A stretch of 64,000 bases of DNA from Psammoneis japonica. Taxonomy: Eukaryota. Below are positions 1-64,000 of the stretch, one piece after another. How positions within the stretch are numbered: the first letter of the stretch is position 1; each line of letters opens with the position of its first letter. Made by a program: the position numbers and the translations under genes. Location of the stretch: the NCBI GenBank assembly GCA_008632985.1, contig QPGO01000270.1, forward strand, positions 1-64,000. Direction: 5' to 3'. Under the pieces are notes generated by a model. The model was given only the letters and a program-made list of their open reading frames with translations. It was not told the origin of the DNA and searched no databases.

Positions 1-57
1 CTTCTACCAACCTTTGCTCCAGACGGCGTTACAATCGACACCAGGTTCGTTTGTGAA

Positions 58-786
58 TTGTTTGCCCACAAATGCCCTGGAGGGACTTGCTTGCATCGAA
101 TGAACTCAGGAGGAACACGTGTTGAAACAAGGAAGTGGGCAATCTGTGTGGATGGCAAGGAATGGTTGCACAACGATGCAATGAGGAACACCATCTCACG
201 AAACGCACCTCACCATGGTGCTGGATTTAAAATTCAGGCTTGCTTTGACCACACCACGGCCATTGAAGATGGCAAGGTAAAAGTGGTGGACGAGGTCGTA
301 GGATGTGGAAACGATCTGGAGGTGCCATTCTACGCTCCGGTTGCCAAAAAGCTGGAGAGGGCCGATCTCCCTGCCTCCAAAGACAACGAGTTTGGTGATG
401 GCTACCTCGAGAATGGCTGGCAAGATGACATCTCAGAATGGAGCCAAAGGCAGCTGGCGAGAACGATGCGGCTAGAGATTTGTGGAGGTGCAACAGGCGT
501 TGCCCACTGGAAAGTGTCAGGTGAGTGGGAAACCAGTGCTTTCCAAGAGGAAAAACAACATCCGAATGAGTGCCACATTGTGGAGAAACAAAATGATTTG
601 AGTGAAGACACAATCAGAATCAGGTGTCCGGCTGATTGCCCTGAGGCAATCATTGCACAGTGCTTGTTCTCGGAGCCTGAGCACTTTGGTGCGATGCGAT
701 GGACGGGCCCGACTTCTGTCAAGTGCGAGGTGGCTGTGAGCTTTTTCGAACGATTTAGGTTGAGAGTCATCTGTGTCAAAGTCTGA
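58..786 (+). other. TpA-depleted ORF fragment of unknown product, probably repeat-derived or decayed
   Basis: 242-aa ORF with very few Tyr in a TA-poor block; no family recognised. Confidence 0.3.
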
Positions 787-1233
787 ATCCATGCGACCCA
801 GGAAGAAGGCTGTTCCTTTGGACATGGCCAAGTTGAGACACACACACACACACACAAGTTCAACAAGACGAGACCGACGGGACGCTGTGTTGAGCATGGC
901 ACATGATGCATGAAATTTTATTTTGATGTTGTCCACCATCTGATGAGGCAACATCGTTGCATCTGATTGTTCAGGAAGAATCCACCACGGCAAAGGGTGA
1001 CCAATGTACGACAGATGCATGATCTTCCGCCGTCGCATGGAAACGTTGCATTTTTAGTTCTGTCCATGAGACGCAGAGAGCGCGATGTAGCTGAGCTGCG
1101 TCGTCACGCGTGCTTGTGCATCTCTGTCTGGCACTCAGTGTGACCATCTTTCATGTGGAGAAGAACTCTTTACACCGGCAACCAATGATGCATGCTGGGC
1201 GAGCACTCGGAGTAACCTTTGCCGGCACACTGT

Positions 1234-1810
1234 ACGCGGTGCTCTCTATCACAGGTGCTTCTACTAGCTAGAGTGGCAGTTGCTACTCTAGCTAGTGGTG
1301 GAGAGAGTACGAGTAGACAGACAGACAGAATGGCACGTTGGATGCTGTGATTTCTGGCCAGTGGCTTGCTAGAGAGAGTACATTGATGCTGTGGTTTTAG
1401 CACATTCCATGTTTCCAAAAAGAAAACAATGACACACGCGGTGCTCTCTATCACAGGTACTTCTAGCCAGTAGTTGCTACTAGCTAGCAGAGAGAGTACG
1501 AGCAGATAGACAGACAGAATAGCACGTTAGATGCTGTGATTTCTGGCCAGTGGCTTGCTAGAGAGAGTACATCAATGCTGTGGTTTTAGCACATTCCATG
1601 TTTCCAAAAAGAAAACAATGACACACGCGGTGCTCTCTATCACAGGTACTTCTAGTTGCCACTAGCTAGTAGAGAGAGTACGAGTAGATAGACAGACAGA
1701 ATAGCACGTTAGATGCTATGATTTCTGGCCAGTGGCTTGGTAGAGAGAGTACATTGATTCTGTGGGTTTTAGCACATTCCATGTGTTTCCAAAAAGAAAA
1801 CAATGACACA
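1234..1810. repeat. Tandem repeat, 3 units of ~186-202 bp
   Basis: Units start 'acgcggtgctctctatcacaggt' at 1234, 1436 and 1625 and end '...aaaacaatgacaca'. Confidence 0.9.
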
Positions 1811-2092
1811 AGTCGCCATACAAGTCCGTTTTCTTTTAGCGGGGGGCTTATTCCTACGGTACAAAATCAACCACCTATAGTACATCATGGAGCATATCAG
1901 TGAAGCACAAACGTTATCACAAGAAACTATGAAATCTACCAAAACCACACGCAAGTATTCAATTGAGAAAAACAAACACACGCAAGTGTACCCTGTGCAT
2001 TCAATCATGTGCGTGTCTATTTCATTACTTATATACCATACTCCACAACAACATCATTCCTCTCTCTCTTTTTTCATTCATTTTTTGTTTAC

Positions 2093-3333
2093 TTACTCGT
2101 CGCTTTTTGACATTTCCTTCAAGAGCGCCTCATATCCCTCTTGACATTCTTCCATGCACTTGTCTGTAAATTCATGTCGTGATTCCAATCCACCGGTACT
2201 CGGGACGGCCGCACCACACGCAATGCCAACGGGCACAAATCGAACATTGCGTTCTTCACCCACTTGTGCTTCCACGGTATCGGGTGGAGGACACAAGTCA
2301 TAGGTCACCATGGCGAGTGGATAATAGTGTGTCGGTTTTTTCGACTTCAGTCCCATTAATCGAAACATATCAATGGTTTTCGAATCAAACGGCGCCAAGG
2401 GCACCTCGCCCGTTTCCACATTGCGTCGATCCCGTCCTCCACTGGGTGCGACCCACAGAGCAATGCCCTCGTCGGCCTTGAGTTTACTCAACATGGCACT
2501 CATGGTGGCCATGTTTTGTCGTTGCTTGACAGCCTTGAGGTTGGATCGATATCGATATGCTTTTTCGAATGAATGCAAAGCAAATTCCGTCCCATACTAA
2601 ACGGAATGGCCAATGGATCCGTCGTGACCTTGTGTCCCGCCACATATGTGACTTGACTGGCTTCTTCTCCCAAACCAATTTTTTCCAACAACATGGAAAA
2701 GACTTGAGGATCCGCTTCCGATTGGTGATTGGCAAAGAATACAACATTTTCACCATTCTTGACACGTTCAAAAGCCTCGTGTAAATGTTCACTTCCAATC
2801 ACGGGTGATTCCGCTAAATTCATGCATGGCTTGAAAAAGTTGCATCCAAATTCATAAAAATCCAATGTATCCTGTGGTGACGTGTTTTCACCCCTCAAGG
2901 CTTGATGCGTGACATCAAATGTATACTTGTCTTCTCCCATACCGTACGTCATGCCAAATTGAATCACTTGCAAAATACGTTCGGCTGCCTTGGTGGGAGT
3001 GGCCAATTCCGTATTGCCACTTGCGTAGGACAATTGATTGGCCACCATGTATTCGTGCACAAAATGAACAAGTGGTTGTAAAAGAGCATCGTTATTATCA
3101 ATACTCTTTTCCAAGGCACTCACAGCCTGTTGTTCGGCGGCAGCAAATTCCGGAGACAAATCATCGTCTTGTTGTTTTTCCGTAGTGGAGAGTGTTTCGG
3201 AAATGCTTGACGACGAAACAAAGGGAGCAATCAGACGATTGGCACTACTACTGCGAGGAGACGTCACACTCACAAAAGCAGCAGAAGACGAGGCAACAGT
3301 TGCGGCAAGAAGCGAGAGAGTTGTGAAACGCAT
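2093..3333 (-). CDS. Plastid glycerol-3-phosphate acyltransferase (GPAT/ATS1-like); apparent 1-bp frameshift near 2540
   Basis: Signal peptide plus SAAF motif; HX4D motif NHQSEAD; PFSMGRNLLCIHSKKH; WVAPSGGRDR in the second frame. Confidence 0.9.
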
Positions 3334-3786
3334 CGTGTGTTTATGTATTGAAACAATAACAACAACAATTAGTGATAAAGATGCTGCGGTCGTAGAGTGT
3401 TCTCACTTTTTTTTGGTGTTAGGATTGTCGATGTGGTTTTTCTTTTGTTGTTGATGTCACTCGTTTGTGACGCCTGCTTTCACAGCCACGTCAGCTAAAA
3501 GCGCGGGAAACGATTGGTCAGACAAACAGACAAACAATTCGTTAATTCAATATTCATGCTTTTATACAATCATACATGACGGCGGTTGTCGACAAGTGAC
3601 GTGGACTCTGTAGTATAGTTCTACATACACCAAAGCTCTGTACAGTTGTACTGTGACACGCTTTGCACTTGCCTCCGACAGTCATCACCTCACTTTTTCA
3701 CACAAACAAGACCACGTTGACACTTTGGCGCATTGTTGTCCATCTTTCTCAACAACAACAACATTACTACTAACCTAACTAAAACC

Positions 3787-4848
3787 ATGGACAATATTAC
3801 AAAGGCCGTCATGGATACATTATCCATGAATCAAGACAATGACAGTGCGTTTGCCGCAGTAGTATTGGGTTGTCTCGTGACGATTGTGTCCCTCGTGGCG
3901 GCCACCATGATATTCAAAAAGAAGCAACAACCCCCGATTGCTCTCGACAAGAATGAGTTTCGTGCTTTCCTCTCATCAAAAAGGAAATTCTCAGTCACGA
4001 CACGCGTCGTTTTACCTTTGCCTTGCCATCACCACATCATCAAGTGGGATTACCCGTGGGACAGCACATTACCTTGAAATTTGTGGATGCGCAAGGCAAA
4101 TCACATCAACGCAGTTATACACCCGTTTCGAGCAATGACGAATTGGGCAAGGTCTCGTTTTGTATCAAGGTTTACAAGGCGGGTGTCCATCCGAAATTTC
4201 CAAATGGCGGAAAACTATCACAACATTTGGATTCACTCGATATTGGTGACACTATGCTAATGAAGGGACCCAAGGGACACTTGACGTGGACGAGCGGGAA
4301 AAAATTTACCATTCAACACGTTCGTAAACCACTCCAAACACGTTCCGTGACTCATCTCAACATGATTTGTGGTGGTACAGGCATTACACCCATGTTGCAA
4401 GTGTTGCATGCTATTTTTGCCAACCCCAACGATGGGACATTTGTCAAAATGATTTATGCCAATCAAAGTGAGTAACGTAATATGTTGTTGTTGTTGCTTT
4501 TTTGATTGTTTGCTCACTGTTTTTCTGTATTCCATTCTTCTTCTATTACATAGCCCCCGACGACATTTTGGTTCGTGAGGAATTGGAAACACTCGAACGT
4601 GACTATCCGATCGTTTTCAACTCCACTACACGGTGGATCGTCTTGTCGATGATTCTCAAAGGAATAGTTGGAACTATTCGATTGGTTTTGTCAATGTCGA
4701 CATGATCAAGGAGCACCTATACACTACTACCAACAACAACAACAAGGTACAGACATTCATGTGTGGACCACCACCCATGATCAAGTTTGCTTGTTTGCCA
4801 GCTTTGCAAGAAATTGGATTTACCGAACAAGAGTGGTTTGTGTTTTAG
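3787..4848 (+). CDS. NADH-cytochrome b5 reductase; intron 4468-4553; apparent 1-bp frameshifts near 3970 and 4608
   Basis: N-terminal membrane anchor; GLPVGQHI, RSYTP, GGKLSQHL, GGTGITPMLQ, MCGPPPM; splicing gives YANQTPDDIL. Confidence 0.9.
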
Positions 4849-5142
4849 AGAGAAACACGTAGTTGTGTAAAGAAAATAAGGACACATGTATTGCTAACAA
4901 CAGAACAAATAGGACTTAATTCAGCATTAGTAGAGAAATACGCTTGATGCGTTTCGTAGCCTCTTGTGTTAAATGGGCGACACCAACTACAGCAAGGACG
5001 TGCAAGGTCAAAAACGAAACAAAGACTTGATGGATGACAAAGGAGGAAACCGATGACGGTGCAACAGCAAAGCCCTTACAATGGCTCTGAGACCAAGCAC
5101 CTGCACTGTGTTCAGAAAAAAAAACAGGTGCATGACACTGCA

Positions 5143-5903
5143 TCTTCCCCTTCCAATGATGATTTGATCAAGTGAGAATCATGTTGGTCAAGAATTCCAA
5201 ATTCAACTTTCAAAATGGAGCAGGAAGGAGAAAAAGAAAACCCAGGCACTGGGGGGAAAACCCTCAACCTCAAGTCCAACAGAGTGCCAAATGTTGACAT
5301 GTTCCATGATGCGTGGCTCTCATTGAACTGTGACAGTGCCATTGTTGGTGCGCGCACTTGGGCTGTCTGATGTGAACCACATGAGCTCTTGGCTCCAAGA
5401 ACTTGATGGGATTGACAATTGACTTGATTGGTGCTTGACCACCACGTGCAAAAATCACAGGATTGTTGCTTGGCATTGGCTCAAGAAAGGCTGGAACATG
5501 GATCAGAGCAAGCCTGGCAATGTTCTTGGAAAGCAGCCAGATCCATGATCACATCATGGAAAACATCACACTGGCAGAGTGTTGGAGAGTGCAGCTGCTC
5601 TTGGAATGACCTTGAGAGCATGGGAGCTGCACATTGCATGGTGTGCACAGCAGTGGCTTGTGCATCATCCACTGGTTTGCTTGCTTGCTCAACATTCTGT
5701 GGTGGAGGACAAACATGGGGCAATCTTTGTGATGACAATTTGATGCACTTGTCTGCCTGGTGACACATTGGCCCACTGAGGATTTCATGAGATGACAGGT
5801 GTGCTGTGTCAGTGCCAGCTCTCTGCAAAAGGAGTTGAACTTTTTCACCAGTGAGCTCTCTGCCATTGTCATGTGTCATGAATGCAGCAATTGGGGCAAG
5901 GAT
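5143..5903 (-). mobile_element. Ty3/Gypsy remnant, 3' part (integrase C-terminus plus PPT)
   Basis: THDNGRELTG integrase core, VDDAQATAVHTM; purine tract ggaaggggaaga (5143-5154, minus strand) followed by TG. Confidence 0.7.
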
Positions 5904-6179
5904 TGACAGGATTTGAACAGGATTTAGGTGCGCGCGAAATGTCGCGCGCTGTTCAGTTTACCGCGCACAGTTTTGTGTGCTTTAGTTCCGCGCGTTCGCG
6001 CGCGATGCAGTTTGCTTTCGAGCCACAAGGCTCACAAGAATAACAACAGTAGCCCGATTGTACCGACTTGCACGTCTTTCGGCTCCTGTGACGGTCTCTG
6101 AGCGGAAACTCATCTGCCATTTAGACAGCAGCAAGGAGTTGTTGTTTGAATTCTTGCCATTTGCCTTCAATTTCTGTCA
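5904..6179 (+). repeat. 5' LTR of Copia element 1
   Basis: tgacagg...ctgtca; direct repeat of 12681-12956. Confidence 0.95.
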
Positions 6180-7055
6180 GATTGACAGTCTTGCTCATTG
6201 TCAACCCATTGAGCAAGCCACCTCAATTCTGCGTGGACCTCCGTGTGTGTTCTACGTACATCGGCAAGTCTGCGCGCTTTCAATGCCAGGGCATCGGCAG
6301 GAAGTTAACGTCACCGTCAAGTCTCCTTGCCGCTGGATGTCTGGATTGATTGTGCTGCCTTTGATCGCTGAAGACATGCATTCAACGGTCACATCCAAGT
6401 CTGTCCTTGATCCACATCCCTTGACATGCCCATTCAACGGTTGACGGTCAAGAACCCTGCACATTCAAGGACCTCCGTCGCTGAAGACACACACACACAC
6501 ACATCTTCACGGCCAAGGACTTGGACCCACTCTTTGGACTGCGGCTTTGCCACCACTCTACAAGCACGCCGAGTCTGTTGCACCTGATCTACCCCGGACT
6601 GCTGGTGCTCTGCAGTTCTGCCAGGTCCACGAGGACGACTGTGAGAGCAAGCAGCCGTGATTGCAGCCTGCGTTGGGGCGAGGGTGTTTTCCCGCGTTTG
6701 TTCATTCGTCCACAGCGCCTGACGCCTGCGTCAACTGGCCAGCCTGATCGGGAAATCCAACCGACATAAAACAAGAACGGTTCGGGGGTCTTGTCCACCT
6801 CCAGTCAGCTTGCCTGCAGGGGTTTGCAACCCGCTGCTCTGCTCGCAAGCAACCCAAAGCGCCGCTGGCTGCGGGTTCGGACGTGCCGGCACAACTCTAC
6901 GGACCGGATAGGAAGTTTGGCACTTGACAACGAATGGGACAGCACAGCCCAGCGACTTCTGATTTTAAGGTGGTTCAAGACATCAAGTCAAGTCCATCTC
7001 AAGTCAAGTCTGTTCTCACCCAAGTTTCAAGTCTGCCTTCGCTTCCCAACAAGAA

Positions 7056-10000
7056 TTGCTTGTCCTGACACCACTTTTGTCTGCCATGGTTCTCACTCGT
7101 CAGCAACAAACCGATGGTTTCGAGCACGTTGTTGGAACCGTGCTTGTCCAAGGTGCTGGGAGCCCTCTTCGTTTGGCTTTGACCCAAGACGGCACGGACT
7201 CGCATCAAGAACTGTTCACGTTCATGCCGTCCCAAATCGACTCGCTTGAGTGCGACAACGGCACCAATGTGATCCCTTTGCCCCGCGGTTATAAGAACAT
7301 GTTAGCAGCTCCAATCAGTCTGCACATTGTCAAAGCACACGAAGGTCTTGACGTTGCCAATGACTCCTCGTTGTTCACGCATGACGAGTTCCTTGCCTGC
7401 CGCCTCAGCCCCGACCACATGTCTTCTGTGTCTGTCGGCAGCTCACCCCTCGCACCTCCGCATGTCACCAACCCGACCAAGGCACGCGACCCGGTGCGAG
7501 ACTTCAAGCGAGGCATCAAGCGTGACCCCACCGCTTTCACGGCTCTCAAATCCGACAAGCAGTGGCACACTTGGCACACCTCACTTGTGGCACAAGCCCG
7601 TGCCCAAGACGTCGAGTGCATTCTAGACTCGTCGTACAAACCGACCAGCCCCGAAGACAAACTGCTCTTTGCTGAACAGCAAAAGCACATGTTCTTCTCA
7701 CCGACAAGGGCAAGGCTCTCATTCGCGAAAATGTGGGGTCTTCTGATGCCCAGACCGTCTGCCGCGCCTTGTCTGAGCATGCGCTCGCCTCCACCCGCGC
7801 CTCCATCGAGTCCTCCACCTTGCTCACGTACCTTGCCACCGCACGTCTTGGTGATGGCACTTGGAAAGGTCCGACCCACGGGTTCATCCTTCATTGGCAA
7901 GATCAGTTGCACAAGTGCAAGGCACTCATCCCGGCCAGTGACCACTTCTCTGAAGGACAGAAGCGCGTCATGCTCGAGAATGCCGTGCACCCTGTCGAGG
8001 AACTCCGTGCTGTCAAGAACCAAGCTGATCAGCATCGTACGCAGAGTGGCAAGAGCCTCACATGCGATCAACACTGTGGCTTGCTCCTCTCCGCGGCGGC
8101 TCAATGCGACAGTGCGTTTCAACCCAAGACGACACCTCGAGCTCCCCGACGTGCCATGTGCACACACGACGTCTGCTCCGAGGAACCGTCCGACGATGTG
8201 TTCCACGACATTGACAGCGACATTGACGTCCTTCAGGCCAATGCTGCCCACACCCATGGTCCCAGCCTCACCGGTGACCAATGGAAACGTCTCCCTCCCG
8301 ACCACCAACGGATTTGGGATTCGTTGCCCCATTCCTCCAAGGCGATCATCCTTGAGCATTCTCGTCCGCCTCCCGCAACCCGCGAGCCAGCAACTGCCAT
8401 GAGTCCGTTACGGCCAACCTTCACGACCAACGCCTTGGGAGTGACGGTGATGTCAACTTGTCCAACACGACTCCTGCTGACTCTGGTGACCCCGCTCCAA
8501 ATGTGGACGCCACTTCAGATGATCCCATCCTGGTGCACCTCACCAAGCACAAGCCACTGCCACCCGGTGATCTGCAACGTCTGTTGTCTCCTAACCAAGC
8601 CCCCAATGCCAGTCGCACGGGGCCATCCGCCGCTCCCTCTGCTCCGCCAGCTCCCACCAATGACATGGAACTTAACGGCCGCACTTGCCGCCGCATTGAC
8701 AACCACAATGTCATCCACTCTGCCTCTGCTCATCGCTCCACACGCACTGGTGCTCCAGTCGATCGTGGGGCCAACGGCGGCATTGCTGGCAACGACGTTC
8801 GCGTCATTGCACGCACCTCTCGCCACGTCGACGTTCAGGGCATTGACGACCATCAATTGGTGGACATCCCCATTGTCACCACTGGTGCCGTCATTGAGAC
8901 CCAGCGTGGTCCCGTCATCGCCATCCTCCATCAGCACGCATGCACGGGAAAGGGCAAGACCATTCATTCCTGCGGCCAGCTCGAATGGCACAAACAGGAT
9001 GTCAAAGATCGCTCTGTAAAGGTGCCCAACGGCTTGCAATGTGTTGCCACTCCTGATGGCTGTGTCATCCCCATTGACATCAAGGGCGGCCTGCCTTGTG
9101 TTGCCATGCGACCTCACACTGATGCCGAATGGGACACCCTGCCCCATGTCATCCTCACCGGTGATGACACATGGGATCCTTCCGTCCTCGATCACTCTGT
9201 CACTGACAATGACCAGTGGTGCGACGCGATCTCTGACCCACAGGACGATCCCACTGCCAACCCATTTGACGAGTGCGGCAACCGCCGTCATCGTGTCGTT
9301 GTCAACGAGACCATCATGTCCGTTTCCTTGTCTGCCGATCACGCGTCCGCCCTCGATGATCACCTCATCCCGAACGACGACGTGTTCCACTGGTGTCACC
9401 CACATGCGATTGACCCCAAGGACGATGACGTTCCACCCCCGGAGCACACTGTGCAGCCCAAGGACCCCCCCTTCGTGTCTCTTCGGCCTCACTTTGGCTT
9501 CCCACCTGCCGATGCGGTCCATCGCACTTTTGACTGCACCACGCAGCACGTCCGCATGCCCGCCGGTGCACACCTTAGGAAGGCCTGCAAATCACCCAAC
9601 CCCACCCTTGATGTGCACCGCCGCAACGAGCCTGTCGCCACTGACACCGTTCATGCCGACACCCCGGCCGTCGACTCTGGTTGCACCAGCGCCCAACTGT
9701 TTGTTGGCACCGAGTCTGCCGTCACTGACGTCTGCGGCACCAAGACGGACAAAGAGTTTGTCAACACACTGGAGGATCAGATCCGTGAGCGTGGTGCCCC
9801 ATCCAAACTCATTGGCGACCGTGCTCAAGTTGAGATCAGCAACAAGGTGCTCGGGATTCTACGAGCCCTCTTCATCTCCAGCTGGCAAAGTGAGCCTCAC
9901 CAGCAACACCAAAACTTTGCCGAGCATCGACACCAGACTGTGACGCGCATGGCGAACACTGTCATGGATCGTTTTGGTTCGCCTGCCCACACATGGCTGC

Positions 10001-12733
10001 TGGCGCTCATGTGCGTGTGCTTCATGCTCAACCACACAGCGTCCCCACGTCTCCACTGGCGCACGCCCCTCGAGACTCTCACTGGCTCCACCCCGGACAT
10101 CAGCCCATTGCTTTGCTTTCACTGGTGGGAACCCATGTGCTTCCACCTCGATGACTCTGATTGGCCTTCCGAATCCCGTGAGTTGCGTGGACGCTTTGTT
10201 GGCATTGCTGAGCACGTCGGCCACCAGATGACCTTCAAGATTCTCTCTGACGAGACACAGAAGATCCTCTGCCGGTCCAACGTACGATCCGCTGCCACCG
10301 ATCCTGCCGTTCGAAACCTGCGTCTTGATCCTCCTGATGGGGAGCCACCTGAACCCATCATCAAATCTCGCCATGACGACAACCCCGTCGATTCTCCTGA
10401 TGGGGAGATCAGGACACCCAAGATGCCAGTTTTTGATCCGCAAGACATCATCGGACGCACCTTCCTCATGCAGCCACAAGAGGATGGACAACGCCACAGA
10501 GCTCGCATCGTCAAGGCCGTCGAAGACCACGAATGGAAAGTGAACGGCAATCCCGAGCTCACTGAGTTCGTCTGCTCTGTCAACAACGACGAATGCGAGG
10601 AAGTCCTTGCCTGCAACGACATCATGAATCACATTGAGCAAGAAGACGAAGACACCACTGTTTGGAAATTTCGACGCATCGTGTCACACGAAGGACCACT
10701 GAAGCCTCATGACCCAACCTGGAAAGGCTCAAGCTACAACATCATGCTTGAACGGGAAAGTGGGGAGATCACTTCCGAGCCTCTTGCCATCATCGCCAAG
10801 GACGACCCCGTCACCTGCGCCATCTATGCACGAGAGAACGGACTTCTCGACACTGATGGCTGGAAGCGGTTCCGCACCATCGCGAGGCCAGAAGAAGCCA
10901 TTTCGCATGGCCAACCAAGCCAAGCTTTGCTCCTTCCGCACTGCACCTCGCTACAAGCACGGATGCGAAATTCCCCGGAACTGCAAACACGCCATGTCAC
11001 CAGACGGAACGCAATGGCAACCGCAAATGGGGAGACGCAACTAATCTCGAGATGGACCAACTCGAGGAATACGAAGTCTTCCATGACTGCGGGCCCTTCG
11101 AGCCTTCCACTCCTCCTGTGGGACACAAGAAGATCCGAGTGCACCTGGTGCACGACGTGAAACACGACGGTCGCCACAAGGCACGACTCGCAGCCGATGG
11201 GCACCTCACGGACGTGCCCATCGACAGTGTCTGCTCCGGAGCAGTCTCCCTCCGTGGCCTTCGGCTGATGATTTTCCTGGCCAAACTCAACGAGTTGGAG
11301 ACATGGGCCACCGACATTGGCAATGCCTGCCTTGAAGCCACCACCAAGGAGAAGCTCTACATTGCAGCCGGACCCGAATTTGGCAAACTTGAAGGACACA
11401 TCCTTGTCATCCACAAGGCCCTGCATGGACTGCGCAGCTCCGGTCTCCGCTGGCACGAGCGTTTCACCAACTGCCTGCGAGCTGAAGGCTTCTCCCCCTG
11501 CCGCGCCGAACCCGACATTTGGATGCGCAGGAACGGCGACCACTGTGAACACATTGCCGTTCATGTGGATGACCTCGCCATTGCCACGAAGGACCCTCAA
11601 TCTTTCATCGACACTCTCACGGAAAAGTGCAAGTTCAAGCTCAAGGGTGCGGGACCCATTGAGTTCCATCTGGGTTGCGACTTTTCCCGGGATCCCGACG
11701 GCACCTTGTGTCTGTCTCCACGCAAGTGCATCGAGCGCATGGTCGACAGCTGCACCCGACTGTTTGGGGAGAAACCTGCCACCAACGCCCTGTCACCACT
11801 GGAGAAGGGTGACCACCCCGAGCTGGACACTTCCGAACTGCTGGGGCCCAATGGCATTCACAAGTTCCAGTCTCTTGTTGGTTCACTCCAATGGGCAGTG
11901 TCCCTTGGTCGAATTGACATTGCCACGGCCGTCATGTCACTCTCTAGCTTCCAAGCTGCGCCCCGTCAAGGCCACTTGGATCGTGCCAAACGCGTCTGTG
12001 GGTGCCTCTCCAAGATGCGACACGGCGCTCTCCGCGTTCACACGGAAGAGCCCGACCATTTGGATCTCCCTGCTCCGGCCCATGAATGGATGCATTCCGT
12101 GTGCGGCGAAGCAGAAGAGATGATCCCGAAGGATGCTCCACCGCCCCTTGGCAAGTTCGTCACTGCCACCCACTGTGTCGATGCAAACTTGCACCATTGC
12201 ATGCTCACCGGACGCTCTGTCATGGGAATGCTCCACTTCCTCAACAAATTCCGGCTGATTGGTTCTCTAAGAAGCAAGCCACCATGGAGACTGCGACCTG
12301 CGGGTCTGAATTTGTTGCCGCAAGGACTTGTGTCGAGCAGATTGTCGACCTGCGCATCACCCTGCGCTGCCTTGGCGTCCCGATCTGTGGTGTCAGTTGC
12401 ATGTTCGGTGACAACAAGTCGGTTGTAGACAGTGCCACCATCCCGCACTCCAAGTTACACAAGCGACACACCGCACTGTCGTTCCACCGTGTGCGTGAGG
12501 CAATTGCCTCTGGTTGCCTTGAGCTCCACTTCATCGAAGGCTCCCGCAACCCTGCTGACATTCTCAGCAAGCATTGGGGTCACTCCCAAATCTGGGACCT
12601 TCTCCGCCCCCTCATGTTCTGGAACTTCATTCCATCCGAAGTCGAATCTGTTTCTGTGGCTCCTCAAGCAAACTGGGGAGTGACAGGATTTGAACAGGAT
12701 TTGGGTGCACGCGAAATGTCGCGCGCTGTTTAG
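7056..12733 (+). pseudogene. Copia gag-pol (frameshifted, hypermutated)
   Basis: FKRGIKRDP gag; protease VDRGANGG; integrase LIGDRAQVE and SEPHQQHQNFAE; RT HVDD (from YVDD); RNase H ETATCGSEF and NPADILSK. Confidence 0.93.
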
Positions 12734-12956
12734 TTTGCCACGCACAGTTTTGTGTGCTTTGGTTCTGCGCGTTCGCGCGCAATGCAGTTTGCTTTCGAGC
12801 CACAAGGCTCACAAGAATGATGACAGCAGCCCGATTGTGCCGACTTGCACGTCTTTCGGCTCCTGTGACGGTCTCTGAGCGGAGACTCATCTGCTGTTTA
12901 GACACCAGTGAGGAGTTGTTGTTTGAATTCTTGCCATTTGCCTTCAATTTCTGTCA
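12681..12956 (+). repeat. 3' LTR of Copia element 1
   Basis: Direct repeat of 5904-6179, preceded by the PPT. Confidence 0.95.
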
Positions 12957-12961
12957 AGGAT

Positions 12962-14950
12962 GACAAGACATCTGGCAATTTTGGAGCTGTTGAGAGATGC
13001 CGTGCTGCACGGTCTTGTTCTCAATGCAAGCAAGTTCAGCAACATTTGATGCTGCTGTGTCAACACATTTCAATGCATCAAACTCAATCTCTTGACCCAA
13101 ACATTCAATTTTCTGAGGTCCAACCAAATCAACAGCAACTTCACACCATCACAGCAGAGATGACATTTTGCATTCAGGCAAGCCCCCACAGCAGCAAGGG
13201 CCCACCAAAGCTTTCAAATGCTGACAACCAGCATGTGAAAAGTCTTGACAATGTCATTGCAATGCAGGATTTCAAAACATGTGCTGACAGCAGAGAGCTC
13301 AGTCAATGCACTGGGCATGTCCCAAAAGTGCAATGGCGCCACTGCATGATGTTAGACAACAAATCAGCACGGGAATGCAAATCTTCCACAGGGTTGGCGG
13401 ATCACCCAGTCAATGACAAAAGCAAATCACAGGGGTTGCTGATTCACACATTTGACAATGAAATGATCCATGCACTGCCTTTGCATGTTTTGCAGTTCCC
13501 TGTCAACAATTTGATGTGCTCTTTGAGTTGCTGAGTGTTTGCATGTGACTTGCTGACTGGCGTCCTGTCAAGAGCTGGGCAGTTTGGGAGAGTTTCAAAC
13601 ATGTCTCAGGATTGTTGACAAAAGAAGGTCAGAAGTTGGGGGGTTCTTCATGTTGACATGAAAAACAAGATGCAGCACTTGGCTTGTCAAGTTCATGGTG
13701 TCCTTTTTGTGTGCTGGCGGTGCTCTCACATTGACCACCTTGAAGTTTGTTGGCTTGCCTTTGTTTGGAGGAGCACACTGTCCTTCCACAGGGAGAAAAA
13801 CTCAATCCAGCACATGCAGTTGAGAAAAGCAGTCAGCAAGTGCACCATCCACACTCTGAGGTTGGAGCAAAATTTTCCAAAAAATGGTTGTTGCCTTCTG
13901 AGTGCACATTGCACAACAATGGTCAACAGCTCCCTTTCAGCAGTCAAGCAGCTCTGCTGCCCAGCACTGAGTTTGTGTGTGAGGCTGCCAGGCAGTTGGC
14001 TTTCCCTCTTGTTGCATCATTGCTGCACCCATCAGGCTTGTTGTGTGATTGGGACAGGTCAAAAAGATGTCATTCAACATCAGATTCTTCACCTTGTCAA
14101 AAGCCCTTTGACACTTGGGTGTCCACTCCAGCTTCCTCTTACCTGCCATCTTTCTGAGGGGAGCAAGAACATGAGTTGTGCATGTCCACACATTGTGGCA
14201 ACAAGTTGTTGCACTGGCAAACAACTGCAAATGCATCATGATGATCTGAGGCCGCAGCTGCACTCACAGCACAGCTTCCACTTGTTTCTTTCACAGCATG
14301 ACTCCCATTGAGCTGGCCACATGAACAAGTTTCAGAAGGCATGAGAAGAACAGAATCTCAGCCCATGCAATGGCATTGACTTTAGACCCTTTTTTGCCAT
14401 TTCAACAACACAAATGACTGGAGCACTTCCATCAGTCAATGCCATGGAAGAAATGTGCATGGCAACAGAAAAGAGCTTGCCCTTGGAGGCCAGTTGTGAG
14501 CCAAATGAGACTCTTGTTGTTGCTGATGGGCTGGTCTTCTTGTGCTGCATTGCAGCCTGTGACAAGCATTTTCATCATTGATGCTGATGACACAAAGTGC
14601 GCAAAATGCTGCAGTCCTCTTCATGTCATTCAATTTTCCACAAGGTCAAAAAAAGCAGGCTTTCATGGTCACTGAATGCCACAGCCATTTTGGCTGTCAG
14701 CTGGCTTGAGTTTTGTCCATTCATTTTGCTTGCAACTGGCCATTGACATGAGGGGACTGCATTTGGCAAAGGTGTCAAGCCCCAAGATGATGGGATTGAT
14801 TCAACAAAATCAAAGGTTGTGTGTGTTGTGCACCAAAATGAAAAAAACAAACAAACAAATGTGTTGGGAACAGACAGAGAGCACGCATCATGCCCACTCT
14901 GGCTGGCCACCAGCAGAGTGAGCCACGAACACAGCAAATGGCATTTTTCA
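12962..14950 (-). mobile_element. Ty3/Gypsy remnant, RT/RNase H/integrase N-terminal part, continuous with 5143-5903
   Basis: HVLAPLRKMAGKRKLEWTPKCQRAFDKVK; TAERELLTIV; NVAELACIENKT...SCHP leads toward the HDNG motif across the Copia insertion; upstream limit approximate. Confidence 0.75.
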
Positions 14951-15188
14951 GCAGGTGAGTTGGCAGATGGATGCAGTCAGGAATTCTCAACTCAATGAAT
15001 CAAAGGAGGTTGGTGAGACAAATTCGGAGAAAGGTGGTGCTGAAGATGATGATGCTGGCAGAGTCACAACAAATCACAGGCAAAACAACCAGTTTGGTGA
15101 GAGGGGGGAAACAGCAAAAGAAGTGAGTGGGTTGGCTGGCTCCCAAACAACAGTTGGTTCCAACAGCATCAGCGTGTGCTGAATCTTT

Positions 15189-15550
15189 TCAAGGGAAACT
15201 TGTTGTCTCCCAATCCATCACTGGAATCAGCAACAGTTGCTTCAGCACAATCGCTTTGGAGTCTCTGTGTGGCAGGCCACTGGGCTGCAAGCAAATCCAG
15301 TGCAAGCAGCCCAGTCTTCTCTGGGGAGACTTGTTGTCACCCAATCCAAGCCCAGGAATCAGCAACAGATTTTCTGGCACAGTTGCTTTGGAGCCTCTGC
15401 ATGGCAAGCCACCAGATTGCAAGCAAATTCAGTGCAAGCAGCCCAGTTTTTTCAAGGGAGACTTGTTGTCACCCAATCCAAGACCTGGTGTTAGCTGCAG
15501 TTGTTCCAACACAGTTGCTTTGGAGCCTCTGCATGGGCCACCAGACTGCA
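15189..15550. repeat. Tandem repeat, ~130-bp unit x ~2.8
   Basis: 'acttgttgtc.cccaatcca' at ~15199, 15329 and 15461. Confidence 0.85.
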
Positions 15551-16995
15551 ATGCTGCAGCAGTCCTGAGCTTGATGTTGCCTGACAATGGGCCCACATGT
15601 TGTGCACTTGTGATGCAGACATGCTCAAGGACATCCTCCATGAGTTGAGTTGATGGTTGCATCACACAGCGGCCATGGTGAAGCACGCACCTCTGAGGAG
15701 CTTTCCACCTGGACATGGCAAAGCATGGCATCACCCAGGCGGGACTTGCCAACATGCTGGAGCATCATTGGCAAGGTTGATGGAAAGACACAAAGTGACC
15801 CATGACAGCTGTGATTCCAGCACCTGCTTTCATCAAGTTCAAGCTGCCAGTGTTCGGGACTCCACTGTTGCAACACACACACCACAGAAGCAATGAAAAA
15901 AGAAGACCAGCAATTGCGCTGGTGAGCACAGCCAGAGAAACAAAGCTGGCTGAATTTGCAAGAACAACCCAGAGGACAATTGGCAGGCCAAAGAGATCAC
16001 AAACTGTCCAGTGGCGGCACAGGGCATGACATGGTGGCCAAACACACATTTGAGCCCAGCGCTTGCTTGTTTGAAGGGAAGAGGAGGGTCAATGAACAGC
16101 CCTCTCAGGTGGAAGGGAGCACTGTCAATGCACCATCTTAAGAAACACAAGGACGCCAAGATGTGCACCCTTCAATGGCTGCACCCAGATGTCGATCCTG
16201 GCTGTCATCAAACAATTGAATGGTCTGCAAAGCACCCCAGCTGCTTGTGCAACAACTGTCTTTAACTTGTGCCACTGGCAAAAAACATTGCAGCAAATAA
16301 AGCTGACAAGACTATGACAAAGCAGCCAAAAGTTTGGTGTTCTTTGTGCGGAGCCGCTTTGAAAGGCGGCAGCGGGCACCTTCTGCTCTGCTTTTTTTTC
16401 CGAACAAGCAGCTGACAGGAAAACTGGGCTGACTTTGGGCTGGAGCAACTTTTGACCAGGGTTGTCAACAAAAGCTTTGTGTCAAATGCCACACTCGTGC
16501 AGTGGCATGTTGTCACAAGTTGCACCACATCTGTCTGCTGGATGCAAGCAGAGCATCATGGTGTCCCGTGCTTTTTTTGCAAGATTTTGCACTGTGCTTT
16601 TCACTTTCTGGGAGATCTGGTGCTTTTGCCTCTTACAATTTAAAACGGAAAAGTCACACATCACCCATGAGGCGGATGGCATGGCCACAGCTGGGATCCC
16701 GGAGATGACCAGTGGATTTTGACTGCCTTGGCGAAGCGAAGCGTCTGAGGCAAGCCGAGTCGAATGACTCAATCCTCGTTTGAAATGCTGGAGGGATGGA
16801 AAATGACCCTTTTCTAGTCATTTTGGCATTTGCAACGAAATGACCGTCACCGTGGTCATTTTATTGACATTTCATTCTTCCCTCCACAAGAAAAGCCCAC
16901 AAGCTTGAGCTATCTATCACACTTCCTTTCTTTCGTTGTCGTCTTTCGAACGAATACTCTCAGAACCTCGTCTTTAGAGCCTCATCATAATATAG

Positions 16996-18918
16996 ATGCG
17001 AAAAGCAATGGCTGTAAAGTGTGCGGCAAGTTCAAGATCGCGCTGGGTCGCCCTGGTCCTGTTGACTCTTTTGTTTCAGGCATGTACGCGAATGCTCAAG
17101 TGGCACGAGCTCATCTTGAATGTTCGCTATTTTCACATTTTTCATCACGACGAAACCAGTGTGACTCAAGAATACAATGATACAGAGTACTGCGCTACAA
17201 AGGGCTCACTACATCAAATGTGCTTGGACATGATTGCTTATTCAAGTCCGCCCGGTTCGCCCTCTTTTACAAAGACATTACGTGTCTTGCACAGCGCAAC
17301 ACATTTCCAAATTGATTTAGGAGCAGCCTGGCTGTTTAATGACAATGAATCAAACATTGCAACAATGCTGAAAGGGTTCGGTCTGCACGCCATCAAAGAT
17401 CAGAACAAAAAGACGACGACTACTGACCCCTTTCTTCACGTCGAATCGGTCGTTTCAAAATCTATATGCGAGTCCCGTCAGGATTGCAGCCGTGTACCAA
17501 GGATTTTGGTTCAAACCGAGCAGCTCATTGAAAGAAAGGATGAGTTCCATGACAAACTCAAGTTGTGTCACGAGTCGGAGCTTTGCATTATTTGGGAGTT
17601 TTCGGATTTCAATTACCGCATTTTAAAAGACATCAAGCTTGCCGATTCGGTGGTGCTCATACCCATCATGATTCAGTCGAGGCTGGGAGACGCGGAAATA
17701 ATGCGTCCGCTTCAGAATCGATCTATAGACGTATCTTTCTTTGCGACAATGACGGAACGTCGGCAGCCTTTACGGGGTTTGATGAATGAAACCGGCTTGG
17801 AAACGCGGATTTCCCAAACGGACGATACGTCCGCCATGAAAAAGTCATATCAAGATTCCAAGGTTTGTTTAATCATGCACGCCTACAATGATCTTTCGTC
17901 GGGAGAGACGCATCGGCTTTCGGAGATGGGACGCTTTGGTTGCATTCCGGTTCTAGAAACGTGGGCGGATACCATGTTTGTTGAAAACTACAAGAGATGC
18001 GGCGACGTAGTATTCGCAGGAAAAGATGATATTTTGAATGCAAGTCGAGCCGCTGTCAAAAAAGTCAGTCACGAAGACCCCGAAGAGATGGATAAGTCAC
18101 TCCGAAAGCGAGTTGAATGGTGGCGTACTGGAATTGATTGGGCAAGGGTGTTGAACACAGCCTTTCGTGCAGCTCCAGGTCATACCAAGGCGCGGTCAAC
18201 GAAAGCCCCGTTTGTGACGTTTATCATTCCGACCAAGTTTAGAGATACATTGAATCAAACAATCGCATCTCTCACACGTCAAACCAGTAACAGTTGGGAG
18301 GCAATACTGGGAATCGACGTGCAAAACATTGATTCCGACCATGTACTCGAGTCCTTTGGATACGACCCAAGATTATCCTACATGTTGGTGGGCTCGGTCG
18401 GCACCAGTCGTGGTAAAAAGCTGAATGGTGCCGGTGAGATTCGAAACAAAATGGTAAGGAAAGCCAAGGGAGAATGGGTGGCCTTTTTGGATGATGATGA
18501 TACGGTCAGTCCACATTACGTCGAATGGCTACAAAACTCTGTATTAAGGGACGAACAGATTTTCAACAAAAAAGTCGATTTGGTCTTGTTTCGAATGAAA
18601 TGTGTTCGAAGCACTACCGACATTGACATTTTACCACCTTGGCAGCACAGAAATCGTGCTAAACTCGATTGGGTGGGGATTAGCTTTGCCGTTCGAAAGC
18701 GTTTATTTACGTCCAAGAAATTGGCGTTTGAAACAAGCAATGCCGAAGACTACGATTTCTTAAAAGCCGCCTATCAGAAGCAACAAAAGGGCATTATCCA
18801 ACGCGTTAAAATCGCCGACTGCGTTGCTTATTTTGTCAAGGAAAACCCACCACCGTCGTTGGAACAGATACGCTATCAACCTGAATTCTGCAATTTGACG
18901 GACCTAATTGTTGAGTAA
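16996..18918 (+). CDS. Glycosyltransferase with C-terminal GT2 (GT-A) domain and N-terminal second GT-like domain
   Basis: N-terminal hydrophobic anchor; VTFIIPT...TIASL...GAGEIRN...GEWVAFLDDDD...AEDYDF; intact 640-aa ORF with normal TA content. Confidence 0.8.
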   Translation: MRKAMAVKCAASSRSRWVALVLLTLLFQACTRMLKWHELILNVRYFHIFHHDETSVTQEYNDTEYCATKGSLHQMCLDMIAYSSPPGSPSFTKTLRVLHSATHFQIDLGAAWLFNDNESNIATMLKGFGLHAIKDQNKKTTTTDPFLHVESVVSKSICESRQDCSRVPRILVQTEQLIERKDEFHDKLKLCHESELCIIWEFSDFNYRILKDIKLADSVVLIPIMIQSRLGDAEIMRPLQNRSIDVSFFATMTERRQPLRGLMNETGLETRISQTDDTSAMKKSYQDSKVCLIMHAYNDLSSGETHRLSEMGRFGCIPVLETWADTMFVENYKRCGDVVFAGKDDILNASRAAVKKVSHEDPEEMDKSLRKRVEWWRTGIDWARVLNTAFRAAPGHTKARSTKAPFVTFIIPTKFRDTLNQTIASLTRQTSNSWEAILGIDVQNIDSDHVLESFGYDPRLSYMLVGSVGTSRGKKLNGAGEIRNKMVRKAKGEWVAFLDDDDTVSPHYVEWLQNSVLRDEQIFNKKVDLVLFRMKCVRSTTDIDILPPWQHRNRAKLDWVGISFAVRKRLFTSKKLAFETSNAEDYDFLKAAYQKQQKGIIQRVKIADCVAYFVKENPPPSLEQIRYQPEFCNLTDLIVE

Positions 18919-19320
18919 CTCTTCCGTATACTACTAAAGGTAGAGTAACTTCATTGGGGAGGGTAACAATGTTATAGTCGTGCCATTGGCATATGCATTA
19001 GCCAACCTATTGCTGTCTTTGTGGGCTGCAACACTTGTTGTGTATCTGACAGTTAGCAACCTTGTTGAGGGTGGCATTGCTAGTACTTTTGCATACGCAA
19101 CAGAATATCACATGTCCCAACATTGAATAGTTTGAAACTAATGGTTCACTTGCTTTCTTCCTTAGTATAGAGGAATAAAGATCTCTATAGAGAGAGATCC
19201 ATATCTCGACTTCTCGGATCACGCGATCTAATAGCTACGGCATATATTCGTAGTATAGCATGCAAACGGAATAGATGATACATTATTTCGAAACGACAAA
19301 AATCAAGACACGTCTCGGGA

Positions 19321-19542
19321 TTGGCGGTACAGACTGGCAAGACTACTAGTGAAGTGTCCATTTCCACGTCGGTCCGGGAAGGGTTCATTTTTATTATTTT
19401 GAATTGCATTACCATTTTGGTGGTGGGCATCGGCTTTGGCAAGGGGCGCATCAACCCGTGCCATGGGTACATTGCGGTTGGATTGTGTGCAATCTATCTT
19501 GGAACTTCGATTACTCTGCATTACACGACAAATTCGGACTGA
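19321..19542 (+). pseudogene. Possible C-terminal fragment of a Ca2+/cation exchanger-like membrane protein
   Basis: Two TM-like helices FIFIILNCITILVVGIGFGKGRI...GYIAVGLCAIYL; no upstream part seen. Confidence 0.3.
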
Positions 19543-19969
19543 TCGAAACAAACTGCTATCAATATACATATGATTTAAAAAATGACAGCATTTTTGCGCA
19601 TAGTTTTGGCTCTTTGTTGCAAACTTGAAATGATAAAGAAAATAATGTACATCGGGTGCTAGCGGTGGAGATAACATCAAAACCCATCTGCATGGAGAAA
19701 TAAACATTGGCATTGTGGCCAACTTCTCAGGAAACAAGCCATCATGTTGGTGTTGCGATGTGTTACTTGACTCCTCTTTCATTTTCCTTCGATGCTGCTT
19801 TTGTAATGCTGCAAGTCAATTGCAAGTTACAAGAGCCGTTCTGATCGTTTCAGATTAGTTCCACAGTCCAAAGAGTCCTGTCCACACTTCAGGAAAAGTA
19901 CTTCTGCGCTGCTCGGAGCGTTTCAGCTTGCATCGACTGCTTCACGAAGGCAAAAATTATCTGGTATTT

Positions 19970-20657
19970 CTAATGCAGAAACTCAGAAAGCCACTTGAAT
20001 CCATCAGCGTAACCCGCTTTTCGGATGACCGAACACATGAACAACTTCATTGGGCCACTTCCAATCCCGCTGTGTTGGATCCTTCTTGCCCAGAGACCAT
20101 GACGTTGTCTAATCCCAGAGCATATTTCACTTCTTCCTCACTTGCAGCATTAGGCATATCAATCTTGTTTCCAAGAACCAAAAATGGAACATCTTGTAAT
20201 TCTTCACTTTTCAAAAGCGCATCTAGTTCTTTCTTTGCCTCGGCGAAACGACTTCTGTCCATTGCGTCCACAACATAGACAACACCATCGACCGTCGTAA
20301 AGTAATCGGCCCACAATCTTCGAGCTGTTTCGTGCCCTCCCAAATCAAAAGTTTTCATTCGAACGTTCCTAATGATCAATGGTGGTGCGCCGGGATGCAA
20401 AGTTGGTGCATTGTCTTTCTCCATCTCTTCTTTTAGTGCGTGAATGAGAGTTGTTTTGCCGGCATGATCAAGGCCCAAAATAAGTATACTGGCGTTCTTG
20501 TAGTAGAGAGAACCTAGTTGGAAACGACAAAATGAGACCGAGTTCAGTGTCTTCGTAAAAGGCTCCACAATCCATGAGCATGATTATCTACTTTGCTTCT
20601 TACGTACTCACCCAGACTTCCCGATGAGCCATGCCACCAATTTAGAAGGAATTTCAT
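19970..20657 (-). CDS. SAR1: Sar1 small GTPase (divergent); intron 20514-20611; apparent 1-bp frameshift near 20068
   Basis: MKFLLNWW exon 1; [40 protein letters not shown]-terminus [23 protein letters not shown] in the shifted frame. Confidence 0.88.
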
Positions 20658-20878
20658 TGCAGTAAGTAGATTCTTGTTTTTTCGACTTATGCTGCCTATG
20701 AGGGATCATTTATCAAGCCCGTAGATTCCGGTAGCTTCTCATCTTTAACGTTTTAGCTGTAGCAATGAAGTTGCCGGTTGCCGCAGAGTCGGCAATCGAC
20801 CATCAGCTATGACACCGGTACGCAGGCAGTTCTCTATAACATGTAGGATTTATACTGGAACTTGTGTAGAATTTGATT

Positions 20879-20998
20879 AGGACGCAATTCCATTTTGACA
20901 AGGACAAGTGGAAGTCAACGACGAGGAATCCTCTTGACAAGGACGCAATTCCATTTTGATGAGGACAAGTAGAAGTCAATGACGAGGAATCCTCTTGA
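20879..20998. repeat. 61-bp tandem duplication
   Basis: aggacgcaattccattttga... at 20879 and 20940. Confidence 0.9.
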
Positions 20999-21849
20999 TT
21001 CTCTCCACTCAACGAGCAACGAGCCACGATGAGAAACCAATGCAGTAAAAACAACACATCATCAACATTGACTTTGACGATGACGCGGTCAGAAGAAGAT
21101 GCCAACCCTTCTGCGCCACAGCCTCCAACGCTGCAGCAAGTCACCGAGCAACAGCTGACAAATCCACAAGTGACAGCACCACAACAAATGATGGTGGCAA
21201 ATCCACATGTAAAGAGAGAGGCACAACGGAGGATGAGTTGACCATCATTCAAGACCTTGGAAGACATCGAGAGAGTCATGCCTGAGGAGCAAGCTGAGAA
21301 CTCTTTTGTCCAGAATGAAGAATGCCGTGCGATTCATTGCCAATGTCAGGTGTCATGGAAAGTGCACCTCAACTTCATCAGACACATCAAAAAAGGGTGC
21401 GTCAGCAACAAACCTGGCTTTGACTGCCACTGCATCCGAACCAAACCAACTGGTGTGGAAAGACAACTTCACACATTGTCTGGAGCAGAAGCCAGAAGTG
21501 GCCAGCATGGATGACAAGGCAGAGGGGGTCAGTTTGGGACTCGTGACATGCAGCAATCTTATGTTGAGATGCACCAAAATCCCAAAAAGAGTCAAACAAT
21601 GAGTGACAAGAGTGAGCTTTGTCTGGAAAAGGCCAATGGGATGCGCACTGTGATGAAAAAGCTCCATCATCTCCCCACCTCTCACTCGGCTTGTGGCATT
21701 TGGAGCAGCAACAAGAAAGAAAGCATCAATGTGCACAAGCATTGAAACATTGAAGATGGTGCTGGTGCTCAACAAAAAGCACTGACATTGAACAATGGCG
21801 CTGCCATGCTTCACTTGTGGCAATGTGATTTTGTCTCAAATGTTTGGTT

Positions 21850-22860
21850 GACTTTCGGCCGGGGATGCCAAACGCGATTGTTGTCATCATTGCAAGCACT
21901 GTGAACCCACACCCATTGCAAGTGTGTGTCACTCAAGATCTCAATGGCTCTGCATCCAAAATGCATGGCATCCCAAGCAGCAACCCATTCTTCTCCAGCT
22001 TGACATTCAGAGGGAGCCTTGGCTGCTTGGCCACCATCGCCCACCATGATGTGAGTGGGTCCCCTGGAATTCAACCCATCATTTACAACTGGGTGCATTT
22101 GAAAATGGGTGTGAACATGGCACAAGAGAATGACATTGACAAAGCTTCCAAGTGCTCCTTGGCTTTGAGCAGCTGAACATCTTTGTGGTGAACATGACAA
22201 GCATTGTGCATGGGAACGTGCATGGTCACAAAAAGAGCCACGGCATCAAGGTTCAGTTGACCAACCCAAGTTCCAACACCAGCCACTTGTGTTGATTAGA
22301 TCTGGGATTGAAGTTGGCACAAAAGTTGACGACAACATTGTGAGTTGGTCCACATGGACAAAGAAGCAAAAGGAGTTGCCAAAGTTGCACTCAAGTGGGC
22401 ATGGAATTGAATCCAAGCTCAATGCTGGAAATCAGTGGGGTCTGAAAACTTGCACAGCTTTGTTTCTGGTGCTTTAATCTTGGGCATGTAAAACCTGTTT
22501 TGGGTTGGACTGAATGGGGTTCATGATCCAGACAAGCTGGTTTGTCAAAACAAAAAGGTGCTGCAGCTTACATCCATGAACACATTGCTGTTTCGTCTCA
22601 CTTCAATGTCATGGTTGCCAGCTGCAATCTGCATTGGCGCTCTAAAAATGCCGGGAAAGTCTCCATGGCATCAAACCATTCATCCCAACTTTCTGGCCTT
22701 GACCTTGGACAGGCAATGTCACCAGCAAAAAGAGCTGCACCAGTCTCATCTTGCTGGCCAGATGGAGTCGCCATTGTGTCCTTGCCTCATTGTTGGTGAC
22801 CCAAGTCACCAAGAAATGCCAGTTTGAGAATGCCCTTGATGAGGCATGTTGAATCTGCTC
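21850..22860 (-). pseudogene. Purple acid phosphatase pseudogene (hypermutated)
   Basis: LAFLGDLG, FAGDIAC (GDIAY), WDEWFD, CNFGNSFC, CHVHTH (GHVHAY), GPTHIMVGDGG; stops and frameshifts. Confidence 0.75.
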
Positions 22861-24153
22861 TTTGTTGTGTCCCTGCGGCAGGCAAGAGGCGCACGACGTG
22901 TTCTAGCCAAACGTGACCCAAGTCATGCACAAAAACAACATTTGCGTGATTTTTGTGCAGTCTCTCACTTGCGAACAAGCTTTCACCACCAAAAGCATGG
23001 ATTTGTCCAAAATTGAATGTTTTGCAACACTGACAAGACTTGCGTCAGTGTTGCAACATCATTGTTTTTGTGCTGTCCATGTTTTTCATTGCGACAGACA
23101 AGCTGCAATGCAACAAACAAGCTGCAACACAACGGATGATTTTTGGCAAAAACATTGCCATCACTTGAATGTCAAATTGAACAATTTTTCTGCAAGAGCT
23201 TCTGGCAGGTGTTCTGCTCCCACAACCAAAAATCTGCATCCAATGTGCTGTCATGCAATCAGCATTGAGTGCACAGAGGGAGTTTGTGACACACATCCCA
23301 TGAGGATTTGAATGCCAACAAAAAAATCATTCAGATGTTCATGCTCTGGACACTTGCAAAAGCCCATCCGCCTGAGTGTTTTGCACACAAATGCTGCATG
23401 CATGAGAGATGTGCAATTTATGTTCAAAATGGGTTGTCATTTTGTGTGTCACCTGGGACTGGAACACGTGTTGCATGTGTGCTTTGACCTTGCTGCCCTC
23501 TCTCTCCCCCCTCCTCCTTTTCCTCTTCCTTTTTTCATGAACTTAGAGCTGCCTGCGTGACCGGACATGTGCCGCAGAGTCAGCGCGGTTGCAGAGTGTG
23601 TTTGTTTTTGAAGGTGGTCACGAGTGACTTGCCCCCAATTCAGTCACGAGTCATGTCACACAGATTTGCTTTGGAGTGCACATTTGATTTCTGAGATGAT
23701 TGTGATTCTTCCTTTGTTCTTGATGTTTCTCCTTGCTGGGTTCTTCCCTGCCAAATGAAATTTGCCAGCATCACTGGCTCACGAGCCATCCAACAGCAGA
23801 CACAATGAGTGGGAACCTTCTTTTGTTGCAAACTTGGAAAATGTTGCTGGACCACATGGTTTCCAAGGCGTTCGATGAGTCGCCAATCATTGAGGACATT
23901 CAAACAGACATCTTCAAGCACTGTGTTCTCCTTCTTTTTTGCTGTTGCACCCAGCCTTGGCATCACATGATTTGAAGTTGGTTTGTTGTCAACTGAGACA
24001 GGATTAATTCTGGGAAGAGACAACAAGAGTTCCTGGGCAGAGGAGTGGGCGTTGGGATCTGGCAGGGGCTGCCAAAGCCATTGCCCATGATGTGTGCATG
24101 CAGGCAGGCAGATTGGCACTGCAAGACATTGACAAAGACCTTTTTGAGCAGTG

Positions 24154-24549
24154 GGCATGTTCCAGCTCTGGGTGGGACCTCATGCTGCTGGACTGTGACA
24201 ATTGTTTTTTGTCATCCATTGCATGTTTTGCACGTGCATGTTTCCACGTCTTCCATTGTAAAAAATGCTCCACACTGCCTGTTTTGCAAAGCCAAAGGCT
24301 TTCTGTTTTCTGCATTTGTGACAATGAAAATGCACTGGGCACATGTTCTTGAATGTCTGAAGAACACACCCGGCCATGCTGTCAACAATGTGCTTCAAGT
24401 GTGGAGGAGGAGATGCGTTCGCAAAATTGCCTCTTTTTCTGTTGGCGATCATCCATGCTTTCATTGCTCAACAATTTTGGCATGGAGCACTCACGCAGAA
24501 TTCTGCAGCCCAATGTCACAAAAAGTCCCACCTGGGGCTGGAACCTGTC
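24154..24549 (+). mobile_element. MITE, older diverged subfamily
   Basis: Degenerate TIRs ggcatgttccag...ctggaacctgtc; 4-bp TSD AGTG on both sides. Confidence 0.8.
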
Positions 24550-25227
24550 AGTGCCTCACCACCAAAGACATGCCTGACCCCACATTGCTGGTCAGGGCAA
24601 GTGGAGAGAAAATGGTGCCTGATGTTCTTGTTTTTGTGTGCAATCGGGCATTGACTGCAAACAATTTTTGCACTGAAAAAAAACAAAGACTGCAAATGTC
24701 CTCATTCAAATGCCATGGCAGCTCCAGGACAAACAAGGAGATGACACCCTTTGATGTGAGCAGACTGTTTTTGGGGGCAATCAGAAGATGAATTTTTCAG
24801 AATTTTCTTTGCATTGAGGCATGAAAAAGAATGGATGTCATCTTTCTTGGCATTTTTCTCAGTTTCTGGCCATTTCAAAACAGCTGTTGGTGAGAGAGAC
24901 CATGGTGCATCACAGTTGGCTGGTGCAAAAAGATTGACAACAACCAGCTGTCCATTGAGATCCATCATGGTGCAACAATGTCTCATCCATGCTTTTGAAA
25001 ATCAACAAAATTGAGCGGGGGCATGTGTGCTGTCTCAAAAGGGGTGCTCAAAACAACTCTGCTCTGGCTGTTTTTGTGTTGCTGTTTGTTGCAACAGACC
25101 ACCAACACTCACTTTGCAGTCAACAGATGGCTGTGACAATGCTCCATCCAGCCACTTTGTTTCTCAAATGGCTTTGACAAGCTTTTTGCAATTTTGCAAT
25201 TTGTCACTTCAACAAATGCTCCAAGGT

Positions 25228-25960
25228 GTTGGGTGGTTGGCCAGTTGGAGCATCCGCTGGTGGCAAAATTGGCTCCCGTGTGGACAACACACAGATGGAA
25301 GGAAGGACAGCCACTCCCATCTGTTTGAGCATGGGTTTGAAATGAGCTCAATGAGCTGATTCCAGATCTGATCGCTGCTGGTTTGGAGCACCCGTCCATT
25401 GTGCTGCTGGGTTTTGCGCGCTGTCTCGCGACAAAGCACACCACATGTGCTGCATCGTGCAGCCAAGCTGCATTCACACCACAGGGCAAAAGAGAGCAAG
25501 ATGTTGCATTGTGACTGTTGCTTTGATGAAGAAGCAAAAAGTGCTCCAAACAAGAAGAGGCAACTGCCAAGTCAAGACCCAAGTGGGGAAGAGCCGCAAT
25601 CACCAACAGCTGTTTGCAACACCCAAGAGCTGCACATTGGCTGCATGGATCAGCTCCTCTTCTCTCTTGGAAACAAACATTCCATTTTTCCTTTTCCATG
25701 TCATGCATGGTGCGCTGTCAACAACGGAAATCAAAATGTCATTTTCTGCACTTGCCATGGGAAACTGGCAGAAGCAACAATGGCGCCGGGTGGTTGGCCG
25801 GTTGGAGTGTCCACAGGTGGCAAATTCAGCTCAGGTGCAGATGACACACAGACATGAGGAAGAATGGCTGTTCTGAGCCATTTGAGCATGGATTTGGAAT
25901 GAGCTCGATGAGCTGGTTACAGATCAGTTGACAATGGTTCGGAGCTCCCGTCCAATGCAT
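25228..25960. repeat. Two ~170-bp diverged direct repeats (25228-25405 and 25788-25960)
   Basis: Shared gggtggttggcc.gttggag... and tttgagcatgg.tttg.aatgagctc.atgagctg. Confidence 0.65.
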
Positions 25961-26265
25961 GGTTTGGTTTCCTGCGACATCATTCTCTAAAAACAATTTA
26001 GTCCAGGAGTGCATTTGTCTTACAACATGAGGTTCAAAATTGCACTTTGAATCCCCAAACCATGTTCCCCTGCAAGTGCTTGTGAAGGTTTCATTCTTCT
26101 TTCGTTGTTGCACTCGGCTTTTTGATGAAAATGCATCGACGATTGAAAATCTGGCTCGGCCAAGCTGAATCCTGGTGGTAGAATTCGTACTGAAGTCTAC
26201 GGTGCTCCAGAAATTGCGAGCGAACATTTGGCTACGTTTATTGCGATGTTTGCGTTAATTTTGCC

Positions 26266-27027
26266 ATGACGCACCATCAAGCTGTGGCGGCCATGGCGTT
26301 CAGCCTTTCCCAGTGGGAACCCTGTCCTCCTCTTGAGGCTCCTTCTGTTGCTGGCCAATACATGCGTATTGATCCTTATCATTCTGAAAGAGACTTGCCT
26401 CTGTTGTGGAACGCGTTGGGGGGCACAAAAGAAAAGGTTAACGAACGACTCGGGTACTTCTACTGGTTCGGCGACAAGCCCTACGAATCACCACAAGATC
26501 TGGGAAAAGTTCTGGAGGGTGTTAAGCGAGAAAACAATTCTTGTGTCAATATCTTTCGACTGCAAGAATCATCCAACAATAATAATGAGATTTGTGGCAT
26601 GGCATCCTTTCTCAATGCATCACCGCTGCACGGAACCGTCGAGGTTGGTTACGTTGCTCATGGTCTCAACATGGCACAGAGTCCTGCTTCGACGGAGGCA
26701 CATTATTTGCTAGCCAAGCATGTCTTTTCACATGGTTATCGTCGATATGAATGGAAATGTGACTCCAACAACGGTCCTTCCAAGCAGACCGCACTGCGAC
26801 TGGGCTTTGAGTACGAGGGCACCTTTCGACAACACCGTATCCTTTGGGACCGTAAGAATCGTGATACGTGTTGGTATTCCATGTTGGATTATGAATGGCC
26901 TCAACGACAGGCTGCGTTTGAGGCGTGGTTGTCAAATGACAATTTCTTAGAGGACGGAACACAGGTAAAACGCCTAGCAGAGATCCGAAAAGAATTGACG
27001 AGTGACGAGCACAACTGTTCCAGGTGA
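26266..27027 (+). CDS. GNAT N-acetyltransferase, RimJ/RimL-like
   Basis: HGTVEVGYV, STEAHYLL, GYRRYEWKCDSNN.PS...ALRLGFEYEGTFRQH, NRDTCWYSMLDYEWP. Confidence 0.9.
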   Translation: MTHHQAVAAMAFSLSQWEPCPPLEAPSVAGQYMRIDPYHSERDLPLLWNALGGTKEKVNERLGYFYWFGDKPYESPQDLGKVLEGVKRENNSCVNIFRLQESSNNNNEICGMASFLNASPLHGTVEVGYVAHGLNMAQSPASTEAHYLLAKHVFSHGYRRYEWKCDSNNGPSKQTALRLGFEYEGTFRQHRILWDRKNRDTCWYSMLDYEWPQRQAAFEAWLSNDNFLEDGTQVKRLAEIRKELTSDEHNCSR

Positions 27028-27266
27028 CAGAGATTACCACTTTAAGCTAATCTTACTGGTAAGGCCAGGATCGGGTGATAAGTGTATTGGCATGCCATTG
27101 GAACTTTGCAACAACTTGAACTGCAAAACCCGCAACTCGGTTCTGTTTTACCTCTAGCGTTGGCATTCCAGAGGTAATTTACATAATGGAACTTGTTTGG
27201 AATGTGTTCGTCACGCTCTCATGCATGCGAGACGACCAAGATCGCTCCCAACTCGGAAGTGTGAGA

Positions 27267-28925
27267 CTACTTCAATCTATACTTCTTACGTACAAGCAAA
27301 TTAGCACTCTGGCTACTTTTGGCTTGGTTCTCTTTGAACACAGCAACGGCCTTTCGGATGTTGCGTAGATGGGAGCCTTTGGCAATCCCCGCAAAGTCCC
27401 GGATATTCCTCAACAGGGGAGTGTGATTAATCTCGCACATGATTCGTTGATCGTCGTGCACACAAACGGCACAGAGGAATCCTCTTACAAAGTTATCATG
27501 CTCTGCCAATTCCTTCATGGCTCGAGAATGATACTCTTTCAATTTTTCTTTCGTCAAGATAGGACCCGGACCATTGATTCCTCGTCGTTCCCGCCATTTT
27601 CCATAGCAACAGCACATAAAGTATTTATCGCTCATCGCCCAAATAGCTAATTCGTAATTGCCGTTGCGCAATTCATCCGAAGCGAATAAAAATAGCCATG
27701 GGTCTCTTTCCATCACTTGAGTCATAAACTCAGCATCAGCAAGGAGGTCGTCGTCTGCCAATTCAAATGACTCTTATTTTCTATAGTATTTCACGCAATA
27801 ACGAGCGACCAACAAGAACTTCTGGCGGTCACTTCTCCAATCCTTTGGATGATTTCTCAAAATTGGAAGACCTCTCCGAAGCCAAATTTCACTTAAATCA
27901 TCTGTCCACATGGAGCACTCGGTAAGGATTTCTGAAAAATCTTGGAGTAGGTAACAATAGGGCTGCTTGTGGCCAACACGCTCAAGCTGAGAGGCCACAA
28001 ATCCAGGAAAAGCCTCAATGAATGCTTTGGTCGTCCGAAACAAATTGTTTGCATCTTTTTCGATGCAATCGCGAACCAAATCTTGATGAGCGATCTGATC
28101 AATTTCCTCAAGGAGTGAGAAGTCCTTGATGCAGGCTTCTTTGAAATGATCGCCACCAGGCTGTAAACACCAAGCAGCTTTACGAATGACTCTTTGAGCA
28201 GAAGACTCGTCACTTGATAGGAGCTTCTCCCACACTTGATGATCTCGACGAAGCGAAGGGTGGCGATGAAAAATAGCAACCGCAGCTTCAACAAGGTGAT
28301 CACTAAAACCCGTCGGATGAAAACGACTTAACAGGGGGTCCTCCTTCAATCCAAATGATGCATCCCACGGATCAAGAATCATTCGACACAAGTCTAAGTC
28401 ATCCTTTAAACTTGTTGGAACATATTCCCACCAAAGGTATCCATTTTTCACAGCATCAATGATCATTTTTTGAGTCACAATCGGAACTTCCGAAGCGTTG
28501 TTTACCAAGCCAAGCGTAAGCGCCTTCATGGACAAGTAAGCATAGCCACGCCACTCTTCTGCAGTTGGTTTTACTTTGCTCCATGGTAGTAAGCCATTCT
28601 CACAGGCCTTGACCGCCGCCGCGCGATCATTTTCCAACAACATTGACACGGCCTCTTGCAGCACCTCGTCGCTCACTTCCGAAGCATCCTCAGTGCGAAA
28701 CAAGTCACTCGCAATGGCTTCAGCAATCGCCGTGGGGTTGTTTTTGATCGAATCAGGCATGCAGCGCCACGTTTTCGACACATTTCCAGGATTGCAGAGC
28801 AGCTTCATGGCAGCTCGTGAGGCGTCGTCTTTTTGTTTGAGCTCCTTCTCGTGCTCCTCTTGCAACGCACGGATTTCGTCACTGACAAGCTCTGCTCGCT
28901 TCCTCTTTTTATCGTCGGGATCCAT
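27267..28925 (-). pseudogene. DUF4116-like repeat protein with one in-frame TAA at 27774-27776
   Basis: Two ORFs in the same frame; ADDDLLADAEFM...FLFASDELR motifs. Confidence 0.6.
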
Positions 28926-30766
28926 TCTTCTGTTTTCTTATATTTCTGTTCTGGAAGACGCCTGCTAGAGAGAGAACGAGTGCTGTAAGTTCAATGTCAA
29001 CGGCGGATGACACAATCATTTTTGTAAGGGTGGACATGCGTGATGTGCAGACGTACTGTGTAGTTGAAGTCGGTAGGGCCTCTAGATAGCCTGGCTTGCC
29101 TCCTGCCTCATCTCCACGCCACGGCTGCAGATCTTGCGGCGGGGCGGGAGGCGGGAGAGGATCGACAACTCCTCTCAGGTGTAAATGACAGACATTCATC
29201 GTGTTGCAGTTGTCATCCCGGTGAAATTTGGTTGGCGTGCAATCCAGGAGGACTTCAGCCGCAGATGCCATGGCAACCACGGGGCCATCCATCACTGCAC
29301 AAAGACAAGCCTCTGCCGCTGACTGCCATGCCAGACATCAGGTGGGTGGGTGTTGCTGACAGCACCGCCCCTCCCTTCAGAAACTTTGAGCAGGGCAGGA
29401 GGAGGACACAAGAGGAGCTACAATCAAGGTCACTCCTGCTGAGCAAGCACACCCAGACTCTTGTCGCCAGCTGATGCAGGCAACACAGCACACCACAGAT
29501 TTTGAGACTCACCCAGCAATGTCATCGCTGCAGCTTGACCACTCTCCCATCACCGCACTGAGCAGTGGTGGCAGCAACCAAGTGCAGCACAGATGACAAA
29601 GTGGCAACAAGAGCCCATGGTGAGAGGTGGGGGAAGGGAGCAGCAGACCAAGTTCAAAGGGAGTTGTCGTGAGCTCAGCCATGTTGCGCACAATGTTGTG
29701 GCCAACCAAGAGATGTTTGTGAAGACTGACAAGGCTGCAGAAGACAACATTGGCAGAGAGCACATCAACGTGGGGGCTTTTGCACCAGACCACCAAATTT
29801 CAAACTTGAGCCACTTGTGCCCCTGACTGATCCATGTGGCAGCACTTCCCAACCAGCTCCATAAAAAAGGTGGAGGTCAGCTGCAAAATGTGTCAAGATT
29901 GTTGCCTTCAAGCAAGGTGCAAGAGTGCAGGCCAAGTGTTTGCTTTGATGCTCAGACAGTGCACTCAACCACCACACAACTGCATGGAAGAACAATTGGA
30001 ACAGGCCAAAATTGATGCCAACATGCCAGTGTCATCAAGTTGCTTGGCCTGCCTGACTTGCAACTGCAGGGTTCAGAAACAAATGTGAAAAAATGTCAGG
30101 CACGCATCACCATTGACACCTGACACTCACTTTTGTTGACAGGGTTGACACTGTCTCCAAAGCACATGAGTTTGTTCTAGAGAATGCCATCAAAACAAAA
30201 AAGCAGTGGCATGCCCAGATCTTGCTTTGTCATTCCATCTGTCTGAAACACTCTGCACTGCTTGATCATCATGCCAGCACTTGGCAAATGCGGCAAAAAG
30301 AGCAGACAAAATGCAAACAACCCAGGACTTGTTGTTGGCGAACTTCATGTTGATTTCATTGCAGTTGGTCTCTGCTGCACTGTGCTGCAGCAGGTTTGCA
30401 AAAGTGACAAAAAACGGTTGAATGCACACAAAAAAAATCATGTGACAGCGCATTCAGTGTGAGAAGATTGCAGCAAAGGCAGACTGCACGTTGTTGTGGG
30501 TTGGGAAGCTGTCCCAATTCAAACAGACCCAAAGACAAAACTCTGGTTTCAATGGATTTTTGGCAATTTTTTCATGTTCATGGCCGGCTAAAAGGAAAAT
30601 GGAAAAATCGTGGTTTTCGTGGCGAAGTTTCACACAGCAAAGATGTGCAGAAGCACAAAAAGCACACATGCCTCATGCGGCCAGAGCAATTTGTTGTACA
30701 AAATTGCACACGAGTGAAGCAGCGGCTGGCGGCCATGATGATGCCATCCGACACACATCGTAAGAC

Positions 30767-31110
30767 AGCCCAAACAAGTGGGTTGCTTTGGTGAATTCAG
30801 AACATGTGTGCTGCCAACATTGCCCTTGACATTGCCACACCTGCAATTGCTGTTTTCAGGGGGCTCCAAAAAACCGCCTTGTGGACCCGAGTCCAGAGGA
30901 GTTCCTTCAGGTGGCTTGGGCTGATCCGACACATGTCACAAGAGAGCCCAAACAAGCAGGTTGCTTTGGTGAATTCAAAATGTGTGTCCCACTTATGTTG
31001 CAGTGCCCTCGACATTGCCACATCTGCAATTGTTGTTTTCAGGGGGCTCCAAAAAACCGCCTTGTGGACCTGAGTCTGGGAGGAGTTCCTTCTGGTGGCT
31101 TGGGCCAATC
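30767..31110. repeat. Tandem duplication, ~180-bp unit x2
   Basis: agcccaaacaag...ttttcagggggctccaaaaaaccgccttgtggacc at ~30767 and ~30945. Confidence 0.85.
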
Positions 31111-31149
31111 TTGCAAAGGCGGGTCCGGCTCATCATCATCCAAGATTTT

Positions 31150-32900
31150 TTTCAGCTCATTCTTGCACACATGAACTCGCCTGCCAAGGGCAACGCAAGT
31201 GGGAAGCTTTTAGTCTTGCCCTCTCCTGCCTGGTTGTTTTTGAACCTCAGGGCTCACCCCCTCAAACTCCAACATCTTTGCCATGCATCCATCCTCCAGA
31301 TGCCTTGTGCATGCAGACAGGTTGTTGTCATCCACTTCTTTTGATTCCAGAGTTGTCTTGTCCTCCTCATGGGCTGCGTGTTCAACAAGTTGCGCTGGAG
31401 CAGAGACTTCTCGGTCATGCAATGTGGAGCTGGGATGTTTTTCCAAGAGCAGGGGTTGTTGTGAAACTGCCAGTCTTTGAACAAATCTTTCAACAACGTG
31501 GAAACCATCATTTTCTTGTTGTCCTTTTTCTCAGACACAGCCCTGGCTGCTGAATTGCATGTCAAAGTTCTTGCAGCTGCTGGAAGAAAGTTTGGTGCTG
31601 CAGCAGGTGTGGTTGCGGCAGCAGCACTGGGTGTGGCGGTGGCAGCACTGGGTTTGGTTGCAACTGGTGGAGCTTGTGCAGGTGAGGGCACTCATGGTCT
31701 TGGGCTCTTGTTGCTCTCCTCTGTGTTGCTGTTTCTCTGGGGTGCTGCCTTGATGCTCTGGCTCCCAGCAGAGTTTTCAATGGTGACAGCTTGTTTTGTG
31801 ATGCCTGGAGTTCTTGTTGTTGCTCCTGCATTTTGCTGTTGTTGCTGGTGCAGGGTCATTTGCAATGAGGCAAGAGTGCAGTGATCAACTCTTTTTCTTC
31901 TACCAGCATTGCCACCATTTGCCTTGGTTCCAACAGAACATTTGACTGTTGATTGACAACCGCCATCACTTGGGCCTGTCCTCCACCTGGAGCAACTTGG
32001 GCCATTTCTGGATTGCATTTTTGGAAGTCTTTCATGATTGTGGTGGACCACTCATCAAGAACAGCCTCTGGAGAAATCCCTGGGAATCAGGCATTGGAAA
32101 TGCTTGCACTTCTGGCAGCAGTGCGAAGTTTCGTTGCCACTGCATTGTGGTCCTTGCACTCTTGGGTCACTCGGACATGATGCATCATCAATGGTGCAAG
32201 TCCCGTCCAAAGGATTTGGTGCAGCCTGACACGCTCCAGCTCTGGGTGGGACCTCGTGCTGCTGAACTGTGACATCAACAGTTTTTTGGATCGCGCCGCA
32301 TGTCGCGCATGTAGATGGCTGTGTGTGATGTTCTACGAAATTGTTTCATGCTTCATGTTTTGCAGAGCCAAAGGCTTTCTATTTTCAACATTTGTGACAA
32401 TGAGAGTGTGCTGGGCACATTCTTTTGTGTCTGTAGAACACACCCATGCAAACTGTTGTTGATGCACTGCAAGTGTGAAGGAGGAGATGTGTTCATAAAA
32501 TTGCCTCTTTTTCTGTTGGTGATCATTCACATTTTCATTGCTCAACAAATTTGCTGTGGAGCTCGCACGCAGAATTCTTCATGCCCAATGTCACACAGAG
32601 TCCCACCTGGGATTGGAACCCGTTGCCCGCTCTGCTTGTCTTTAAATCCCTGCACTGAAATGACAAATGTTTTCATCAGCAATTCCTCCACCTGTGCAGC
32701 AACATGCATTCCCAGGCTCTCGAGTCGGGGGACCCTTGTGTTGACATCAACGTCATCATGTCGACAAAGGGCCTCAGCAGCTCTGGGTCCCAGCACAAAC
32801 AAAGTGCAGTCTGCACGGGAATCCAACAACATGCCAGTGGTGTGCCCTGAACGACAACAAACACACCAACGGCATCCACCTCACTCGATGTTTCAGTGGC
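31150..32900 (-). mobile_element. Decayed tyrosine-recombinase (Crypton-like) element, interrupted by a MITE
   Basis: CRSGHTTGMLLDSR resembles the YR G-H/W...Y box with Tyr replaced; downstream APLMMHH...KLRTAAR...VLDEWSTTIMKDF; recalled similarity only. Confidence 0.45.
32228..32624 (+). mobile_element. MITE, older diverged subfamily
   Basis: gacacgctccag...ttggaacccgtt; TSD GCCT/GCCC; body aligns with the 24154 copy. Confidence 0.75.
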
Positions 32901-33806
32901 TGTGTGCTCTCTGTTTAGACAAGTCTGCCGCCAGATGAAGGACCATGTCAAAGCAAACTGCGCGGCACAATCCTCATCTGGTTTCCTTTTCTTTCCTTGT
33001 CTGGGAAAATTCAGGGCTGAATTTTGTCTTGTGCGTCGTGCGCAGAAGCTGCACCCCACGCATGAAAACTGCAGAAACATCGCCACACAGACTCTGGTGC
33101 AAATTCCATTTTCGCGAGGTTGTCCACACGGAAATGGGCACAGTGCACAGGGAAAAAGGAGGGAATCAGACCATTGAGCACACACAAATAAAAGATGAGA
33201 GCGCATTCAGTGCAAGAGGTGGCGAGAAAACCAGAGGCAACAGGAATCATTCGGCCCTGAGAGTCATCACGTAGAAATTGTGTGGAAGAGCACCAAAAAT
33301 CATTGTTGTCAGTCTGTCCATCAGTCCACACATGAACATCAACTTCTCGGGAAATCAATTGAAATTCTGTCTGATCGACGGTATTTTGATTCACATGGTG
33401 AAGGCCAACACCGTCGATCAGACAGCATTTCAATTCAGTTCCCGAAAAGTTGTTAGCTCTAATCACTCTCTCGCATGACATTGTGTACATTTCTACACGA
33501 TTTTGTGTTTTTCCTTATGTAAAATATTAATTATGACTCATGCGACATTTTCGAATGATTCCTGTTGAGACCTGCAGTGGATTCTGGCCTGTTCCAGCTC
33601 CAGGTGATGCGCACGGGTTCGATTCTATGGGCACAACATCCAGTAGAAACCGTTCCATAATCAACTTTATATAGAATTGAAAGAATCAATAAATTTGGTG
33701 TTCGCCGAAACTTGACTAGTTCGACTGATTGTTTTTGCCCACTACTGCACGCTGAACAAGGTTGTGGTGGAAACGTTGTTTCATTATCTGAGCCTGTGGT
33801 TTCATC

Positions 33807-34112
33807 GACGCGTTCCAGCCCTAGTAGGTGGGAGCTCGTAGTACTGACGTGTGACACAAATAATTTTTATCATCCGTCGTATGTTTCGCACGTACATTTC
33901 TACGTGTGACATTATAAAAAAATTGTCCAGACTCGCTGTTTTGCGAAGCCCCAGACGTTTTATATAAACAAATTTATAGAAACAAATGTGCACCAGTTAC
34001 ATTCTTAAATGTCTGAAGAATGTTGTTACCGTGTAATTTTAATACAGAGCTTGCACGTAGAATTCTACGGGCCCAATGTCACACGGATTCCCACCTGCGT
34101 CTGGAACGCGTC
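33807..34112 (+). mobile_element. MITE, internally deleted, least mutated copy, no TSD
   Basis: Perfect TIRs GACGCGTTCCAG...CTGGAACGCGTC; flanks CATC/GGTG do not match. Confidence 0.9.
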
Positions 34113-35025
34113 GGTGACAATTGTTGCAATCTGCCACTCTTGGGAAGAGCAGTGCTGCCGGCAGAATTGCAGGCACCGGGAACAAGCAAGACCACGTTGC
34201 CATGAGTCATCAATCCACCTCTCGCAGGAAGAGCTGCATTGCTGGCAAGTGCCGCCAGGAATGAGTGTGATGTGCAACCGCACTGCTGCGAGCAGGTGGG
34301 CAGGAGCACGCAGCAGTTGGGTGGGTGGCATGATTTTTTTGGTGCGTGTCAAAGACTTGTGCACTCCAAATTCTTGACACCACTTGTTCCCATTTCCAGC
34401 ACTGATCTTTCTGCTTGCTGCATGTTTTCCAGGGTTTGCACCATTTTGCACAGGTTGATGTGGAGCGCACTTGCTCTGCTGGTGGAGTGAATGGATGGGG
34501 AAAGTGAGCTCTGCTTGATTTGCATGCACCCCACCAAAGGTGGTGTTGGAGCAGACAGACAGGTGCATTAGAGAAGGTGGCACATCAGTGCCAGGCAGAA
34601 GGGGAAATGCTGTTGATCAATGTGCACTCTGCTTTTTCACTCCAACCATGTGCGCTCCCTTTGCAACGGGGAACCCGTCAACATGTTCACTCATCGGGGT
34701 CTTGCACACAGAATGTGGCACTCTGAATGTTCAAGTTTTTTGGTCGAACCCGATGCCTTGAAGGCATTGACAGCATGAAGCAAATTCTGTGCCATTCTGG
34801 CCCATGCAGCCACAAACCCAAACAATGCCCTGGTGTCCTGCTGTTTGCGGTTGACATGCCCCAAGTCTCTCACAGAGGCATGTGTTCTTCAAGCCAGCCA
34901 GAAGGTCAAGAGTCACATCATCAACACACAGCCCTGCACACCCAATGCTTTGACAGTGCAAGGGGGGTTTAATCTGGCAATTAACATGGTGTTTGCCAAC
35001 AAGCTCCTGCTCTTTCTTGCCTCCA

Positions 35026-35297
35026 GACGCGTTCCAGCCCTGGGTGGGAGCTCGTAGCACTGACGTGTGACACAAATAATTTTTGTCATCCATCGTGTGA
35101 ATGTCTGAAGAGGCAACTGGCCAAGTAAAAAATGATGTGCTTCAATCATGTGCGAGTTTGTGCGTTCGCAAAATTGCCTCATTTTCTGTTGGCGAACATT
35201 GACACTTAAATTGCCGTGTGATTTTACTGCGGAGCTCGCACGTAGAATTCTGCGGGCTCAATGTCACATGGATTCCCACCTGCGTCTGGAACGCGTC
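35026..35297 (+). mobile_element. MITE, internally deleted
   Basis: Perfect 12-bp TIRs; TSD TCCA. Confidence 0.92.
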
Positions 35298-37046
35298 TCC
35301 AGTGCCATGCAGTTCTTTTGCCAAAAAAGACACTTGTTGTTGTGCTCAAATGACCAATCCCATCTTGTTGCAGCGCTGCCAAACTCAACGCACGAGGCAG
35401 CCAAAACACATCATTTTGGCACAGAGAACATTGTCCAGCTTGAAAGCTTGTGTGCTGAGCTGGTTGGGACAAACTAAATGCACAACCCACAGATGCTGCT
35501 GGCTGATGCAAGAACCACTGTCAAATGCTGTGCTCCCAGAGTTTTGGTTGAGGAATGGTCTGCTGGCAAATGGGTGGAGAAACAATGATGATGACAAACA
35601 ATGCAGCATTTTGACTTCCATGAGTGCAGACACATGTGTTTTGTGATCAGCACCTTCTCTGTCTCCAGACAACAGAAGAAAGCTCACAAACACAGAGCAA
35701 ACCACAGACGCAAACAAAAAGGGAATCCTGTGTAAAATGCCATGAGATTGGCCATGAGAGCCCAGCATGGGCAATTGTTTCCCGAGAAAGGTGTGCAAGT
35801 TTTGCCAACTCATGCTGTTTGTCTGAGTTGCATCTGGAACTGTTCAATTCCAGATTGGGGCAATCCACCAGAGCTGTGTTTGTCCACTCTAGAGCTGGTG
35901 CAACCTGCCCCCGCATGCAGAGTTCTGCCAACAAGTCGCTGCGCAGCAGTGTGTGGTTGTTTTTGACAACTTCTCTCTTGACTTCATGACTGCATGAGCA
36001 GCTCCAATCAACAATGTGGAGCAGTTGTTGTGTGTTTTGAGATGGAAATGACAGCATGCTGTGCCGCTCTTTTTCTGAAATGGACCTGCCACAGTGAAAG
36101 AATTTTTCAGGTGTTTTCGTGCATCGCAGAAAGCCACGCACAAGGACCCCCAGACATGGAAGAAACCTCACAGAGCAGCTTGGATGTGGTGGATTGAGCA
36201 GCATTGTTTGCAAGCTGAGAGATTTTAGACCAGGTGGTCTGAGCAGACTGAGAAGTGGGTGCAAAAGCTCTCCACTTGAAAGTTCTCACTGAAGACACCC
36301 CACATGGAGTCTGTCACGCTTGCATTGGACAAAAGAGAAACAACACATGCAGACTCAACAAAATGTCATGGTTCAATGGCATCCTTTTTGTGCTCATTGG
36401 TCTGAAATTGCTGCTGCTGTGGGCGCCCATGCTGTTTCTGCAATGCTTCGTTGTCGCTCCGCAACAACACATCGCAACACTTGCCCCCCAATCTAGCACT
36501 GTTTAATTCCAAATTTGTTCCAATGCAGAACTGTGGACTTCCAGATTGTCCCAGTCTAGAACCACACAACAATTCTGGATTATCCCAATCTTGAACAATT
36601 TTGGAATTGTGTTGGTCCAATCTAGAATTGCGCACACCACGTTCTGCCTTGCAGAATAAAGAGACAAATTATGCATGACCAAACCTGTCCATTGTGACCA
36701 CTGAAATACTCTATGAAGAGTCATTTGTTAGAAAAAAGACTTTTTCAGGTCATTTCGTGGATGTTACTGGAAATGTATTACAGTACGATCGTGTCTATTG
36801 CCCACGACAGGAAATGACAGTTTGGGGCTTTCGCGCGCGTTGGTTCACAATTTTTCGACTTTCAACTGATGCTTTGGACATTTCTGGACGATGATATTCC
36901 CGCAAATCATACCGTATGAATAGTCCTGTGCACGACCCAACGCCTCACTCCCCCGCAAAAAAAAAAAAAAAACATCACTCTCTTGACTTCCTCACAATTT
37001 GCCGTTTGGGATAAAGTGAACGCTCCCCCATCCCTCCCTCTTGAAT

Positions 37047-39171
37047 ATGAGGTTTTCCCTACTTCTACCGGTACTTACACTCTTATCCTTCTCCAAGGAC
37101 GCTGTGGTCTTCTCGCGTGAAAGCGGTAAGTGTTGAACCTTGAACCGCGGTATCCGCCACAATCCGTTCCAGGATATAAAATCGCAACTCACGTGCATTT
37201 TATCTCCATTTGCCTCCCACCTATACAGGAAACTCCAAAGGTCGAGCTTTAAATGGAAGAAAACTCGAAGTCGTTGCTTCCGGAGTCTCAAAGCAAGTTC
37301 GCGATCTCCCGCCAATCAAGCGCAACCTCGACCACCTCGACCTCTCCAAAGTTGGCAACGAGTCTCTCGGCTATCGCCACTATCCCCTGTGGGACTACGT
37401 TCCACGTGATAAGACTGATGACAGCAAGTTGGAGGAGGATGGCGCGATTGACTTAGGCGAGGATGCATCCGGTATCCCTAGTCCACTGCTTTCTTTTGAA
37501 GGCATCAACCAAGTCGACAACGCAATTCTTTTTGGCCTTATTTTTTCTCCTTCTGATCCAGTAGGCGACGTCGGTCCTGATCATTATGTTCAAATGGTAA
37601 ATAATGCCTTTGCTATCTGGGACAAGGAAGGGAACATTGAAAAGGAACCTACCGCACTTGGCGATCTGTGGGAGGGGTTTTCTGTGCCAGATTGTGCTGA
37701 CAGCAACGGCGACCCGATTGTTCTGTACGACCAGTTTGAAGATCGATGGCTCTTGACGCAGTTCACAACAGCGGGTCCATTCTTTTACAATTGTGTTGCA
37801 ATCTCTAGGACTGGAGATCCTCTTGGTGACTTCAACTTGTACGCATTCCAATCGCAAGACGATCCCAGTGATGACACAATTGGAATTTTTCCAGACTATC
37901 CAAAGTATGGCGTTTGGACGGACTCGTATATTTTGACAACACGAGACTTTGGCATTGGAGACAACAGCTACTTTGGTGTCAGTATATATGCCTTGGAAAA
38001 GAGCAAGATGGTGGCAGGAGATCCTAATCCCGGTGTAGTAAGATTCTCTCAGCAGCAATCCGATGGACCAAATGGGTTTAAAATTGGTGACGGACTTAGC
38101 ATTCTCCCTCCCGATATTGATGGCGACAAACTTCCACCGCCAGGAGCACCTGCGCCTCTTATCTCAGAGCAGGATGATCTTTTTCCTTTCAATGAATTTG
38201 ATGGAGTGAATATCTGGGAATTAACAGTGGATTGGAGCAAAGTTGAAGCAATGTTAATTGTGAAAGAATCCCTCAAGGTTGCATCATTTGCTATTGATTT
38301 ATGCCCAACTTTTACTAAAGACTGCATTGAACAGCCGGGTTCGGATCAAAAGTTGGATGCACTTACGCAATTATCGATGCATCGATTTGCCTATCGTAAC
38401 TTCGGCTGTCTTGAGTCAATGGTTGTGTCTTCGGCAGTCAAGGCGAGGGAGAACGTAGGTGAGCTACAAATGATTCTTCATTTCCACAGGATTGTCAATT
38501 GTCAACATGTTGTCTAACGCGATATTTGCTACCTTGAAGCTGGTATGCGGTGGTATGAGATTCGTAGGATCGATGGCGAGTACACGATTCACCAGCAGAG
38601 CACTTTTTCTCCGGACGATGGGAAGAATCGTTGGATGGGCAGCGTGGCTCAGGACGGTGCGGGCAACATTGCAATGGGGTATAGTGTCACTGATCCTGAG
38701 GATGAAGTAACTGGATATCCAGGAATTCAGTACACGGGTCGTCTGCTCAATGATCCGTTAAACAAGATGACTCTTGGCGAGGCTGTTTTGGCCACAGGAT
38801 TAGCCGCGCAAGAAGGTAGTAATCGCTGGGGGGATTACTCCTCAATGAACATTGACCCAGTGGATGACTGCACCTTTTGGTACACGAACAATTATGTTCC
38901 ACCTCTGCAAGCCTCATTTAGCATTCCAGTTTGGAACAGTCGGATTGGGAGCTTCACTTTGCCGGGTTGTCTAAAAAAAACAGGGAAAATGAGTGGCAAA
39001 AAAAGCAGCAGCTCAAAGAGCAGTAGCTCAAAGAGCAGCCGCTCAAAGAGCAGCCGCTCAAAGAGCAGCCGCTCAAAGAGCGGTGGTAAAAAGGGCCGCA
39101 ACAACCCCGTCTGCGAGAGTTTAAGGGGCAAAGGAGGAAAGAAAGGCAAGTCATCCAACAAATCACGGTGA
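37047..39171 (+). CDS. Secreted protein with a bacterial-type domain (P.D.VGDVGPDHYVQMVN ... RWGDY) and a Ser/Lys-rich tail; introns 37126-37228 and 38459-38539
   Basis: Signal peptide MRFSLLLPVLTLL; GT-AG splicing keeps the frame; GDPIVLYD, FPDYPKYGVW, AGMRWYEIR, RWMGSVA, DDCTFWYTN. Confidence 0.85.
39001..39081 (+). repeat. Coding 15-bp minisatellite (KSS[S/R]S) x5
   Basis: aagagcagccgctca repeats. Confidence 0.9.
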
Positions 39172-39499
39172 GTTCATGCTAGATTGTTTAATCCTTGGCC
39201 TCGGCCAAAACTGTGATAGATGCATTTATAGTAGTAGCAGCTGTGCTAGCTACGGCACTTGTAGCTGCTTCAAACAACATTTTGGCTGATGTTGGATGAA
39301 GTTGAAAATGATAACGTCTCGCCACATTGAGAAGAAGTGAGTTGAGCAACTCCTCATGTGCCAAGCGCAGAAACAGCTTGTGCTGGTGTGAGCTTGCCTT
39401 GCTGACATTGTCAGTTCAATGCAACATAATGCAAGCTGTAGATCAGATGCACTGAAAAGTGTGCTAATTAGGAGTGGGGATATGCTGCAGATCAGACAC

Positions 39500-42400
39500 A
39501 CTGTAAAAGTGTGCTCATTGGGTGTGGGGATGCAAGCCATGTGATTGCGTCACCCCTGCATGGTCCGGCCATCTTCCAGACACCAGGTGTCAAGCCTGCT
39601 TGTGGTTTGTTGTTGCATGTGATGCCTGTGAACGCTGCTTCTTGTACATGCCATTGCTCTTGCGGTGGCAGTTGCCATGACAATTTGTGAGGGTCCAGAG
39701 GTCATTGTGGCCTCTTGCTGTGGCAGTTGCCATGACAATTCGTCAGGGTCCAGAGGTCATTGTGGCCATTGTCTCCACCTGTGCTGTGTCCAACATGGTG
39801 GAATGTTCTCACTCAAGAACAACAACTGTGAGTGGTTTGTGATCTCATTTGCAACACCTCCAAGCCCTTTCAATTCTTTTTTCTGTCCCATCTCACCTGA
39901 CTTTCTGACCCAACCATGCGGGCAATTCTTTCACATGCGTGGCCAAACAAAAGAAAGTGAAAAAAATGGGGGATTCCACAAACAAGGCTGGAGATTCATT
40001 GGCTAAATTTTTGTTTTCTGGGTGGTTGCTGCAGGCACAAAAGGTGAGTGCATGTTGCAGCTGCAGGGTCAGACCATGTGAAACAGAGTGGTGTGCACCA
40101 CCAAGCTCCAAGCTGAGCACCCAAGACAAGCTTTGAGCCAAGAAGCCCAGGGCACCAGCCACCACCTTCACCTCTGCTGCATCCCACAGGTGCTCTCCTT
40201 TTGCAGCATTGTGCTTGTGGATGACAAAAAGCAACAATGGAGTGGTCTGTCTTGGTCAGTGTGCAGTGTCACTGGCATCAGAGGAACAGCTTGGGACATG
40301 TGTTTGGGTCACAATCCAATGTGATTTTGTGAGAGCTCACATGCAGAGACAAGTGTGGTGACAGAAGAAAGGCAAGAGTGTTGCAACACAAGCCACACAA
40401 TGCTGCATCTGCATTCATTTGCTTTGTCAGAGCCAAAGTCTGTTGTTGAGCATCTGAGTGTGACAAAGTCATCATTGCATGGGCATGAAAGAAAATGGCA
40501 TGTGCAGCCATTCATTGCTGTGCAGAGTCACATGGGTGTCAGCCGCAGAAACAGTGCTGGATTCTGCGTGTGCGCATTGCACAGCATCAGATTTTTGCAA
40601 TGAGTGCAAGCCAACAATGAGAATCACTGTGCAAATTAATTGGCTCTCAACATGTGTGCAAGGTGTCGAACATGGCAGTGTGGGGCAGTGAGCACAGAGC
40701 ATGTGCTCACTCAGACAAAATGGCATGGGGTGGCCTCTCATTGCCAGTTGACTGTGTGCATCTGTTGCCACAGTGCTCACAGAGCACCCAGTCTCCCATC
40801 CATGCCCGCTGTGAAATTCTCACAGTCACTGCAATTTGATTGTCTTTGTGACATGGGAGACATGGCAGCAGCAGCTCAAGCTCAGGCAGCGTTGGTGGCT
40901 GGTGCCAGCAGTGGATGTTGTTGACAATGTTCTGCAGACATGCGACATTGCCAACATCAATGCAAGAGCTTGCTTGGTGTGCCATGATGGATTTGCGACT
41001 TTGGAAAATGCTGCAGTTGTGAAAGGCAACTTGGACGTGGAAGACATGGCAAACAGAGTTGGTCTTTGTGCTGACCAGGATGGGAGAGCAACTCTTGATG
41101 CTGTTCAAATTAAAATTTGCAAGCTTTGGTCTGGTGGCTCAATGACTGTCAGAAGCACAACTTTGCATTGGATGCAGCACTGTTTAATCAGGTGGCACTG
41201 GCTGGTGCTTGCCAGAAGAAATGCGCTGAAAAAGACATGTTTGAATCTGAGGTGTTGGTCAGTTCCTTGCTGGCATTCACGTCAGAGGACTTTGATGTGA
41301 TGGAGGATGCATTGTGAACCTCTTGTCACAGAAGATTGGGGTGTTGAAAGAACCACTGTGTTGTGTGACAAGGCCAGATGGCAGTTCCGGCCACATTTGC
41401 TGACGCTGTTGAGGAGTGCATGCATCAATTGAGTTTGAATGGGATGGCATTCGACCAGGACAATCTTGCTGTGTTGTGTCTGCTAAAAGCCCACCTGGTG
41501 TGCACGGAAGTGGCTGCTTGTGATTGAAGCCTGTGCAGTGCAGAGAACAGGAGGAATCTGTTTTGGGCATGAGCAGACCACTGCAATGGACAGGGAGAGC
41601 TTGGCAAGTGCACTCAGCTGGCATCAGCAAACATCAAGTTGCTGCATTGTGAGAACAAGCACCACTTGTCATTTGAACGGCACATGGCAAAACTTGCCAG
41701 TGCACACTTGCAACCTTGGCAAAGGATGAGGACCAGTGTGCTGAGACAGACAGGCAGAAAGTTGAGTTTGTGCAAAGGGCATTGAGACCAACAATGTTCT
41801 GCTGCAGGCTTGCATTCCTGTGATCAGCCAGCAATGTCCTTGTGGCTTCCCTGGCGCATGTGCACTCTTCTCTGCTGAAGTTTCTTGTTTGCATGGCGCA
41901 TCTCAGTCAGAGGTTCAGTGTCGTTTGAAGATCAACCACCAACCTTGAATCCCACTTTGTCACAAAGGACCACCTTGCTGACATGATCAAGGAGCAAGCA
42001 ACTGGAATGCCCAAAGGCACAACTTGTCTTGCATGATGATGCCTTGCAAGTTCTGGCTGGGCAAATCAAGACAGTTGCCAATGCCTCAGAGCCCGCTTGT
42101 CTTGTGGTTGCAGGGTTTCAGAAAGAACTCGGGGCAAATGTTGTTTGTCCACCCCTGCACAGGATGCAACCAAGGCTCCCACCCCTTTGGATCCAAGTCC
42201 TGCAGTTGCAAAATGCATTGTCTCAGTCTTGGATGGTCTTGCGGATCAACTTGCTGGTTCCTCTGATTTGCCTTCTTCACCGGGTGCCCTGATGTTGGGC
42301 ACAACCTCTGTGACTCCTGACAAAGCTGCCTCCTCATTGGAATGGTGCCACAACACCAAAACATTCAGAGAGACTCCTGGGCCATTTCTTTGCTCCATGG

Positions 42401-45400
42401 ACCCTGAGATGACATTGCTGTCTTTCTGAAAAGCATCCACACCCAGTGCGCCCAGGCCAACATTCCTCTTTGGGACCCTGACACACTGGTTGGGGACAAT
42501 TCAAATTTCTGCAGGCCAATGCTTGTGAGTGTGACTCACTGCCAACTGCTTTGCTGTTGAGATCCACTTGAAATTGGTGCAGGATGATGGCCTTCCCGAT
42601 CCCTGATCATGCAATGGCTGGAAAAAGATCCATGCAGTGTCTGTGGATGGTTTTGCTGTTCTTAATCACATTGCATCTCTTGGTCTTCCCAAACTGACTG
42701 GGAAGGTGGTGGATGCTCCATCTTGGAAGGGCAATCCATGTGAAATAGGTGGCCAATTTTGCTGCACATTTTGCAGTGGCTGAAGCTTTGGCTGCTAAAA
42801 CTGACCCGTCTGCACCACCAGTCTGCTCAAAATGTCACAAATCTGTGAAATTGCTGGAAGCTGTTCCCGCTGGCATGTGCAAACCAGTTCTTCTCCTCAA
42901 ACACCATTTGAGTGAACTCGGTGACTCCACACGCCACTGCTTCATGACTTGCAACTCATCTCTCTGACAACCCAGATTGACCCCAAGCATGCTGCCAATG
43001 CAGATCCTGTGGGCTCCCTGAGTGTGTTTCATGGCCGCCACCAGTGTGGCCACCAGACTCCTTTGCCCAACTGTCAGCACAACCCACTCCAACCCTGGAA
43101 AGATTTGACATGCAATGCTTGTGGTGCATGTGGACACAGTTGCTGCAATTGTCTTGTTCCAGATGGATTTGGAGCATCTCACGGCTTTGCAGCTTTTGGT
43201 CACTCTGGTTTTCTTTGCCAAGCCACAAGTGTCTGTCCCACAAATGCTTTGCAATGAGTGCTCATTGGAAAGGAACTCCCAGACAAAAGCCAAAACTGCT
43301 GCTGATGTGTTGCTTCAGACGGATTTTGAACATCTGATGCCTTTGCGTTGTCTTTCTCATAAATGTTTGCAATGACTGTGTCAGCATGATGAAAGCAAAA
43401 AGCACTGTTTTCTCAATGCACAAATGGAAACACACAACTCCCAACAATTGGCTTGCAACATCCAACTTTGCATCAAACAATGTCTGGTGTCCAGTCATCC
43501 ACACACAACAAACACAACTGCCACTCCATGCTGCTGTGGTGTCACAATGCACAACACATTTCATTCCTTGTCATCAACAGAGCAACAGGACAACATTCAT
43601 CATCAACAGCTTCATCATTTGCTGTTGCAGTGCCTTGGCTTTGCAGAGCAAGTGCCACATGCTCACTCTCATCTGTTTGGTGGCAAAGTTGCAATGTCAC
43701 AGACTCTGTGGAGCCATGCAGCACTCATCCTTCTGTTTGTTGGACCATCAACCAATCATTGTCACAGCCATGTGAGATGCCATGGTGTCTCAAAAACTGC
43801 ACAGTTTCTTGTGTGTGGCACAGTGGTTGATGGTTGACGAGGGTGCTGTTTTTGTGCTGTCACCATTTGGGGCAGGCTTCACACCAGTTTTGAAGAGCAC
43901 TTGATCTGTGAGTTTGTCTCCTCATGTTGCTCCTCCTTGAGTTTCCTGACTCCTTGTGGCTGCCTTGAGTCTTCTTAGAATTGTCCAAGGACAGGCACCT
44001 TTTTGCCTCAAGGATTGATTTTGGCATGGCATTCACTTTTTTTTTTTTTTAGCTGACCATTTGCCTCCATTTTGGCTCTTTCACCAGGCACTCCTGCTTG
44101 CATTTCAAGAAGCACTTGAAGCTTTGGCCTTGTGCATCCTTTGTCATGGTTTTTGCCAGACTTCTTCTTGAAAGCGGCATTCATTTCCTTCACCTTCTCA
44201 TGCATGTCATTTTTTTCTTTACAAGGGCACTGCACTTGAGGAACATTTCAGCACAAAAATCTTCCTTTTTTGCGGTTGGTGCCAATCAATCCATTCACAG
44301 TCATGGTGACACATGCCTTGGTTGTTGGGATGTCTTTGGCTTTAGAGAAATTCAGGCTTTTCTTTTTGATGTGCACAGATTCTTCCTTGACAGCATTGAA
44401 CTGGGCAGGGATCATGACATCTTCATCAGAATCATTGAATGACTAGAAGTTGTCATCATCTGCCTGAAGTTGAGCACTCCTCACCTCCAGAGCCATCTTG
44501 ACATGCAGAGGCATCTCCCTGCTGTTCTCAGCTGCATGTTTGGCTGCAAGTTCCTCAGCTTTTTGGGGGGCTTCAACTGCAGTGTGTGGTGCCACAATGC
44601 AGTGGACACTGTTGCAACAACACAGGCCAAAGTCTGCACCACAGAGACAGTGTGCCTGGCAATCTGATTTCTGTGATGCACCAAGCTCAAATGTTGTTAG
44701 AGGGAGAAAGCCTGCAAGGATTCTGCATCCCTTTTGCACTGAAAATTTGCAATTTTTGTTTGCAGTTCTGGAAGTGGATTGCACCCAAGGCCTGATTTGT
44801 GACTCACTTTCATGAGCCGCAAATCCAAAAAGGGTCATCGCACAAAAAATGTCAATCTCATTTGCATGCAAAGATGTGCACACACAGGTTCACATTTGCA
44901 ACTCACTGGCAAAGATGCTCTCAGCTGTGGTTGTCACCACAAAGACAAAAAGCACACCCGTCTAAACCAAACAATGTGGGAATTGCCCCGCGCACTCATG
45001 TTTTTGTTCCTTCCCCTGAACCCTTTCAGTTGTTCTTTCCCACCAAATTGCTTCATTTTCAAGGTGTTTTCCAAAAGGGTGAGGTGATTTCCCCTTGCCC
45101 TTGCCATTTTGGGGAATCCCCAAATGAGCAAAACCAAACTGAGGTGTGCAGAGAGAAAGTGCCTTGATCTCAATCTTCACACTGATCGATGATGGTGCTC
45201 CAGTCATCTCTTGGCTGGCCTGTGTCAACAAGCGGTCAATTGGATGGAAATGTGGGGTTCCTTCTGCAACATTGCAGGAATTGAAGTGTTCTTCAAATTG
45301 CTTGAAGAAAGCAAGATTGTCCCTGGGATGGCGCTCCAGATGCATGTGGGAATCCGTGTGACATGCATGTTGAGCCCGTGGAATTCTGCGCACAAGCTCC

Positions 45401-46100
45401 GCAGCAAAATTGTTCAGTGATTGACACATCAATGATTGCCAACAGAACAAGGGGCAATTTTGCAAATGCACAAACTCATCTGTGATTTAAGAAATGTCAT
45501 TTTTTGCTCATCTTGGTGCACTCTCATTGTGCTGAACAACACAGCTGGCACATTGATGTTCCCGCAAATGTGTTGAAGAATGACCAGTCTTGGCTTTCGC
45601 AAAACAGGGAGTGTGGAACAATTCTGTGAAAGAAAACATGCAAAAATGTGTGTGCAAAAATGCAAAAGAAAATGAACAACAGCTGTGTCACACATCAGCA
45701 CCGGCACACCAAGCTCTCACCTCTCGTCCAGCACACACACCACTTCAACAATGGACTTGAGCCCACCAGGCAGGATCATTGAGATCAACTGGGGACTTGA
45801 ACAACACAAAATGATCTTTGCAAAGTTCTTTGCTTGTTTGTTCTGGGCAAACAAGATGGAAAGAACAGCTTTCGGCTGACGTGCTTGGTCAGGACAATTC
45901 TTTGAACTTGCTGGAAATGTCAGAGAGAGGCTTCGTGGAAGCAAGGAATGAGATGGATTTTGGGGGAGCACAAATTTGCTGTGCCCAACAGCACCAAGTG
46001 ACAGTTGATGATGTGGTTGTTGTGCTGTTGGATGCTCGAATTGTGAGACGAGATAGAACAGATCTCTCCAAGTGGCAGCCAGAGCCACTCTCTCAGTTAT
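39500..46100. repeat. Old, heavily decayed repeat/pseudogene block depleted of both TpA and CpG
   Basis: TG/CA-saturated sequence; no family confidently recognised. Confidence 0.6.
45327..45725 (-). mobile_element. Diverged MITE relative, reverse orientation
   Basis: ctccagatgcatgtgggaatccgtgtgaca... matches the reverse complement of the MITE 3' end; tgtgtcacacatcagcac matches the 5' part. Confidence 0.7.
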
Positions 46101-46941
46101 CTCGTAGGAATGTGTGTGGTGCTTGAAGCAGCAATCAGAAACCGAACCCAACAGATGTGTAATAAGTCATTTACAAGACTTATTACAAGAGCTATAAGTC
46201 ATTGAAAAGATTCATTGATAGCGAGAATGACTTATTGATCGCTGAAAAACATGTATGTACCGGTATAAGACACGCGAGTGTTTTTACGTACTCAGACATG
46301 GCAGCCAGACATGCACGGCATACCGGTACGGTAGAGAATAGCGCTCCCATGCCATTCGAGGAGATGACAAGCAGATTGATGTTGAGAACACTATGATTCG
46401 ATACAATGACATAACGACAAGGATGGGGCTGAGAACCCGAGTGTCATTGTCGATGAGGGTAGAATTTGAGAACGCAAGTGTCAACGATCCCATAAAAACA
46501 AAGCATAAGCAATGCTCACTTTCAAAACATCAAAGGTGAGCCCTCTTTCCACAGCGTAGCAATAACAATCCTTGATGATACCCCCGCACTCCTTTCTAGA
46601 GCCAGTCCAGTGCTGCATGGATGGAGGAAAATCATTTTTTTCTCAGAAAAGCAGGCGGCGTCGCATCTCTTTCCATGTGCAGGATGCCCGGCTTCTCATC
46701 ATTTTGTCTTTCGAACATGATACGCTCTCTCATAATGTGTTGCTGTTCTTCCTCCAAATGCTATACACACTCACATAATCGATAAACAGGGAGATTCGAC
46801 AAGCAGAACTAGGCGAAAGTTTCAATTGTATACAAGGCAACCAACCCTAACTCTCACTTCTTCAGGTTCTCACAAAGTTCACGTCTCATAGCAAGGTCCC
46901 AAGACGCTTAGTCTCATACTCAACTCTCTCCGAACACACCC

Positions 46942-48337
46942 ATGAAAGGCAAGAAGGCTATCCTCGAGCTTTTGCTCATTCTCGTGGCTGCGTCCATCCA
47001 GGATGCCGGCGGTGAGTGAGAAGACGATTGCTGAGAATCCTCTTTCGACGCGACTACTTGCGAACCCCTTCCAACTACATGATGATTGGGAGATCAGAGA
47101 TGAAGACTTTTGTATGCTTACTCGTGTCTTTTTCTTTCCAATGCATCTGCAGGCCAGGTGCTTGCCCCGAAATCATTTCTCGAGGGTCCAGTCCATCACA
47201 GTCTCCGAGGCGAGGTAAGCCCGTGGATGGCTTGAACCAGGTCTGGCTGACACGAACACCCGATTGATTGCTGTTTTCGTTTCGTCCTTGCATCCCAAGA
47301 CGACGAATATTGACGACAACAAGGAGGAACACCGCTCCTTGGCTGTACCCCCTGGCACTGTGTACAGCTTTACCTTGGTCAATGCCGACACCAATACCGA
47401 CATTGGTCCACTGGAAGACGGTGACATTATCAACTTGGCCGAAGTAGGCACGAAACTCAACGTCCGTGCCAATGTGGACACCACTTTAGGTATTGATGGC
47501 GGCTCTGTGGAGTTTGATCTGAACGGCATTCTTCGCATTGAAAATATGAAGCCCTACGCTCTCTTTGGCGACGACCATGGAAATTACCACCCGGGAACCT
47601 TTCCTCTCGGTGAGAGCAACTTGAAGGCAACGTACTTTGCATTTGACGATGCCATGGGCGGCTCTGGAAGTACGTTGGAAATTTCCCTTTCCACTATTCA
47701 GGGAGCCAAGTGCAACGCCGAAATCATCGATTTTACCACGACAGGAGGCGGCGCCCCCCTTCCAGCAGGCACATACGTGAATGCGGACTGGGCTGCGCAA
47801 GGCTTAAAAGAGGTGTACGCATCCCTATCTCCAGGTAGTGGATTTGGGCCCCCAGTGCCAAGTTCACCGCCTCCGCCTCAGTACCCTCATGGTGCACCGC
47901 GCATCCTTGACACCAGATTCCCTGGAGCCAATCCTGACCTGGGCAGTCCTAACGCGGCCTTTGGCGGTCCCGGTGTTGGATTGGGCGGAGCAGGGCCCGG
48001 ACCAGGTGAAAATCGCTTTTCTCAAGGCAACGTGCTCATCGTTCAAGAAGCGCCCGGGGTCGACAATAGTGCTTCATCTCCATTTTTTGTCTTTGTCTTT
48101 GACAAGCCAGTCAAGTTACACTCCATTGTTCTCATGGGCGGCGGAGACCGCCGAGGGCCGCAGATCGTTATCCGTAAAACTTTTCCTGGGCATGCTCCAC
48201 AGGTTTTGGAATACGGTCACGGTTATGGCGACAATTCTGTGGACCCTCTTGATTTTGGAGATGGAGTCCAGGTCCAAGAGCTCAACATTATTTTCCCTGA
48301 CCCTGGCGCCGTGTCGAAACTCGTTTACTGCCGTTAG
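46942..48337 (+). CDS. Secreted two-module protein; introns 47012-47152 and 47215-47299
   Basis: Signal peptide; in-frame GT-AG splicing; module SFTLVNADTN..I...GSVEF.LNG..RIEN..PYALFGD; module NPDLGSPN..FGGPGVG.GG...GNVLIVQE. Confidence 0.8.
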
Positions 48338-49048
48338 GGCGAATGAGTGGACGAAGAACCGAAGGCGACATTTAGCTTACGCATCATGAGAATCGTTGTC
48401 GAGAAAATACTATGCCATTGAAAAAAAAGAAAAATTAGCTAGTCAAGTAGTCTTCGGTAAGAATGGTAGAACAAAAGAACCGTAAGTTTCAAAGAATATG
48501 TTCGAGACTCGATCAGAGACCGACTGAATGGTGCTTGGCAAGCGTGGACGATCGAAAGGCATCCGATTGCTTGTCACAGCCATGGGAAATGGTAGTCGAT
48601 ATGCCAACCTTTATTGAAATAGCTGCGGTACTCTTGCGAGATGGTGTTCTCCCGCATCACCAGCACTTGCATAGTTATTATAGGCTGGATACTCAGCACT
48701 CCCATCAACACTTTCACGTTCATCCAGCCTAGTGTGGGGAATTTCTTTTGTGTAATATCAGTGTATAAGTACAAGCTTAGCACACTGACCTTGGTAGTTT
48801 GCCCGCCTTGACAGATTGATTCACAACCAAGACAGTGCATCTCAAGCTGCCTCTCTTTTAAAAAGCCTTGTCTTGATTTATTTGGTGTGGGAAAGTATCG
48901 TACCACTGGAAGGAGAAAGCCAATTCAAGTGTACATTTGTTTGTTCCACAGAAACTTGCGTACAGTTTATGATGATCAAATGTTACATAAGGCATGAATT
49001 TATACAATATATGCAAAGAATGCAGTCAATCCTGATCGGATGATATTC

Positions 49049-50335
49049 CTATTCTGTCTTTTTCTTCTTTGCTGCCGAGGCCTCAGCTCCGGCAGCCATT
49101 GCAGCTTTCGCCGATAACTTCTTCTTTTTTCGCTTCGACACTGGCACAAGACAAGGGTTGTTGAGTAAGTCGGGACGAACCATGGTCGGATTTCGGCGCA
49201 GCAGCTCAAAGGAATTGTTGAGATTGTTCAAGCTCCGGTAGTTGATAGAAGTCTTGTAAGACTACCTCGCAAATTCATGTCGTCTCTATACCAGCTATAA
49301 GTGACTCCTGCTGTGTCAAGAAATGGAGGAAACCTCTCTTTTGCCTCAAACGATTCCAGGACTTGCGGGTTTGAATGAACCAAATCGCGGATAACGGGTT
49401 CCCATTGAAAACCCAGACGCAGGGCCGAAAAGATTGGGTTTGAGCCTTTTGTTATCGTCTTGTTCAACATATTTTTCGGGCAGTACTGCATGAAGGTTTT
49501 CCACTTTGTCTCAAGATCCTCGCACTCTGTCAGACAATATAAAACGCAGCAAGTCACAGAATTTGTGTCACACAATTTTTCGTGGTCATATGGTACGTTC
49601 CAATACCTCCCTCCCTTTCTCTTCTTCTGTAGACATTTCGCCATAACTTTGAGATAACGGTAGAACAGCATGAATCTCTCGTGATTCAGGTTTTTGAACG
49701 AAATATATACAAGCGGTTCAGCATCATTCTCTTCTTCGTCGTCGTCGTCTTCGAAAAAGCTTTCCGTAAATATAGAATCTAGCTCTTCATCCTCCCGCAC
49801 ACGCTTGAGCGCATACATGAGAACTTTTGCCGGAAGGGGCTGTTCGCCAGAGAAATTTTGTGCGACTACCCGCTCCACGGCTGGTGGGCACGCATTAAGT
49901 GTTGTCTTGATTTGCTCACTTTCTGGATGGGCATTCTCAATAAAAAAATTGATTAGAGAATCAGCATGTCCGTCGCATGGCTCGAGTGCCATCTTCCAAT
50001 CCCGGTCTGCTCTGACACGAAGCATCATCTCCAAAATACGCGGCGAAATTTTTGCCGGTTCAGGGTGCATTGACATCATCCAATGAAATGCACTCCAACC
50101 ATGATCAGCTTCTCGGAAATCCAGTGCATCTGGATTCAGCTCCAGCAGCCGCCAGACAACATTTGCAGGCACACCCGGATGGAGGATTGCGCAATGGAGA
50201 GGATGTGCTCCACTCAATGCACAATCTTCCATGGTGCCAGCTGCGTCAAAGTCATCCGTCAATGCCATTTCCGGCACTCGATTTAAGTCTTGCAAGAACT
50301 CTTTCCAGTGGATGTTGACTTGATGGAAAGGTTCT
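49049..50335 (-). pseudogene. 3' part of a host gene (ankyrin-like / LRRNP-type C-terminus) split by Copia element 2
   Basis: HPLHCAI, GWSAFHW, NNSFELLRRNP; reading frame continues across the TSD into 58553+; frameshift near 49270. Confidence 0.75.
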
Positions 50336-50806
50336 GGTCGAAGCTCGCGTGTCCGCGCAAGCTCCGAGTGCCTTCCAACGTGTCGACTGGATGTCCACTC
50401 CAGATCGACACCTCAGGCAGAATGCAAGCAGATGGAGTCTGCTGACGAGCAGCAGTGGGCATTTGGTCTTTCACAAAAGTGCTGCTGACCAAATTGTGAG
50501 CTGCCTGGACTGAATCTGCTGAATGCACCCAAACAGAGGTTGATCCGCAGGCTTGTGCTAGAGACCAGCACAAACCTCAGGGTCAACCACATTCACAGCA
50601 ATCATCCAAACACTGCCGAACCGATCTGTGGTTGGTCCAACATCTGTGCAAAGCCTGTGATCTCCAAAGCACCGCCTGTGATCCCCAAAGCACTCGGCTT
50701 GAGAATCAAGTCGACGTGGCGCGAAAAGAATTTTGACAAGAATTCCGACTGATGGAAGCACAGACACAACAGAGAATCTGGGTCGGTGGACAGATGAACC
50801 ACGACT
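50336..50806 (-). repeat. 3' LTR of Copia element 2
   Basis: Direct repeat of 58076-58547. Confidence 0.93.
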
Positions 50807-53731
50807 CTCCCTCTCATTCACAGATTCCAGCAACCAACAAGAAAATCGCAAACGAGAAAGCTCGCACAATTGGCACAAGTTCAGAGCAAAGCTCCTGCAT
50901 CTTGACCGAGCCACAACACACAACAAATGAAGGAAGCGATGCTTCCAAAGTGCTGCCACCCTTGGACCTTCAACCGGTTGTTCTCGAAGAGCTCTCGGGT
51001 CAAAGGCTTGGTGAGACAATCGGCGAGTTGCTCAGCCGATTCCACCTCAATCGCATCAAACTCATCGCAATGCGACCAGAGCCAACGCCACTTGATGAGA
51101 AAACACTTGGCATGATTGGTGATGCGGTGGTTGGCAGCCAGGCAGCAAGCGCCTTGACTGTCTTCGAACACACGCGCACGAACCAAAGTCCTGAGATCTT
51201 GGGAGATGTCCAAGGTGAAGACGATCTCAAGGAGCAGGTTCTTCAAAGGCAGAAGAGTCCGAAGAGCACAGGAGGCGGCTTGGCACTCAGCTTCGAGGGT
51301 GGAGCAGGAAACAGCCGACTGGAGCTGCGATTTCCACACCAAAGGACATCCACTGAGAGTTGTGATGTGTCCGGTGCGTGACCTCACAGAACTCGGGTCA
51401 GAATCCGCTTCGCAGCAACAGAGACCAGCAAAATCGGCATCAACCCATGAATCAAGATCCAAACAACCGGTTGGAGACAGTGGCATCCCCTGATCACGCG
51501 TCCTCTTCAAGTGGCGGACCAGAGTCTTGACGGCGGTTGCATGCGACTGTTTTGGGTTGGAGTTGAAGTGCACAACCTGACTGACGGCGAGGGAAATGTC
51601 AGGACGGGTGTTGGTGGACAGACACAGGAGCATTCCAATGACCAAGGGACAGCTCCAGTCCTCCTGCATGGGATCTCCGTCTGCATCAGTGCCGAGAGCT
51701 TGGGACACTGCAGGGAGCAAGTTCGGTTTGCTGTCAACCAAGCCGGCAGCTAACAGGATCTTGTCAATCAACCCTTTCTGCGTCAACTTGACAGCACCAT
51801 CGTCTCTCCTTTCGAACTTGACACCCAAGAACTCGGTGAAACTGCCCTCCTTTGTCAATTCAAATCCTTTCTCGCGCAGCTGAAATGTCAACTGATCAAT
51901 GGTGGACTCCTGCGCTGCACTGATCCCACAATCGTTGACATGCAGGCAGACCATGCAATCATGGTGAAGCAGGAGACATTGGTCGCACTCGCTTTGGATG
52001 AAACCCAAGTCCAAGAAGGCTTGCAGACAATGTTCGTGCCACAACTTTGGAGCCGAAGAGAGTCCACAGAGACTCTTGACGAGCTCAAGACAAGTCTTGG
52101 GTCCTTTCGTCGAGCTGAAACCTCGTGGAAGATGAGTCCAAACTGGTTCTTCCGCGGGAAGCACTGCTTGAACGAATGCGGACTGGAAATTGGCGGATGC
52201 CGCATGCCATCCAAGAATGAGACTCAATGCCAAAAACACTCGAACCGTGCTCCAGGCTGCAACCGGTGCATGAGTGTCAAACAGACTTCCTTCCTGCAGA
52301 TCGCCGCGACAACAGCAGCAAGCCTTGTGCTTCTTGATCTCGCCTGAAGGTGATCGCTTGCGACGAAATGCCCAAGTGCCGGGAAGGATCTTGGTTTGAG
52401 CATCAGACACAGGTGCCTCGACCCACGTTCCTTGATGGACAAGTGCTGCAATCTCAATCTTAGCCGCCTTCAACCACTTGACGCGATCGGAAGAGTGCAT
52501 GGCCTCGTCCCACGACAGCGTGTCCGGATCCTTGACTTTGCGCGCCGACGCCTTGTGTGCGGCAGGAGCAGTCATGGACATGTTGCAACCATGGTCAAAC
52601 TTGTGTGCATGATGGAAATCAATGAAGTGGGACAAGCATCCGTGTCCCTGAGATCCATCACATCCAAACCACTGAGGTGCAGCGCGAGTCCGGGTTGAGC
52701 AACGAACTGGGGTTGGAGAGGGGCGTTGTGCGCTGGGTGGAGCCACAGGTGGTGACTCCCTCTCTTGACCGAGATCCGAAGAAAGACTTCGAGGGGTGGG
52801 AGGCTCCCTCTGAGGACTTGGTGGGGCATTTGAGTTGGTGGCGGGTGCTCTCTCCCTCTGAGGCGAGTCTGAAGCCACGGGTTCTCAGTGGGAGACTCCA
52901 ATGGAGGCATGGACTCCACCTCAGGGACCGGGGGTTCCACAACGGGACTCGAGGGGGCTTTGGGAGAAGACACTGGTGCTTGAGCAACCGGAGGAGGGAC
53001 CTGCAAGGGTTTGGGAGGCGACCGGCGGGTGACGGTTTCGCGGATTTCCTCAGATCGGCGCTCACATTCTGGGCATTCTTGATGGATGTCGATGTCAGCC
53101 TGCTCTTCATCATCCATGGCACATTGACACACACTGTCTCTGAAAAGAGACGTCCATTCCAGAGACCCAACGGCAGGTGACGAGCTGGCATCGGCAGGAA
53201 CCATCGCAAACCAACCATCAAAAACGACATGGAATTGTGGAGTGATGGCTCCTGTTTCAAGACTCAAGACTGGCGGGACTGACGAGGCATGCTCGGGGCT
53301 GAGTCCCACACAGACATGCCGACTCGCGTGGGGTTTCCACTTCGGCAGTTTCTTTCCATCGGCGAGTGTTTTGTCAAGAACGCAAACAGGGCACCCCCAA
53401 ACATGACAATCCTGGAACCGAGAGTGAGGATTGCGCGTCTGGGTGAACACATCCTGTGGACTTAGACCCGCAGATGGGTCTGGCATCGCATCACAAAGCA
53501 TGACAGCGTGGTCCACAGCCAAAGGCCAAAGAGTGGCATCCGCAACATCAGGCCAATGGATCGCCGCATGCAACATCATGCTTCTCGCGATCGACATTGT
53601 AGTGTGCATTGCTTGTTCACAAACTCCATTGTGATGGTGAGCTCCTGCACCGGCATGCTTCGAAACTTGAGCAAAAGATTCCAAGTGAACCCTGAAATTG
53701 GCCAACGTGAACGCCTTTCCGTTGTCGCTCA

Positions 53732-54127
53732 GACGCGTTCCAGCCCTGGGTGGGAGCTCGTAGCACTGACGTGTGACACAAACAATTTTTATCATCCGTC
53801 GCATGTTTCGCACACAGATTTCTACGTGTGGCATTTTAAAAAAATTGTCCAGACTCGCTGTTTTGCGAAGCCCCAGACGTTTCATACAATGAATTTATAG
53901 AAACAACAATGCGCCAGCCACATTCTTCAATGTCTGAAGAATGTAACTGGCTAAGTAAAAAATGATGCACTTCAATCATGGGCGAGTTTGTGCGTTCGCA
54001 AAATTGCCTCATTTTCTGTTGGCGATCATTGACATTTTAATTGCCGCGTGATTTTAGTGCAGAGCTCGCACGCAGAATTCTGCGGGCCCAATGTCACACG
54101 GATTCCCACCTGCGTCTGGAACGCGTC
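53732..54127 (+). mobile_element. Full-length MITE (396 bp) inserted in the Copia-2 integrase
   Basis: Perfect TIRs, TSD CTCA; removal restores PQECLSDNGKAF. Confidence 0.95.
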
Positions 54128-57100
54128 CTCAGACATTCTTGGGGAACAACGCCATGATCGTGACAATGGGCCTCAAACACGTTCTTGGCCGTCAAAGTCT
54201 CATGGGCATTGAGGTGAGTTTGATGTTGAACGTTGATGTAACCGGATGCATGATCCACAAAGATTGCTCTGCCCGAGTGCTGATGTTTTGTGCTCTCCTT
54301 TCCAAAAGCATGTTTCAGACAACCACGAGTGGAACAGACAAAATGATCAACCGAAACTCGTTGACCGGGGAACAGTTGGTCCTTCTTCAAGGCACCAGCT
54401 CGATCTTTGACAACACGAGAAGTCTTTCTGGGGCCAGGACGGCGTTTTTGTTTCCCACATTGGCGTGCGGCACAAAGGGGCGGACGATCGACACGACAAG
54501 CGCGTTCATGCAAACGACGGGCACCCTGAGAGTGGGACAGAGCTCCCACACGCATCAAGAATTGCACCTTTTGAAAGCTCAGATGCCCGAGACGAAAGTG
54601 CCAATGCAGTGGCTCCTTTTCGGCAGGTGAGACATTGTGATTGTGTTCCACAATCGTCGACAACGTCAAGTGAAACTCCTCACAAATTCGTTGACTTGCT
54701 TGATTCGCGTAGGCCCATCCAGCCGGTGGGTTAGTTGAAGGTTCAATCAACACTTCAACACCTCGCCTGTGTCCTTGTTTGCGATTCTTGGATCCACTGA
54801 GGATGGCACGGTCCGATGGCAGTTCGATGGACTCATCCGGGTGCATCTGCAAGAGACTGGTCGTGCTCAAGAGACGGGCCTTGGACTTGGGGACGTAGCA
54901 GGCCGGAACCTTCAGAGTCCGAAGCACCCCAGTGACATCAACAAAAGACCAAGCGACGTGTCCAATGCCTGCCACATGGAGGCCCTTTGCGACACCTTGG
55001 AGCCGGACAGCGACAGGTGGTTTCTCGAGGGGCCCGACGAAGTCGTCCTTGCAAGGTGAGACCAATGCGCTTGCGCCTTGGTCCCAAATGACCGGGAAAG
55101 TGTGCTCTTTGACCACTTCCTTTGTCTCCTCAGGACTCGTGAACGCCGCCTTGAGAGTGCCAGCGACAGAAAGTAGAGGTGACGGGACGTCAGCATTGGC
55201 AAGACAAGCCCTGGCTGCTGGGGAGCAGACAGCATCAAGCTGGGAGCGCGTCAAACCGTGCGCAGCGTTCGAACCAACAGGGCGACACGTGGGTGTGTTG
55301 AGGTTCCGACAACCTTGATGACAAATGTTGGGACCCCTTTTTAGAGCAGTGCTCTTGTGACGTCTGGCACCCTTGGGACGAACGGCTTCTCCCTCTCGAC
55401 CGAGGAGAGGACGTGCGCGCGTGAAGGTGAGTGACCGCTCAAAGGCCTTGACCTCCTCACTGAGGTCGTGCAACTGATTGCGCTGCCGCTGCTTAACATC
55501 AGGCGCCCCACGGGCACGTTGGAAGAGAGAGGGATGCCTGGGTGGAGTGCGGCGGCGTCCGTGGCGAGACTGAAGCTCCCGTGCAGGCGACGATGCCCCC
55601 AACGTTCGTGGTGCTTGGAGAACTTGGTTCCTTGGCGTGCAGCCCAGCGGGGAGGAGGGGGTGGAGAAGGAGCATGCAGGGCTTCGGCACGAGCATCACG
55701 CTCAAACTTAGACGGCAAAAATGCAGCCACTAGAAGCAGAAGGAACCAGATGGCGGGCAAAGGATAGAGACGCCAATGTGACGAGACGTGCGACGCAATG
55801 ACCGTCACGAACCAGATCATGGCGTCGACTCCAGCAATCCACCAGTCGGCCGGAAGCTGAGAACACCAACATCCCAAGGTGGCACAGAGCAGCGGAGATG
55901 CAAAGGGGTGGATCAAGGCAAGTGCAACCTGAGACAGTCCAAGCAGTGCATCCTTGAATCCCAACTCAAAGTCGAATTCCGCGTGCCACACCCCAGGATC
56001 CAGGAAGAGGGTGTTGGCCTGCTGAGTCGGCGCAGGAGGTGACTCATCCTTCTGCCCATGCTTGGCAGTGCCGTGAGTGGTTGACCAACGATGGCACTTG
56101 GCACACCAGTGCCAAGTCTTGCCCTGAGCAACCTTGGACTCAGATTGTCCGGGACGAGGCGCGACCTTCTTCCAGTTGCACATGACGCCACCATTGCCAT
56201 TGCCTCCGTTGCCACCTTGACTCCCGTTGCCACCGGAGCGGTTCCTGCCCCTTCCTCCTTGTCCTCCACCATTGTGCCCAGGGTTTGAGCCGCCTTGGTT
56301 GTTTCCAGCACCCTCACTGGACTTGTTGGGACAGTCACGTGCCCAGTGTCCGAGCTTGTCGCAGTTGTTGCACGGAGAGTTTTCCGGAGTCTTCTTGCGG
56401 GGAGCAGCCGTCTGCTGGAAGAGAGCATTGAACTGGGCCTGAGTGAGTGGAACTCCAACCGTTTGACAAGTGGCTGAGGGGTCAAGTGCCAGGTTTCCAA
56501 AGGCTCTGGGAATGGCTTTGGAGTCTGTCGCGTGCTTGACAGGATCCCACTGCGCGTTGTTCTTGAACAAGCAGCAGCGGTCCAGGATCTTTCCAATGAC
56601 TTGAGAGCAAGCAAGGTTCTTGGACGCAAGGTGTCGTTTCGTGTCCGTCTTAGACTTGTGCGCCATCTCAACAAGTGCCTCGCTCAAATTCTCTTTCACA
56701 GTGCGAAGGGCATGCTTGAACTGCTGACCGTTTTTGCCATCCCCGCCAGCTTCCAGGCAAGTGTTGACCAAGGCAAGCGTTGGCTTGTGGTCGCACTGAC
56801 CCACAACATCTAACTCTTGGGCCGTGGTCTTGAACTCGCATGGGAGCTGGGAGAGATCCTGACCGGTGAACTGGGAGGGCTTGAGTTCCTCCAGCTGCTT
56901 TTCGAGCTGCTTGAAGCGTTCGATGGACGTGCTCTGGAGGATCACGACGAGAGCTGTCCAGACTTTCGGAAAGCAATCCGACTCTTCCGTCTCCAGATCC
57001 AGCTGCACGGCCAGGCTAGCCTCCAAGGAGTTCTTAAGAAACTCAGCAGCATCCCTGTCATTGGATGAATCGCAGGAGTCACACTTGGCGAGTTGAGGTG

Positions 57101-58075
57101 CGACAAGATGGGCGACACTCGATTTGGAATGCCGAGGATGTCCTTCAACGCAAGACGTCACAGAAGTTGAGTCCTCGGGGTCCTGCAGGCAAGTTGCCGC
57201 ATCCAAACCGCAGTCCTTGAGATGCTTCATCACCTTCTTCTCAAAGGTTGCAAGATCTCCCTTCTTGTCAAACTTGGTTGAAAGTCCGGCAACGCGGCAG
57301 GCCTTGCTCTTCTGGGCAGAAGAAACATGGTGGGAGCGACACTGGTTTGGTGACATTGGACTGGAGTTGGGAGTTTCCAATCCGGACCAGTCAGCCTTGG
57401 GTTTCCCACCGGTCCAAGCAACTTTCTCAGTGGAACCAATGGAGACAACCCCACCCATCTTAGGAGCCTTGGGTTTGTAGACTTTCGTCTTCGGCATCGC
57501 CACGGTTACCATGGCAGCCACAGCCTGAACGGTGCGGCGCTCGTCTTCCGACATGCGGGAGCCTGCAGTGGGCTCGTCATCATCATCGTCCGAGTCATCA
57601 TCTGAATTGTCCGGGCGAAGTTCCAAGGGCAGAACAGGCTCATCGTCTGGGTCGTTGTGGTCCTGAGGTGGTGGATTATCCCCCGGTGGAGGTTGGTCCT
57701 CAGGAGGCTGATCCTTGAACACTTCGGGGTCGTCAGCCATGTCCGACAGCACGCTTGAAGCTGTCAAGTCAGACCAATCGTCTGGGACATTCTCAATCAA
57801 AGAGTGCGAGCTCGGAGAACTCTCTTGGGTCTCAGGAGGGCCGCTGAGTGGAGTGGGACCTGAGATGGTGCACGTGCAAAATCAACAACAAACCTTCTGG
57901 CGGAACCAGCTGTTCAGCTGATGGAGTCAGTCGCAGTGCTTGACATCAAGAGCACGGAGCGCAGCCAATGAGGAGCGCTGATGGCATCCGAGCCATTGAC
58001 AGGGTTGCTCTGGTTTGGTCATCCCCAACCGGAAGCGCAGAACGTGCCAAGTTACCCTAATTGGGCGAACTGGCC

Positions 58076-58547
58076 AGTCGAAGCTCACGTGTCCGCGCAA
58101 GCTCCGAGTGCCTTCCCAACGCATCGACTGGATGTCCACTCCAGATCGACACCTCAGGCAGAACACAAGCAGATGGAATCCACCAACGAGCAGTGACGAG
58201 TGTTTGGTCTTTCACAAAAGTGCTGCTGACCAAATTACAAGCCACCTGGACTGAATCTGCTGAATGCACCCAAACAGAGGTTGATCCGCAGGCTTGCACT
58301 AGAGACCAGTGCAAACTTCAGGGTTGACCACATTCACAACAATCATCCAAACACTGCTGAACCGATCTGTGGTTGGCCCAACATCTGTGCAAAGCCTGTG
58401 ATCTCCAAAGCACCGCCCATGATCCCCAAAGCATTTGGCTTGAGAATCAAGTTGATGTGGCGCGAAAAGAATTTCGACAAGAATTCCGACTGACAGAAGC
58501 ACAGATGCAACAGAGAATCTGGGTTGGTGGACAGATGAACCACGACT
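58076..58547 (-). repeat. 5' LTR of Copia element 2
   Basis: agtcg...cgact; direct repeat of 50336-50806. Confidence 0.93.
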
Positions 58548-58552
58548 GTTCT

Positions 58553-59039
58553 TGAAACAATTCTCCGAAATGTTCCGCAAAGAGCTCCTCTGGCGACAGA
58601 GACTTGACCCTGCATTTGGGTGCAGAGTGTTTGGACATGTGTTCGCCTTCGTCATCTGTTTCACAATGGACACAATGCATCCACTTTTGCTTTTCCTCCA
58701 CACACTCGAATCGAGCAACTTTTGCCTCGCACAGTCCAGGCATGTTGGTTGCGGGGTCGATGAAACTTTTGGAGATCTTGGCACCAATGGCAGCTTCTGT
58801 TGTGGCAGTGGGTTGTCCTCCTCCAACTCTTCTTTGGTCTTGTCATCAGCACCCACATCATGATTCCTGCTGCTGCTGCTCAAACTTTTTGCTGCCTTGG
58901 CATTCTTCTGTGGAGGAGGCGCCTTTTTTGTTCATGATGACGCTTCTTTGGCAGCTTTCGCATTTTCATCTAAAGGCGGTGGTGGTTGATGTGCTTGTTC
59001 CTCCATCGATCTCTTCAGAGCGACGTGAAGCGAGCTCAT
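58553..59039 (-). pseudogene. 5' part of the split host gene, with a Tudor-like domain
   Basis: IGAKISKSF...LCEAKV...MHCVHCETDDEGE (Tyr replaced by Cys/His); joins as FGELFQE|PFHQVNIHWKEFLQDL. Confidence 0.7.
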
Positions 59040-59206
59040 TGTAGAAGCACTTCAAATCACAAAAAGTGAAGCAAGCAACAAGTGACACAGCTTGTCATCG
59101 CTCATCGCCACAGCAAATGACGGGGCGGCGGGGTGTGGGGTCTTCACGGTGAAAGGTGAAAGGGAAGAGAGAAACTGCGTAAAATCCCTCTCTGCTGGAG
59201 AGAGCA

Positions 59207-62200
59207 GCCAGTGGTCATCCGCACAGATGCCACATTTCAACCAAATGTGGTGTCAATGTGGCACCCCCATCCAAAACACCAGAACAATGCTTCATGTGCT
59301 CCCCAAGTCTTTTTCCGTTGACAGAAAATCATCAAACAACTCAGAGAACAGGGGCACATGCATTGCATGAGGTGTCTTTGATCGGAAGTTGCGTTGGAAG
59401 TCGTCTGAAGTTGACTGAAAAATGGCGTCTCCGAGATGCGCAAATGCGTGCTGGCACCATGAGCGGACAAGAAGCGACCACCGTCGCTGCCTCCGAGAGT
59501 GTCTCCCCCCCCATGCAATCCATTGGTGAACATGGATCAACACCTCAAGCGTCCACTGGAGTGGTTGAAAGAGCTCAAATGGACCCAGCTCCACAACTAA
59601 ATGCTGCTGCTGCTGCTGAGACTCCTGCAAACAATGTTGAAGGCACTCCCGTGCAGCCTCCTCAAGCATCTGACCAAGGGAGCGGCAGAAGCAATGACTC
59701 TGGATCACAGAAACCGCCCCTGACAACACCTCGAACGAAAAGGAAGACAGGTTCGAAAAAGCGAATGAAAATCGGCCGTCAAGCGAAAGTCAAACGAATG
59801 GACCTCTGCCACATTCTCAGTGAGGTGCAATGACAAGCAATGCCTCGCGACGCCCCCAACGGCTTTCTTTTTTTTGGAACTGTCAAGGGCGGAAATTCAA
59901 AAGTAGGTTGGGATGTTGATTTTGACACCCTTCCTGAATTGGATGAAAGAGTTTGTCATGTCACCGCTAACAAGATCACCGTCATGCAGGACTGGGAAGA
60001 GGAAAACCCCATGTCAGAACAGGAACGTAGGAGCCGCTCGAAAGATGGCGACGATGACGAACCCGCGGCAAAGAAATCAAGGAAGACTTTGGCACTTCAA
60101 TCATTGGATGAATTCTGTGAGCTTGAAGATGCAGAAGTTACTCAAAAATCCATCTTTGAAATGAGGCATGGAACCAATCCGCGATGCATTGAAAAGAAGG
60201 TTGCATGGAAGACACACGGTGAGACAGAGTGCGCAACGGAGTCTCCACTCACAGTGCCGGACCCACCTGTTGAATTAAAGGACGTGGACTTTGCCAACAA
60301 GAGCACACAAGAAAATTTCTTTGACCACGTGCTCCCGGATGTCACTGGTCACGGAAAGATTTTGGACAGATGCCTGAGTGACAGGAGAGCAAGCCATCAC
60401 ACTGCATGCCTTCAGCTTGACCGTGCTTTCCATGATCCGGATGCTGAAGATCCAGATTGGATGGCAAAGCAGTGTTGCACAGTGCTCATTGCAGCTGCTT
60501 CTACAATTGAATGCGGAGTTGAAAATCTGTGGAAGTTGGGATCTTCAGAGGGTTGCTCGTTCTACCCCGACTTTGGGCAATGTGTTGACGTGAAAACTTT
60601 CAAGTGTTTCGAAAGCGCAGCTGCATTTTGTTGGGCCGACCCACAATGCTGGTTTCATGACAAACGCGACATGCCATGGGAAGTGTTTCTGCCGGCGCTG
60701 AAAGGATTCAATGACAGGAGACGACAACTCATCAAATCCCTTGTCTTGCCCTGGGTGGGAGCTCACAGTGCTGACGTGTGACACAAACAATTTTTGTCAT
60801 CCGCAGCATGTTTCGCACGCACATTTCCACGTGTGACATCATAAAAAAATTGTCCAGACTCGCTGTTTTGCGAAGCCCCAGATGTTTCATGTGACGAATT
60901 TATAGAAACAACGATGCACCAGTTGCATTCTTGAATGTCTGAAGAATGTAACTGGCCAAGCAAAAAATGATGTGCTTCAATCATGAGCGAGTTTGTGCAT
61001 TCGCAAAATTGCCTCATTTTCTGTTGGCGATCATTGACATTTTAATTGCCGTGTGATTTTACTGTGGAGCTCGCACGCAGAATTCTACGGGCCCAATGTC
61101 ACACGGATTCCCACCTGCGTCTGGAACGCGTCACCCAAGACATCCAAGTTGGGTGGACTCCCGAATTGCACCCATGAGCCCCGCAAGCCTGTGCCTCTTG
61201 GAACGATGTTTCGAAATGGGGCCGAATGCACTGCTGGCATTCTAGTGCACAACGACCTGGTTCAGCTGCCAGAACACCAGCAAATGAAGAAGTGCCACGG
61301 TGAGCAATCCAGTCTGCCTGATGGATCAAACATTCCTGTGCATGTGGCTGAAACACTGCGGCAAGTGGAGCATGCAGGAGTGAAGGAAGGCGGTTGGGTC
61401 GGAGGCGATGCATGGTTTGGCAGTGTTGTGAGTTGCGTCAAGGTGTCAAAACGGTTCAAAGTTCACTCGACCTTCGTTGTGAAGAATGACACTTCTTTCT
61501 TTCCAAAGGCTGCCATCCACAGAGTCATGATGGCACGACACAGCAATCGTTTGGCTGGAAAGTGGGTCACGTTCTTGATGACAATCGCTGGAGTGCAGCT
61601 GATTGCCATGGGTTGCGCATGGAGCAAATCAAGTGTTGCATGTTTTATTTCAACGTGTGGACTAACCTCTCCATCGGACATGCCTCATGTGTCGAACTTC
61701 GAGAATGAGTGTGGAGAAGTGGCATCGAAGGAACTGCCATGCCCAAAACTTTGCGAATTTCTACATGAGCATCTGCCAATCATTGATGAACACAACAAAC
61801 AAAGACAAGACATTCTTGGTCTGGAGAATTCATGGCCAACACGTTGTTGCTGGTTCCGGCTTCTTGTCACCACTGTTGGAATGTCAGTTGTGGATCTTCA
61901 CCGGCTCTATCGGCACCATGACCAAACAACTCATGGGGGAGCCATGACGGCTAGAAAATTCTCAGACATGCTCTGCAAAGGCCTCAAGTGCAGGTCTGAC
62001 CGGGACCGTCTCCCTCGAACTCCACCATCCAAGCCGGCAGCGGGAACACTCAAGCAAACAACCAATGATGCTGGCAATGCAACGAGACCTCCAACAGAGA
62101 AGCAACTTCAGAGCGGGCACAATGTTGGTCAACCGCATCAACAAAATTGTTGGATGTGTCGGAAGTGCAACAAGTGCACCACAACATCATGGTGCTGTGC

Positions 62201-62753
62201 GGAGTGTGACACGCCGCTGTGTCGAAAGAATCGGGGCCAAGGGTTGACCTGCAATGACGAGCACAGGACAAGCAGCGATCCACGCATCCGCTGCCAACCT
62301 GGATGCAAGAAGGGTCAATTTCCTGATGAACTTTAGAGTGATTTGTGGCATGTGACATGACTGCACAACTTGGTGTTTGCCACATGGTGCTGGCCTGATT
62401 CATCAGGACCACAACATAACTTGGCGTTTGCTGCATGGCATCACCAGATTCACTTCCATCTCCCGCAGGGTCAGCCATTGCCATGCATCCTCAACACCAT
62501 CAAGAAAAAACCAGCTGCTGCAGACACACATCATGCACCACTTCCAACAGTTGCAACCCATGACAACAGCGTCTCGCATCTTGCAACTTTCGCCTTTCAG
62601 GCATGGGCCGGTTGGAGTGGTGCAAGTTCTGCATGACCACATCACAAACAAATGTGGCATCTCATGTGGTGTCTTGTAGAATCAATGCCAGGATTGCCGC
62701 AGGCCAGAGATGCCATGCATGGCATCATGGTGTCTGTGCGGATGACCACTGGC
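59207..62753 (+). mobile_element. piggyBac-like DNA transposon, inactivated
   Basis: TIRs gccagtggtcatccgcacaga / tctgtgcggatgaccactggc; flanks AGCA/AGCA; transposase EPRKPVPLGTMF, GGDAWFGS, IDEHNKQRQ and C-terminal Cys-rich domain; premature TGA at 59831. Confidence 0.85.
60748..61132 (+). mobile_element. MITE lacking its left TIR, inside the piggyBac-like transposase
   Basis: Starts gccctgggtggga, ends ctggaacgcgtc. Confidence 0.9.
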
Positions 62754-63180
62754 AGCAGCCAGTGCCAGTGGAAACAAAGTGGTGACATGCAGACATTTCG
62801 CCGTGCGTCACTTGCTTTGCCTCACTCAATGTCCTGCTGCTGCTAGAGTGGAGATCCGTCCCGCACTGTACAATGTAGAATCCTGTTTTGTAAAATTCCA
62901 AGCCTTGCCTCTGATGAGTGCCCAGCTGCTGTTCAGTGCAAGCTCCACCTCCCAGTCCCTCGATGGGACGGGGTCTTCACGGTGGAAAGGGAAGAAAGAC
63001 GCAAAGCACTTCCAAGCACCGAGAGAAACTGCGTGAAATCCCAATTGGAAAGTGGTGGGGTGTGGATGGTTTGCAGTGTGTCACTCACCTTGCCTCGCTC
63101 CATGTCCTGGTGGATCCATCCCACACTGCACAATGCAGAGTCCTGTTTTGTAAAATTCTGAGCCTTGCCTCTGATGAGCA
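62754..63180. repeat. Tandem ~250-bp repeat; the first unit begins at ~59137 and is split by the piggyBac-like element
   Basis: ggggtcttcacggtg...gagagaaactgcgt.aaatccc at 59137 and ~62970; tcctgttttgtaaaattc...gccttgcctctgatgag at 62881 and 63141. Confidence 0.75.
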
Positions 63181-63193
63181 CACCACCACCATT

Positions 63194-63592
63194 GACGCGT
63201 TCCAGCCCTGGCAGGTGGGAGCTCGTAGTGCTGACGTGTGACACAAATGATTTTTGTCATCCGCAGCATGTTTCGCACGTGCATTTCTGTGTGTGACATT
63301 TTAAAAAAATTGTCCAGACTCGCTGTTTTGCGAAGCCCCAGACGTTTCACACAACAAATTTGTGGAAACAACAATGCACCAGTTGCATTCTTGAATGTCT
63401 GAAGAATGTAACTGGCCAAGCAAAAAATGATGCACTTGAATCATGGGCGAGTTTGTGCGTTCACAAAATTGCCTCATTTTCTGTTGGCGATCATTGACAC
63501 TTTAATTGCCATGTGATTTTGCTGCGGAGCTTGCACATGGAATTCTACGGGCCCAATGTCACACGGATTCCCACCTGCGTCTGGAACGCGTC
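63194..63592 (+). mobile_element. Full-length MITE
   Basis: Perfect TIRs; TSD CATT/CGTT. Confidence 0.92.
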
Positions 63593-64000
63593 CGTTGCTG
63601 TTCAACGCAAGCTCTCAACCTCCCAGCCCTTCCTCCCCCCCTTGACAACTCTCCCTGCCCTTGCAGCCATGCTGTTCTCAATGCTTTGGAGATCATGCCT
63701 CTGCATGCAAGTGCAGCCACAAGCCCAAGCTCTCCAGTGGCATCTGCAACACCATCTTGGTCCTTGCACACACCCTTGGCTCTCTTCCCAAACTTTGTCA
63801 CTCTCCCAATGATGCTCATCTTGAGCTCACAAACCTTCTTCCACATCGGCCCCTCCTTTGCCCGCTGATGTTGGCAGCACCGCCATCCCCCCTCCTGCCT
63901 CCCTTTCTGCTCCCTCCCAGCATCCACACATCACCGTCAATGCAACCTTCCCCAAAGCCCCTCCTCCTGGTCTGCCTGCCCCTCCCACTCCTGTCTCAAC

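Follow-up and report, generated by a model that had tools for sequence, protein, structure and literature searches.

Loss of TpA from transposon-rich blocks of the diatom Psammoneis japonica suggests a mutational process acting on integrated DNA

Background

In a 64,000-nt stretch of the Psammoneis japonica genome (contig QPGO01000270.1, below called the window), long blocks of DNA nearly lack the dinucleotide TpA. A first-pass annotation, made from the sequence alone, ascribed this to a hypermutation of repeats from TpA to TpG or CpA, the reverse of fungal RIP. RIP consists of C>T changes, mostly at CpA, by which TpA is created and GC lowered. To our knowledge, mutational genome defence is known essentially from fungi, in the form of this C>T process. 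The locus therefore raises the question whether the missing TpA was lost by mutation, and if so, at which stage, in which direction and by what kind of process.

Results

Extent and borders of TpA depletion

The window contains 1,017 TA dinucleotides, corresponding to an observed/expected ratio (O/E) of 0.25, with CA and TG at 1.52 each and CG at 0.62. Segmentation by a two-state HMM on the probability of A after T yielded nine TpA-depleted segments, which occupy 45 kb of the 64 kb and show TA O/E values between 0.00 and 0.16, in contrast to 0.52-0.78 in the gene islands (Table 1). In 40-bp bins, the borders of the blocks are step-like. The longest run free of TA measures 1,659 bp (24259-25918), compared to one TA per ~23 bp in the islands, and ATAT does not occur in 45,218 depleted bases but 114 times, both strands counted, in the 18,025 bases of the islands. 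Chance is excluded as the cause. The HMM-depleted segment 28597-28909 was not counted, as it lies inside a host frame and has O/E values of 1.14 for CpG and 0.91 for TG. The near-absence of TpA in blocks, its abundance in islands and the sharp borders had been described in the first-pass annotation, and the HMM segments agree with it within ~100-400 bases. Its block coordinates hold, but block 2-1005 and two TA-normal islets had been left out.

Table 1. Features of the window in order of position; blocks and islets are those of the HMM segmentation
Feature	Position	Strand	TA O/E	CG O/E	Remarks
Depleted block	2-1005		0.16	0.63	
Three tandem units, ~190 bp each	1234-1812	+			in otherwise normal DNA
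Depleted block	5082-16861		0.08		saturated relic with Copia-1 inserted
Relic around Copia-1	5082-5903; 12957-16861		0.01-0.06	0.08-0.35	old, saturated, single-copy
Copia-1 target-site duplication	5899-5903; 12957-12961				5 bp, AGGAT
Copia-1 LTR retrotransposon	5904-12956	+			RVT_2 in 10857-12428; LTR pair; very high k-mer depth
Copia-1 LTRs	~5904-6179; 12677-12956				termini TGACAG...CTGTCA
Gene island (contrast)	16862-20878		0.60	1.03	GT2 glycosyltransferase and Arf GTPase
GT2 glycosyltransferase	16996-18918	+			in island 16862-20878
Arf GTPase	20047-20583	-			in island 16862-20878
Depleted block	20888-26176		0.05	0.32	holds longest TA-free run
Purple-acid-phosphatase-like gene fragment	21811-22245	-			C-terminal domain; Pfam Metallophos_C, E 1.2e-07
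Depleted block	29092-33453		0.07	0.36	
TA-normal islet	33454-34066				
MITE-like copy	33803-34115	+			undecayed, internally deleted; inferred ancestral TA kept 20/20; ancestral-state reference
Depleted block	34077-36492		0.08	0.38	
MITE-like copy	35024-35311				TA kept 5/15; in block 34077-36492
Depleted block	39510-46044		0.04	0.17	most decayed
Depleted block	49961-53758		0.04	0.71	mainly RT half of Copia-2
Copia-2 target-site duplication	50331-50335; 58548-58552				GTTCT
Copia-2 LTR retrotransposon	50336-58547	-			RVT_2, gag_pre-integrs, zf-CCHC
Copia-2 LTRs	50336-50806; 58077-58547				
MITE-like copy	53725-54141	+			half decayed, inserted in Copia-2; TA kept 11/23
TA-normal islet	53761-53956				
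Depleted block	53963-63996		0.11	0.66	gag/integrase half of Copia-2 and two MITE-like copies
MITE-like copy	60730-61146				TA kept 6/23; in block 53963-63996
MITE-like copy	63190-63606				TA kept 4/23; in block 53963-63996

Dinucleotide frequencies in depleted DNA and islands are 0.0044 vs 0.0438 for TA, 0.0338 vs 0.0465 for CG, and 0.2057 vs 0.1523 for CA and TG together. The total of pyrimidine-purine (YpR) steps is nearly constant (0.2440 vs 0.2426), the gain of CA and TG being balanced by the loss of TA plus some CG. GC content is 0.51 in depleted DNA and 0.45 in the islands. CpG is also low in the TpA-depleted blocks, with O/E values of 0.17-0.71 vs 0.77-1.15 in islands. The co-localisation of CpG decay with TpA decay had been overlooked in the first-pass annotation.

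Confirmation in a second read set

Sharp-bordered blocks with co-located CpG anomalies resemble basecalling errors, which could arise if a modified base at TpA in transposable element (TE) DNA were miscalled in long reads while the true sequence keeps TA. DNA reads of run X1 (word depth ~55-62 on unique DNA) were assembled into contigs from 31-letter words at ~60x. A contig of 3,426 bases covers the TA-free block 12953-16377 with four differing letters, and a word depth of ~62 indicates that this block is single-copy at a likeness of at least 90%. Across Copia copies, the X1 variants comprise 250 transitions vs 48 transversions, CA/TG doublets included. The read type of X1 was inferred from the clean k-mer depth to be short or HiFi, and the run is possibly from the assembly's own sample and thus not fully independent, which speaks somewhat for an artefact. 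Noisy long reads, however, could not yield ~60x contigs of 31-letter words that reproduce the TA-free sequence. In addition, a miscall that depends on context should affect the two LTRs of an element alike, yet TG is found opposite CA at 14 sites with identical flanks, and Tyr-less Copia polyproteins with Cys or His at conserved Tyr positions are also encoded in unrelated public metagenome assemblies. An artefact is therefore very improbable; the basecalling error that had been named as a danger to the proposal was not seen, the X1 contig agreeing with the TA-free block. Another run, X2, covers the gene island at 16911-20784 and not the TE blocks; the uncovered parts were not counted as evidence.

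Changes after integration

Copia-1 and Copia-2, on opposite strands, bear out the annotated occurrence of TpA loss in LTR elements of both orientations. The Copia-2 LTRs differ by 44 transitions and no transversion. Fourteen CA|TG doublets are found in identical flanks, where CpG decay predicts 0.5. Since the two LTRs were identical at integration and are now different, these changes were made in the chromosome, after integration. Per LTR lineage, the loss of TA was ~0.95 in Copia-2 and ~0.68 in Copia-1, that of CpG 0.20 and 0.10, and other substitutions numbered seven per 470 bp and three per 280 bp, respectively, both being small samples. From these two LTR pairs, again with small samples, TpA decay is estimated to be ~10-14x faster than CpG decay in the same elements and ~200-400x faster than change at other sites. 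One-sided CpG losses number eight and four in the LTR pairs, and the loss of 10-20% of CpG per LTR is ~20-30x background. Twelve repeat pairs showed 259 transitions vs 43 transversions, CpG-derived C>T included, and 223 of these 302 substitutions are changes from one YR step to another.

Direction of change and damage to proteins

Conserved tyrosines, encoded by TAT or TAC, should be indicative of direction. When the Copia-2 reverse transcriptase (RT) was compared to 60 homologues, Tyr was kept at none of 11 conserved columns, which now specify seven Cys (TGY), three His (CAY) and one Trp (TGG). Other conserved residues were mostly retained (L 40/43, G 23/24, W 12/12). The Copia-1 RT (conserved Tyr kept at 0/8 columns) was left out of account, because its alignment is too weak, with agreement at no more than 79 of 245 conserved columns. 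The Tyr content is 0-0.6% in seven TE frames vs 2.3-5.1% in six host frames, and TAT and TAC occur at 0.33/kb and 0.98/kb, vs ~12/kb in the islands. The replacement of conserved Tyr by Cys or His argues for decay and against an original composition of the TEs. Polarised TA>TG/CA events (n = 79) gave 47 TG and 32 CA on one strand. Taken together, these data indicate that TA was changed to TG or CA, that is, by A:T>G:C transitions removing TpA.

Four proteins pooled showed 27 Tyr>Cys vs 12 Tyr>His changes (p = 0.024), and for 29 events vs 10 the edited strand would be the one that reads 5'-TAC-3'. After removal of duplicates due to shared ancestry, the ratio was 17 vs 7 (p = 0.064). These figures hint, weakly after this removal, at a flanking-base preference and a strand-reading enzyme. 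The most depleted context is ATAT, not GTAC, which is partly at odds with a 5'-TAC-3' preference. TEs and islands may have differed in starting composition, which affects comparisons of survival by context. Strand-coordinated runs of CA or TG were not found (runs test, z = -0.65 in depleted DNA and -2.22 in normal DNA).

MITE-like elements, tandem units and a gene fragment

A ~415-bp MITE-like family with terminal inverted repeats shows graded loss of TA, with 70-89% of CpG still kept. Its half-decayed copy within Copia-2 accounts for the TA-normal islet at that position. The untouched copy at 33803-34115 is ~89% identical to its relatives and wedged between saturated blocks. Because it has not lost TA, a rule by which all repeats, or all bases of a silent domain, are targeted would not suffice. 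The largest self-match of the tandem units contains 19 substitutions, of which 16 are TA vs TG or CA, and these units represent decay at an early stage. The purple-acid-phosphatase-like fragment aligns to PDB 6gja (E 7.7e-04) and, within the GHVHAYER motif, has His in place of Tyr. Among the targets that had been listed, tandem repeats and gene-derived pseudogenes (a single case, this phosphatase C-terminus) could thus be recognised. Of DNA transposons and MITEs, only the MITE-like family was found and not autonomous elements, as Pfam detected no transposase domain in 95 reading frames of the window (67 + 17 + 11, some scanned twice). The long frames at 59183-62336, inside block 53963-63996, also lack a transposase by Pfam.

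Occurrence in other hosts

All of 80 metagenome loci encoding RT relatives have TA O/E values of 0.35-0.74 (median 0.52), in a search in which one of two patterns contains Tyr, so that decayed copies were disfavoured. The process would therefore not be general among hosts of diatom-like Copia elements. Homologues found by shared words, 120 among the matches listed, all have 1.9-3.9% Tyr. Among 150 library representatives, P0144, P0223, P0273 and P0172 contain less than 1%; in three of them, Tyr is missing from almost every column in which it is conserved, and in P0172 from only part of these.

Discussion

The explanation favoured here, with a probability of about three in four for the whole, is a TpA-targeted mutation of silenced, TE-rich blocks at the DNA level, in which the enzyme and the defence function are the conjectural parts. 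At TpA steps the A:T pair would become G:C, and the strand struck would decide between TpG and CpA. Sites would be hit one at a time, on either strand, once the elements have integrated, and the process would stop at sharp borders beside host genes. A slower decay of methylated CpG to TpG or CpA would run in the same blocks, and both together would push all four pyrimidine-purine steps to CA/TG. No Tyr codon would survive, many codons for Ile, Val and Leu would be lost as well, and the proteins of the element would be dead. The enzyme may be recruited to silent, CpG-methylated chromatin, and the likeliest candidate would be a TadA/ADAT2-type adenine deaminase, converting A to inosine, which is copied as G. 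The signature, its direction, the timing after integration, the relative rate and the restriction to blocks are established. A tie to silent, methylated chromatin is suggested by the co-located CpG decay. Diatoms methylate TEs at CpG. A role in genome defence may be supposed, and a by-product of chromatin state would leave the same picture. The chromosomal, both-strand inactivation of TEs claimed in the first-pass annotation agrees with the LTR differences and with the loss of all 11 conserved Tyr from the Copia-2 RT. Its statement that TG as well as CA arises on a single strand agrees with the polarised events. That neither RIP, nor 5mC decay alone, nor ADAR is responsible follows from direction, mass balance, LTR pairs and polarised events.

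As to chemistry, TpA is its own reverse complement, and A>G and T>C routes therefore give an identical outcome. Adenine deamination, thymine oxidation and other A:T>G:C routes at TpA are thus indistinguishable from sequence. The adenine-deamination-like process proposed at first is hence upheld as an A:T>G:C change at TpA, but not as deamination, since T>C at a modified thymine looks identical. A target A after T, as expected for TadA/ADAT2-type enzymes, fits the data, and a process directed at thymine, on the opposite strand, fits them equally well. In such a process, a TET/JBP-type dioxygenase working in silent chromatin would oxidise the T of TpA; the product, 5-hydroxymethyl- or 5-formyluracil, would mispair with G at replication and give T>C. 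5-Formyluracil does mispair with G, and in dinoflagellates 5-hydroxymethyluracil is found preferentially at TpA and TpC. All results are as compatible with this as with A>G, the trend in strand choice then becoming a 5'-G preference (GTA>GCA). Among the matches listed, however, literature naming diatoms together with 5-hydroxymethyluracil was all work on dinoflagellates, and the authors of the Bigelowiella natans report discussed below prefer an ADAT2-like deaminase, as a prediction only (bioRxiv 10.64898/2026.01.13.699255). Thymine oxidation is considered unlikely. A burst triggered by homology, in which duplications are recognised as in RIP, perhaps only in a rare sexual phase, and TpA is then mutated with chromatin state as a consequence, appears quite unlikely. 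Every recognisable target is indeed a repeat, be it Copia, MITE, tandem units or gene fragment, the three tandem units differ chiefly at TA in otherwise normal DNA, and the sharp borders look like limits of duplicated segments. On the other hand, block 12953-16377, like other saturated ones, is present in a single copy, and a MITE copy so similar to its relatives was left untouched, which speaks in part against repetitiveness as the trigger, an element of the original proposal. Furthermore, losses of TA and CpG climb together over elements of different age, as if by a clock, and the main target in B. natans is described as single-copy (bioRxiv 10.64898/2026.01.13.699255).

Editing of retroelement RNA by an ADAR-like enzyme, fixed by reverse transcription, or a low TA content intrinsic to the TEs is hardly credible. 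Copia elements do have an RNA stage, and ADAR-type enzymes favour U 5' of the edited A, as stated in the same preprint (bioRxiv 10.64898/2026.01.13.699255). RNA editing is contradicted by the differences between the two LTRs of one element, which place the changes after integration, by the near-equal numbers of TG and CA on one strand, and by hits in tandem repeats, in non-coding relics, in the fragment of a host gene and in a DNA element of the MITE type. Intrinsic composition is contradicted by the decay of conserved Tyr to Cys or His.

In a literature search, no report of TpA-erasing hypermutation was found for diatoms. A process of this kind has nevertheless apparently been described once, and the earlier statement that no such system was known no longer holds. 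In a mutation-accumulation experiment with B. natans, integrated viral DNA underwent TpA>TpG/CpA hypermutation; according to the preprint text, the target was a single-copy, transcriptionally silent viral insert, the rate exceeded background by two to three orders of magnitude, and TE domains were enriched among TpA-depleted genes (bioRxiv 10.64898/2026.01.13.699255). As far as that text goes, B. natans and the window have in common that nearly all changes are A>G/T>C at TpA with TG and CA products, that they are confined to foreign or silent DNA (silence being presumed here) with the rest normal, and that the rate is orders of magnitude over background (here ~200-400x, from small samples). 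B. natans is a chlorarachniophyte (Rhizaria), whereas the host of the window is a diatom (stramenopile), of the pennate group as judged from protein similarity. The NCLDV insert of B. natans is reported to keep many TpA (rho 0.45), in contrast to O/E values of 0.04-0.11 across the TE nests, and mutations there were measured de novo in lines and are deduced here from fixed differences. The preprint text mentions neither CpG decay nor a flanking-base context, although its Table S2 may hold context.

With RIP the process would share its action on DNA, transitions on both strands, confinement to repeats, fairly sharp limits and the inactivation of TEs. It is opposite to RIP in that TpA is lost and GC gained via A:T>G:C. 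As to the duplication trigger of RIP, repeats are struck here, yet saturated blocks are single-copy and one repeat copy is intact. Decay of 5mC at CpG affects the same blocks and yields the same TG and CA products, but explains the CpG part only and cannot remove TpA. ADAR editing of repeat dsRNA shares A>G, the 5' U preference and repeats as its aim; it concerns RNA and is not inherited, whereas the changes in the window are fixed in DNA, post-integration, and found also in non-retro elements. TadA, ADAT2-ADAT3 and TadA-derived adenine base editors target A after U or T, and the resulting inosine is read as G. For the tRNA adenosine deaminases the target is A34, invariably preceded by U33, and the natural site of E. 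coli TadA is UACG. The natural substrate of these enzymes is tRNA, and here it would be chromosomal DNA, perhaps with a pyrimidine preferred after the A. Few cases of natural deaminase action on chromosomal DNA are cited in the preprint (bioRxiv 10.64898/2026.01.13.699255).

Conclusions

The same signature is thus seen in a diatom, near saturation and over whole transposon nests. Added here are the range of targets, from retroelements and a MITE-like element to tandem repeats and a gene fragment, adjacent CpG decay, first estimates of speed (~10-14x CpG decay) and a hint of flanking-base preference. As TAA and TAG stops disappear with the decay, TEs retain long open frames from which gene callers will predict Tyr-less 'proteins'; such predictions are already in public databases. 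As diatoms can be transformed and crossed, they would provide a second tractable system in the hunt for the enzyme. A natural DNA adenine editor working on duplex chromatin would, if real, be of interest to genome engineers. The finding points to a wider spread among major marine algae. It is possible, if doubtful, that a natural 'adenine base editor' guided by chromatin is common to diatoms and chlorarachniophytes; it would be recruited to CpG-methylated or otherwise silenced double-stranded chromosomal DNA, edit TpA on both strands and be one of the main reasons for dead TE nests in these algae. It would then be a second, independent mutational defence beside RIP, possibly an old one in SAR.

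Distribution of TpA in the window

Over the whole window TpA is rare (n = 1,017; observed/expected ratio, O/E, 0.25), and CpA and TpG are both in excess (O/E 1.52 each). Segmentation with a two-state HMM on the chance of A after T yielded the depleted blocks listed in the table, within which TA O/E is 0.04-0.16, separated by islands with values of 0.52-0.78. The borders of the blocks are step-like at a bin size of 40 bp, and the longest TA-free run measures 1,659 bp. The TpA depletion noticed in the first-pass annotation was thereby confirmed, and its block coordinates agree with the HMM segments within a few hundred bases. CpG is likewise depleted in the TA-poor blocks, O/E being 0.17-0.71 compared to 0.77-1.15 in the islands.

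A ninth depleted HMM segment, a 313-bp TA-free stretch at 28597-28909 within a host frame (27774-28937, minus strand), was set aside, since the rest of the signature is absent (CpG O/E 1.14, no TG excess); a link with hypermutation is improbable. Exactly at a block border, 113 bp (33340-33452) match their own reverse complement at 81%, like a hairpin-forming palindrome.

Depleted blocks, island host genes and mobile elements
Feature	Position	Strand	Remarks
Depleted block	2-1005		HMM
Acyltransferase	2500-3402	-	island host gene
Flavin reductase domain	3957-4475		island host gene
Depleted block	5082-16861		HMM
Copia-1	5904-12956	+	exact ends, target-site duplication AGGAT intact
GT2 glycosyltransferase	16996-18918		island host gene
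Arf GTPase	20047-20583	-	island host gene
Depleted block	20888-26176		HMM
Purple-acid-phosphatase-like gene, C-terminal fragment	21811-22245	-	within depleted block
GNAT acetyltransferase	26194-27027		island host gene
Depleted block	29092-33453		HMM
Depleted block	34077-36492		HMM
Depleted block	39510-46044		HMM
Depleted block	49961-53758		HMM
Copia-2	50336-58547	-	exact ends, target-site duplication GTTCT intact
Depleted block	53963-63996		HMM

The best relatives of the GT2 protein are from pennate diatoms, Seminavis robusta (51%) and Nitzschia inconspicua (43%), which identifies the host as a pennate diatom without an entry of its own in the protein database. The two LTR retrotransposons, Copia-1 and Copia-2, each sit inside older depleted DNA. 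Tandem repeats and long relics without recognisable domain also occupy the blocks, and a MITE-like family (about 415 bp, terminal inverted repeats) is represented by eight copies. A Pfam search of 95 reading frames of the window, some of them scanned twice, detected no transposase. The Copia-1 family is highly abundant in this genome, its words reaching a summed depth of 6e4-1.4e5 in the public sequencing run X1 versus about 60 for unique DNA, a value that represents summed contig depth and not copy number. In the Copia-2 LTR, the first base (G, window 50336) and the last base (T) fail to pair as inverted termini. A>G at the TpA formed by the last T of the target-site duplication and the first base of the element, or C>T at the other end, would explain this mismatch.

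TpA and CpG are converted to CpA and TpG

From islands to blocks, the frequency of TA drops from 0.0438 to 0.0044 and that of CG from 0.0465 to 0.0338, while CA and TG together rise from 0.1523 to 0.2057. Taken together, the four pyrimidine-purine steps are equally frequent in both (0.2426 in islands, 0.2440 in blocks); therefore, TA and CG were converted to CA/TG with little other change. This direction is opposite to that of RIP, which was rejected as an explanation, and CpG decay as the whole cause would account for the CpG part alone.

The same direction is recorded in proteins. Tyr makes up 0-0.6% of residues in seven TE frames versus 2.3-5.1% in six host frames. When the Copia-2 RT was aligned with 60 homologues, each containing 2.2-3.9% Tyr, none of the 11 conserved-Tyr columns retained Tyr; seven hold Cys (TGY), three His (CAY) and one Trp (TGG), and conserved residues other than Tyr are mostly retained. 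As read from this alignment, the loss of conserved Tyr independently shows the direction of change at the protein level.

Stop codons follow the same rule: the density of TAA and TAG in blocks is six to seven times below that in islands, with no such drop for TGA. Long open frames in depleted DNA are therefore partly a by-product, TGA being the sole remaining stop there. Three successive stop-free frames of 216, 315 and 432 aa are found on the plus strand at 59183-62336, without a Pfam match even at E 5; the 432-aa frame is long even allowing for the loss of TAA and TAG.

Changes occurred after integration

A retroelement integrates with two identical LTRs. In Copia-2 the pair now differs by 44 substitutions, every one a transition, and 37 of these lie within YR-to-YR changes. 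Among these differences are 14 TG-versus-CA doublets in identical flanks, where 0.5 would be predicted from CpG decay at the rate of the same LTRs. Ancestral TA must therefore have been struck independently, on different strands, in both LTRs after integration. Across 12 repeat pairs, 259 transitions and 43 transversions were counted, and 223 of the 302 substitutions are YR-to-YR.

The MITE-like family forms a graded series of TA decay. One copy, which carries an internal deletion and lies in a small TA-normal island, retains all 20 inferred ancestral TA sites, and copies in depleted DNA retain 11/23, 6/23, 4/23 and 5/15, with 70-89% of CpG kept. Saturated blocks flank that island (33454-34115, TA O/E 0.76) on both sides. 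Its content is the undecayed copy and about 350 bp of TA-rich DNA, and it may have been inserted recently or be protected. TA also accounts for most differences among three tandem units whose surroundings are normal (16 of 19 substitutions in the largest self-match). LTR doublets, MITE-like series and tandem units together exclude both RNA editing before reverse transcription and an originally low TA content.

Per LTR lineage, Copia-2 lost about 95% of TA and 20% of CpG and changed at 0.75% of other sites; the values for Copia-1 are about 68%, 10% and 0.5%. TpA thus decays at roughly 10-14 times the rate of CpG and 200-400 times that of background, estimates from two LTR pairs with small samples (29 and 14 inferred TA sites). 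CpG decay in these small samples is about 20-30 times background, in line with expectation for methylated CpG.

Sequencing data

With a basecalling artefact, TA should reappear in amplified or short-read data, as the first-pass annotation had pointed out, but TA did not return en masse in the run examined. The window DNA is present in one public study. In X1, which may be the assembly's own sample, word depth is even (about 55-62) over unique parts of islands and blocks alike. Clean 31-letter words at this depth are impossible from noisy long reads, so X1 is presumably a polymerase-read library. Its contigs give the TA-free block 12953-16377 as one piece of 3,426 bases with four differing letters and no mass return of TA. 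In X1, the very numerous copies of Copia-1 vary by a transition at 250 places and by a transversion at 48, once more with CA/TG doublets. Independently of X1, a context-driven miscall is ruled out by the LTR pair, since sites with identical flanks read TG in one copy and CA in the other.

At window position 13586, within a saturated block, the X1 contig has TA (depth 62/62) and the window TG, a discrepancy between alleles or between strains. A second run of the same sample, X2, matches only the gene island 16911-20784 in exon-like pieces; it is transcriptome-like though listed as 'DNA?'.

Strand, flanking bases and possible mechanism

Among 79 polarised events, 47 gave TG and 32 CA. Strand-coordinated runs of CA/TG labels were not found along the blocks, and the mixed products therefore indicate single-site action on either strand. 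TA survival, as a fraction of island density, is 0 for ATAT, 0.011 for ATAC/GTAT, 0.06 for GTAC, 0.18 for CTAG and 0.31 for TTAA, although the starting composition of TEs and islands may differ. When TAC stands on just one of the strands, that strand carries the edit in 29 cases versus 10, or 17 versus 7 if each column and product is counted once (p = 0.064). Tyr>Cys exceeds Tyr>His by 27:12 in four proteins (p = 0.024), in agreement with the TAC-strand bias. A pyrimidine may accordingly follow the edited A, which we regard as a lead only.

The locus thus records a TpA-specific A:T>G:C process on chromosomal DNA that hits both strands once an element has integrated, stays within TE blocks and outpaces CpG decay. 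A putative enzyme would be directed to silent, CpG-methylated chromatin. The A edited by tRNA adenosine deaminases comes after a U; this and the pyrimidine trend favour adenine deamination at TpA as the likely chemistry. Its main rival, oxidised thymine, would leave an indistinguishable sequence outcome. A homology trigger, in line with the repeat-targeted process first proposed, is possible but not favoured. The tandem units fit such a trigger, but the saturated blocks are single-copy, one MITE-like copy is untouched, and TA loss climbs with CpG loss in a clock-like manner.

Occurrence in other sequences and relation to a known process

At metagenome loci encoding relatives of the Copia-2 RT, none of 80 was strongly depleted (TA O/E 0.35-0.74), one search pattern containing Tyr and hence disfavouring decayed copies. 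Among the best 150 library representatives, four Copia-like proteins contain less than 1% Tyr: P0144, P0273, P0223 and P0172. They belong to distinct Copia families from environmental assemblies, with 32-48% identity to the query. P0144 has one Tyr in 2,061 residues, its 18 conserved-Tyr columns being occupied by eight Cys, seven His and three others; P0273 and P0223 resemble it, and P0172 shows only a partial pattern. Sequences bearing this mark are therefore present elsewhere in public data. P0144, P0223 and P0273 (partly also P0172 and P0303) are listed as metagenome-derived proteins, yet correspond to Copia polyproteins that are Tyr-less and hold Cys/His where Tyr is conserved. They are decayed TEs that were called as genes owing to the erasure of TAA and TAG stops.

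The core of the first interpretation, a TpA-specific A:T>G:C change of chromosomal DNA on both strands, is upheld by the LTR doublets and the Tyr loss; the remark that no such system was known no longer holds. A full-text literature search returned one matching report, on Bigelowiella natans (bioRxiv 10.64898/2026.01.13.699255), and none for diatoms under several wordings. According to this preprint, 231 of 302 nuclear mutations in mutation-accumulation lines fell into two integrated viral regions. Nearly all were A>G/T>C, without exception at TpA, and the rate per site and generation was about 6e-7 there against 3.5e-10 elsewhere. The larger of the two is a transcriptionally silent, single-copy region, TpA-depleted genes are enriched in TE-type Pfam domains, and an ADAT2-like DNA adenine deaminase was proposed from prediction alone (bioRxiv 10.64898/2026.01.13.699255). 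The sequence-level features of that process are found at the present locus. The lineage differs, however, the diatom locus is near saturation across whole TE nests, and CpG decay, unmentioned in the B. natans text consulted, is co-located with it. We rate the locus as belonging to a very recently described kind of process.

Follow-up and report, generated by a model that had tools for sequence, protein, structure and literature searches.

The only known description to date of mutation that erases TpA from integrated DNA is a 2026 preprint, and it concerns an unrelated alga. In that preprint, 230 of 231 mutations in mutation-accumulation lines of Bigelowiella natans were A>G or T>C, all of them at TpA and confined to two integrated viral regions (10.64898/2026.01.13.699255). 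This case (Mettrop et al.) resembles the situation at the diatom retrotransposon treated here, Copia-1, in the almost exclusive A>G/T>C change at TpA to give TpG or CpA, restricted to particular foreign regions, in a long-term footprint of TpA depletion with enrichment of CpA and TpG, and in the over-representation of reverse-transcriptase and DDE domains among its TpA-poor coding sequences. The differences are that B. natans is a chlorarachniophyte (Rhizaria) in which the DNA of giant viruses and virophages is struck, whereas here it is LTR retrotransposons and repeats of a diatom; that the process was seen directly in mutation-accumulation lines while the evidence here is comparative only; and that TA observed/expected in the viral regions is 0.45, as against 0.01-0.1 here, with CpG decay in addition. 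The words diatom, LTR, retrotransposon and stramenopile do not occur in the preprint (10.64898/2026.01.13.699255). A full-text literature search for TpA-erasing mutation in diatoms found no description; a Phaeodactylum mutation-accumulation paper gives CG as the most mutable context and lacks the word 'transpos' (PMC6604790).

RIP, as found in Neurospora and other ascomycetes, is similar in that its transitions are restricted to repeats, affect one dinucleotide and kill transposons, and in the states left behind, TA versus CA/TG. However, RIP makes TA and lowers GC, whereas here TA is destroyed and GC raised, and the chemistry of this TA loss cannot be cytosine deamination. RIP is tied to the sexual cycle and to RID/DIM-2. 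CpG decay has a place here as well: four sites with CG in one Copia-1 LTR and CA or TG in the other, are what 5-methylcytosine deamination would leave, as is the CG observed/expected of 0.08-0.4 found in old repeats, but CpG explains no more than 4 of the 19 bases that differ, with 13 at TpA. Context-specific, deaminase-type hypermutation of LTR elements is also a feature of APOBEC/ADAR editing before integration (e.g. PMC4866542), where cDNA or RNA is edited, on one strand and in common to both LTRs. Here, in contrast, the LTRs differ, both strands are struck, and repeats that are not retroelements are affected too.

Copia-1 and its surroundings

The window, meaning the whole 64,000-nucleotide stretch of Psammoneis japonica DNA that was analysed, contains the following features.

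5899..5903, + strand: target-site duplication AGGAT, left copy; the identical 5 bases flank both LTRs
5904..6179, + strand: 5' LTR of Copia-1, 276 bp, TG..CA; 7 TA, 22 CG; the less mutated copy
6180..12680, + strand: internal region of Copia-1, a dead copy
7419..12698, + strand: stretch of copia polyprotein similarity in Copia-1 (tblastn of 56 environmental relatives)
11115..11744, + strand: RVT_2 (PF07727) reverse-transcriptase domain of Copia-1, Pfam E=1.6e-23, in ORF 11052-12428
12675..12680, + strand: purine run GGGGAG adjoining the 3' LTR of Copia-1, from the sequence
12681..12956, + strand: 3' LTR of Copia-1, 276 bp; 2 TA, 18 CG; the more mutated copy
12957..12961, + strand: target-site duplication AGGAT, right copy, identical to the left
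5078..5903, strand not applicable: older host repeat, left part, the insertion target of Copia-1 (TA/CG profile)
12962..16300, strand not applicable: older host repeat, right part (TA/CG profile)
50337..50806, - strand: 3' LTR of Copia-2, a second Ty1/copia element (repeat-pair comparison)
58077..58547, - strand: 5' LTR of Copia-2 (repeat-pair comparison)
1234..1810, + strand: tandem repeat of ~190-bp units, the copies differing mainly by TA versus TG/CA

The genome is that of a pennate diatom, and Copia-1 belongs to one of its highly repeated Ty1/copia retrotransposon families, as a dead copy. Its LTRs were recovered as one direct repeat pair by repeat search and MAFFT alignment; both copies start with TGACAGG and end with CTGTCA, and direct LTRs with TG..CA ends and a 5-bp duplication are combined with a copia-type reverse transcriptase (Pfam RVT_2). 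The abundance of the family is evident from the 14,221 contig pieces of run X1 that match the element. The frame is broken between ORFs 7056-8402, 8458-11160 and 11052-12428, the catalytic YVDD of the RVT_2 domain reads HVDD (AVHVDD in the ORF translation), and residue 171 of ORF 11052-12428, in a conserved Tyr column, is now His with the codon CAT. Within the stretch of polyprotein similarity a protease/integrase-like part precedes the reverse transcriptase. A Pfam search of 7056-11160 gave no integrase domain with the threshold relaxed to E<=5, and one of L028, an intact relative, gave none at E<=0.001. The product of ORF 8458-11160 (P0001) aligns over 800 aa, with 44% identity, to residues 323-1108 of the L028 polyprotein, upstream of the RVT_2 domain of the latter (1176-1396), with integrase-like motifs in the aligned region spotted by eye only. 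The GGGGAG before the 3' LTR is possibly a remnant of the polypurine tract.

Differences between the Copia-1 LTRs

LTR pairs are identical when an element inserts. The two Copia-1 LTRs align over 276 bp without gaps and differ at 19 bases, 18 by transition and 1 by transversion. The earlier note had counted 16 variable sites by dinucleotide, and realignment gave the same counts: 7 of TA type (5 TA/TG, 2 TA/CA), 4 of CG type (3 CG/CA, 1 CG/TG), 3 doublets in which neighbouring bases both differ, CA versus TG, and 2 others, an AA/AG transition and a G/C transversion. The 5' LTR holds the TA state at 6 of the 7 TA-type sites and the CG state at all 4 CG-type sites, and the differences are scattered across LTR positions 23-230 rather than lying in a single tract. 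That they arose after insertion, as had been proposed, is borne out by their concentration at TA and CG and by the matching AGGAT duplication, which supports a single insertion and thus, barring ectopic gene conversion, LTR differences of post-insertion origin.

Together the TA, CG and CA/TG classes amount to transitions inside pyrimidine-purine steps, and because such steps make up 52% of the LTR positions the pattern is less striking than it appears, though still beyond chance: 17 of the 18 transitions lie inside them (binomial p=1.4e-4). When 18 transitions and 1 transversion were placed at random in 100,000 simulations, at least 7 TA-type singles arose in 3.9% of runs, at least 3 CA/TG doublets in 0.045%, and both jointly in none. 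With the 132 LTR positions outside pyrimidine-purine steps, which have 1 transition, as background, 0.43 TA-type differences are expected and 7 were seen (Poisson p=3.8e-7). From its 19 differences alone, this LTR pair is modest evidence of TA targeting. A possible contrast in strand polarity between the LTRs, 8 TG:1 CA versus 0:4 (Fisher 0.007), is in part a matter of ascertainment, since doublets are visible only when polarities differ; on singles alone p=0.29, and in the Copia-2 LTR pair, at 9:5, the contrast is absent.

Direction of the change

Judged from the sequence, the mutation is from TA to TG/CA, the reverse of fungal RIP, with polarity within the LTRs resting on the interior of the element, domain composition and doublet statistics. 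A:T to G:C change at TpA, i.e. TA>TG/CA, is compatible with 13 of the 19 differing LTR bases. In the interior, comparison by tblastn with 56 independent environmental polyproteins shows 24 conserved Tyr positions represented by 15 Cys (TGY), 5 His (CAY), 1 TTC and 3 retained Tyr; among other conserved residues, 449 of 486 are unchanged. In a separate test 2 of 20 conserved Tyr columns are kept, 12 having become Cys (TGY) and 5 His (CAY), versus 326 of 359 other conserved residues (Fisher p=1.6e-15), and all conserved His (18/18) and Cys (3/3) are retained. The corresponding test on Copia-2, a weak one with homologs only ~22% identical, has 0 of 9 Tyr kept (3 His, 1 Cys) versus 65 of 168 other residues (p=0.027).

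Copia-1 has 42 TA in 7053 bp, or 6.0/kb, with CG at 67.8/kb. Eighty environmental relatives have a median of 51.5 TA/kb and of 0.72 for TA observed/expected, so the lineage is not intrinsically TA-poor. Among the best 40 of 438 variable places in the family, 15 have TG/CA in Copia-1 and TA in 16-89% of copies, the reverse case, TA in Copia-1 with TG in others, is represented once, and one place (6044) is in an LTR. The CA/TG sites had been taken as independent hits on TA or CG. A TA ancestor is favoured, as it predicts 3.3 doublets in the Copia-1 pair, where 3 were seen, but the CG alternative does not hold, predicting 0.4-0.8 there and being rejected in the Copia-2 pair (chi-square 13-24, p<=3e-4). 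Three-copy polarisation of a ~400-bp repeat family was tried and set aside, as doublets confound single-base classes, the tree is unrooted and parallel hits are common. Surviving TAs are poor in ATA/TAT contexts, and a hand count of Copia-1 LTR events (6 of 13) showed no ATA/TAT preference; the survivors may be newly created TAs.

Other repeats in the window

All 11 repeat pairs of at least 88% identity in the window show the same difference classes. The Copia-2 LTR pair differs at 44 bases, with 14 CA/TG doublets, 8 CG singles, 1 TA single and a further 7 other transitions, and the ~400-bp family has the difference classes of Copia-1. In the tandem repeat at 1234-1810 the 19 differing bases are 10 TA-type singles, 6 bases in 3 doublets and 3 transversions, which shows the process outside retroelements.

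Regional composition has the same character. In 1-kb bins TA observed/expected is 0.01-0.25 in repeat blocks and 0.45-0.84 in gene-like stretches; all TA-poor bins taken together have 0.07 for TA, 1.62 for CA, 1.68 for TG and 0.51 for CG, while the remaining dinucleotides differ by at most 0.08 from gene-like bins. In the old repeats adjoining Copia-1, TA is at 0.01-0.06 and TG+CA at 1.8-1.9; from 13001 to 16000, in the older host repeat, TA is at 0.01-0.03 and CG at 0.08-0.13, and there is no TA between 5078 and 5925, the first TA of the Copia-1 5' LTR. The GC content of Copia-1 is above that of its surroundings. TA-poor domains end abruptly, the transition taking tens to hundreds of bases, with such edges near 5000, 16300 and 49960, and in the window the pattern is confined to repeats with normal genome next to them, the TA-poor state extending ~380 bp past the Copia-2 LTR. 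For CG the observed/expected ratio is still 0.8-0.9 in Copia-1 but falls to 0.08-0.4 in the older blocks; this depletion growing with repeat age accompanies the CG to TG/CA changes, of which the Copia-1 and Copia-2 LTR pairs have 4 and 8 sites, respectively.

Origin of the pattern

The foregoing data demonstrate the signature, its direction, its sharp-edged restriction to repeat DNA and its occurrence after insertion, and Copia-1 very probably inserted once and was then mutated in place by TpA- and CpG-specific processes. The single insertion would have been into an older, decayed repeat. A fast process would change TpA by A:T to G:C transition, giving TpG or CpA according to which strand's A is hit, and would have taken away ~85-90% of the TA of Copia-1, while a slower decay of CpG to TpG/CpA probably reflects 5-methylcytosine deamination. 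With TA and CG taken as ancestral, the 3' LTR would have lost 9 of ~11 TA and 4 of 22 CG, and the 5' LTR 4 of 11 TA but none of its CG. Each of the three CA/TG doublets is presumed to be a TA site that was struck once in each LTR, by separate events on opposite strands. Counted per target, TA would mutate ~6-7 times faster than CG, and loss of the TA dinucleotide would be, as a relative rate from the Copia-1 pair, ~100 times faster than change of an ordinary base. By analogy with the proposal made for B. natans, an enzyme that is targeted to the silenced chromatin of repeats may deaminate adenine to hypoxanthine, and the role may be genome defence.

Several other origins can be set against this one. 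RIP-like C-to-T change, CpA to TpA as in Neurospora, would have the 5' LTR as the mutated copy, with TAs gained from CA/TG; the same state pairs, TA vs CA/TG, would result, and 6 of the 7 TA states are indeed in one LTR. It is nevertheless exceedingly unlikely, as Copia-1 and every repeat block are depleted of TA (observed/expected 0.01-0.25) rather than enriched, Copia-1 is richer in GC than its surroundings, intact relatives hold ~8 times more TA, and conserved Tyr has gone to Cys or His but never the converse (0 of 21 His/Cys columns now Tyr; His 18/18 and Cys 3/3 unchanged). There is thus none of the TpA creation and GC lowering of C:G to T:A change, and a RIP-hit 5' LTR would be required while the 3' LTR alone lost 4 CG. 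That neutral transitions with CpG decay gave a TA excess by chance draws on the 52% of positions spanned by pyrimidine-purine transitions and on the 3.9% of simulations with at least 7 TA singles, but it is very improbable given the 0 of 100,000 for these jointly with at least 3 doublets, the Poisson p of 3.8e-7 against the background outside such steps, and the like pattern in Copia-2, the tandem repeat, the 400-bp family and the Tyr codons.

ADAR- or APOBEC-like editing of RNA or cDNA during retrotransposition, instead of mutation of integrated DNA, would accord with the 15:5 sense-strand A>G excess among the Copia-1 Tyr codons and with the preference of ADAR for a 5' U. In animals, retroelements are known to be edited before they integrate (PMC4866542). 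However, edits of that kind would be common to both LTRs, which are made from the same templates, yet the LTRs differ; both strands are struck (Cys and His, TG and CA), the tandem repeat at 1234-1810 and old non-LTR repeat blocks have the signature, and the TA-poor state continues ~380 bp past the Copia-2 LTR, making this origin most unlikely. Import of the LTR differences by ectopic gene conversion from differently mutated family copies is improbable, though with 14,221 matching contig pieces in run X1 and a family polymorphic at exactly these site classes it has some appeal. Differences spread over LTR positions 23-230 are not one tract, the state of the 3' LTR matches the equally TA-poor neighbouring interior, and the donors would themselves need TA/CG-specific mutation, so that conversion alters the clock argument and not the process. 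Some long-read chemistries are known to give systematic errors in the consensus where motifs are methylated, and an assembly or base-calling artefact, e.g. modified A at TpA read as G, could be imagined on that basis. It is scarcely credible: 61% of sampled 31-letter words are present in contigs of a public run, which may be from the same sample as the assembly, and in those contigs the TA-free flanks at 5400-5930 and 12953-13400 are found again, with 0-1 letters differing. Independent metagenome contigs and proteins also have Tyr changed to Cys or His, in 8 of 16 cases in L032 and in 10 of 16, with 4 Tyr kept, in P0070.

Consequences for LTR dating

Retrotransposon insertions are usually dated by LTR divergence. 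For Copia-1 the Jukes-Cantor value falls from 0.072, with every one of the 276 positions counted, to 0.0096 when TA, CG and doublet sites are left out and 210 positions remain. This is a 7.5-fold overestimate of age, in keeping with the expectation of the earlier note, its fold imprecise since only 2 differences underlie the lower value (K between 0.0012 and 0.034, Poisson 95% range). For Copia-2 the values are 0.100 and, masked, 0.018, or 5.5-fold. Raw LTR divergence thus overstates age 5-8 fold because TA, and CG, mutate much faster. The decay of CpG in methylated transposons is known to inflate LTR ages, and in methylated genomes CpG sites are routinely masked before LTRs are dated; we know of no standard correction that removes TpA differences, and of the 19 differing bases in Copia-1, CpG has 4 and TpA 13. 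The LTR clock in this genome would be wrong 5-8 fold unless TA is masked as well as CG, and the error is inconstant because TA sites saturate, those of Copia-2 being nearly all gone already.

Implications

LTR pairs offer a natural experiment giving in-place relative rates of A:T to G:C change at TpA, with an order of loss in which TA precedes CG and CG everything else. The process shapes repeat composition and kills transposons through Tyr to Cys/His change, and as it also erases stop codons, dead elements are left with long false ORFs in all six frames. The 3:1 sense-strand A>G excess in Copia-1 may be a hint that the target strand becomes exposed through transcription or R-loops. The Copia-1 signature matches the TpA hypermutation of B. 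natans, and that it turns up in a diatom, as well as in environmental contigs of independent origin, suggests that the process is widespread among marine protists. A more tentative proposal, which we regard as possible but open to real doubt, is that diatoms have an active, repeat-directed DNA adenine-editing defence that converts TpA to TpG/CpA in silenced transposon chromatin, spreads a few hundred bases into adjoining DNA, and is the same system as in Bigelowiella. If true, an old DNA-editing immunity would be common to the SAR supergroup, a mirror of fungal RIP with other chemistry.

Copia-1 and its LTR pair

A repeat search of 5000-14000 yields one direct repeat pair, delimited by MAFFT alignment and direct comparison:

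5904-6179, 276 bp, Copia-1 5′ LTR
12681-12956, 276 bp, Copia-1 3′ LTR

The two align without gaps and have in common a TGACAGG start and a CTGTCA end; AGGAT abuts the outer edge of either, as expected of the target-site duplication from a single insertion. They differ at 19 of 276 bases (18 transitions and one transversion), which resolve into 16 dinucleotide sites: seven TA versus TG/CA, four CG versus CA/TG, three adjacent CA versus TG doublets, one AA/AG and one G/C. Re-alignment thus reproduces exactly the site number and classes counted in an earlier note made from the sequence alone. The 5′ LTR holds every one of the four CG states and all but one of the seven TA states; at each of the three doublets the 5′ LTR has CA and the 3′ LTR TG.

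Jointly, the three main classes amount to a transition within a pyrimidine-purine step, and since such steps are 52% of LTR positions the raw impression is too strong. Concentration of mismatches at TA and CG is nonetheless significantly beyond chance: 17 of the 18 transitions are inside such steps (binomial p=1.4e-4), and 100,000 simulations of random transitions gave at least seven TA-type singles in 3.9% and at least three CA/TG doublets in 0.045%, with no simulation producing both. The seven TA-type differences compare with 0.43 expected from the rate at the 132 non-step positions (p=3.8e-7).

Pfam recognizes a copia-type reverse transcriptase (RVT_2) in ORF 11052-12428, and the 900-aa frame 8458-11160 is 44% identical over 800 residues to the part upstream of RVT_2 in an intact environmental polyprotein of 1714 aa (L028:1-5142); judged from sequence, the order of coding parts fits Ty1/copia. 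No integrase (rve) domain was found by Pfam in 8458-11160 or in intact L028; the sequence of 8458-11160 is nonetheless well conserved between the two. The Copia-1 frame is interrupted between 7056-8402, 8458-11160 and 11052-12428, so this copy is dead. Overlapping it in 5800-13100 are 24 ORFs of at least 100 aa, in all six frames; TA loss removes TAA and TAG stops and thereby generates many ORFs, so that in Copia-1 a long ORF does not indicate coding. The family is abundant: contigs from a single public run gave 14,221 pieces matching Copia-1 at ≥82% identity; depth in this comparison is not to be read as copy number. Copia-1 is nested in an older repeat (5078-5903 and 12962-~16300) that is virtually TA-free and scarce in CG. 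The neighbouring host gene, 16996-18918, has pennate diatoms as its top named relatives, Seminavis robusta (51%) and Nitzschia inconspicua (43%), and one reverse-transcriptase relative carries the name Cylindrotheca.

Other repeats in the window

The same mismatch classes recur in 11 of 11 repeat pairs of at least 88% identity within the window, drawn from Copia-1, from the following tandem repeat and Copia-2, and from members of the following ~400-bp family at 33803, 35098, 53732, 60748 and 63194:

1234-1810, tandem repeat, ~190-bp units, not a retroelement
50337-50806 and 58077-58547, minus strand, LTRs of Copia-2, Ty1/copia (RVT_2, gag_pre-integrs, zf-CCHC), 44 differing bases
53732-54128, 60748-61132, 63194-63593 and 35098-35300, ~400-bp family
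33803-34023, 24159-24552, 32227-32623 and 45331-45701 (inverted), further copies of the ~400-bp family

Copies of the tandem repeat differ by 10 TA-type singles, three CA/TG doublets and three transversions; as it is not a retroelement, the process also acts outside retroelements. The ~400-bp family has at least eight copies, one within Copia-2, and TA and CG sites account for most of the differences among its young copies (88-93% identical). This replication, with the above-chance tests, rules out chance plus CpG decay alone.

Direction of change

Four lines of sequence evidence agree that TA is probably the ancestral state at TA versus TG/CA sites. Where 80% or more of 120 database homologs have Tyr, Copia-1 retains it at two of 20 columns, the others being 12 Cys (TGY), five His (CAY) and one Phe; other conserved residues are retained at 326 of 359, including His at 18/18 and Cys at 3/3 (Fisher p=1.6e-15). 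Judged against 56 environmental polyproteins, a second and separate set spanning 7419-12698, Tyr is retained at 3/24 (15 Cys, five His, one Phe) and other residues at 449/486. Catalytic YVDD has become HVDD.

Nor is the copia lineage inherently TA-poor: 80 environmental relatives have a median TA observed/expected of 0.72 and 51.5 TA/kb, compared with 6.0/kb in Copia-1 and 4.7/kb in Copia-2, though these are the best 80 of 509 matches and one of the two search patterns includes Tyr, so that the set is biased to intact copies. In the oldest repeat blocks TA observed/expected is 0.01-0.1 and TG+CA 1.7-2.1. The 83 TA-poor 500-bp bins show TA 0.07, CA 1.62, TG 1.68 and CG 0.51, with other dinucleotides differing from gene-like bins by at most 0.08, a composition that makes a TA-creating process impossible as the cause. 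When public-run contigs are aligned to Copia-1, the best-supported 40 of 438 variable places include 15 with TG/CA in Copia-1 where 16-89% of depth is TA, and one with TA where other copies have TG; at 10 of the 40 Copia-1 has CA/TG and others CG, and at four the reverse, CG where others have CA. RIP is ruled out by the direction of change.

Doublets, rates and LTR dating

For the CA/TG sites the earlier note had proposed independent hits on a TA or a CG; the counts favour TA. Doubly mutated CG predicts 0.4-0.8 doublets in the Copia-1 pair versus three observed, and the mix in the Copia-2 LTRs (16 CG retained in both, eight lost in one, 14 visible doublets) is incompatible with a single site class (chi-square 13-24, p≤3e-4). 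Starting from 11 ancestral TA in the Copia-1 pair, 3.3 double events are expected when the two LTRs lose 4/11 and 9/11. The misfit of CG and the fit of TA identify the doublets as TA sites converted separately in each LTR, on opposite strands. In Copia-2 they predominate, making up 28 of the 44 differing bases, and one to two TA are left per LTR; it is a saturated stage of the same TA-loss process.

On the assumption that TA and CG are ancestral, the 3′ LTR has lost nine TA (eight to TG, one to CA) and four CG; the 5′ LTR shows four TA losses, each to CA, with no CG lost.

Hits per target per branch, by arithmetic from LTR site counts
TA: ~0.59
CG: ~0.09
Other base: ~0.005

TG:CA polarity is 0:4 in the 5′ LTR and 8:1 in the 3′ LTR, with Cys:His at 15:5 in the coding part. 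Residual TA falls from ~25/kb in the 5′ LTR to ~11/kb in 6180-7000 and ~4/kb further on.

Jukes-Cantor divergence of the Copia-1 LTRs is 0.072 over all positions and 0.0096 over the 210 positions without TA, CG or doublet sites, the latter being two differences only (95% range 0.0012-0.034). Corresponding values for Copia-2 are 0.100 and 0.018. The all/clean ratios, 7.5 and 5.5, bear out the earlier expectation that LTR dating overestimates age; since TA sites become saturated, the size of the bias varies.

Edges, surviving TAs and other genomes

The TA-poor edge by Copia-1 is sharp, with TA every ~20-30 bases to 4988 and then only at 5077 before 5925 in the 5′ LTR. On the Copia-2 side the TA-poor stretch starts ~380 bp outside the LTR (49960-50336), inside ORF 49228-50268 (minus strand), and may reflect spread of the mutator into flanking DNA. 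By eye, the N-terminal ~100 residues of that ORF have no Tyr and many His and Cys. Among the 172 TAs surviving in 500-bp bins below 0.2 observed/expected, a 5′ A precedes 13 versus 201 of 755 in gene-like bins, and a 3′ T follows 13 versus 213 of 755: either ATA/TAT is erased most fully or the surviving TAs are newly made. Among Copia-1 LTR events there is no ATA/TAT preference.

Among the 80 metagenome loci, L032 has TA observed/expected of 0.31 and Cys/His at eight of 16 conserved Tyr columns; a database protein (P0070) retains Tyr at 4/16, with six Cys and four His, and another (P0020) has the same signature. These relatives are ~62-66% identical, and the process is therefore present beyond the Psammoneis japonica assembly.

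Mechanism and alternatives

The results establish a change of TpA to TpG/CpA that is post-insertion, at the DNA level, confined to repeats and on both strands, and that outpaces the CpG decay on which it is superimposed. Editing before integration fails on the unlike LTRs, the both-strand hits and the tandem repeat. Ectopic gene conversion may lie behind individual LTR sites, but would simply relocate the same process to whichever copy was the donor. An artefact of base calling is unlikely: of the 31-letter words sampled, 61% are found in a public run's contigs, which also agree with the TA-free flanks (the run may be of the assembly's own sample), and the signature recurs in independent metagenome assemblies.

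The nearest known system is TpA hypermutation in Bigelowiella natans, where, according to the available portion of a preprint (bioRxiv 10.64898/2026.01.13.699255), mutation-accumulation lines acquired 231 new mutations in two integrated viral regions, 230 of them A>G/T>C at TpA, and adenine deamination by an enzyme directed to silenced chromatin is proposed. By analogy, adenine would be deaminated to hypoxanthine and read as G, the enzyme being directed to silenced repeat chromatin; we hold this chemistry tentatively, at somewhat under an even chance. Alternatively, thymine at TpA may be oxidized, or repair may be defective in heterochromatin. Weak hints on targeting come from the imbalance between 5′ and 3′ LTR (four versus 13 hits on 33 TA+CG targets apiece, p=0.023) and from the 15:5 excess, in Copia-1 Tyr codons, of A>G on the sense strand over T>C. 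Diatoms, LTRs and retrotransposons go unmentioned in that portion of the preprint, and a full-text literature search found no description of TpA-erasing mutation in diatoms; for Phaeodactylum mutation accumulation, the part available of PMC6604790 gives CG as the most mutable context. The present locus contributes relative rates measured in place, doublets resolved toward a TA ancestor, and a measurement of the LTR-dating bias, 5-8 fold.

Follow-up and report, generated by a model that had tools for sequence, protein, structure and literature searches.

Probable TpA hypermutation of Copia retrotransposons and a MITE in a diatom-like genome

Results

We analysed a 64-kb stretch of genomic DNA (the window) that contains a Pol-coding stretch in which conserved tyrosines read Cys or His. 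The stretch belongs to a dead LTR retrotransposon of the Ty1/copia type (element 1, 5904-12956), of which it forms the pol gene. Element 1 was quite probably inactivated after its integration by regional TpA to TpG/CpA hypermutation, as in Bigelowiella natans. The features of the window are summarized in Table 1.

Table 1 Features of the 64-kb window.
Feature	Position	Strand	Remarks
TA-poor block with Copia element 1	5001..16500	.	0-7 TA per 500 bp vs 15-35 in adjacent blocks
Target-site duplication (TSD) AGGAT, left copy, element 1	5899..5903	.	Same 5 bases adjoin both LTRs
5' LTR, element 1	5904..6179	+	276 bp, TG...CA ends
gag-pol, element 1	7086..12637	+	tblastn colinearity with full-length homologues; segment translations
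Pol stretch described previously	8458..12733	+	Most Tyr>Cys/His replacements here
RT catalytic motif	11562..11573	+	Reads HVDD; YVDD in 71/71 homologues
3' LTR, element 1	12681..12956	+	Followed by right TSD AGGAT at 12957-12961
TA-normal block with host genes	16501..21000	.	
GT2 glycosyltransferase	16996-18915	+	Host gene in TA-normal block
SAR1 GTPase	20050-20583	-	Host gene in TA-normal block
TA-poor and CpG-poor block	21001..26000	.	
Purple-acid-phosphatase C-terminal fragment	21814-22245	-	Inside TA-poor block 21001..26000
MITE copy, unconverted	33807..34112	+	Ancestral-state reference; 24 TA in 306 nt
MITE copy, converted	35026..35297	+	6 TA
Largest TA-poor and CpG-poor block	39501..46000	.	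Without recognisable protein
Copia element 2	50334..58547	-	LTRs at about 50334-50806 and 58074-58547
MITE copy inside element 2 pol	53732..54127	+	12 TA left; less converted than element 2
MITE copy with 5' truncation	ends at 61132		7 TA
MITE copy, converted	63194..63592	+	5 TA

Structure of the Copia elements

Element 1 was assigned to Ty1/copia on the basis of its 276-bp LTRs, their TG...CA ends and the perfect 5-bp TSD AGGAT. The gag-pol region was colinear with 1850-1940-aa homologues in tblastn and consisted of six frame segments (7086-7691, 7694-8392, 8410-10902, 10880-11020, 11010-12248 and 12245-12637), that is, five frameshifts, with no in-frame stop in 1857 codons. Pfam analysis detected RVT_2 (E 2.1e-23) and gave no detection of the integrase core in this element. 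Seven TA remained in the 5' LTR and two in the 3' LTR.

Element 2 is a second Copia element, unrelated to element 1. Its gag-pol comprises four minus-strand segments (57521-55758, 55572-54130, 53771-53085 and 52860-50956), with no stop in 1933 codons. Pfam detected RVT_2, preceded by gag_pre-integrs and zf-CCHC. The named relatives of element 2 came from Fragilaria, Cylindrotheca and Mayamaea, and the host looks like a diatom-like stramenopile, judged by SAR1 and the relatives of the transposons.

Loss of tyrosine codons in comparison with homologues

Element 1 was compared with 71 intact full-length homologues. At columns conserved at 90% or more, Tyr was changed in 27 of 31 cases (17 Cys, 8 His, 1 Arg, 1 Phe) and other residues in 40 of 533 (Fisher p 1e-23). 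These counts bear out the preliminary description, which had attributed the Tyr losses to TAY>TGY/CAY changes in an otherwise conserved protein. The 48 Tyr columns with at least 70% conservation read Cys in 23 cases, His in 14, Tyr in 6, Phe in 3, and Arg and Trp in one each. At the Tyr columns of element 1, the homologues had Tyr in 3123 of 3479 cells, Phe in 226, His in 45 and Cys in 14. In element 2, all nine Tyr columns with 90% conservation were changed (other residues, 31/318), as were 19 of the 20 with 70% conservation; 16 of these 20 read Cys or His.

The eight converted motifs quoted in the preliminary description were all found in the translation at 11145-12583. Seven of them had Tyr in 94-100% of the 71 homologues, including the RT active-site motif, which is destroyed as had been stated. 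For the eighth, LVHDVK, the quoted ancestral form LVYDVK reads LVFDVK in most relatives (Phe in 72% of the 71 homologues). The same pattern had been reported for the second element, and KSLCGL and HVND were both present there at positions where the homologues have Tyr. The Cys and His residues of the window were not shared with intact relatives, which retain Tyr; the polarity of the change, from Tyr to Cys or His, is thus confirmed.

Tyr content was 0.43% and 0.31% in the two window elements and at least 1.97% (median 3.36%) in 240 database relatives. By tblastn, the fraction of Tyr positions reading Cys or His was 0.70 (42/60) in the window vs a maximum of 0.10 and a median of 0.02 in metagenome loci. 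The observed/expected ratio (o/e) in element 1 was 0.10-0.11 for TA, 1.57 for TG and 1.37 for CA; the TA o/e in the loci of 75 relatives had a median of 0.81 (range 0.26-1.11).

Every Tyr codon contains TA, so TpA conversion turns Tyr into Cys (TGY) or His (CAY), the catalytic Tyr of YVDD included. It cannot make stop codons, and long open frames therefore persist (no stops in 3790 codons of the converted elements). Changes of the kinds I>V/M/T, V>A and L>P/S had also been anticipated at TA-containing codons or codon junctions, and such changes were seen in both elements. The TA-linked exchanges were I>V 4, T>A 3, V>A 2, L>P 2, N>D 2, I>M 1, S>G 1 and K>E 1 in element 1, and T>A 5, L>P 4, I>V 3, V>A 3, with the rarer I>M 2, L>S 1, M>V 1, N>D 1 and K>E 1, in element 2. 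Columns with 70% conservation showed 154 residue differences in element 1 and 112 in element 2; of these, 54 and 37, respectively, fit TA>TG/CA steps, 20 and 22 fit CpG steps, and 80 and 53 fit neither. This last class is expected to be lineage divergence that adds noise, since the identity to the nearest relative is only 70%.

TA-poor blocks of the window

The TA-poor blocks total 44.5 kb, about 70% of the window, and have abrupt boundaries. TA density was 4.88/kb in these blocks vs 40.97/kb in the remaining 19.5 kb, with a TA o/e of 0.02-0.11 over about 70% of the window and a GC content of 0.51 vs 0.46 in TA-normal DNA. The o/e values of AA, AT and TT were near 1, TA alone being depleted among the dinucleotides made of A and T. 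The left edge of the block with element 1 lies between the TA at 4988 and that at 5077, at least 140 bp beyond the stop of a host oxidoreductase gene. All host genes with a Pfam match lie in TA-normal blocks, save the phosphatase fragment.

A second process, ordinary CpG decay, was observed beside TpA conversion. In the older TA-poor blocks, the CG o/e was 0.1-0.3, and those of TG and CA reached 1.7-2.1; the largest block (39501..46000) had TA o/e 0.04-0.05, CG o/e 0.13-0.21 and TG and CA o/e 1.7-2.1. The flanks of element 1 (5001-5898 and 12962-16500) are likewise CpG-depleted and single copy. The right TA-poor flank (12953-16377) was single copy at 90% likeness or more, and may be an old diverged repeat. 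Like TpA conversion, deamination of 5-methylcytosine at CpG drives YpR dinucleotides to TG/CA in these blocks, but a change from Tyr (TAY) to Cys or His is beyond its reach. CpG decay is also slower here, as the Copia elements lost most of their TA but keep CpG (o/e 0.73-0.85). TpA conversion thus appears to be much faster than CpG decay in the same blocks, and the LTR comparison described below would put its rate at roughly 100 times background.

Timing and strand of the conversions

Although element 1 has a perfect 5-bp TSD, its two LTRs disagree at TA<>TG, TA<>CA and CA<>TG sites. Among 278 aligned bases, we counted TA<>TG 5, TA<>CA 2, CA<>TG 3, CA<>CG 3, TG<>CG 1, one other transition and two transversions. 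The LTR pair of element 2 (473 aligned bases) showed CA<>TG 15, TG<>CG 7, CA<>CG 1, TA<>TG 1, seven other transitions and no transversions. Other genomic copies of element 1 (run X1) differed from it at 326 transition places vs 58 transversion places, with many CA/TG double differences.

The window also contains a MITE (a DNA transposon) with a 12-bp terminal inverted repeat, in one unconverted and four converted copies. The unconverted copy has 24 TA sites, and there the four others read TG in 36 cells, CA in 20, TA in 20 and another dinucleotide in 3; TG or CA accordingly filled 56 of 79 cells, and the copies were converted independently. CpG counts were unchanged in the converted MITE copies. 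The copy inside element 2 was visible as 11 TA in the bin 53501-54000 vs 0-3 in adjacent bins. As one copy is unconverted, membership in the repeat family alone is no trigger. That copy sits in a small TA-normal island (about 33454-34066); its state may reflect insertion age or local chromatin.

The LTR differences at TA/TG/CA sites and the independent conversion of the MITE copies place the conversion after integration, at the DNA level, and it acted on both strands. Later events are proven solely by the LTR and copy-to-copy differences, and some conversions may predate insertion, having been inherited from the master copy. Both outcomes occur on the sense strand, with 35 Y>C and 18 Y>H in the two elements together; this excess of Y>C is weak (p 0.027), and a sequence-context preference is inseparable in it from a transcription-strand preference. 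No strand-coherent tracts of conversion were found (22 runs vs 18.4 +/- 2.8 expected). At converted TA, a pyrimidine was mildly preferred after the A.

These data bear on editing before integration, in which an ADAR-like A-to-I activity preferring a 5' U would alter the RNA of the retrotransposon, or an APOBEC-style deaminase its cDNA, and the altered copy would then integrate. Retroelements do go through RNA and single-stranded cDNA stages, and ADAR-type enzymes prefer U before the edited A, according to the Discussion of the B. natans preprint. However, the sense strand carries both A>G and T>C, conversions differ between the LTRs of a single insertion, and the MITE, the single-copy flanks and the host-gene fragment were converted as well. 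The conversion is moreover restricted to TA, whereas ADAR editing is merely biased towards the UA context. We regard editing before integration as very improbable, and the one-strand polarity with edits common to both LTRs that ADAR- or APOBEC-type enzymes would leave is contradicted by the data. APOBEC3 (G>A) and ADAR (A>G) hyperediting resemble TpA conversion in being deaminase-style, context-dependent and inactivating for mobile elements. In animals these enzymes act before integration on cDNA or RNA and mark one strand; here both strands, differences arising after integration and non-retro DNA are involved.

Examination of a sequencing artefact

Systematic miscalls, for example at a methylated TA motif, or misassembly could in principle mimic conversion. 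All runs share a single sample and study, which may be the source of the assembly, and the check with Logan contigs is independent of the assembler but not of the sample. In that check, a k-mer contig of the public run X1 covered 12953-16377 with four differences in 3426 nt at a depth of about 62. The Logan contigs of this run (depth about 50-65) further contained thousands of variant copies of the element 1 family, whose copy number is very high. Host genes with normal TA are interleaved with the converted blocks, and miscalls would not yield consistent TG in one copy and CA in another. We regard an artefact as very improbable.

Comparison with known hypermutation systems

In fungal RIP (Neurospora and other fungi), C:G is changed to T:A at CpA, which creates TpA, AT-richness and stop codons. 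RIP resembles the process described here in that both act on DNA after integration, cause dinucleotide-specific transitions on both strands, affect mobile or repeated DNA within sharp limits and inactivate transposons. The direction is opposite, as TpA is destroyed here, GC rises and stops are impossible. We rejected fungal RIP as an explanation of the window because of this polarity, the GC contents and the absence of stops from both elements. A simple duplication trigger as in RIP would also fit poorly with an unconverted member of the MITE family and with converted single-copy DNA. To our knowledge, mutational defence of the RIP kind against mobile DNA had been described solely as C>T, and almost exclusively from fungi, until a 2026 preprint appeared.

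That preprint, on the chlorarachniophyte B. natans, is the only report of a TpA signature in print that we found, and the window appears to add a new lineage, new targets and near saturation. According to its available text, two viral regions in mutation-accumulation lines gave 231 mutations, of which 230 were A>G or T>C, each at TpA; the targets are integrated giant-virus and virophage DNA (Mettrop et al., bioRxiv 10.64898/2026.01.13.699255). Hypermutation of this type would act on single-copy inserted DNA, with no need for duplication. The events came in bursts, in only 11 of 15 lines, and new mutations arose at about 1e-7 to 1e-6 per site and generation; TpA o/e was 0.45 in the NCLDV region, the 95-Mb genome contained 124 clusters, and TpA-poor coding sequences were enriched in reverse-transcriptase and DDE domains (bioRxiv 10.64898/2026.01.13.699255).

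As far as this text extends, the two cases are alike in that nearly all changes are A:T>G:C transitions at TpA (Tyr>Cys/His in 37/48 and 16/20 columns here), that TpA loss is coupled to a gain of CpA and TpG, and that delimited regions of invading or mobile DNA are affected, host genes being spared here save the phosphatase fragment. They differ in host, B. natans being a rhizarian and the present host a diatom-like stramenopile, and in targets, which are LTR retrotransposons, a MITE and old repeat relics here rather than viruses. A term search of the preprint text gave no occurrence of the words retrotransposon, LTR or diatom. The window is near saturation compared with the NCLDV region. The B. 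natans evidence consists of direct de novo mutations, and ours of historical footprints.

Discussion

In the hypermutation that we propose, genomic TpA became TpG or CpA by A:T to G:C transitions on either strand, at about nine in ten TpA sites. The process is regional, taking in whole transposon-rich blocks with sharp edges and sparing the host genes in between, and its targets include two Copia lineages, the MITE and DNA that is now single copy. The data demonstrate the signature with its polarity, its origin after integration, its occurrence on both strands and its regional boundaries, and the chemistry, targeting and role are inferred. Most likely, a putative enzyme that mildly favours a pyrimidine after the A deaminates adenine to hypoxanthine where a T precedes it. 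Targeting probably follows silent, methylated chromatin rather than pairwise homology, and the role may be genome defence. The available text of Maumus et al. 2009 (PMC2806351) describes CpG methylation on a diatom LTR retrotransposon.

A passive by-product seems unlikely to us; in this reading no dedicated defence exists, and T:A>C:G changes at TpA become more frequent through a chromatin-linked DNA modification, or through biased repair, in DNA that is silent and methylated. One candidate would be a TpA thymine that is oxidised or hydroxymethylated and then pairs wrongly with G. Since TpA is self-complementary, T>C and A>G leave an identical footprint, which is silent on the attacked base. 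In agreement with a by-product, the TA-poor blocks are the CpG-decayed, probably methylated blocks, and conversion looks gradual and age-dependent, being strongest in element 2, weaker in the MITE within it and weakest in the copy at 33.8 kb. Hydroxymethyluracil replaces thymine in dinoflagellate DNA, preferentially at TpA and TpC, and this too counts for a by-product. However, a TpC component, as a thymine modification with TpA/TpC preference would leave, was not seen in the window, where the context is a pyrimidine after the A, and the bursts described in the available B. natans text suggest regulated activity.

Beyond hypermutation in the window itself, diatom-like stramenopiles and chlorarachniophytes may share a dedicated defence, the mirror image of RIP, that acts through a regionally targeted DNA adenine deaminase; we give this tentative reading slightly less than an even chance. 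The deaminase, possibly derived from tRNA-editing ADAT/TadA enzymes, would strike silenced mobile DNA and erase TpA at no less than 100 times background. Tyr codons, AT-rich promoter elements and TAA/TAG stops would be lost, and GC-enriched 'ghost' ORFs would be left. If present in two SAR branches, such a defence could be of ancient origin and common among marine protists, and it could bias the prediction of their genes and the dating of their transposons.

The TpA signature on ordinary transposons of a diatom-like host indicates that it is neither a one-species curiosity nor virus-specific. Diatoms rank among the major primary producers and include genetically tractable species, so the enzyme and the targeting rule could become testable. 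Converted elements retain long stop-free frames and will be called intact by gene callers. TpA conversion also inflates LTR divergence, which makes insertion dates too old, and turns GC and dinucleotide content into a mosaic.

Structure and abundance of the two Copia elements

We annotated two LTR retrotransposons of the Copia type in the window, designated element 1 and element 2, and no further Copia element was detected by tblastn with 60 full-length Copia proteins. The gag-pol region of element 1 is divided into six frame segments, corresponding to five frameshifts, and contains no in-frame stop across 1857 codons. The RVT_2 domain was recognized by Pfam with an E-value of 2.1e-23. The last pol frame stays open for about 30 codons beyond the end of the alignment with homologues, into the 3′ LTR (12637–12733), which would fit the loss of a native TAA or TAG stop codon by TpA conversion. 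Several alternating GCGCGCG runs are present in both LTRs of this element (5990–6070 and 12765–12845); they may be native or may have arisen from TA repeats converted twice. Element 2 is only about 21–25% identical to element 1 in the RT and has no stop in 1933 codons.

Coordinates of the features identified in the window
Feature	Position	Strand	Remarks
Element 1, one Ty1/copia-type LTR retrotransposon	5904–12956		LTRs, target-site duplication, RVT_2
LTRs of element 1	5904–6179 and 12681–12956		276 bp each, TG...CA ends
Target-site duplication of element 1	outer side of both LTRs		AGGAT, perfect, 5 bp
gag-pol of element 1	7086–12637	+	colinear with homologues of 1850–1940 residues
Stretch of the preliminary description	8458–12733		pol portion of element 1
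Element 2, Copia	LTRs ~50334–50806 and 58074–58547	−	
Purple-acid-phosphatase C-terminal fragment	21814–22245	−	Metallophos_C, E 1.2e-7; TA-poor, CpG-poor block; sole host-gene exception

The assembly was compared with contigs built independently from k-mers of public sequencing data (run X1). All four public runs share a single sample and study, possibly those behind the assembly itself, so that this check is independent of the assembler and not of the sample. Single-copy flanks were covered at a depth of about 50–65, and a 3426-nt contig spanning a TA-poor block (12953–16377) showed four differences from the window. In the same run, 12,557 contigs were at least 90% alike to the element 1 region, with summed depths of 5e4–2e5. 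The element 1 family thus appears very abundant in the genome, and extremely so by depth, judging from contig depth and the number of variant contigs. Over 5802–13179, the summed contig depth was about 1000–3000 times that of the single-copy flanks, depth not being equivalent to copy number. Family copies varied mostly by transitions (A>G 85, C>T 89, G>A 82, and T>C 70 places, versus 58 transversion places); CA/TG double differences were frequent, and the frameshifts of the window's copy were missing from some family copies.

Loss of conserved tyrosines

The preliminary description proposed that Tyr in conserved Pol motifs had been replaced by Cys or His through TAY>TGY/CAY changes. All eight motifs on which it was based were found, including HVDD at 11562–11573. 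For seven of these motifs, 94–100% of 71 full-length homologues have Tyr at the altered position; the exception is LVHDVK, whose supposed ancestral form LVYDVK was not borne out, as most relatives (72%) have Phe there.

To quantify the replacement, the six translated segments of element 1 were aligned with these 71 homologues of 1800–2000 residues, taken from the best 120 of 1417 matches. At columns conserved in at least 90%, Tyr was changed in 27 of 31 cases (17 Cys, 8 His, 1 Arg, and 1 Phe) and other residues in 40 of 533 (Fisher p = 1e-23). At the 48 Tyr columns conserved in at least 70%, element 1 has C 23, H 14, Y 6, F 3, R 1, and W 1. In the homologues, the 3479 cells of the Tyr columns include 3123 Y, 226 F, 45 H, and 14 C. 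The explanation by TAY>TGY/CAY is therefore supported, since homologues hold Tyr where element 1 reads Cys or His.

The same pattern had been claimed for the second element and was reproduced there. Compared with 64 full-length homologues, all nine Tyr at 90% conserved columns of element 2 were changed (7 C and 2 H), versus 31 of 318 other residues (p = 2.6e-9). At 70% conserved columns, 19 of 20 Tyr were changed, the Cys count being 11 or 12 depending on the alignment.

The preliminary description would have been contradicted by active relatives with the same Cys and His residues; this is not the case, as homologues, database relatives, and metagenome loci keep Tyr. Tyr content was at least 1.97% in each of 240 database relatives of both elements (median 3.36%), and was 0.43% and 0.31% in the window elements. 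In a tblastn test on metagenome loci of relatives, the window had C or H at 0.70 of Tyr positions (42/60), and the fraction for any relative was at most 0.10 (median 0.02). One of these relatives of element 1, a 3568-nt metagenome contig (locus L006) with a TA observed/expected ratio (o/e) of 0.26, was considered as a second hypermutated copy and rejected, as its tyrosines are kept (23 Y, 3 H, and 0 C of 30). Natively low TA, as in this relative, is thus alone no proof of hypermutation.

Nucleotide signature of the conversion

Element 1 had a TA o/e of 0.10–0.11, compared with 0.09 for element 2. AA, AT, and TT were near 1 in both elements, and TG and CA were raised to 1.4–1.6. The 75 loci of relatives had a median TA o/e of 0.81 (range 0.26–1.11) and a median GC of 0.48, compared with 0.57 here.

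Residue differences at conserved columns were classified by codon, using the window's own adjacent bases. Single TA>TG/CA steps made up 54 of 154 differences in element 1 and 37 of 112 in element 2, and CpG>TpG/CpA steps 20 and 22, respectively. The side effects expected from such a process (I>V, I>M, V>A, L>P, and L>S) occurred in the TA class, along with T>A, N>D, and K>E. The leftover differences are ordinary divergence, the relatives being at most 70% identical. The two classes indicate two superimposed processes, a TpA-specific A:T>G:C conversion, which dominates, and ordinary decay of CpG. TA rarely underwent double conversion to CG (one Y>R among 48 columns in element 1). Selection against UpA in transcripts was rejected as a cause: it would leave catalytic tyrosines in place, and it accounts neither for the differences between LTRs nor for conversion in non-coding DNA.

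Timing and substrate of the conversion

The two LTRs of one insertion are identical upon integration, but the LTR pairs of the window differ mainly at the dinucleotides affected by these two processes. Among 278 aligned bases, the pair of element 1 showed TA<>TG 5, TA<>CA 2, CA<>TG 3, CA<>CG 3, TG<>CG 1, one other transition, and two transversions. Among 473 aligned bases, the pair of element 2 showed CA<>TG 15, TG<>CG 7, CA<>CG 1, TA<>TG 1, seven other transitions, and no transversion. A CA<>TG pair can only stem from an ancestral TA (or CG) at which each LTR underwent its own, different conversion; the conversion acted after integration.

A MITE of about 400 bp with 12-bp terminal inverted repeats, present in five copies in the window, is a direct DNA-level test beyond retroelements. 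The copy at 33807–34112 keeps 24 TA, and the other four keep 12, 7, 5, and 6; at the 24 sites, these four read TG 36, CA 20, TA 20, and other 3 (79 cells). CpG counts were steady among the copies (17–25). A TA-normal island of about 600 bp (33454–34066; 32 TA per 500 bp) within a TA-poor block starts about 350 bp upstream of the unconverted copy, and is either a young insertion or a locally protected patch.

The pol of element 2 is interrupted by the copy at 53732–54127, which separates the integrase segment from the RT segment. Only half of the TA of this copy are converted (12 of about 24 remain), compared with almost all in the enclosing element, which gives a relative time order. The series from element 2 (almost complete) through this copy (half) to the copy at 33.8 kb (none) suggests a continuing process, not one burst.

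On the sense strand of both elements, A>G (Y>C) occurred 35 times and T>C (Y>H) 18 times, and the order of the two along the element was random (22 runs versus 18.4 ± 2.8 expected). Thus, the damage reflects numerous separate events affecting both strands and not one processive pass along a single strand. RNA or cDNA editing before integration is excluded as the main cause by the LTR differences, the MITE conversion, and the changes on both strands.

Sequence context and rate

TA survival was lowest in ATAT (0) and in ATAC, ATAG, and ATAA (0.02–0.07), and highest in CTAA and TTAA (0.34–0.37). A pyrimidine following A, read per strand, favours conversion. This preference agrees with the excess of Y>C over Y>H in both elements, in either orientation (p = 0.027), although an effect of the transcribed strand would produce an equal bias. 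Whether Tyr became Cys or His showed only a trend with the preceding base.

Outside YpR sites, only 3 of 278 positions differ between the LTRs of element 1, while about 80–90% of TA sites are gone; by rough estimate, the TpA rate would therefore be about 100 times background. TpA conversion outpaces CpG decay, as the Copia elements and MITE copies lost TA yet keep CpG.

Regional extent

TA-poor blocks (44.5 kb, 4.88 TA per kb) and TA-normal blocks (19.5 kb, 40.97 TA per kb) alternate sharply along the window, with edges resolved to about 100 bp. At one edge, the final dense TA is at 4988, followed by 5077 and 5925; this edge lies at least 140 bp past the stop codon of a host gene for an FAD/NAD oxidoreductase. 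A second contig over 4845–5042, right at this edge and with a depth of 22.5 compared with about 50, has three differences from the window, all A/T>G/C and one at TA; it may be an allele.

Conversion is regionally limited. TA-normal blocks hold Pfam-recognizable host genes (acyltransferase, oxidoreductase, GT2 glycosyltransferase, SAR1, and GNAT acetyltransferase). TA-poor blocks beyond the two Copia elements had a CpG o/e of 0.1–0.3, with TG and CA near 1.7–2.1. In a Pfam scan of 86 of the 99 ORFs of at least 130 aa, the phosphatase fragment was the sole match within the CpG-poor TA-poor blocks; the remaining 13 ORFs lie inside element 1 (6969–12730), and five of them were scanned separately. 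The result was the same for 26 of 54 listed ORFs (minus-strand) at 20.8–26.3 kb. The fragment has no detectable catalytic domain and carries His or Cys where the family motifs presumably have Tyr; it may represent the remnant of a hypermutated host gene. At 1301–1854, 15223–15486, 20873–20994, and 30746–31076, short tandem or near-tandem repeats were present, their units measuring about 183–189, 132, 61, and 178–183 bp, respectively; CA/TG-type transitions distinguish the copies within TA-poor blocks.

Possible mechanism and comparison with known systems

The replacement of tyrosines was thus confirmed, and its attribution to TpA conversion supported. Most likely, an enzyme would deaminate the adenine of 5′-TA-3′ on either DNA strand in silenced transposon-rich domains. 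Hypoxanthine would pair with C, so that the attacked strand would come to read TG and the opposite strand CA, and repeated rounds would erase TpA almost wholly. The footprint, its polarity, its presence on both strands, its timing after integration, and its regional limits are established, whereas adenine as the attacked base, the enzyme, the targeting cue, and a defensive role are putative. Thymine modification at TpA would leave an identical footprint. The process resembles repeat-induced point mutation (RIP) of fungi in that mobile DNA is mutationally inactivated in place; it lacks, however, the defining chemistry of RIP and is therefore outside the RIP family.

A preprint on Bigelowiella natans (Mettrop et al., 10.64898/2026.01.13.699255) describes mutation-accumulation lines in which an integrated NCLDV region and a virophage region together received 231 of the 302 nuclear mutations. 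Of these, 230 were A>G or T>C changes, without exception at TpA; the rate was about 6e-7 per site per generation, and only some lines were affected. TpA-poor coding sequences were enriched for RT and DDE domains, and an ADAT2 homologue was proposed as the candidate adenine deaminase (10.64898/2026.01.13.699255). The process in the window shares with this phenomenon the almost exclusive A:T>G:C changes at TpA, the confinement to delimited regions of mobile DNA, and the coupling of TpA loss to CpA and TpG gain. The words diatom, stramenopile, retrotransposon, and LTR are absent from the preprint. Term look-up did not find the signature in PMC2806351 and 10.1101/2025.10.24.684338, and no report of it from a diatom or stramenopile was found in full-text literature outside most subscription journals. 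The eukaryotic lineage and the target classes are new, and the conversion is near saturation; within the literature covered, such a process is otherwise described only in the one 2026 preprint (10.64898/2026.01.13.699255).

In contrast to that system, the host here is a stramenopile, most probably a diatom, not Bigelowiella. The best named matches of the window's SAR1 were from the diatoms Craspedostauros (77%) and Skeletonema (75%), followed by other ochrophytes, with none above 78%, and the named relatives of element 2 were from Fragilaria, Cylindrotheca, and Mayamaea.

Follow-up and report, generated by a model that had tools for sequence, protein, structure and literature searches.

Only one description exists so far of a hypermutation that strikes invading DNA specifically at TpA: a 2026 preprint on the chlorarachniophyte Bigelowiella natans, where the DNA of integrated giant viruses and virophages is affected (Mettrop et al., bioRxiv 10.64898/2026.01.13.699255). 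According to that preprint, the changes are exclusively A>G or T>C, all at TpA, yielding TpG or CpA according to strand; they arise de novo as TpA-to-TpG/CpA changes in mutation-accumulation lines; they are confined to foreign DNA, the rest of the genome being normal, with TpA-depleted coding sequences enriched in reverse-transcriptase and DDE domains; and an ADAT2-like adenine deaminase is proposed (10.64898/2026.01.13.699255). We found no flank analysis in its main text, where the words context, trinucleotide and tetranucleotide are absent; the supplements may hold flanks.

Here we report a comparable pattern in a diatom, Psammoneis japonica, within a window of 64,000 nucleotides (positions 1 to 64,000 of contig QPGO01000270.1, assembly GCA_008632985.1). 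As in B. natans, the A>G/T>C spectrum is confined to TpA, and mobile DNA is mutated while neighbouring genes are spared; unlike the chlorarachniophyte with its mutation-accumulation lines, the diatom offers a fossil record in transposons only. The pattern also recalls RIP of Neurospora and other ascomycetes, which acts at CpA and creates TpA, in that a repeat-aimed mutation of DNA shows sharp domain borders, affects both strands, has a dinucleotide target and displays a flank preference. The outcome is nevertheless the opposite, with TpA destroyed and CpA/TpG created in the window, whereas RIP is a C>T process (PMC7296669). A further difference from RIP may lie in a stretch of the target block (Table 1) that has single-copy depth at a likeness of at least 80%.

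Segmentation of the window with an HMM yielded 9 depleted and 8 normal segments separated by abrupt borders, the depleted segments containing copia elements, LTRs and MITE copies (Table 1).

Table 1. Features of the window, with TA counts by flank class where available (o/e, observed/expected).
Feature	Position	Strand	Description
TA-depleted, CpG-poor block carrying the finding (target block)	39510..46044	.	18 TAs (o/e 0.04), CG o/e 0.17, CA and TG o/e 1.9; 14/18 YTAR
Diverged copy of a ~390-bp inverted-repeat (MITE-like) element, inside the target block	45331..45701	-	Self-BLAST 69-76% to other copies; alignment; depth 1870-2715 in X1 contigs
Normal left flank	36494..39504	.	TA o/e 0.55, CG o/e 0.77; ORFs 37210-38517, 38545-39171
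Normal right flank	46054..49954	.	TA o/e 0.59, CG o/e 0.87
Depleted block: copia element A, then CpG-poor part (13-16.8 kb)	5082..16813	.	52 TAs: 21 YTAR, 7 RTAY
Copia element A	LTRs 5900-6179, 12677-12956; RVT_2 11052-12428	+	Within depleted block 5082..16813
Depleted CpG-poor block	20888..26176	.	19 TAs: 8 YTAR, 0 RTAY
Depleted CpG-poor block	29092..33453	.	20 TAs: 5 YTAR, 2 RTAY
Least mutated MITE-like copy	33796..34120	+	In a 'normal' HMM segment; unmutated reference of the direction test
Depleted CpG-poor block	34077..36492	.	13 TAs: 7 YTAR
Depleted CpG-retaining blocks, copia element B and further repeats to window end	49961..63996	.	68 TAs: 31 YTAR, 2 RTAY
Copia element B	LTRs 50337-50806, 58077-58547	-	RVT_2, gag_pre-integrase, zf-CCHC
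MITE copy inserted within the 49961..63996 region	53732-54128		
189-bp tandem repeat in otherwise normal DNA	1234..1810	.	Copies differ largely by TA vs TG/CA; source of direction events

The depletion is specific to one dinucleotide. TA o/e was 0.07 across 45,483 bp of depleted DNA, compared with 0.59 across 18,446 bp of normal DNA, and about 95% of TA steps in the depleted blocks have been lost to TG or CA. Correspondingly, the o/e of CA and TG rose from 1.28 and 1.19 in normal DNA to 1.63 and 1.67 in depleted DNA, while for the other 12 non-CG dinucleotides the gap was at most 0.10 (for example, 1.20 depleted vs 1.12 normal for AA, 1.04 vs 1.08 for TC and 1.13 vs 1.03 for GC). Because loss is limited to TA, with AA, CA and GA retained, a T must lie directly 5' of the target A.

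The changes occurred in DNA after insertion. Differences between a TA and a TG or CA made up 29 of 45 differences in the LTR pair of copia B and 13 of 20 in that of copia A, where they fall at TA vs TG/CA sites; at 15 sites of the copia B pair, one LTR has TG and the other CA. At 42 codons that mostly encode Tyr in 240 intact homologues, Cys stands in the window copies 21 times, His 10 times, Tyr twice and another residue 9 times. Separately, strand-coordinated runs in the copia B LTRs divided 10 vs 5, with no clustering evident by eye.

The TAs that survive are not a random sample. A full listing of positions 39500-46100 gave 21 TAs against 447 predicted by base composition (o/e 0.05), of which 14 were YTAR (TTAA five times, CTAA and TTAG four times each, CTAG once), 4 RTAR, 2 YTAY and 1 RTAY; a reading of this region from its letters alone (hereafter, the sequence-only reading), which had put the count at roughly 20 with about 14 YTAR in ~6.6 kb, was thus accurate. 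Within the HMM-defined block, the YTAR share (14/18) compares with 0.30 predicted when N-T and A-N neighbour frequencies are taken from the block itself (binomial p=4e-5) and with 137 of 801 TAs in normal DNA of the same window (Fisher p=5e-8). The bias recurs elsewhere: the remaining depleted blocks, pooled, contain 182 TAs (75 YTAR, 96 mixed, 11 RTAY; Fisher p=1.6e-11), bringing all depleted blocks to 200 (89, 99 and 12, respectively), whereas host DNA holds 137 YTAR, 439 mixed and 225 RTAY, and intact copia relatives 2795, 7463 and 4205. In all eight depleted blocks longer than 900 bp the YTAR share was 25-78%, compared with 17% in host DNA and 19% in the intact relatives. Across these blocks the share tends upward with depth of erasure, a non-significant trend (Spearman rho -0.5, p=0.21).

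We then expressed the counts as survival relative to two baselines, the host DNA of the window and 58 unmutated copia relatives. After this normalisation, survival of NTAN was far from uniform (chi2=161, df 9, against host; 130 against intact copia; uniform survival rejected at p=1e-24 to 1e-30), ranging from 0 for ATAT and 0.01 for ATAC/GTAT up to 0.23-0.30 for TTAA and CTAA/TTAG. ATAT is absent from depleted DNA, against 58 over the 18,446 bp of normal sequence and 1199 over 315 kb of intact copia. An additive half-site model, in which each strand contributes separately, fits these data (p=0.16-0.24). At the level of half-sites, TAG survives 5 times as often as TAT and about 1.7 times as often as TAC. 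The next base also has an effect, TARA being most spared and TAYY most mutated, and half-site survival of TACG was 0.125, compared with 0.01-0.05 (0.011-0.047) for TACT, TACC and TATC.

Part of this pattern is visible in a young repeat. In the MITE family, compared with its unmutated copy, 1 of 18 RTAY copy-sites was retained, as against 19 of 59 copy-sites of the other classes (p=0.03, copy level); YTAR was not favoured here, being kept at 3 of 11 sites vs 16 of 48 for mixed sites. We also considered metagenomic relatives of the copia reverse transcriptase (80 loci, 395 kb) as independent replicates, but these were essentially unmutated, with Tyr kept at 6/11 and 4/11 conserved sites in the two loci lowest in TA, and they serve here solely as the intact-transposon baseline. 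Their low-TA stretches showed no YTAR excess (9/70), so the rule is not replicated outside the P. japonica genome.

The sequence-only reading had taken the survivors to imply a preferred substrate of 5'-TAY, arguing that YTAR is the sole context in which the A is followed by a purine on either strand. This logic is sound, but survival is symmetric, and a preference for a purine at the second position 5' of the A would leave identical survivors; the TAY reading therefore needs a test of direction, that is, whether YTAY becomes YTGY and RTAR becomes RCAR. An event was scored only where a TA survived or an external reference was available. LTR positions at which the two copies read TG and CA were excluded as uninformative on direction, positions mutated alike in both copies go unseen, and Val>Ala, Leu>Ser/Pro and Ile>Val changes were left out because the alternative product is silent.

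Under these rules, 33 of 49 distinct events at mixed sites agreed with the predicted direction and 16 did not, a bias of about 2:1 (binomial p=0.021), although this evidence is thin, the events coming from six kinds of comparison and some sharing ancestry. The ratios of agreeing to opposing events were 12:7 in the MITE family, 9:3 at Tyr codons after a pyrimidine, 5:3 in the tandem repeat, 2:2 at Ile codons, 2:1 in the copia A LTRs and 3:0 for three single events. The bias resides in sources with C at +1 (the base 3' of the A), which gave 23:8 (TTAC 10:2, CTAC 13:6; p about 0.01); sources with T at +1 gave 10:8 (TTAT 6:4, CTAT 4:4), hence no bias, even though TAT half-sites vanish fastest, and GTAT was balanced at 7:6. 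In a joint fit, the mirror model, acting through position -2 only (the base before the T), was rejected (p=2e-7). The fitted rates at +1, in relative units, were T 3.3 > C 2.6 > G 1.7 > A 1.1, with an approximately twofold boost from A at -2. A pure +1 model was also rejected in favour of one that adds this boost (p=0.019), because direction is carried by +1=C sources and absent at +1=T. The proposed TAY preference is thus partly supported: it is favoured over its mirror image and by the overall count of events, while the direction bias is absent at TAT sources and the proposal leaves out the contributions of A at -2 and of the +2 base.

Two further comparisons bear on direction. The Cys:His ratio at Tyr codons was 9:3 after a pyrimidine vs 12:7 after a purine, a non-significant difference (Fisher p=0.70), and the surplus of Cys over His as a whole (21:10) may reflect an effect of the sense strand. 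In bulk, relative to intact copia, each kb of the CpG-retaining copia blocks has lost 21.1 YTAY+RTAR and gained 12.4 YTGY+RCAR and 6.9 YCAY+RTGR; the ratio of the first product class to the second was 1.05-1.17 in the three CpG-retaining blocks, which does not exceed the scatter among 34 intact loci (0.996, sd 0.16), and 1.32-1.67 in the five CpG-poor blocks, where it is confounded by CpG decay. This product asymmetry is consistent with the direction rule but does not prove it.

The alternative that fares best, although we consider it unlikely, is that the mutator recognises four base pairs of duplex DNA, by their sequence, shape or readiness to open, with R-TA-Y favoured symmetrically, the mutated strand chosen at random and no single-stranded TAY substrate involved. 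Survival alone is fully symmetric; the corresponding palindromic model comes close to the +1 model in likelihood, and its disadvantage relative to the full model is only borderline (p=0.06 on the transposon baseline, 0.02 on the host baseline); direction is even at TTAT, CTAT and GTAT; and ATAT, the most flexible step, is wholly gone. What speaks for strand-wise recognition is the overall direction bias, strongest at TAC sources, together with the shape of the full model, whose effect lies mostly at +1 (a threefold range) vs a twofold effect at -2 that is limited to A.

Less probable again is that the thymine is the altered base. A TET/JBP-type dioxygenase might oxidise the T of 5'-R-T-A-3' in silenced repeats to 5hmU or 5fU, which mispairs with G and yields T>C. 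Its footprint would be identical, RTA and TAY being reverse complements, and sequence data are blind to which base of the A:T pair was altered. A precedent exists in dinoflagellates, where a TET/JBP homologue makes 5hmU that marks and silences transposons and where, in older work cited in the same source, T was found to be replaced preferentially in TA and TC (PMC11572971). The TA plus TC pattern is not reproduced in the window, since TC is not depleted, and that oxidised thymine could drive conversion of ~95% of sites is an assumption only.

Error-prone patch synthesis, by a polymerase of the eta kind repeatedly recruited to repeat chromatin, appears very unlikely. Polymerase eta has a WA hotspot with A>G changes, familiar from phase two of antibody hypermutation, and both the TA>TG direction and the requirement for a 5' T resemble that motif. 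However, AA, the other half of WA, is untouched, and the error spectrum of a polymerase does not resemble a conversion of ~95% of sites that leaves hardly any other substitution. In addition, TA loss is complete in copia blocks that keep their CpGs (CG o/e 0.6-0.7) and is therefore independent of mismatches from 5mC deamination.

The data largely refute the notion that the YTAR excess reflects composition, or TAs re-created after erasure by C>T at CA/TG. Old blocks must hold some regenerated TAs, and TT and AA are the commonest neighbours, but neighbour frequencies predict YTAR and RTAY shares of 0.29-0.30 and 0.21, whereas 0.445 and 0.06 were observed (p=6e-6 and 5e-9). Since each of the four flank classes holds a roughly equal share of the CA/TG sites, regeneration predicts ~25% in each, which the survivors do not show, and the RTAY deficit is already present in the young MITE family. 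Least probable of all is a sequencing artefact in which TpA carries a modified base in repeat chromatin and long-read basecalling misreads it, while the TAs persist in the cell: nanopore data do contain systematic miscalls at methylated motifs, but the contigs of run X1, which may itself be the source of the assembly, cover the block (82% of sampled 31-mers of 36500-46000 present), basecalling error would not produce copies that are mutated in part, alleles with TA and CA in a single run, or the accompanying CpG decay and indels, and the B. natans preprint describes the same spectrum for real mutations in its lines.

The reading we favour, with a probability of about 0.6, is that TA is converted to TG or CA at the DNA level in transposon-derived domains, through strand-wise half-sites with a flank preference led by +1, probably by adenine deamination by a CDA-fold deaminase that is targeted through chromatin. 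A:T pairs would be converted to G:C specifically at 5'-TpA-3' in several such domains, mutation of the top-strand A giving TG and of the bottom-strand A giving CA. The two strands would behave as largely independent half-sites, each with a rate set mainly by the base 3' of the A and additionally by an A before the T (~twofold) and by the +2 base. RTAY, favourable on both strands, would be lost first, and YTAR, unfavourable on both, would persist, hence its predominance among the survivors of 39500-46100. The chemistry would be deamination of adenine to hypoxanthine on transiently single-stranded DNA by an enzyme of the TadA/ADAT2 kind, and silenced or methylated repeat chromatin may provide the targeting. 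More tentatively, diatoms might possess a natural, chromatin-targeted DNA adenine deaminase that acts on each strand separately at 5'-(A)TA-Y-Y-3' and defends the genome by killing transposons, an A-to-G counterpart of fungal RIP and APOBEC; this wider proposal we hold to be possible but doubtful.

Known adenosine deaminases match this profile to different degrees. Engineered TadA, as used in adenine base editors, acts on single-stranded DNA. Like TadA and ADAT2-ADAT3, the activity in the window has U/T 5' of the adenine, and the bacterial tRNA-Arg site also has a pyrimidine (C35) after the A; unlike them, it acts on T at +1 as well as or better than on C, and TACG is not its optimum. The TadA-type preference at tRNA sites is given as 5'ACG (PMC10661471). 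Among natural enzymes, EcTadA leaves DNA unmutated, and the one ADAT2 that has been assayed on DNA, that of amphioxus, favours the contexts 5'GAA for adenine and 5'TCG for cytosine in E. coli DNA (PMC10354150). Judged by context alone, the fit to TadA would therefore be a loose one. ADAR editing of double-stranded RNA, like fungal mRNA editing, shares the A>G change, the 5' U preference and, often, the aiming at repeats, and the context preferred by ADAR is 5'UAG (PMC10661471). In the window, by contrast, G at +1 is disfavoured relative to T and C, and where ADAR edits RNA, the changes here were made in DNA after insertion, as the LTR pairs and the DNA-type MITE indicate, and on both strands equally. 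An ADAR-like enzyme is thus contradicted by the better survival of TAG and by the post-integration divergence of LTRs.

The flank fingerprint turns an unspecified A-to-G mutator into a testable substrate specificity. It argues against ADAR-like activity and against polymerase-eta-type errors, and it predicts that candidate enzymes will deaminate TAT and TAC faster than TAG and TAA in oligonucleotides. The YTAR share among survivors might serve as a practical marker of erasure depth, given the non-significant trend above. If a chromatin-targeted deaminase is indeed responsible, T>C>G>A at +1, A at -2 and a pyrimidine at +2 would constitute a substrate signature that could single out the enzyme among candidate deaminases and match it to the Bigelowiella process. 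A natural DNA adenine deaminase would be relevant both to the biology of genome defence and to base-editing technology.

Within the target block, 22 of 23 ORFs of at least 100 aa had no Pfam family at E<=0.05. A match of ORF 43393-43827 to A_deamin (E=0.005, 16.7 bits vs a cut-off of 27) is most likely due to chance and was without support in an all-against-library HMMER search. A phmmer search against 1.84 billion representatives returned one match only (P0122, E=4e-6, in six short stretches), without a Pfam family, and the neighbouring frames of this ORF had no phmmer match at E<=10. An Rfam scan of 36-50 kb found no family, a tRNA scan of the window found no tRNA, and repeats within the block were short and at chance level only.

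Most depleted DNA is repeated, but in the contigs of run X1, at a likeness of at least 80%, the target block has single-copy depth at 41.9-44.5 kb (~57), compared with a depth ~5-10 times higher at 40.2-41.9 kb; the single-copy part may be an old, diverged repeat. Over the block, these contigs show 4-12 differences from the window per 0.6-2.2 kb. Differences in the depleted blocks include sites that are TA in one and CA or TG in the other, among them the sole RTAY survivor of the target block, at 39645, which is indirect evidence for recent activity of the mutator. CpG decay also depends on flanks, WCGW being lost most and SCGS kept.

The window is eukaryotic nuclear DNA and carries Ty1/copia retrotransposons (domains RVT_2, gag_pre-integrase and zf-CCHC), whose polyproteins have named relatives at 47-52% identity in three pennate diatoms, Fragilaria crotonensis, Cylindrotheca closterium and Mayamaea pseudoterrestris, which makes a diatom origin likely. 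Segmentation with a two-state hidden Markov model on TA density yielded 8 normal segments (18,446 bp in total; TA observed/expected ratio (o/e) 0.59 pooled and 0.52-0.78 by segment; CG o/e 0.77-1.15) and 9 depleted segments (45,483 bp in total; TA o/e 0-0.16). CA and TG o/e each rise from ~1.2 in the former to ~1.65 in the latter, and for the remaining 12 non-CG dinucleotides the gap is at most 0.10. The copia elements, their LTRs and copies of a MITE-like inverted-repeat family are located in depleted segments. Because copia DNA that has lost its TAs retains most of its CpGs, CpG decay is no prerequisite of TA erasure, which may come earlier.

Coordinates of depleted blocks, repeats and scored coding regions in the window
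Feature	Coordinates	Strand	Properties
CpG-poor depleted blocks	13001-16813, 20888-26176, 29092-33453, 34077-36492, 39510-46044		CG o/e 0.08-0.45, GC 0.45-0.50
GC-rich copia DNA	5082-13000, 49961-63996		TAs lost, most CpGs kept; CG o/e 0.6-0.9
MITE-like element, nearly unmutated copy	33796-34120		~390 bp, terminal inverted repeats
MITE-like element, other copies	35017-35305, 53725-54135, 60741-61140, 63187-63600, 24152-24560, 32220-32630		~390 bp, terminal inverted repeats
MITE-like element, copy in block 39510-46044	45325-45710	-	~390 bp, terminal inverted repeats; diverged
Tandem repeat	1234-1810		189-bp unit, 2.7 copies
Tyr-codon region scored, copia A	11052-12428	+	Tyr in intact homologues
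Tyr-codon region scored, copia B	50881-57800	-	Tyr in intact homologues

The interval 39500-46100 holds 21 TAs compared to 447 expected from base composition, and 14 of the 21 are TTAA, CTAA, TTAG or CTAG (YTAR), in line with the roughly 20 and 14 of the sequence-only reading. Within the block proper (39510-46044), YTAR accounts for 14/18 TAs, compared to 0.30 expected from neighbour frequencies within the block itself (p=4e-5) and to 137/801 in the normal DNA of the window (p=5e-8). The other depleted blocks show the same bias, with 75 YTAR and only 11 RTAY among 182 TAs (p=1.6e-11). To avoid measuring transposons against host genes, we took 80 relatives of the copia reverse transcriptase from metagenomes and used the 58 with TA o/e of at least 0.5 (315 kb), in which 19% of TAs are YTAR, 52% mixed (YTAY + RTAR) and 29% RTAY; these shares are close to those of the host, so the baseline is robust. 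Survival by tetranucleotide climbs from 0 for ATAT, 0.01 for ATAC/GTAT and 0.03 for ATAG/CTAT through 0.06 for ATAA/TTAT and GTAC and 0.12-0.16 for GTAA/TTAC, CTAC/GTAG and CTAG to 0.23-0.30 for TTAA and CTAA/TTAG. Uniform survival over NTAN, the outcome that would refute the sequence-only reading, is rejected (chi2 130-161, df 9), and an additive model in which each strand's contribution depends on a single flanking base gives an acceptable fit (p=0.16-0.24). The +2 base also matters, half-site survival (one strand's A with its own flanks) being highest for TAAA and TAGA (0.25-0.27) and lowest for TATC, TATA, TACT and TATT (0.01-0.03). Regenerated TAs do not explain the bias, since the CA/TG sites from which they would arise are evenly spread over the flank classes.

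Survival leaves the identity of the recognized base ambiguous. At a site xTAy, x occupies -2 and y occupies +1 relative to the top-strand A, and relative to the bottom-strand A these positions are taken by the complements of y and x, respectively; a preference for Y at +1 and one for R at -2 therefore predict identical survivors and differ solely in the product formed at mixed sites. The former gives YTAY>YTGY and RTAR>RCAR, the mirror rule gives the reverse, and recognition of the duplex gives a 1:1 ratio. We scored such events only where an outside or surviving TA served as reference, using the MITE-like family against its least mutated copy, the 189-bp tandem repeat, two LTR pairs, codons with Tyr or Ile in 240 intact homologues, and sites at which contigs of the sequencing run X1 differ from the window by a single step. 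A programmatic tally gave 33 distinct rule-following events and 16 opposite ones (p=0.021), a count to which sites changed alike in both copies are invisible and TG-vs-CA sites contribute no information. By data set, the ratios were 12:7 for the MITE-like family, 9:3 for Tyr after a pyrimidine, 5:3 for the tandem repeat, 2:2 for Ile, 2:1 for the LTRs of copia A and 3:0 for the others. The bias is carried by TAC sources (TTAC 10:2, CTAC 13:6), compared to 6:4 for TTAT and 4:4 for CTAT. When survival and direction were fitted jointly by maximum likelihood, the -2-only model was rejected (p=2e-7), as was, more mildly, the +1-only model (p=0.019), with the palindromic model borderline (p=0.02-0.06); the full model assigned +1 factors of 3.3 to T, 2.6 to C, 1.7 to G and 1.1 to A, and -2 factors of 1.0 to A and ~0.5 to C, G and T. 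The proposal that YTAR survivors reflect a mutator preferring a pyrimidine 3' of its target A is thus supported mainly but not wholly: its direction rule holds at TAC but not clearly at TAT sources, and the +1 base is not the sole determinant.

Several results weaken the case for a preferred 3' pyrimidine. At Tyr codons, Cys:His was 9:3 after a pyrimidine and 12:7 after a purine, a difference that is not significant. The ratio of rule-following to opposite products (YTGY+RCAR to YCAY+RTGR) is 1.05-1.17 in the three CpG-retaining blocks and does not leave the scatter seen among 34 intact loci (0.996, sd 0.16), although the product gains are 12.4 vs 6.9 per kb (~1.8:1), summing to the TA loss of 21.1 per kb. 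For the five CpG-poor blocks the ratio is 1.32-1.67, each value at least the maximum among intact loci, but these values are confounded by CpG decay, which is itself flank-dependent and also yields TG and CA. In the young MITE-like family, RTAY sites were kept in 1/18 cases vs 19/59 for the other classes (p=0.03, copy level), and YTAR retention is so far no better than that of mixed sites (3/11 vs 16/48). Moreover, the metagenomic copia relatives are essentially unmutated, so the rule is without replication outside this genome.

Two further asymmetries were observed. At 42 codons with Tyr in intact homologues, the window copies encode 21 Cys, 10 His and 2 Tyr, making Cys (sense-strand A>G) twice as common as His (21:10; binomial p=0.07), a possible sense-strand effect, or transcription- or replication-strand asymmetry. 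Among CpGs of the CpG-poor blocks (22,415 bp), TCGA, ACGT and ACGA/TCGT survive at 0.12-0.22, and GCGC and CCGC/GCGG at 0.56-0.82; by flank class, losses are heaviest for YCGR and lightest for RCGY.

The process is a TpA-specific A:T>G:C change that acts on DNA after insertion, on both strands and only in mobile-element domains, with half-site rates that vary with the flanking bases. It is of a kind described once before, as de novo TpA>TpG/CpA hypermutation of integrated giant-virus and virophage DNA in Bigelowiella natans, for which an ADAT2-like enzyme was proposed (Mettrop et al. 2026, 10.64898/2026.01.13.699255). A full-text literature search found the process only in that preprint and did not find TpA erasure in diatoms; the preprint's main text contains no flanking-base analysis. 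The flank fingerprint adds a new and useful characteristic to the process. Mechanistically, adenines would be deaminated on exposed single strands, but sequence does not distinguish between the two partners of the A:T pair as the chemically altered base. A thymine-directed route may operate instead: in dinoflagellates, TET/JBP-made 5hmU marks and silences transposons, reportedly replacing T in TA and TC (PMC11572971), but TC is not depleted in the window. Agreement with TadA is limited to the A being preceded by T and followed by a pyrimidine, and TACG is not the optimum here. The only natural ADAT2 found for which a DNA context has been measured, that of amphioxus, favours adenine in GAA and cytosine in TCG (PMC10354150). 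The flank footprint excludes an ADAR-like preference for 5'UAG (PMC10661471), and untouched AA excludes WA-motif polymerase errors.

Neither a protein or RNA family nor a tRNA was recognised in block 39510-46044, whose recognisable content is one diverged MITE-like copy (45331-45701). The block's stretch 41940-44500 has single-copy X1 contig depth (57-78; at least 80% likeness), compared to ~5-10 fold at 40.2-41.9 kb, and is as TA-depleted as the repeats, so erasure goes beyond DNA that is repeated today; either a very ancient element has diverged here, or the process covers a chromatin domain instead of tracking repeats. A 145-aa frame at 43393-43827 (+) matched Pfam A_deamin (adenosine-deaminase/editase) weakly (E=0.005, 16.7 bits vs a cut-off of 27), but no support emerged when 1.84 billion proteins were searched, and the match probably arose by chance in a Cys/His/Ser-rich translation of TG/CA DNA.

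Inside depleted blocks, at positions between 34523 and 45972, X1 contigs differ from the window mostly by TA vs CA/TG and CG vs TG/CA. The differing TAs of the window include 39645, the only RTAY survivor of 39510-46044, and 42796 (CTAA); X1 contigs carry TA where the window has TG or CA at 39674, 39744 and 43787, and in three adjacent double differences the window has CA and the X1 contig TG. These look like haplotype or strain variants produced by TA erasure and CpG decay, suggesting recent or ongoing activity, although X1 is possibly the assembly's own source, in which case they may be haplotype differences.

The MITE-like family is represented by five close copies or fragments, which are ~90% alike, and by three older ones at ~70%, one copy lying within copia B, and its summed X1 contig depth of 1,900-72,000, compared to ~57 for single-copy DNA, marks it as very abundant. 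The 189-bp tandem repeat, in an otherwise normal segment, differs among its copies by TA vs TG/CA at 10 sites, indicating that a small local repeat away from the large depleted blocks has been partly erased. In a normal segment, the long ORF at 27774-28925 includes 313 bp (28597-28909) with zero TA and a CG o/e of 1.14, which may reflect chance or a small patch of erasure inside a gene.

Follow-up and report, generated by a model that had tools for sequence, protein, structure and literature searches.

Probable spread of post-insertion TpA conversion from mobile DNA into a host gene split by a Copia retrotransposon

The closest described counterpart of the pattern reported here comes from the chlorarachniophyte Bigelowiella natans (Rhizaria), in which, according to the sections of the source drawn on here, TpA mutates de novo to TpG or CpA in integrated viral DNA at a rate ~1000-fold above background (Mettrop et al., bioRxiv 10.64898/2026.01.13.699255). 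Its footprint there is a loss of TpA with a gain of CpA and TpG, and TpA-depleted coding sequences are rich in reverse-transcriptase and DDE domains; the hypermutable viral region was extended ~21 kb by the authors on the basis of mutation rate, and the raised de novo rate is active in only some lines (10.64898/2026.01.13.699255). In fungi, leakage from repeat-induced point mutation (RIP), a mutational genome defence, extends 930 bp or more in Neurospora and, in Leptosphaeria, takes in genes lying up to 342 bp from repeats (sections of PMC2973834). Diatom transposons carry DNMT5-dependent methylation, and CpG methylation followed by deamination of 5-methylcytosine on them also yields TpG and CpA and marks transposon blocks (sections of PMC9998398). 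Our literature search returned no report of TpA hypermutation in diatoms. ADAR and APOBEC editing leaves clustered deaminase transitions in retroelements, acting on RNA or on reverse-transcription intermediates, on one strand and before integration.

The window, by which we mean the whole 64,000-nucleotide stretch of DNA analysed, is divided sharply by its TA content. Blocks of normal TA content, which contain Arf, glycosyltransferase, acyltransferase and GNAT genes, hold 810 TA in 19,342 bp (0.0419 per bp), against 207 TA in the remaining 44,658 bp (0.0046 per bp), a 9-fold lower density. The TA-poor blocks contain Copia, piggyBac-type and MITE sequences, and mobile DNA within the window has lost ~90% of its TpA and carries an excess of TpG and CpA: observed/expected values in TA-poor blocks are 1.4-2.0 for TG and CA, while AT stays at 0.7-1.1. 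The density of TAA/TAG stops per kb per strand drops from 18.4 to 3.1, Copia-1 and Copia-2 have an elevated G+C of 0.54-0.59, and TTAA is the TA context most resistant to conversion. Two exceptions break the confinement to mobile DNA, namely the host-gene flanks of Copia-2 and a host-type phosphatase gene fragment that sits in a converted block. As in RIP, transitions at one dinucleotide riddle transposons and spill a few hundred bp into unique genes by proximity (sections of PMC2973834). RIP itself, which is triggered by duplication during the sexual cycle, was rejected as the process because its direction is opposite: it turns C:G into T:A (mainly CpA to TpA) with a gain of TpA and of stops, whereas here TpA is destroyed (TA observed/expected 0.01-0.15 in affected DNA), G+C goes up and TAA/TAG stops vanish. 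Unlike the products of 5-methylcytosine deamination, Copia-2, Copia-1 and the host-gene tract beside Copia-2 retain CpG, at 4.0-6.8 per 100 bp, so the loss of TpA is a process separate from the loss of CpG, which also marks several other blocks of the window (observed/expected 0.08-0.35). The features of the locus are as follows.

49049-49261, minus strand: C-terminal segment of the host gene, shifted to another frame; its ORF (...NNSFELLRRNP...KKKK) matches the C-termini of homologues
49231-50037, minus strand: unconverted distal portion of the 3' part of the host gene (ankyrin-like family); 4.2 TA per 100 bp, 10 Tyr
50038-50335, minus strand: host-gene tract beside the LTR, TA-free but for one site, the proposed leak zone; residues 1-99 of the 3' part
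50336-58547, minus strand: Copia-2, a Ty1/Copia LTR retrotransposon, from Pfam domains, LTR pair and composition
50336-50806, minus strand: 3' LTR of Copia-2 (element orientation), 471 bp, aligned to the other LTR
53732-54127, plus strand: half-converted MITE with terminal inverted repeats, lying within Copia-2 (10/21 TA-type sites keep TA)
58076-58547, minus strand: 5' LTR of Copia-2 (element orientation), 472 bp, same LTR alignment
58549-58842, minus strand: 5' coding part of the host gene; 0 TA in 290 bp
58553-59330, no strand assigned: unrepeated but TA-poor interval separating Copia-2 from the piggyBac-type element, from TA positions and contig depth
59834-60781 and 61038-62336 (span 59834-62336), plus strand: piggyBac-type transposase ORFs, hypermutated, from homologues
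60748-61132, plus strand: MITE copy splitting the piggyBac-type ORF, mostly converted (5/21 TA-type sites keep TA)

Copia-2 belongs to Ty1/Copia, as its LTRs, 5-bp duplication, gag zinc knuckle and RVT_2 domain attest. Pfam matches run along the minus strand in the order zf-CCHC (1.9e-06, 55344-57881), gag_pre-integrs (5.6e-08, 54097-55695) and RVT_2 (4.3e-26, 50884-52884), and a purine-rich tract can be read just inside the 3' LTR; Pfam did not detect the integrase core (rve), the region of which is converted and carries the nested MITE. The element is TpA-depleted (0.5 TA per 100 bp) with CpG largely retained, and its contig depth of ~600-1400, against 54 in the flanks, suggests roughly 10-25 copies. 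The preliminary description had this element splitting a host gene, with a reading frame that rejoins across the target-site duplication, and both claims are borne out: a single-copy gene is interrupted by the LTR pair and Copia domains between perfect 5-bp GTTCT duplications (50331-50335 on the left, 58548-58552 on the right), the minus-strand ORF ending ...FGELFQE stops at 58549 and EPFHQVNIHW... starts at 50334, and removal of Copia-2 with one copy of the duplication joins the two host ORFs in frame. The distal part of the gene has 30 homologues (best 4.0e-42). A frameshift near 49262 is either real or an assembly error, and the proposed start at 59039 does not share a frame with the coding part that homology supports (58549 to about 58785). 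With this start and the 3' end at 49049-49261 both in other frames, the boundaries of the gene are provisional.

Comparison of the two LTRs, aligned over 472 columns, dates the conversion relative to the insertion. They differ at 46 columns, comprising 45 transitions, one indel and no transversions, and 28 of the 45 transitions form 14 doublets in which one LTR reads TG and the other CA (9 one way, 5 the other); the remaining differences are 8 sites with CG against TG/CA, 1 with TA against TG/CA and 8 other transitions. The 14 sites of TG against CA, with no transversion, show that TpA conversion took place in the two LTRs separately, once the element had inserted, and on both strands. CpG decay was rejected as the source of the doublets, since the CpG counts (16 kept in both LTRs, 8 changed in one) predict fewer than one opposite double change. 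Setting ~95% TA conversion against 1.7% for other LTR transitions gives a rough rate ratio of 10^2 to 10^3 relative to background. The locus shares clustered deaminase-type transitions with ADAR and APOBEC editing, from which it differs in that the changes are post-integration, fall on both strands, and extend to DNA transposons and unique flanks.

To the left of Copia-2, the successive TA positions ...49954, 50037, 50284 and 50559 leave 50038-50335 with a single TA, at 50284 in TTTAAG, as had been noted from the sequence. Against the 11.4 expected from the 38 TA of the distal part (49044-50037), one TA in 298 bp has a Poisson probability of 1.4e-4; the empirical chance is 0.30%, not 1e-4 (55 of 18,193 298-bp windows in TA-normal DNA hold one TA or none), because a 320-bp TA gap (28590-28910) exists in another gene, where it touches no TA-poor block. 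TG+CA amounts to 20.1 per 100 bp in the tract against 13.4 in the distal ORF, with CpG unchanged, and no increase of this kind is seen in the control gap (15.9 against 14.8). The string lacking Tyr that had been singled out beside the LTR, DCALSGAHPLHCAILHP, is present, with no Tyr in residues 1-99, and the anticipated return of TA and Tyr below ~50040 is seen in the 38 TA of 49044-50037 and 10 Tyr among the remaining 269 residues, although the Tyr counts (0/99 against 10/269) are not significant alone (P = 0.068). In the tract only one column meets our homologue-Tyr criterion, the Cys of PLHCAIL, which aligns with Tyr in 11/22 homologues; in addition, the two closest homologues, P0001 and P0013, have Tyr opposite the His of AHPL. 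A single contig of depth 53.8 covers the tract, which is thus single copy, and with its TA deficit over 298 bp and its gain in TG+CA it agrees with the suggested spread of hypermutation ~300 bp into the 3' half of the gene.

On the right, the interval between Copia-2 and the piggyBac-type element holds 3 TA in 778 bp (58971, 59042 and 59180) where ~32 are expected, in keeping with the view that the 5' part, between two transposable elements, is almost fully converted. It too is single copy, 58655-59330 being covered by one contig (depth 54.3) that departs from the window at 1 letter. The 10 homologue-Tyr columns of the 5' part read Cys at 4, His at 5, Phe at 1 and Tyr at none, so that both strands were about equally affected (Tyr to Cys 4, Tyr to His 5), and the 7 such columns of the distal part read Tyr 4, Phe 2 and Leu 1, with no Cys or His. 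Taken over the gene, Cys or His occupies 10/11 homologue-Tyr columns in the converted tracts against 0/7 in the distal part (Fisher P = 2.5e-4). A search for an uninterrupted allele or close orthologue of the host gene found none, and ancestral states are those of homologues of 23-38% identity; these carry Tyr at the positions that read Cys or His in the window, the opposite of an intact gene with the same Cys and His residues. Contig depths come from one sample, possibly the assembly's own source, and are no independent confirmation of the sequence. With single-copy flanks poor in TpA and homologue Tyr read as Cys or His, the leak of hypermutation into the host gene stands: single-copy gene DNA beside Copia-2 was altered.

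The right-hand neighbour is classed from its homologues as a piggyBac-type DNA transposon with a PF13843 transposase: its ORF has 174 homologues (best 7.2e-122), many with PF13843 and some named transposase IS4 or PiggyBac-derived in Nitzschia inconspicua. Pfam gave no match on the window's own ORF even at E = 5, presumably owing to the conversions, since 8/9 of its Tyr-majority columns read Cys or His (Cys 5, His 3, Tyr 1). A search for the ends of the element and a TTAA target found neither; its left end falls somewhere between about 59330 and 59830, and a contig depth of 137-200 corresponds to about 2-4 copies. The MITE family, for which a contig depth of ~113,000 against 54 suggests roughly 2000 copies, shows the direction of change: the copy in TA-normal DNA has TA at 15/15 sites where others have TG or CA, hence the conversion ran from TA to TG/CA, and copies in TA-poor DNA keep TA at 10/21, 5/21, 3/21 and 3/8 sites in a mix of TA, TG and CA. 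No TA has been lost from the MITE copy at 33808-34113 even though it adjoins a block free of TA, meaning either that spreading is not universal or that the copy is young.

Spreading or a chromatin-domain effect, in preference to sequence-specific recognition, had been proposed as the mechanism. The leakage part of that proposal is real, but leakage cannot decide the mechanism because homology-triggered fungal RIP also leaks. Position-dependent MITE conversion leans towards a domain effect without amounting to proof, and the MITE pattern would be accounted for equally well if the unconverted copy were young. A trigger in homology between repeated copies, as in RIP, with ordinary short-range leakage into the flanks, has in its favour that all heavily converted blocks identified are repeated (Copia ~10-25, MITE ~2000, piggyBac ~2-4) and that leakage of RIP into single-copy DNA follows a proximity gradient (sections of PMC2973834). 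We nevertheless regard it as fairly unlikely: a member of a ~2000-copy MITE family stays unconverted in TA-normal DNA, a local tandem repeat at 1234-1810 lies in DNA with a TA observed/expected of 0.84, the main hypermutable region of B. natans is single copy (sections of 10.64898/2026.01.13.699255), and the converted host-type phosphatase fragment, if unrepeated, would also speak against it. Alternatively, before Copia arrived the gene already lay in a hypermutated domain spreading ~1.1 kb from the piggyBac-type element, with Copia-2 not the source of the leak; in favour of this, the converted host DNA, once Copia-2 is taken out, forms one unbroken ~1075-bp stretch abutting the piggyBac side, and transposons often nest in silenced DNA. 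This account strikes us as distinctly unlikely, given that Copia-2 was converted in place after insertion, which places an active source at the site, and that the three surviving TA lie nearer the piggyBac-type element; because Copia-adjacent DNA is fully converted, their placement is the reverse of single-source decay from that element. The left tract could nonetheless owe part of its conversion to a piggyBac-side domain instead of Copia-2.

The left tract might alternatively be TA-free by composition or chance, with only the 5' part hypermutated, as the 320-bp gap away from any TA-poor block, the one or two informative Tyr columns and the Tyr-count test would allow; but a tract of a kind seen in 0.30% of windows of TA-normal DNA begins right at the point of insertion, with a rise in TG+CA that the control gap lacks, Cys at a family-conserved Tyr, His at a Tyr of the closest homologues, and its sole surviving TA in the most resistant context, and we therefore judge coincidence very unlikely. 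Fixation by reverse transcription of ADAR-like A-to-I edits in transposon or read-through transcripts, with no mutation of DNA in place, fits the TA motif in that ADAR prefers a 5' U (sections of 10.64898/2026.01.13.699255). Such one-strand, pre-integration hyperediting is contradicted by LTRs that were identical at integration and yet show independent, opposite-strand outcomes at 14 sites; both strands are also about equally affected in the 5' part, single-copy flanking DNA was changed in place and a DNA transposon is affected too, which makes the idea highly improbable. Modified bases in transposon DNA can give systematic miscalls, and the reads may be the assembly's own data; an artefact of sequencing or base calling is still next to negligible as an explanation, in that a single ancestral site can be TG in one copy but CA in the next, which a context-driven miscall would not give, and a short-contig assembly agrees with the window over the flanks except for 3 letters and 1 letter.

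We consider it probable, then, that a Copia insertion was followed by post-integration TpA conversion that spilled into the host gene it had split. On this reading, a Copia retrotransposon entered the coding region of a single-copy ankyrin-like gene in a probable diatom, and a process acting on DNA turned TpA into TpG or CpA (A:T to G:C), on either strand and in place, in Copia-2, the piggyBac-type transposon, MITEs and adjoining unique DNA. In the gene it took in ~300 bp on the 3' side and practically the whole ~0.8-kb 5' half between the two transposons. In protein terms, Tyr (TAY) became Cys or His, and TAA/TAG stops were lost. The target may be a silenced, transposon-marked domain with its edge a few hundred bp past the element, as opposed to a motif or the repeat itself; the chemistry could be adenine deamination in DNA, as proposed for B. 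natans, or alternatively thymine oxidation; and the process may have been long-lasting or have come in repeated episodes, at a per-site rate perhaps 10^2 to 10^3 times background.

The signature matches TpA hypermutation in B. natans, being almost only A:T to G:C, confined to TpA, with TpG or CpA as product according to strand, and local to invading DNA. The two differ in that B. natans has giant-virus and virophage insertions partly depleted of TpA, while the window shows a near-saturated footprint on LTR, piggyBac-type and MITE elements, and in that conversion here is dated after insertion by LTRs and seen in a split host gene, whereas the B. natans sections drawn on contain neither an LTR analysis nor damage to host flanks (10.64898/2026.01.13.699255). 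We suggest, tentatively, that diatoms may possess a TpA DNA-editing defence of the B. natans type, old within SAR, that is aimed at silenced domains and not at sequences, and the edges of which reach a few hundred bp past the ends of transposons. If so, it would continually supply transposon-adjacent genes with Tyr-to-Cys/His and stop-loss mutations.

Loss of the dinucleotide TpA (TA) divides the window into two kinds of DNA. The TA-normal blocks, where the Arf, glycosyltransferase, acyltransferase and GNAT genes lie, contain 810 TA in 19,342 bp, versus 207 in the remaining 44,658 bp, a 9-fold lower density, and in this TA-poor part the observed/expected ratios of TG and CA are 1.4–2.0. CpG is also gone (observed/expected 0.08–0.35) from the TA-poor blocks at 13–16, 21–26, 29–33 and 39.6–46 kb, and is retained (0.5–0.9, with G+C up to 0.59) in Copia-1, a Copia element at 5.9–13 kb, in a second such element, Copia-2, and at 58–64 kb; age or methylation state may lie behind this split into two classes of TA-poor DNA. 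Because Copia-1, Copia-2 and the DNA right of 58 kb retain CpG, TpA loss is a process of its own, and CpG decay was rejected as its explanation on the same ground. The surviving TA (n = 207, one window) are enriched in YTAR contexts (TTAA and TTAG 2.9-fold, CTAA 2.4-fold, with CTAG also among those enriched) and nearly absent from RTAY (ATAT 0.07, GTAT 0, ATAC 0.13), which suggests a mutator with a tetranucleotide preference for RTAY. Conversion removes most TAA/TAG (3.1 per kb per strand, down from 18.4) and spares TGA, so that converted DNA has more stop-to-stop ORFs of 100 aa or longer than normal DNA (37 versus 20 per 10 kb). Not every repeat is converted, since a local tandem repeat at 1234–1810 (~200-bp unit, 84–89% identity) lies in DNA with a TA observed/expected ratio of 0.84. 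A host-type purple acid phosphatase gene fragment (21814–22295, minus strand, Metallophos_C 1.2e-07) sits in a block that is poor in TpA as well as CpG. The metal-binding region of this fragment has the sequence HVHTHF, further positions resemble Tyr to His or Cys changes, and the fragment could represent either another non-transposon victim or a duplicated pseudogene.

Copia-2 lies within a single-copy host gene of a possibly ankyrin-like family, with a second transposon to its right.

Features of the insertion and its right neighbour
50336–58547, minus strand: Copia-2, Ty1/Copia retrotransposon (Pfam domains, LTR pair and target duplication)
50336–50806 and 58076–58547, minus strand: LTRs of Copia-2 (pairwise LTR alignment)
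50331–50335 and 58548–58552: target duplication GTTCT, 5 bp, perfect (read from the sequence)
59834–60781 and 61038–62336: ORFs of a piggyBac-type transposase (174 homologues, best 7.2e-122)

The Copia-2 domains occur in Copia order (Pfam: RVT_2 4.3e-26, gag_pre-integrs 5.6e-08, zf-CCHC knuckle 1.9e-06). A minus-strand ORF ending in FGELFQE stops at 58549 and another, beginning EPFHQVNIHW, starts at 50334; the two are in frame once Copia-2 and one GTTCT copy are excised, and homologues align unbroken across the junction, so the split proposed in the preliminary description holds, and the gene is now a pseudogene. A library of 1.8 billion proteins yielded 30 homologues of it (best 4.0e-42, 38% identity), and its neighbours in a language-model look-up, taken as a lead only, are ankyrin-type clusters commonest in diatoms. 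Pfam returned no domain in the host-gene parts, a word-indexed protein search gave no close orthologue, and a metagenome scan with the protein gave 213 pattern matches, 0 of them confirmed. Reads on 48000–60500 (runs X1–X3, one sample) contained no empty-site joint from ~50335 to ~58553, and an empty allele may still exist; joints of ~7.7 kb among these reads connect the two LTRs of Copia-2 and are distinct from an empty site. The gene's frame also shifts near 49262 and again upstream of 58843, either genuinely or through assembly error. Every contig in runs X1 and X2 carries T for C at 49235 and G for A at 49247, the latter making TA into TG; these differences adjoin the frame change at the gene's 3' end and may reflect strain variation or errors of assembly.

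The two LTRs of one insertion are identical at integration; those of Copia-2 were aligned over 472 columns.

Differences between the two LTRs of Copia-2
TG<->CA doublets: 14 (9 one way, 5 the other)
CG versus TG/CA: 8
TA versus TG/CA: 1
Other transitions: 8
Transversions: 0
Indels: 1

With 16 CpG intact in both LTRs and 8 altered in one, fewer than one CpG hit in opposite ways in the two LTRs is expected by our arithmetic, and the 14 doublets are therefore former TpA sites converted separately in each LTR. The sole TA retained in both lies within CTAG. Conversion at TpA reaches ~95%, versus 1.7% for other transitions, from which we roughly infer a per-site rate at TpA of 10^2 to 10^3 times background. 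The same pattern recurs in an LTR-like pair of Copia-1, where transitions account for 18 of the 20 differences and there are 3 doublets. Elsewhere in the genome, copies of Copia-2 depart from the one in the window at 187–286 places per transition type and ~20 per transversion type. TpA conversion thus took place in situ after integration and was strand-symmetric, and it is seen on a retrotransposon, a DNA transposon, MITEs and adjacent unique DNA. Editing of retroelement intermediates by ADAR or APOBEC was rejected on these grounds, namely that conversion is post-integration, on both strands, and present in DNA transposons and flanks too.

The direction and position dependence of the process can be read from a MITE family of ~400 bp with terminal inverted repeats and several copies within the window (listed at 53838–54254, 24159, 32227, 45331, 60748 and 63194), for which a summed contig depth of ~113,000, versus 54 for unique DNA, suggests ~2000 copies.

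TA retained in MITE copies
33808–34113, in TA-normal DNA: 15/15
53732–54127, nested in Copia-2: 10/21
60748–61132, in TA-poor DNA: 5/21
63194–63593, in TA-poor DNA: 3/21
35027–35298, in TA-poor DNA: 3/8

At the TA-type sites of converted copies the remainder is TG or CA, varying from copy to copy; conversion runs from TA to TG/CA and varies with position. Since the half-converted MITE lies inside an almost fully converted Copia-2, the process went on, or recurred, after that MITE landed. The copy at 33808–34113 is complete but for an internal deletion and retains every TA, the last at 34066; from 1 bp past its end the DNA is TA-free for ~900 bp (34114–35024), and this copy is either a young insertion or marks a sharp border without spreading.

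The right neighbour, described earlier as a transposon from the sequence, is indeed one: PF13843 is found on homologues of its transposase, some of which are assigned by name to Nitzschia inconspicua and to Thalassiosira exigua. The identification was made solely through the 174 homologues; with the window's own ORF, Pfam gave no match even at E = 5, NCBIfam likewise none, and a PDB sequence search no meaningful match. The transposase is interrupted by a MITE, and at its Tyr-majority columns (alignment positions where most homologues carry Tyr) it has five Cys, three His and one Tyr, the most extreme Tyr to Cys/His shift among 120 relatives, whose median is 0 Cys/His at such columns. Three of the 120, all unnamed (P0137, P0150 and P0164), carry Cys/His at 3–5 of 8–11 Tyr-majority columns with low total Tyr, and the same process may be active in their source organisms. 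A sensitive self-comparison of 58553–59900 against the window, made for the left end of the element, returned only a 29-bp match.

Between this element and Copia-2 lies the 5' part of the host gene, which hypermutation has clearly reached. Only 3 TA remain in 778 bp (58553–59330), where a density of 4.2 per 100 bp predicts ~32, and at its 10 Tyr columns, judged against homologues with this N-terminal domain, there are 4 Cys, 5 His, 1 Phe and 0 Tyr, in keeping with the earlier statement that this trapped part is almost fully converted. The stretch is unique, 58655–59330 being one contig of depth 54.3, comparable to 53.8 in the unique left flank. On the other side of Copia-2, the 298 bp of the 3' part adjoining the left LTR (50038–50335) have very probably been reached as well. 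This left tract contains 1 TA (in TTAA) versus 11.4 expected, 20.1 TG+CA per 100 bp versus 13.4 in the distal ORF with the same CpG, and 0 Tyr in 99 residues, with Cys at a family-conserved Tyr (Tyr in 11/22 homologues) and His where the two closest homologues have Tyr. Informative columns in the left tract are few, and its Tyr count by itself gives P = 0.068. Across the gene, Cys or His occupies 10/11 Tyr columns in the two tracts versus 0/7 in the distal part (four Tyr, two Phe and one Leu; Fisher P = 2.5e-4). The distal 269 residues have normal TA and 10 Tyr, so that both return beyond the left tract as the preliminary description had it, and its central claim, that hypermutation leaked into the host gene, is borne out by transposon-type conversions in both stumps. 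A window resembling the left tract arises by chance in 0.30% of cases (55/18,193 windows). We adopted this figure because a 320-bp TA gap in another gene adjoins no TA-poor block; a null giving 0/17,554 windows was dropped as partly circular, the blocks having been defined by TA gaps. That control gap (28590–28910) covers the N-terminal coding part of ORF 27777–28937 (minus strand), beside a DUF4116 ORF; it is parted by TA-rich DNA from the nearest TA-poor block, has no TG/CA gain and is a natural composition effect.

These patterns would fit a mutator targeted by position, acting on a silenced, transposon-marked domain whose edge would lie a few hundred bp past the element. The left edge is fairly sharp: the 298 bp nearest the LTR contain a single TA, and the adjoining 188 bp contain 5. 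To the right, the three surviving TA sit between the two elements, closer to the piggyBac side, a distribution that two sources fit better than spread from the piggyBac element alone. Of the chromatin-domain mechanism advanced previously, the leakage is established, and the MITE copy that escaped conversion speaks for an effect of position, though that copy may instead be young. A domain is thus plausible rather than proven: leakage does not exclude a homology trigger, since repeat-directed RIP also leaks, according to the available portion of PMC2973834. RIP itself was rejected as the identity of the process, its mutation direction being opposite; a mutator that changes A:T to G:C at TpA mirrors fungal RIP. 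As to chemistry, oxidation of thymine followed by mispairing to G is a hypothetical route that, the dinucleotide being palindromic, would leave this pattern too. Adenine deamination in DNA, with an ADAT2-like candidate, is the hypothesis put forward in the available part of a preprint on Bigelowiella natans (10.64898/2026.01.13.699255).

The signature in the window matches the TpA to TpG/CpA hypermutation that this preprint, in the part available, reports for integrated giant-virus and virophage DNA of B. natans, and our inferred rate agrees with the TpA excess of roughly 1000-fold measured there (10.64898/2026.01.13.699255). In the full-text literature searched, the B. natans preprint was the sole report of TpA hypermutation, with none for diatoms. 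The window is probably diatom DNA. Among named relatives, those closest to a host glycosyltransferase come from Seminavis robusta (51%) and from Nitzschia inconspicua (43%), with no near-identical protein in the database searched, and the transposase relatives and ankyrin-type clusters are also diatom-linked.

To our knowledge, a transposon-directed A:T to G:C mutator at TpA was unknown before that 2026 study of one rhizarian alga; this kind of hypermutation has been described once, and here both its lineage and its targets are new, with the host-gene leak and LTR dating as new mechanistic information. Relative to the available part of the B. natans preprint, the added constraints are that the substrate is integrated double-stranded DNA, hit on both strands and separately in two LTRs, that retrotransposons, DNA transposons and MITEs are affected alike, and that single-copy host coding DNA within ~300 bp is reached. 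There are practical consequences too: converted DNA, without TAA/TAG stops and full of long spurious ORFs, is an annotation hazard, converted transposases escape domain detection, and dating by LTR divergence is ~fivefold too high unless TpA sites are masked. A saturated footprint in an apparent diatom would extend the range of the mutator to a major phytoplankton group.

Follow-up and report, generated by a model that had tools for sequence, protein, structure and literature searches.

The window analysed here is a 64,000-bp stretch of the Psammoneis japonica assembly (GCA_008632985.1, contig QPGO01000270.1, positions 1 to 64,000 of the forward strand). It contains an LTR retrotransposon of 8,212 bp at 50336-58547, which is bounded by a 5-bp target-site duplication, GTTCT (Table 1). 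The duplication fits in one register only, the bases immediately outside the two identical copies being unlike (G vs. T before, and G vs. T after), and it sets the left edge of the element at 50336, as an earlier reading of the DNA letters (hereafter the sequence-only reading) had claimed. Three domains were identified in minus-strand frames of the decayed coding region: zf-CCHC in 55341-57881, gag_pre-integrs in 54094-55695, and RVT_2 in 50881-52884 (PF07727, E = 4.3e-26); the rve core gave no match in the frame 52572-53894. The element is a Ty1/copia retrotransposon inserted on the minus strand. It shares with typical members RVT_2, the gag/integrase/reverse transcriptase order, direct LTRs with a short (5-bp) target duplication, a polypurine tract, and TGG after the 5′ LTR, and is unlike them in its termini, which are AG...CT (in full, AGTCG...CGACT) in place of TG...CA. 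LTR termini are normally TG...CA. Those of Ty1 are of this type (PMC2939329). The second LTR element of the window also ends in TG...CA, and AG...CT is the form found in this copia family.

Table 1. Coordinates of the copia element, its flanks, and the element nested within it (positions in the window).
Feature	Position	Strand	Description
Left target-site duplication, GTTCT	50331..50335		Same 5-mer at 58548-58552
Junction site	50336		G on the plus strand; twin A at 58076
3′ LTR (element sense)	50336..50806	-	471 bp; TpA o/e 0.04
Polypurine tract (putative, by position)	50807..50819	-	Reads GAATGAGAGGGAG; directly 5′ of the 3′ LTR
Decayed copia coding region	50881..57881	-	Four open frames; gag with zinc knuckle, gag_pre-integrase, RVT_2
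Nested MITE	53732..54127	+	396 bp; 12-bp perfect terminal inverted repeats; CTCA duplication at 53728-31 and 54128-31
Primer-binding-site-like stretch	58062..58076	-	Reads TGGCCAGTTCGCCC; begins with the terminal T of the LTR
5′ LTR (element sense)	58076..58547	-	472 bp; TpA o/e 0.07
Right target-site duplication, GTTCT	58548..58552		Copy of 50331-50335
Left host flank in purged domain	49955..50335		2 TpA; o/e 0.09; CpA+TpG 1.52
Right flank, purged	58553..59400		3 TpA; o/e 0.06; purge runs to the end of the window

The minus-strand location of the gag, integrase, and RVT_2 domains makes position 50336 the terminal base of the 3′ LTR, at its U5 end. The sequence-only reading, which had taken this position for the start of an LTR, misread the orientation. 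Position 58076 is correspondingly the last base of the 5′ LTR, adjoining the primer-binding site. On the minus strand, the polypurine run GAGAGGGAG abuts the LTR 50806-50336 on its upstream side, and the TGG-initiated stretch comes after the LTR 58547-58076; TGG is also present in related copies, as seen in the loose ends of family contigs. No tRNA genes were detected in the window. When read on the plus strand, the two LTRs begin with GGTCG at 50336 and AGTCG at 58076 (preceded by C at 58075), and both close with CGACT (50802-50806 and 58543-58547); in these details the earlier description of the sequence was accurate. In element sense, the 3′ LTR ends in ...CGACC followed by host AGAAC, so that 50336 contributes a C in place of T, and the 5′ LTR ends in ...CGACT followed by GGCCAG. 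Only termini of the A...T type can form a TpA step with a host base. By self-BLAST, no further LTR of the copia family was found in the window, and no other junction TpA is possible in the window, the second LTR element ending in TG...CA and the MITE family in G...C.

The two copia LTRs are 90% identical. Over 471 aligned bases they differ by 45 substitutions, all of which are transitions (no transversions), and by one indel; at this density (45/471), a difference at any one site is not rare. Compared by dinucleotide, 14 steps pair CA with TG, one pairs TA with TG, and one is TA in both; for CpG, eight steps read CG vs. TG or CA, and 16 read CG in both copies. A further eight single differences lie elsewhere, the terminal site included. 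With ancestral TpA steps polarized from the second LTR pair and the family contigs, and not from a full phylogeny, 29 of the 45 substitutions are assigned to ancestral TpA (30 if the junction is counted), eight are of the CG type, and seven lie elsewhere. The 3′ LTR has 16 such putative ancestral TpA steps, of which 10 now read TG, five read CA, and one is still TA (15/16 changed). Along this LTR, the TG and CA outcomes fall into 6 runs, against 7.7 expected, and give no sign of strand-coordinated clusters.

Decay of CpG in both copies was our initial reading of the steps that differ as CA vs. TG. It was dropped because CpG decay would leave more steps altered in just one copy than are seen (14 CA/TG, against eight CG vs. 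another step and 16 CG/CG), because family copies retain TA at such steps, and because the second LTR pair has TA vs. TG or CA directly. At 50443-50444, for example, 12 of the family contigs listed read A at 50444 but only eight of them read C at 50443, so that at least four family copies keep TA at a step that is TG in one LTR and CA in the other. We favor the interpretation that the variable CA/TG steps derive from ancestral TpA, as the comparison of copies suggests.

Differences at other A sites are sparse. Outside pyrimidine-purine steps, 7/133 A sites differ between the LTRs, and in the 3′ LTR a change of A to G after a purine is seen at 6/133 A sites, with both strands counted. On the plus strand these non-TpA changes are at 50437, 50455, 50458, and 50598, three of the four following an A, and on the other strand they are at 50576 and 50617. 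At 50437, 50455, 50458, 50598, and 50576 the family majority, among the matches listed, has the letter of the twin LTR (at 50576, C in the 3′ LTR and T in both the twin and the family majority). The twin LTR carries a single non-TpA change of the A:T>G:C type, at the equivalent of 50636. The pattern hints at either a relaxed 5′-neighbor preference, with T much above A, or a second process.

In the second LTR element of the window, the LTRs are 276 bp long (5904-6179 and 12681-12956) and the target duplication is AGGAT. Its LTR pair differs by 19 substitutions, among which seven steps read TA vs. TG or CA and three read CA vs. TG; this pair is less far gone than the copia pair. Six TpA and four CpG steps that are kept in the left LTR have been lost from the right one, which adjoins the most strongly purged block of the window (13-16 kb); the decay of this element is thus one-sided.

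Loss of TpA extends well beyond the LTRs (Table 1). Over the whole window, TpA has an observed/expected ratio (o/e) of 0.25, CpA and TpG of 1.52, and CpG of 0.62, and in 1-kb steps the window resolves into purged blocks (TpA o/e 0.01-0.2; CpA+TpG 1.3-2.15) and normal blocks (TpA o/e 0.45-0.84; CpA+TpG 1.05-1.4). The body of the copia element has a TpA o/e of 0.03-0.11. The purge is also evident in the products of the reading frames, in which Tyr accounts for only 6 of 2490 residues (0.2%), against 4.5% His and 3.8% Cys; over six frames, the element has 58 TAA and TAG codons vs. 340 TGA. This erasure of TAA and TAG across 50336-58547 leaves long spurious open frames on both strands, and 32 frames of at least 100 aa were counted in the interval.

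On the left of the element, TpA is dense through 49954, with a TpA o/e of 0.58 and a CpA+TpG of 1.17 in the reference interval 46001-49954, and then occurs just twice (50037 and 50284) before the element edge. For this 381-bp flank, the Poisson probability of two or fewer TpA is 1.4e-4, and the minimum among 179 equal-sized reference windows is six. The right flank is purged as well. Since DNA on both sides of the junction is purged, the junction TpA would have sat ~380 bp inside the purged domain. At its 5′ end, an open frame at 49231-50268 (minus strand) has ~105 codons within the purge, and the rest of it lies in normal DNA; the copia element is ~65 bp upstream of the first ATG of this frame, for which no homologue was found at E ≤ 0.001 among 1415 candidates. 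The purged blocks are of two grades. Blocks 13001-16000 and 40001-46000 have lost both TpA (o/e 0.01-0.08) and CpG (0.08-0.27), and blocks 6001-13000 and 50001-58000 have lost TpA and kept CpG (0.62-0.91). The two grades fit a fast loss of TpA followed by a slower loss of CpG.

At the junction itself, the T at 50335, which ends the left copy of GTTCT, supplies the 5′ base of the proposed TpA. The identity of the two duplication copies shows that this T belongs to the host. As Logan contigs, three runs of one sample were compared with the window over 49700-51300. A contig of run X1 (record 1, 4324 nt) spans 49759-50366 with no differences, and it matches both the G and the flank, from which it follows that the G is not an assembly slip, although this run may be the assembly's own sample; GGTCG does follow the T of the duplication, as the sequence-only reading had it. 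Among the contig matches listed, neither an empty-site allele nor an A/G polymorphism at 50336 was seen. A metagenome search with the initial 21 nt of the LTR, allowing any base at one position, returned two loci, which were rejected as chance matches: both lie on unrelated GC-rich or bacterial-looking contigs that have only the 21-mer in common.

Summed contig depth is ~3300 over the LTR and 53.8 on the unique flank; this sum is not a copy number, but it suggests that the family has tens of copies. Contigs from other members of the family report on the terminal base. Five are clipped at 50337 (four in run X1 and one in run X2), their consensus ending in A, and in another three, clipped at 50360, the consensus has A before GTCGAAG; the terminal base is thus A, with C before it, in 8/8 junction contigs among the matches listed. 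Most of these appear to represent the internal side of the 5′ LTR, with sequence resembling 58050-58075, and the contig of run X2 has the appearance of host flank, so that true host junctions among the junction contigs listed number at most one or two, and none is flanked by T. A is the state expected at 50336 upon integration, because both LTR ends of a new copy share one template, and because the twin has A, the termini AGTCG...CGACT are then perfectly inverted, and all eight listed junction contigs have A. With T contributed by the host and A as the state at integration, the TpA at 50335-50336 would have been formed by integration only, and this claim of the sequence-only reading stands. 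When flank base is set against terminal base in the contigs listed, A is kept wherever C precedes it and there is no T-flanked insertion; because A is kept wherever C precedes, these contigs do not contradict the TpA reading.

The G at 50336 is best interpreted as a TpA-class change, by which the junction TpA became TpG, and we assign this reading a probability of roughly 0.8. Its membership of the TpA class is inferred from one site (n = 1), which nevertheless fits that class much better than the background class. The proposed sequence of events is as follows. A Ty1/copia element would have inserted on the minus strand, with formation of the 5-bp duplication; its A...T termini would have placed the terminal A:T beside host T:A, creating a TpA with no counterpart outside the chromosome; the element, together with ~380 bp of the host sequence on its left, would have come to lie in a domain in which TpA was rewritten, near saturation, to TpG or CpA; and the junction TpA would have changed as other TpA steps did, giving TpG on the plus strand at 50336.

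One competitor is a background or relaxed-context change of A to G that occurred after integration, had no need of the host T, and chanced on the terminal base. The non-TpA changes described above make this conceivable, since at 6/133 A sites outside pyrimidine-purine steps an A or T of the twin is replaced by G or C in this LTR, with the family majority among the matches listed siding with the twin at five of them and three of the four plus-strand cases following A. The rate of such changes, however, is ~4.5% per site, vs. ~62% for TpA to TpG in the same LTR, and the resulting likelihood ratio of 0.62/0.045, or ~14, in favor of the TpA class renders a context-free origin improbable. A G already present at integration, as a base misincorporated or added without template at the end of the cDNA plus strand and then joined by integrase, is similarly unlikely. 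Position 50336 does correspond to the 3′ end of that plus strand, templated either by the final base of U5 or by a residual tRNA nucleotide, and Ty1 cDNA ends can be error-prone or untemplated. Errors of reverse transcription are nonetheless rare per site, and the change at 50336 has the exact type and context of the local hypermutation. Furthermore, in a study of Ty1, fragments with an altered terminal dinucleotide were no longer used by integrase in vivo, and a loss of more than 100-fold in vitro is cited there (PMC2939329).

The polarity of the difference might instead be the reverse, both LTR ends having carried G and the twin having changed from G to A at 58076 through CpG>CpA decay after the C at 58075. 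CpG decay does act in the copia element, as 8/45 LTR differences are CG vs. TG or CA and, among the matches listed, the family majority at 50456 and 50734 is C where the 3′ LTR has T. This polarity is nevertheless very unlikely, given the A in 8/8 junction contigs among the matches listed; moreover, an original G would make the termini an imperfect inverted repeat, and it would cost the TGG start, which is present in all three variants at the LTR-internal junction. A TGG start is typical of tRNA-primed elements. ADAR- or APOBEC-type editing, acting on the RNA or cDNA of the element prior to integration, would match the transition-only, deaminase-like spectrum and the dependence on the nearest neighbor; a 5′-neighbor preference is typical of such deaminases, and ADAR favors 5′ U (bioRxiv 10.64898/2026.01.13.699255). 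Acting before integration on the one template of both LTRs, however, it would have left the LTRs alike and could not have produced 45 differences between them; here host flank DNA is purged as well, and in RNA or cDNA the terminal base has GG after it, not A, there being no host base to serve as context. Such editing as the source of the G at 50336 is extremely improbable.

Mutation acted on chromosomal DNA after integration. This follows from the 45 transition-only differences between the LTRs and from the purged host flank, evidence that is far firmer than the base at 50336. The sequence-only reading had drawn the same conclusion from the junction TpA; its conclusion holds, and its logic, that a context made by integration can be read only on the chromosome, is sound, but one site cannot carry the inference; the 3′ LTR also has four plus-strand A>G changes outside TpA, and an error at the cDNA end keeps a small probability. 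We regard it as likely that the mutator reads its dinucleotide in place, even where one base belongs to the host and the other to the element, and that its unit of action is the domain and not the individual element. Taken alone, the change at 50336 carries little weight, as it is one base and the LTR pair and the flank already demonstrate in-place mutation; it is probably a small corollary of a type of hypermutation that was described only recently. Its value lies in the design it suggests, namely a census of insertions, which would test in situ how the process depends on context at the edges of domains. If the reading is correct, families with A...T termini would be natural reporters, in that each insertion next to a T or A of the host would generate a TpA absent from RNA and cDNA, and a genome-wide table of junctions could give rate, strand choice, and edge behavior without experiment. 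The main interest of the locus lies in finding silent mobile DNA under TA-erasing hypermutation in an organism that is unrelated to Bigelowiella natans and is the second to show it.

Transition-only hypermutation of repeated or foreign chromosomal DNA is familiar from fungal RIP, which disables transposons and can leak into adjacent unique DNA. RIP converts C to T, mainly at CpA, and so makes TpA. The process described here resembles RIP in producing transition-only changes in repeats on the chromosome and in its apparent purpose, and is unlike it in having the reverse chemistry, with TpA destroyed and CpA and TpG created; C>T changes at CpA or CpG would raise TpA in repeats, and repeat TpA is lowered in the window. 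The closer parallel is with B. natans, in which hypermutation of TpA to TpG or CpA has been described for integrated giant-virus and virophage DNA, with RIP named as a comparison in the Discussion (Mettrop et al., bioRxiv 10.64898/2026.01.13.699255). In B. natans the changes are almost only A:T>G:C at TpA; in the copia LTRs most substitutions are assigned to ancestral TpA, with CpG-type and a few other transitions beside them, so that the changes are not strictly confined to TpA. In both cases the process acts on chromosomal DNA, and the clustered loss of TpA with a gain of CpA+TpG in mobile DNA is found here as well. According to the same preprint, TpA in the viral region of B. natans is ~1.8-fold depleted, whereas in this window its loss is near saturation (o/e 0.02-0.1); the B. 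natans signature was seen as de novo mutations in mutation-accumulation lines, whereas here it is deduced from the sequence of another organism; and here the loss of TpA is accompanied by a slower loss of CpG and some non-TpA A>G changes. The Results and Discussion of the preprint treat neither element-host junctions nor spread into flanks. The chemistry of the TpA loss in the window may be the one proposed there for B. natans, i.e., adenine deamination in DNA with a 5′-T preference (10.64898/2026.01.13.699255). Because TpA is its own reverse complement, deamination of A and a T-directed change on the other strand would leave the same sequence. In our literature search, the B. natans preprint was the only account found of such a TpA-erasing process, and nothing relevant was found on TpA in diatom transposable elements.

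The MITE nested in the integrase region of the copia element retains 12 TpA (o/e 0.42), compared with a TpA o/e of 0.03-0.11 in the copia DNA around it. Either the MITE inserted once the purge was largely over, or purging proceeds slowly or in episodes. Another seven copies of this MITE are located in the window, at ~24159, 32228, 33807, 35024, 45331 (minus strand), 60748, and 63194. Near the left end of the window, a tandem duplication with units of ~190-200 bp that are 84-89% identical occupies 1234-1810, in a block of normal TpA.
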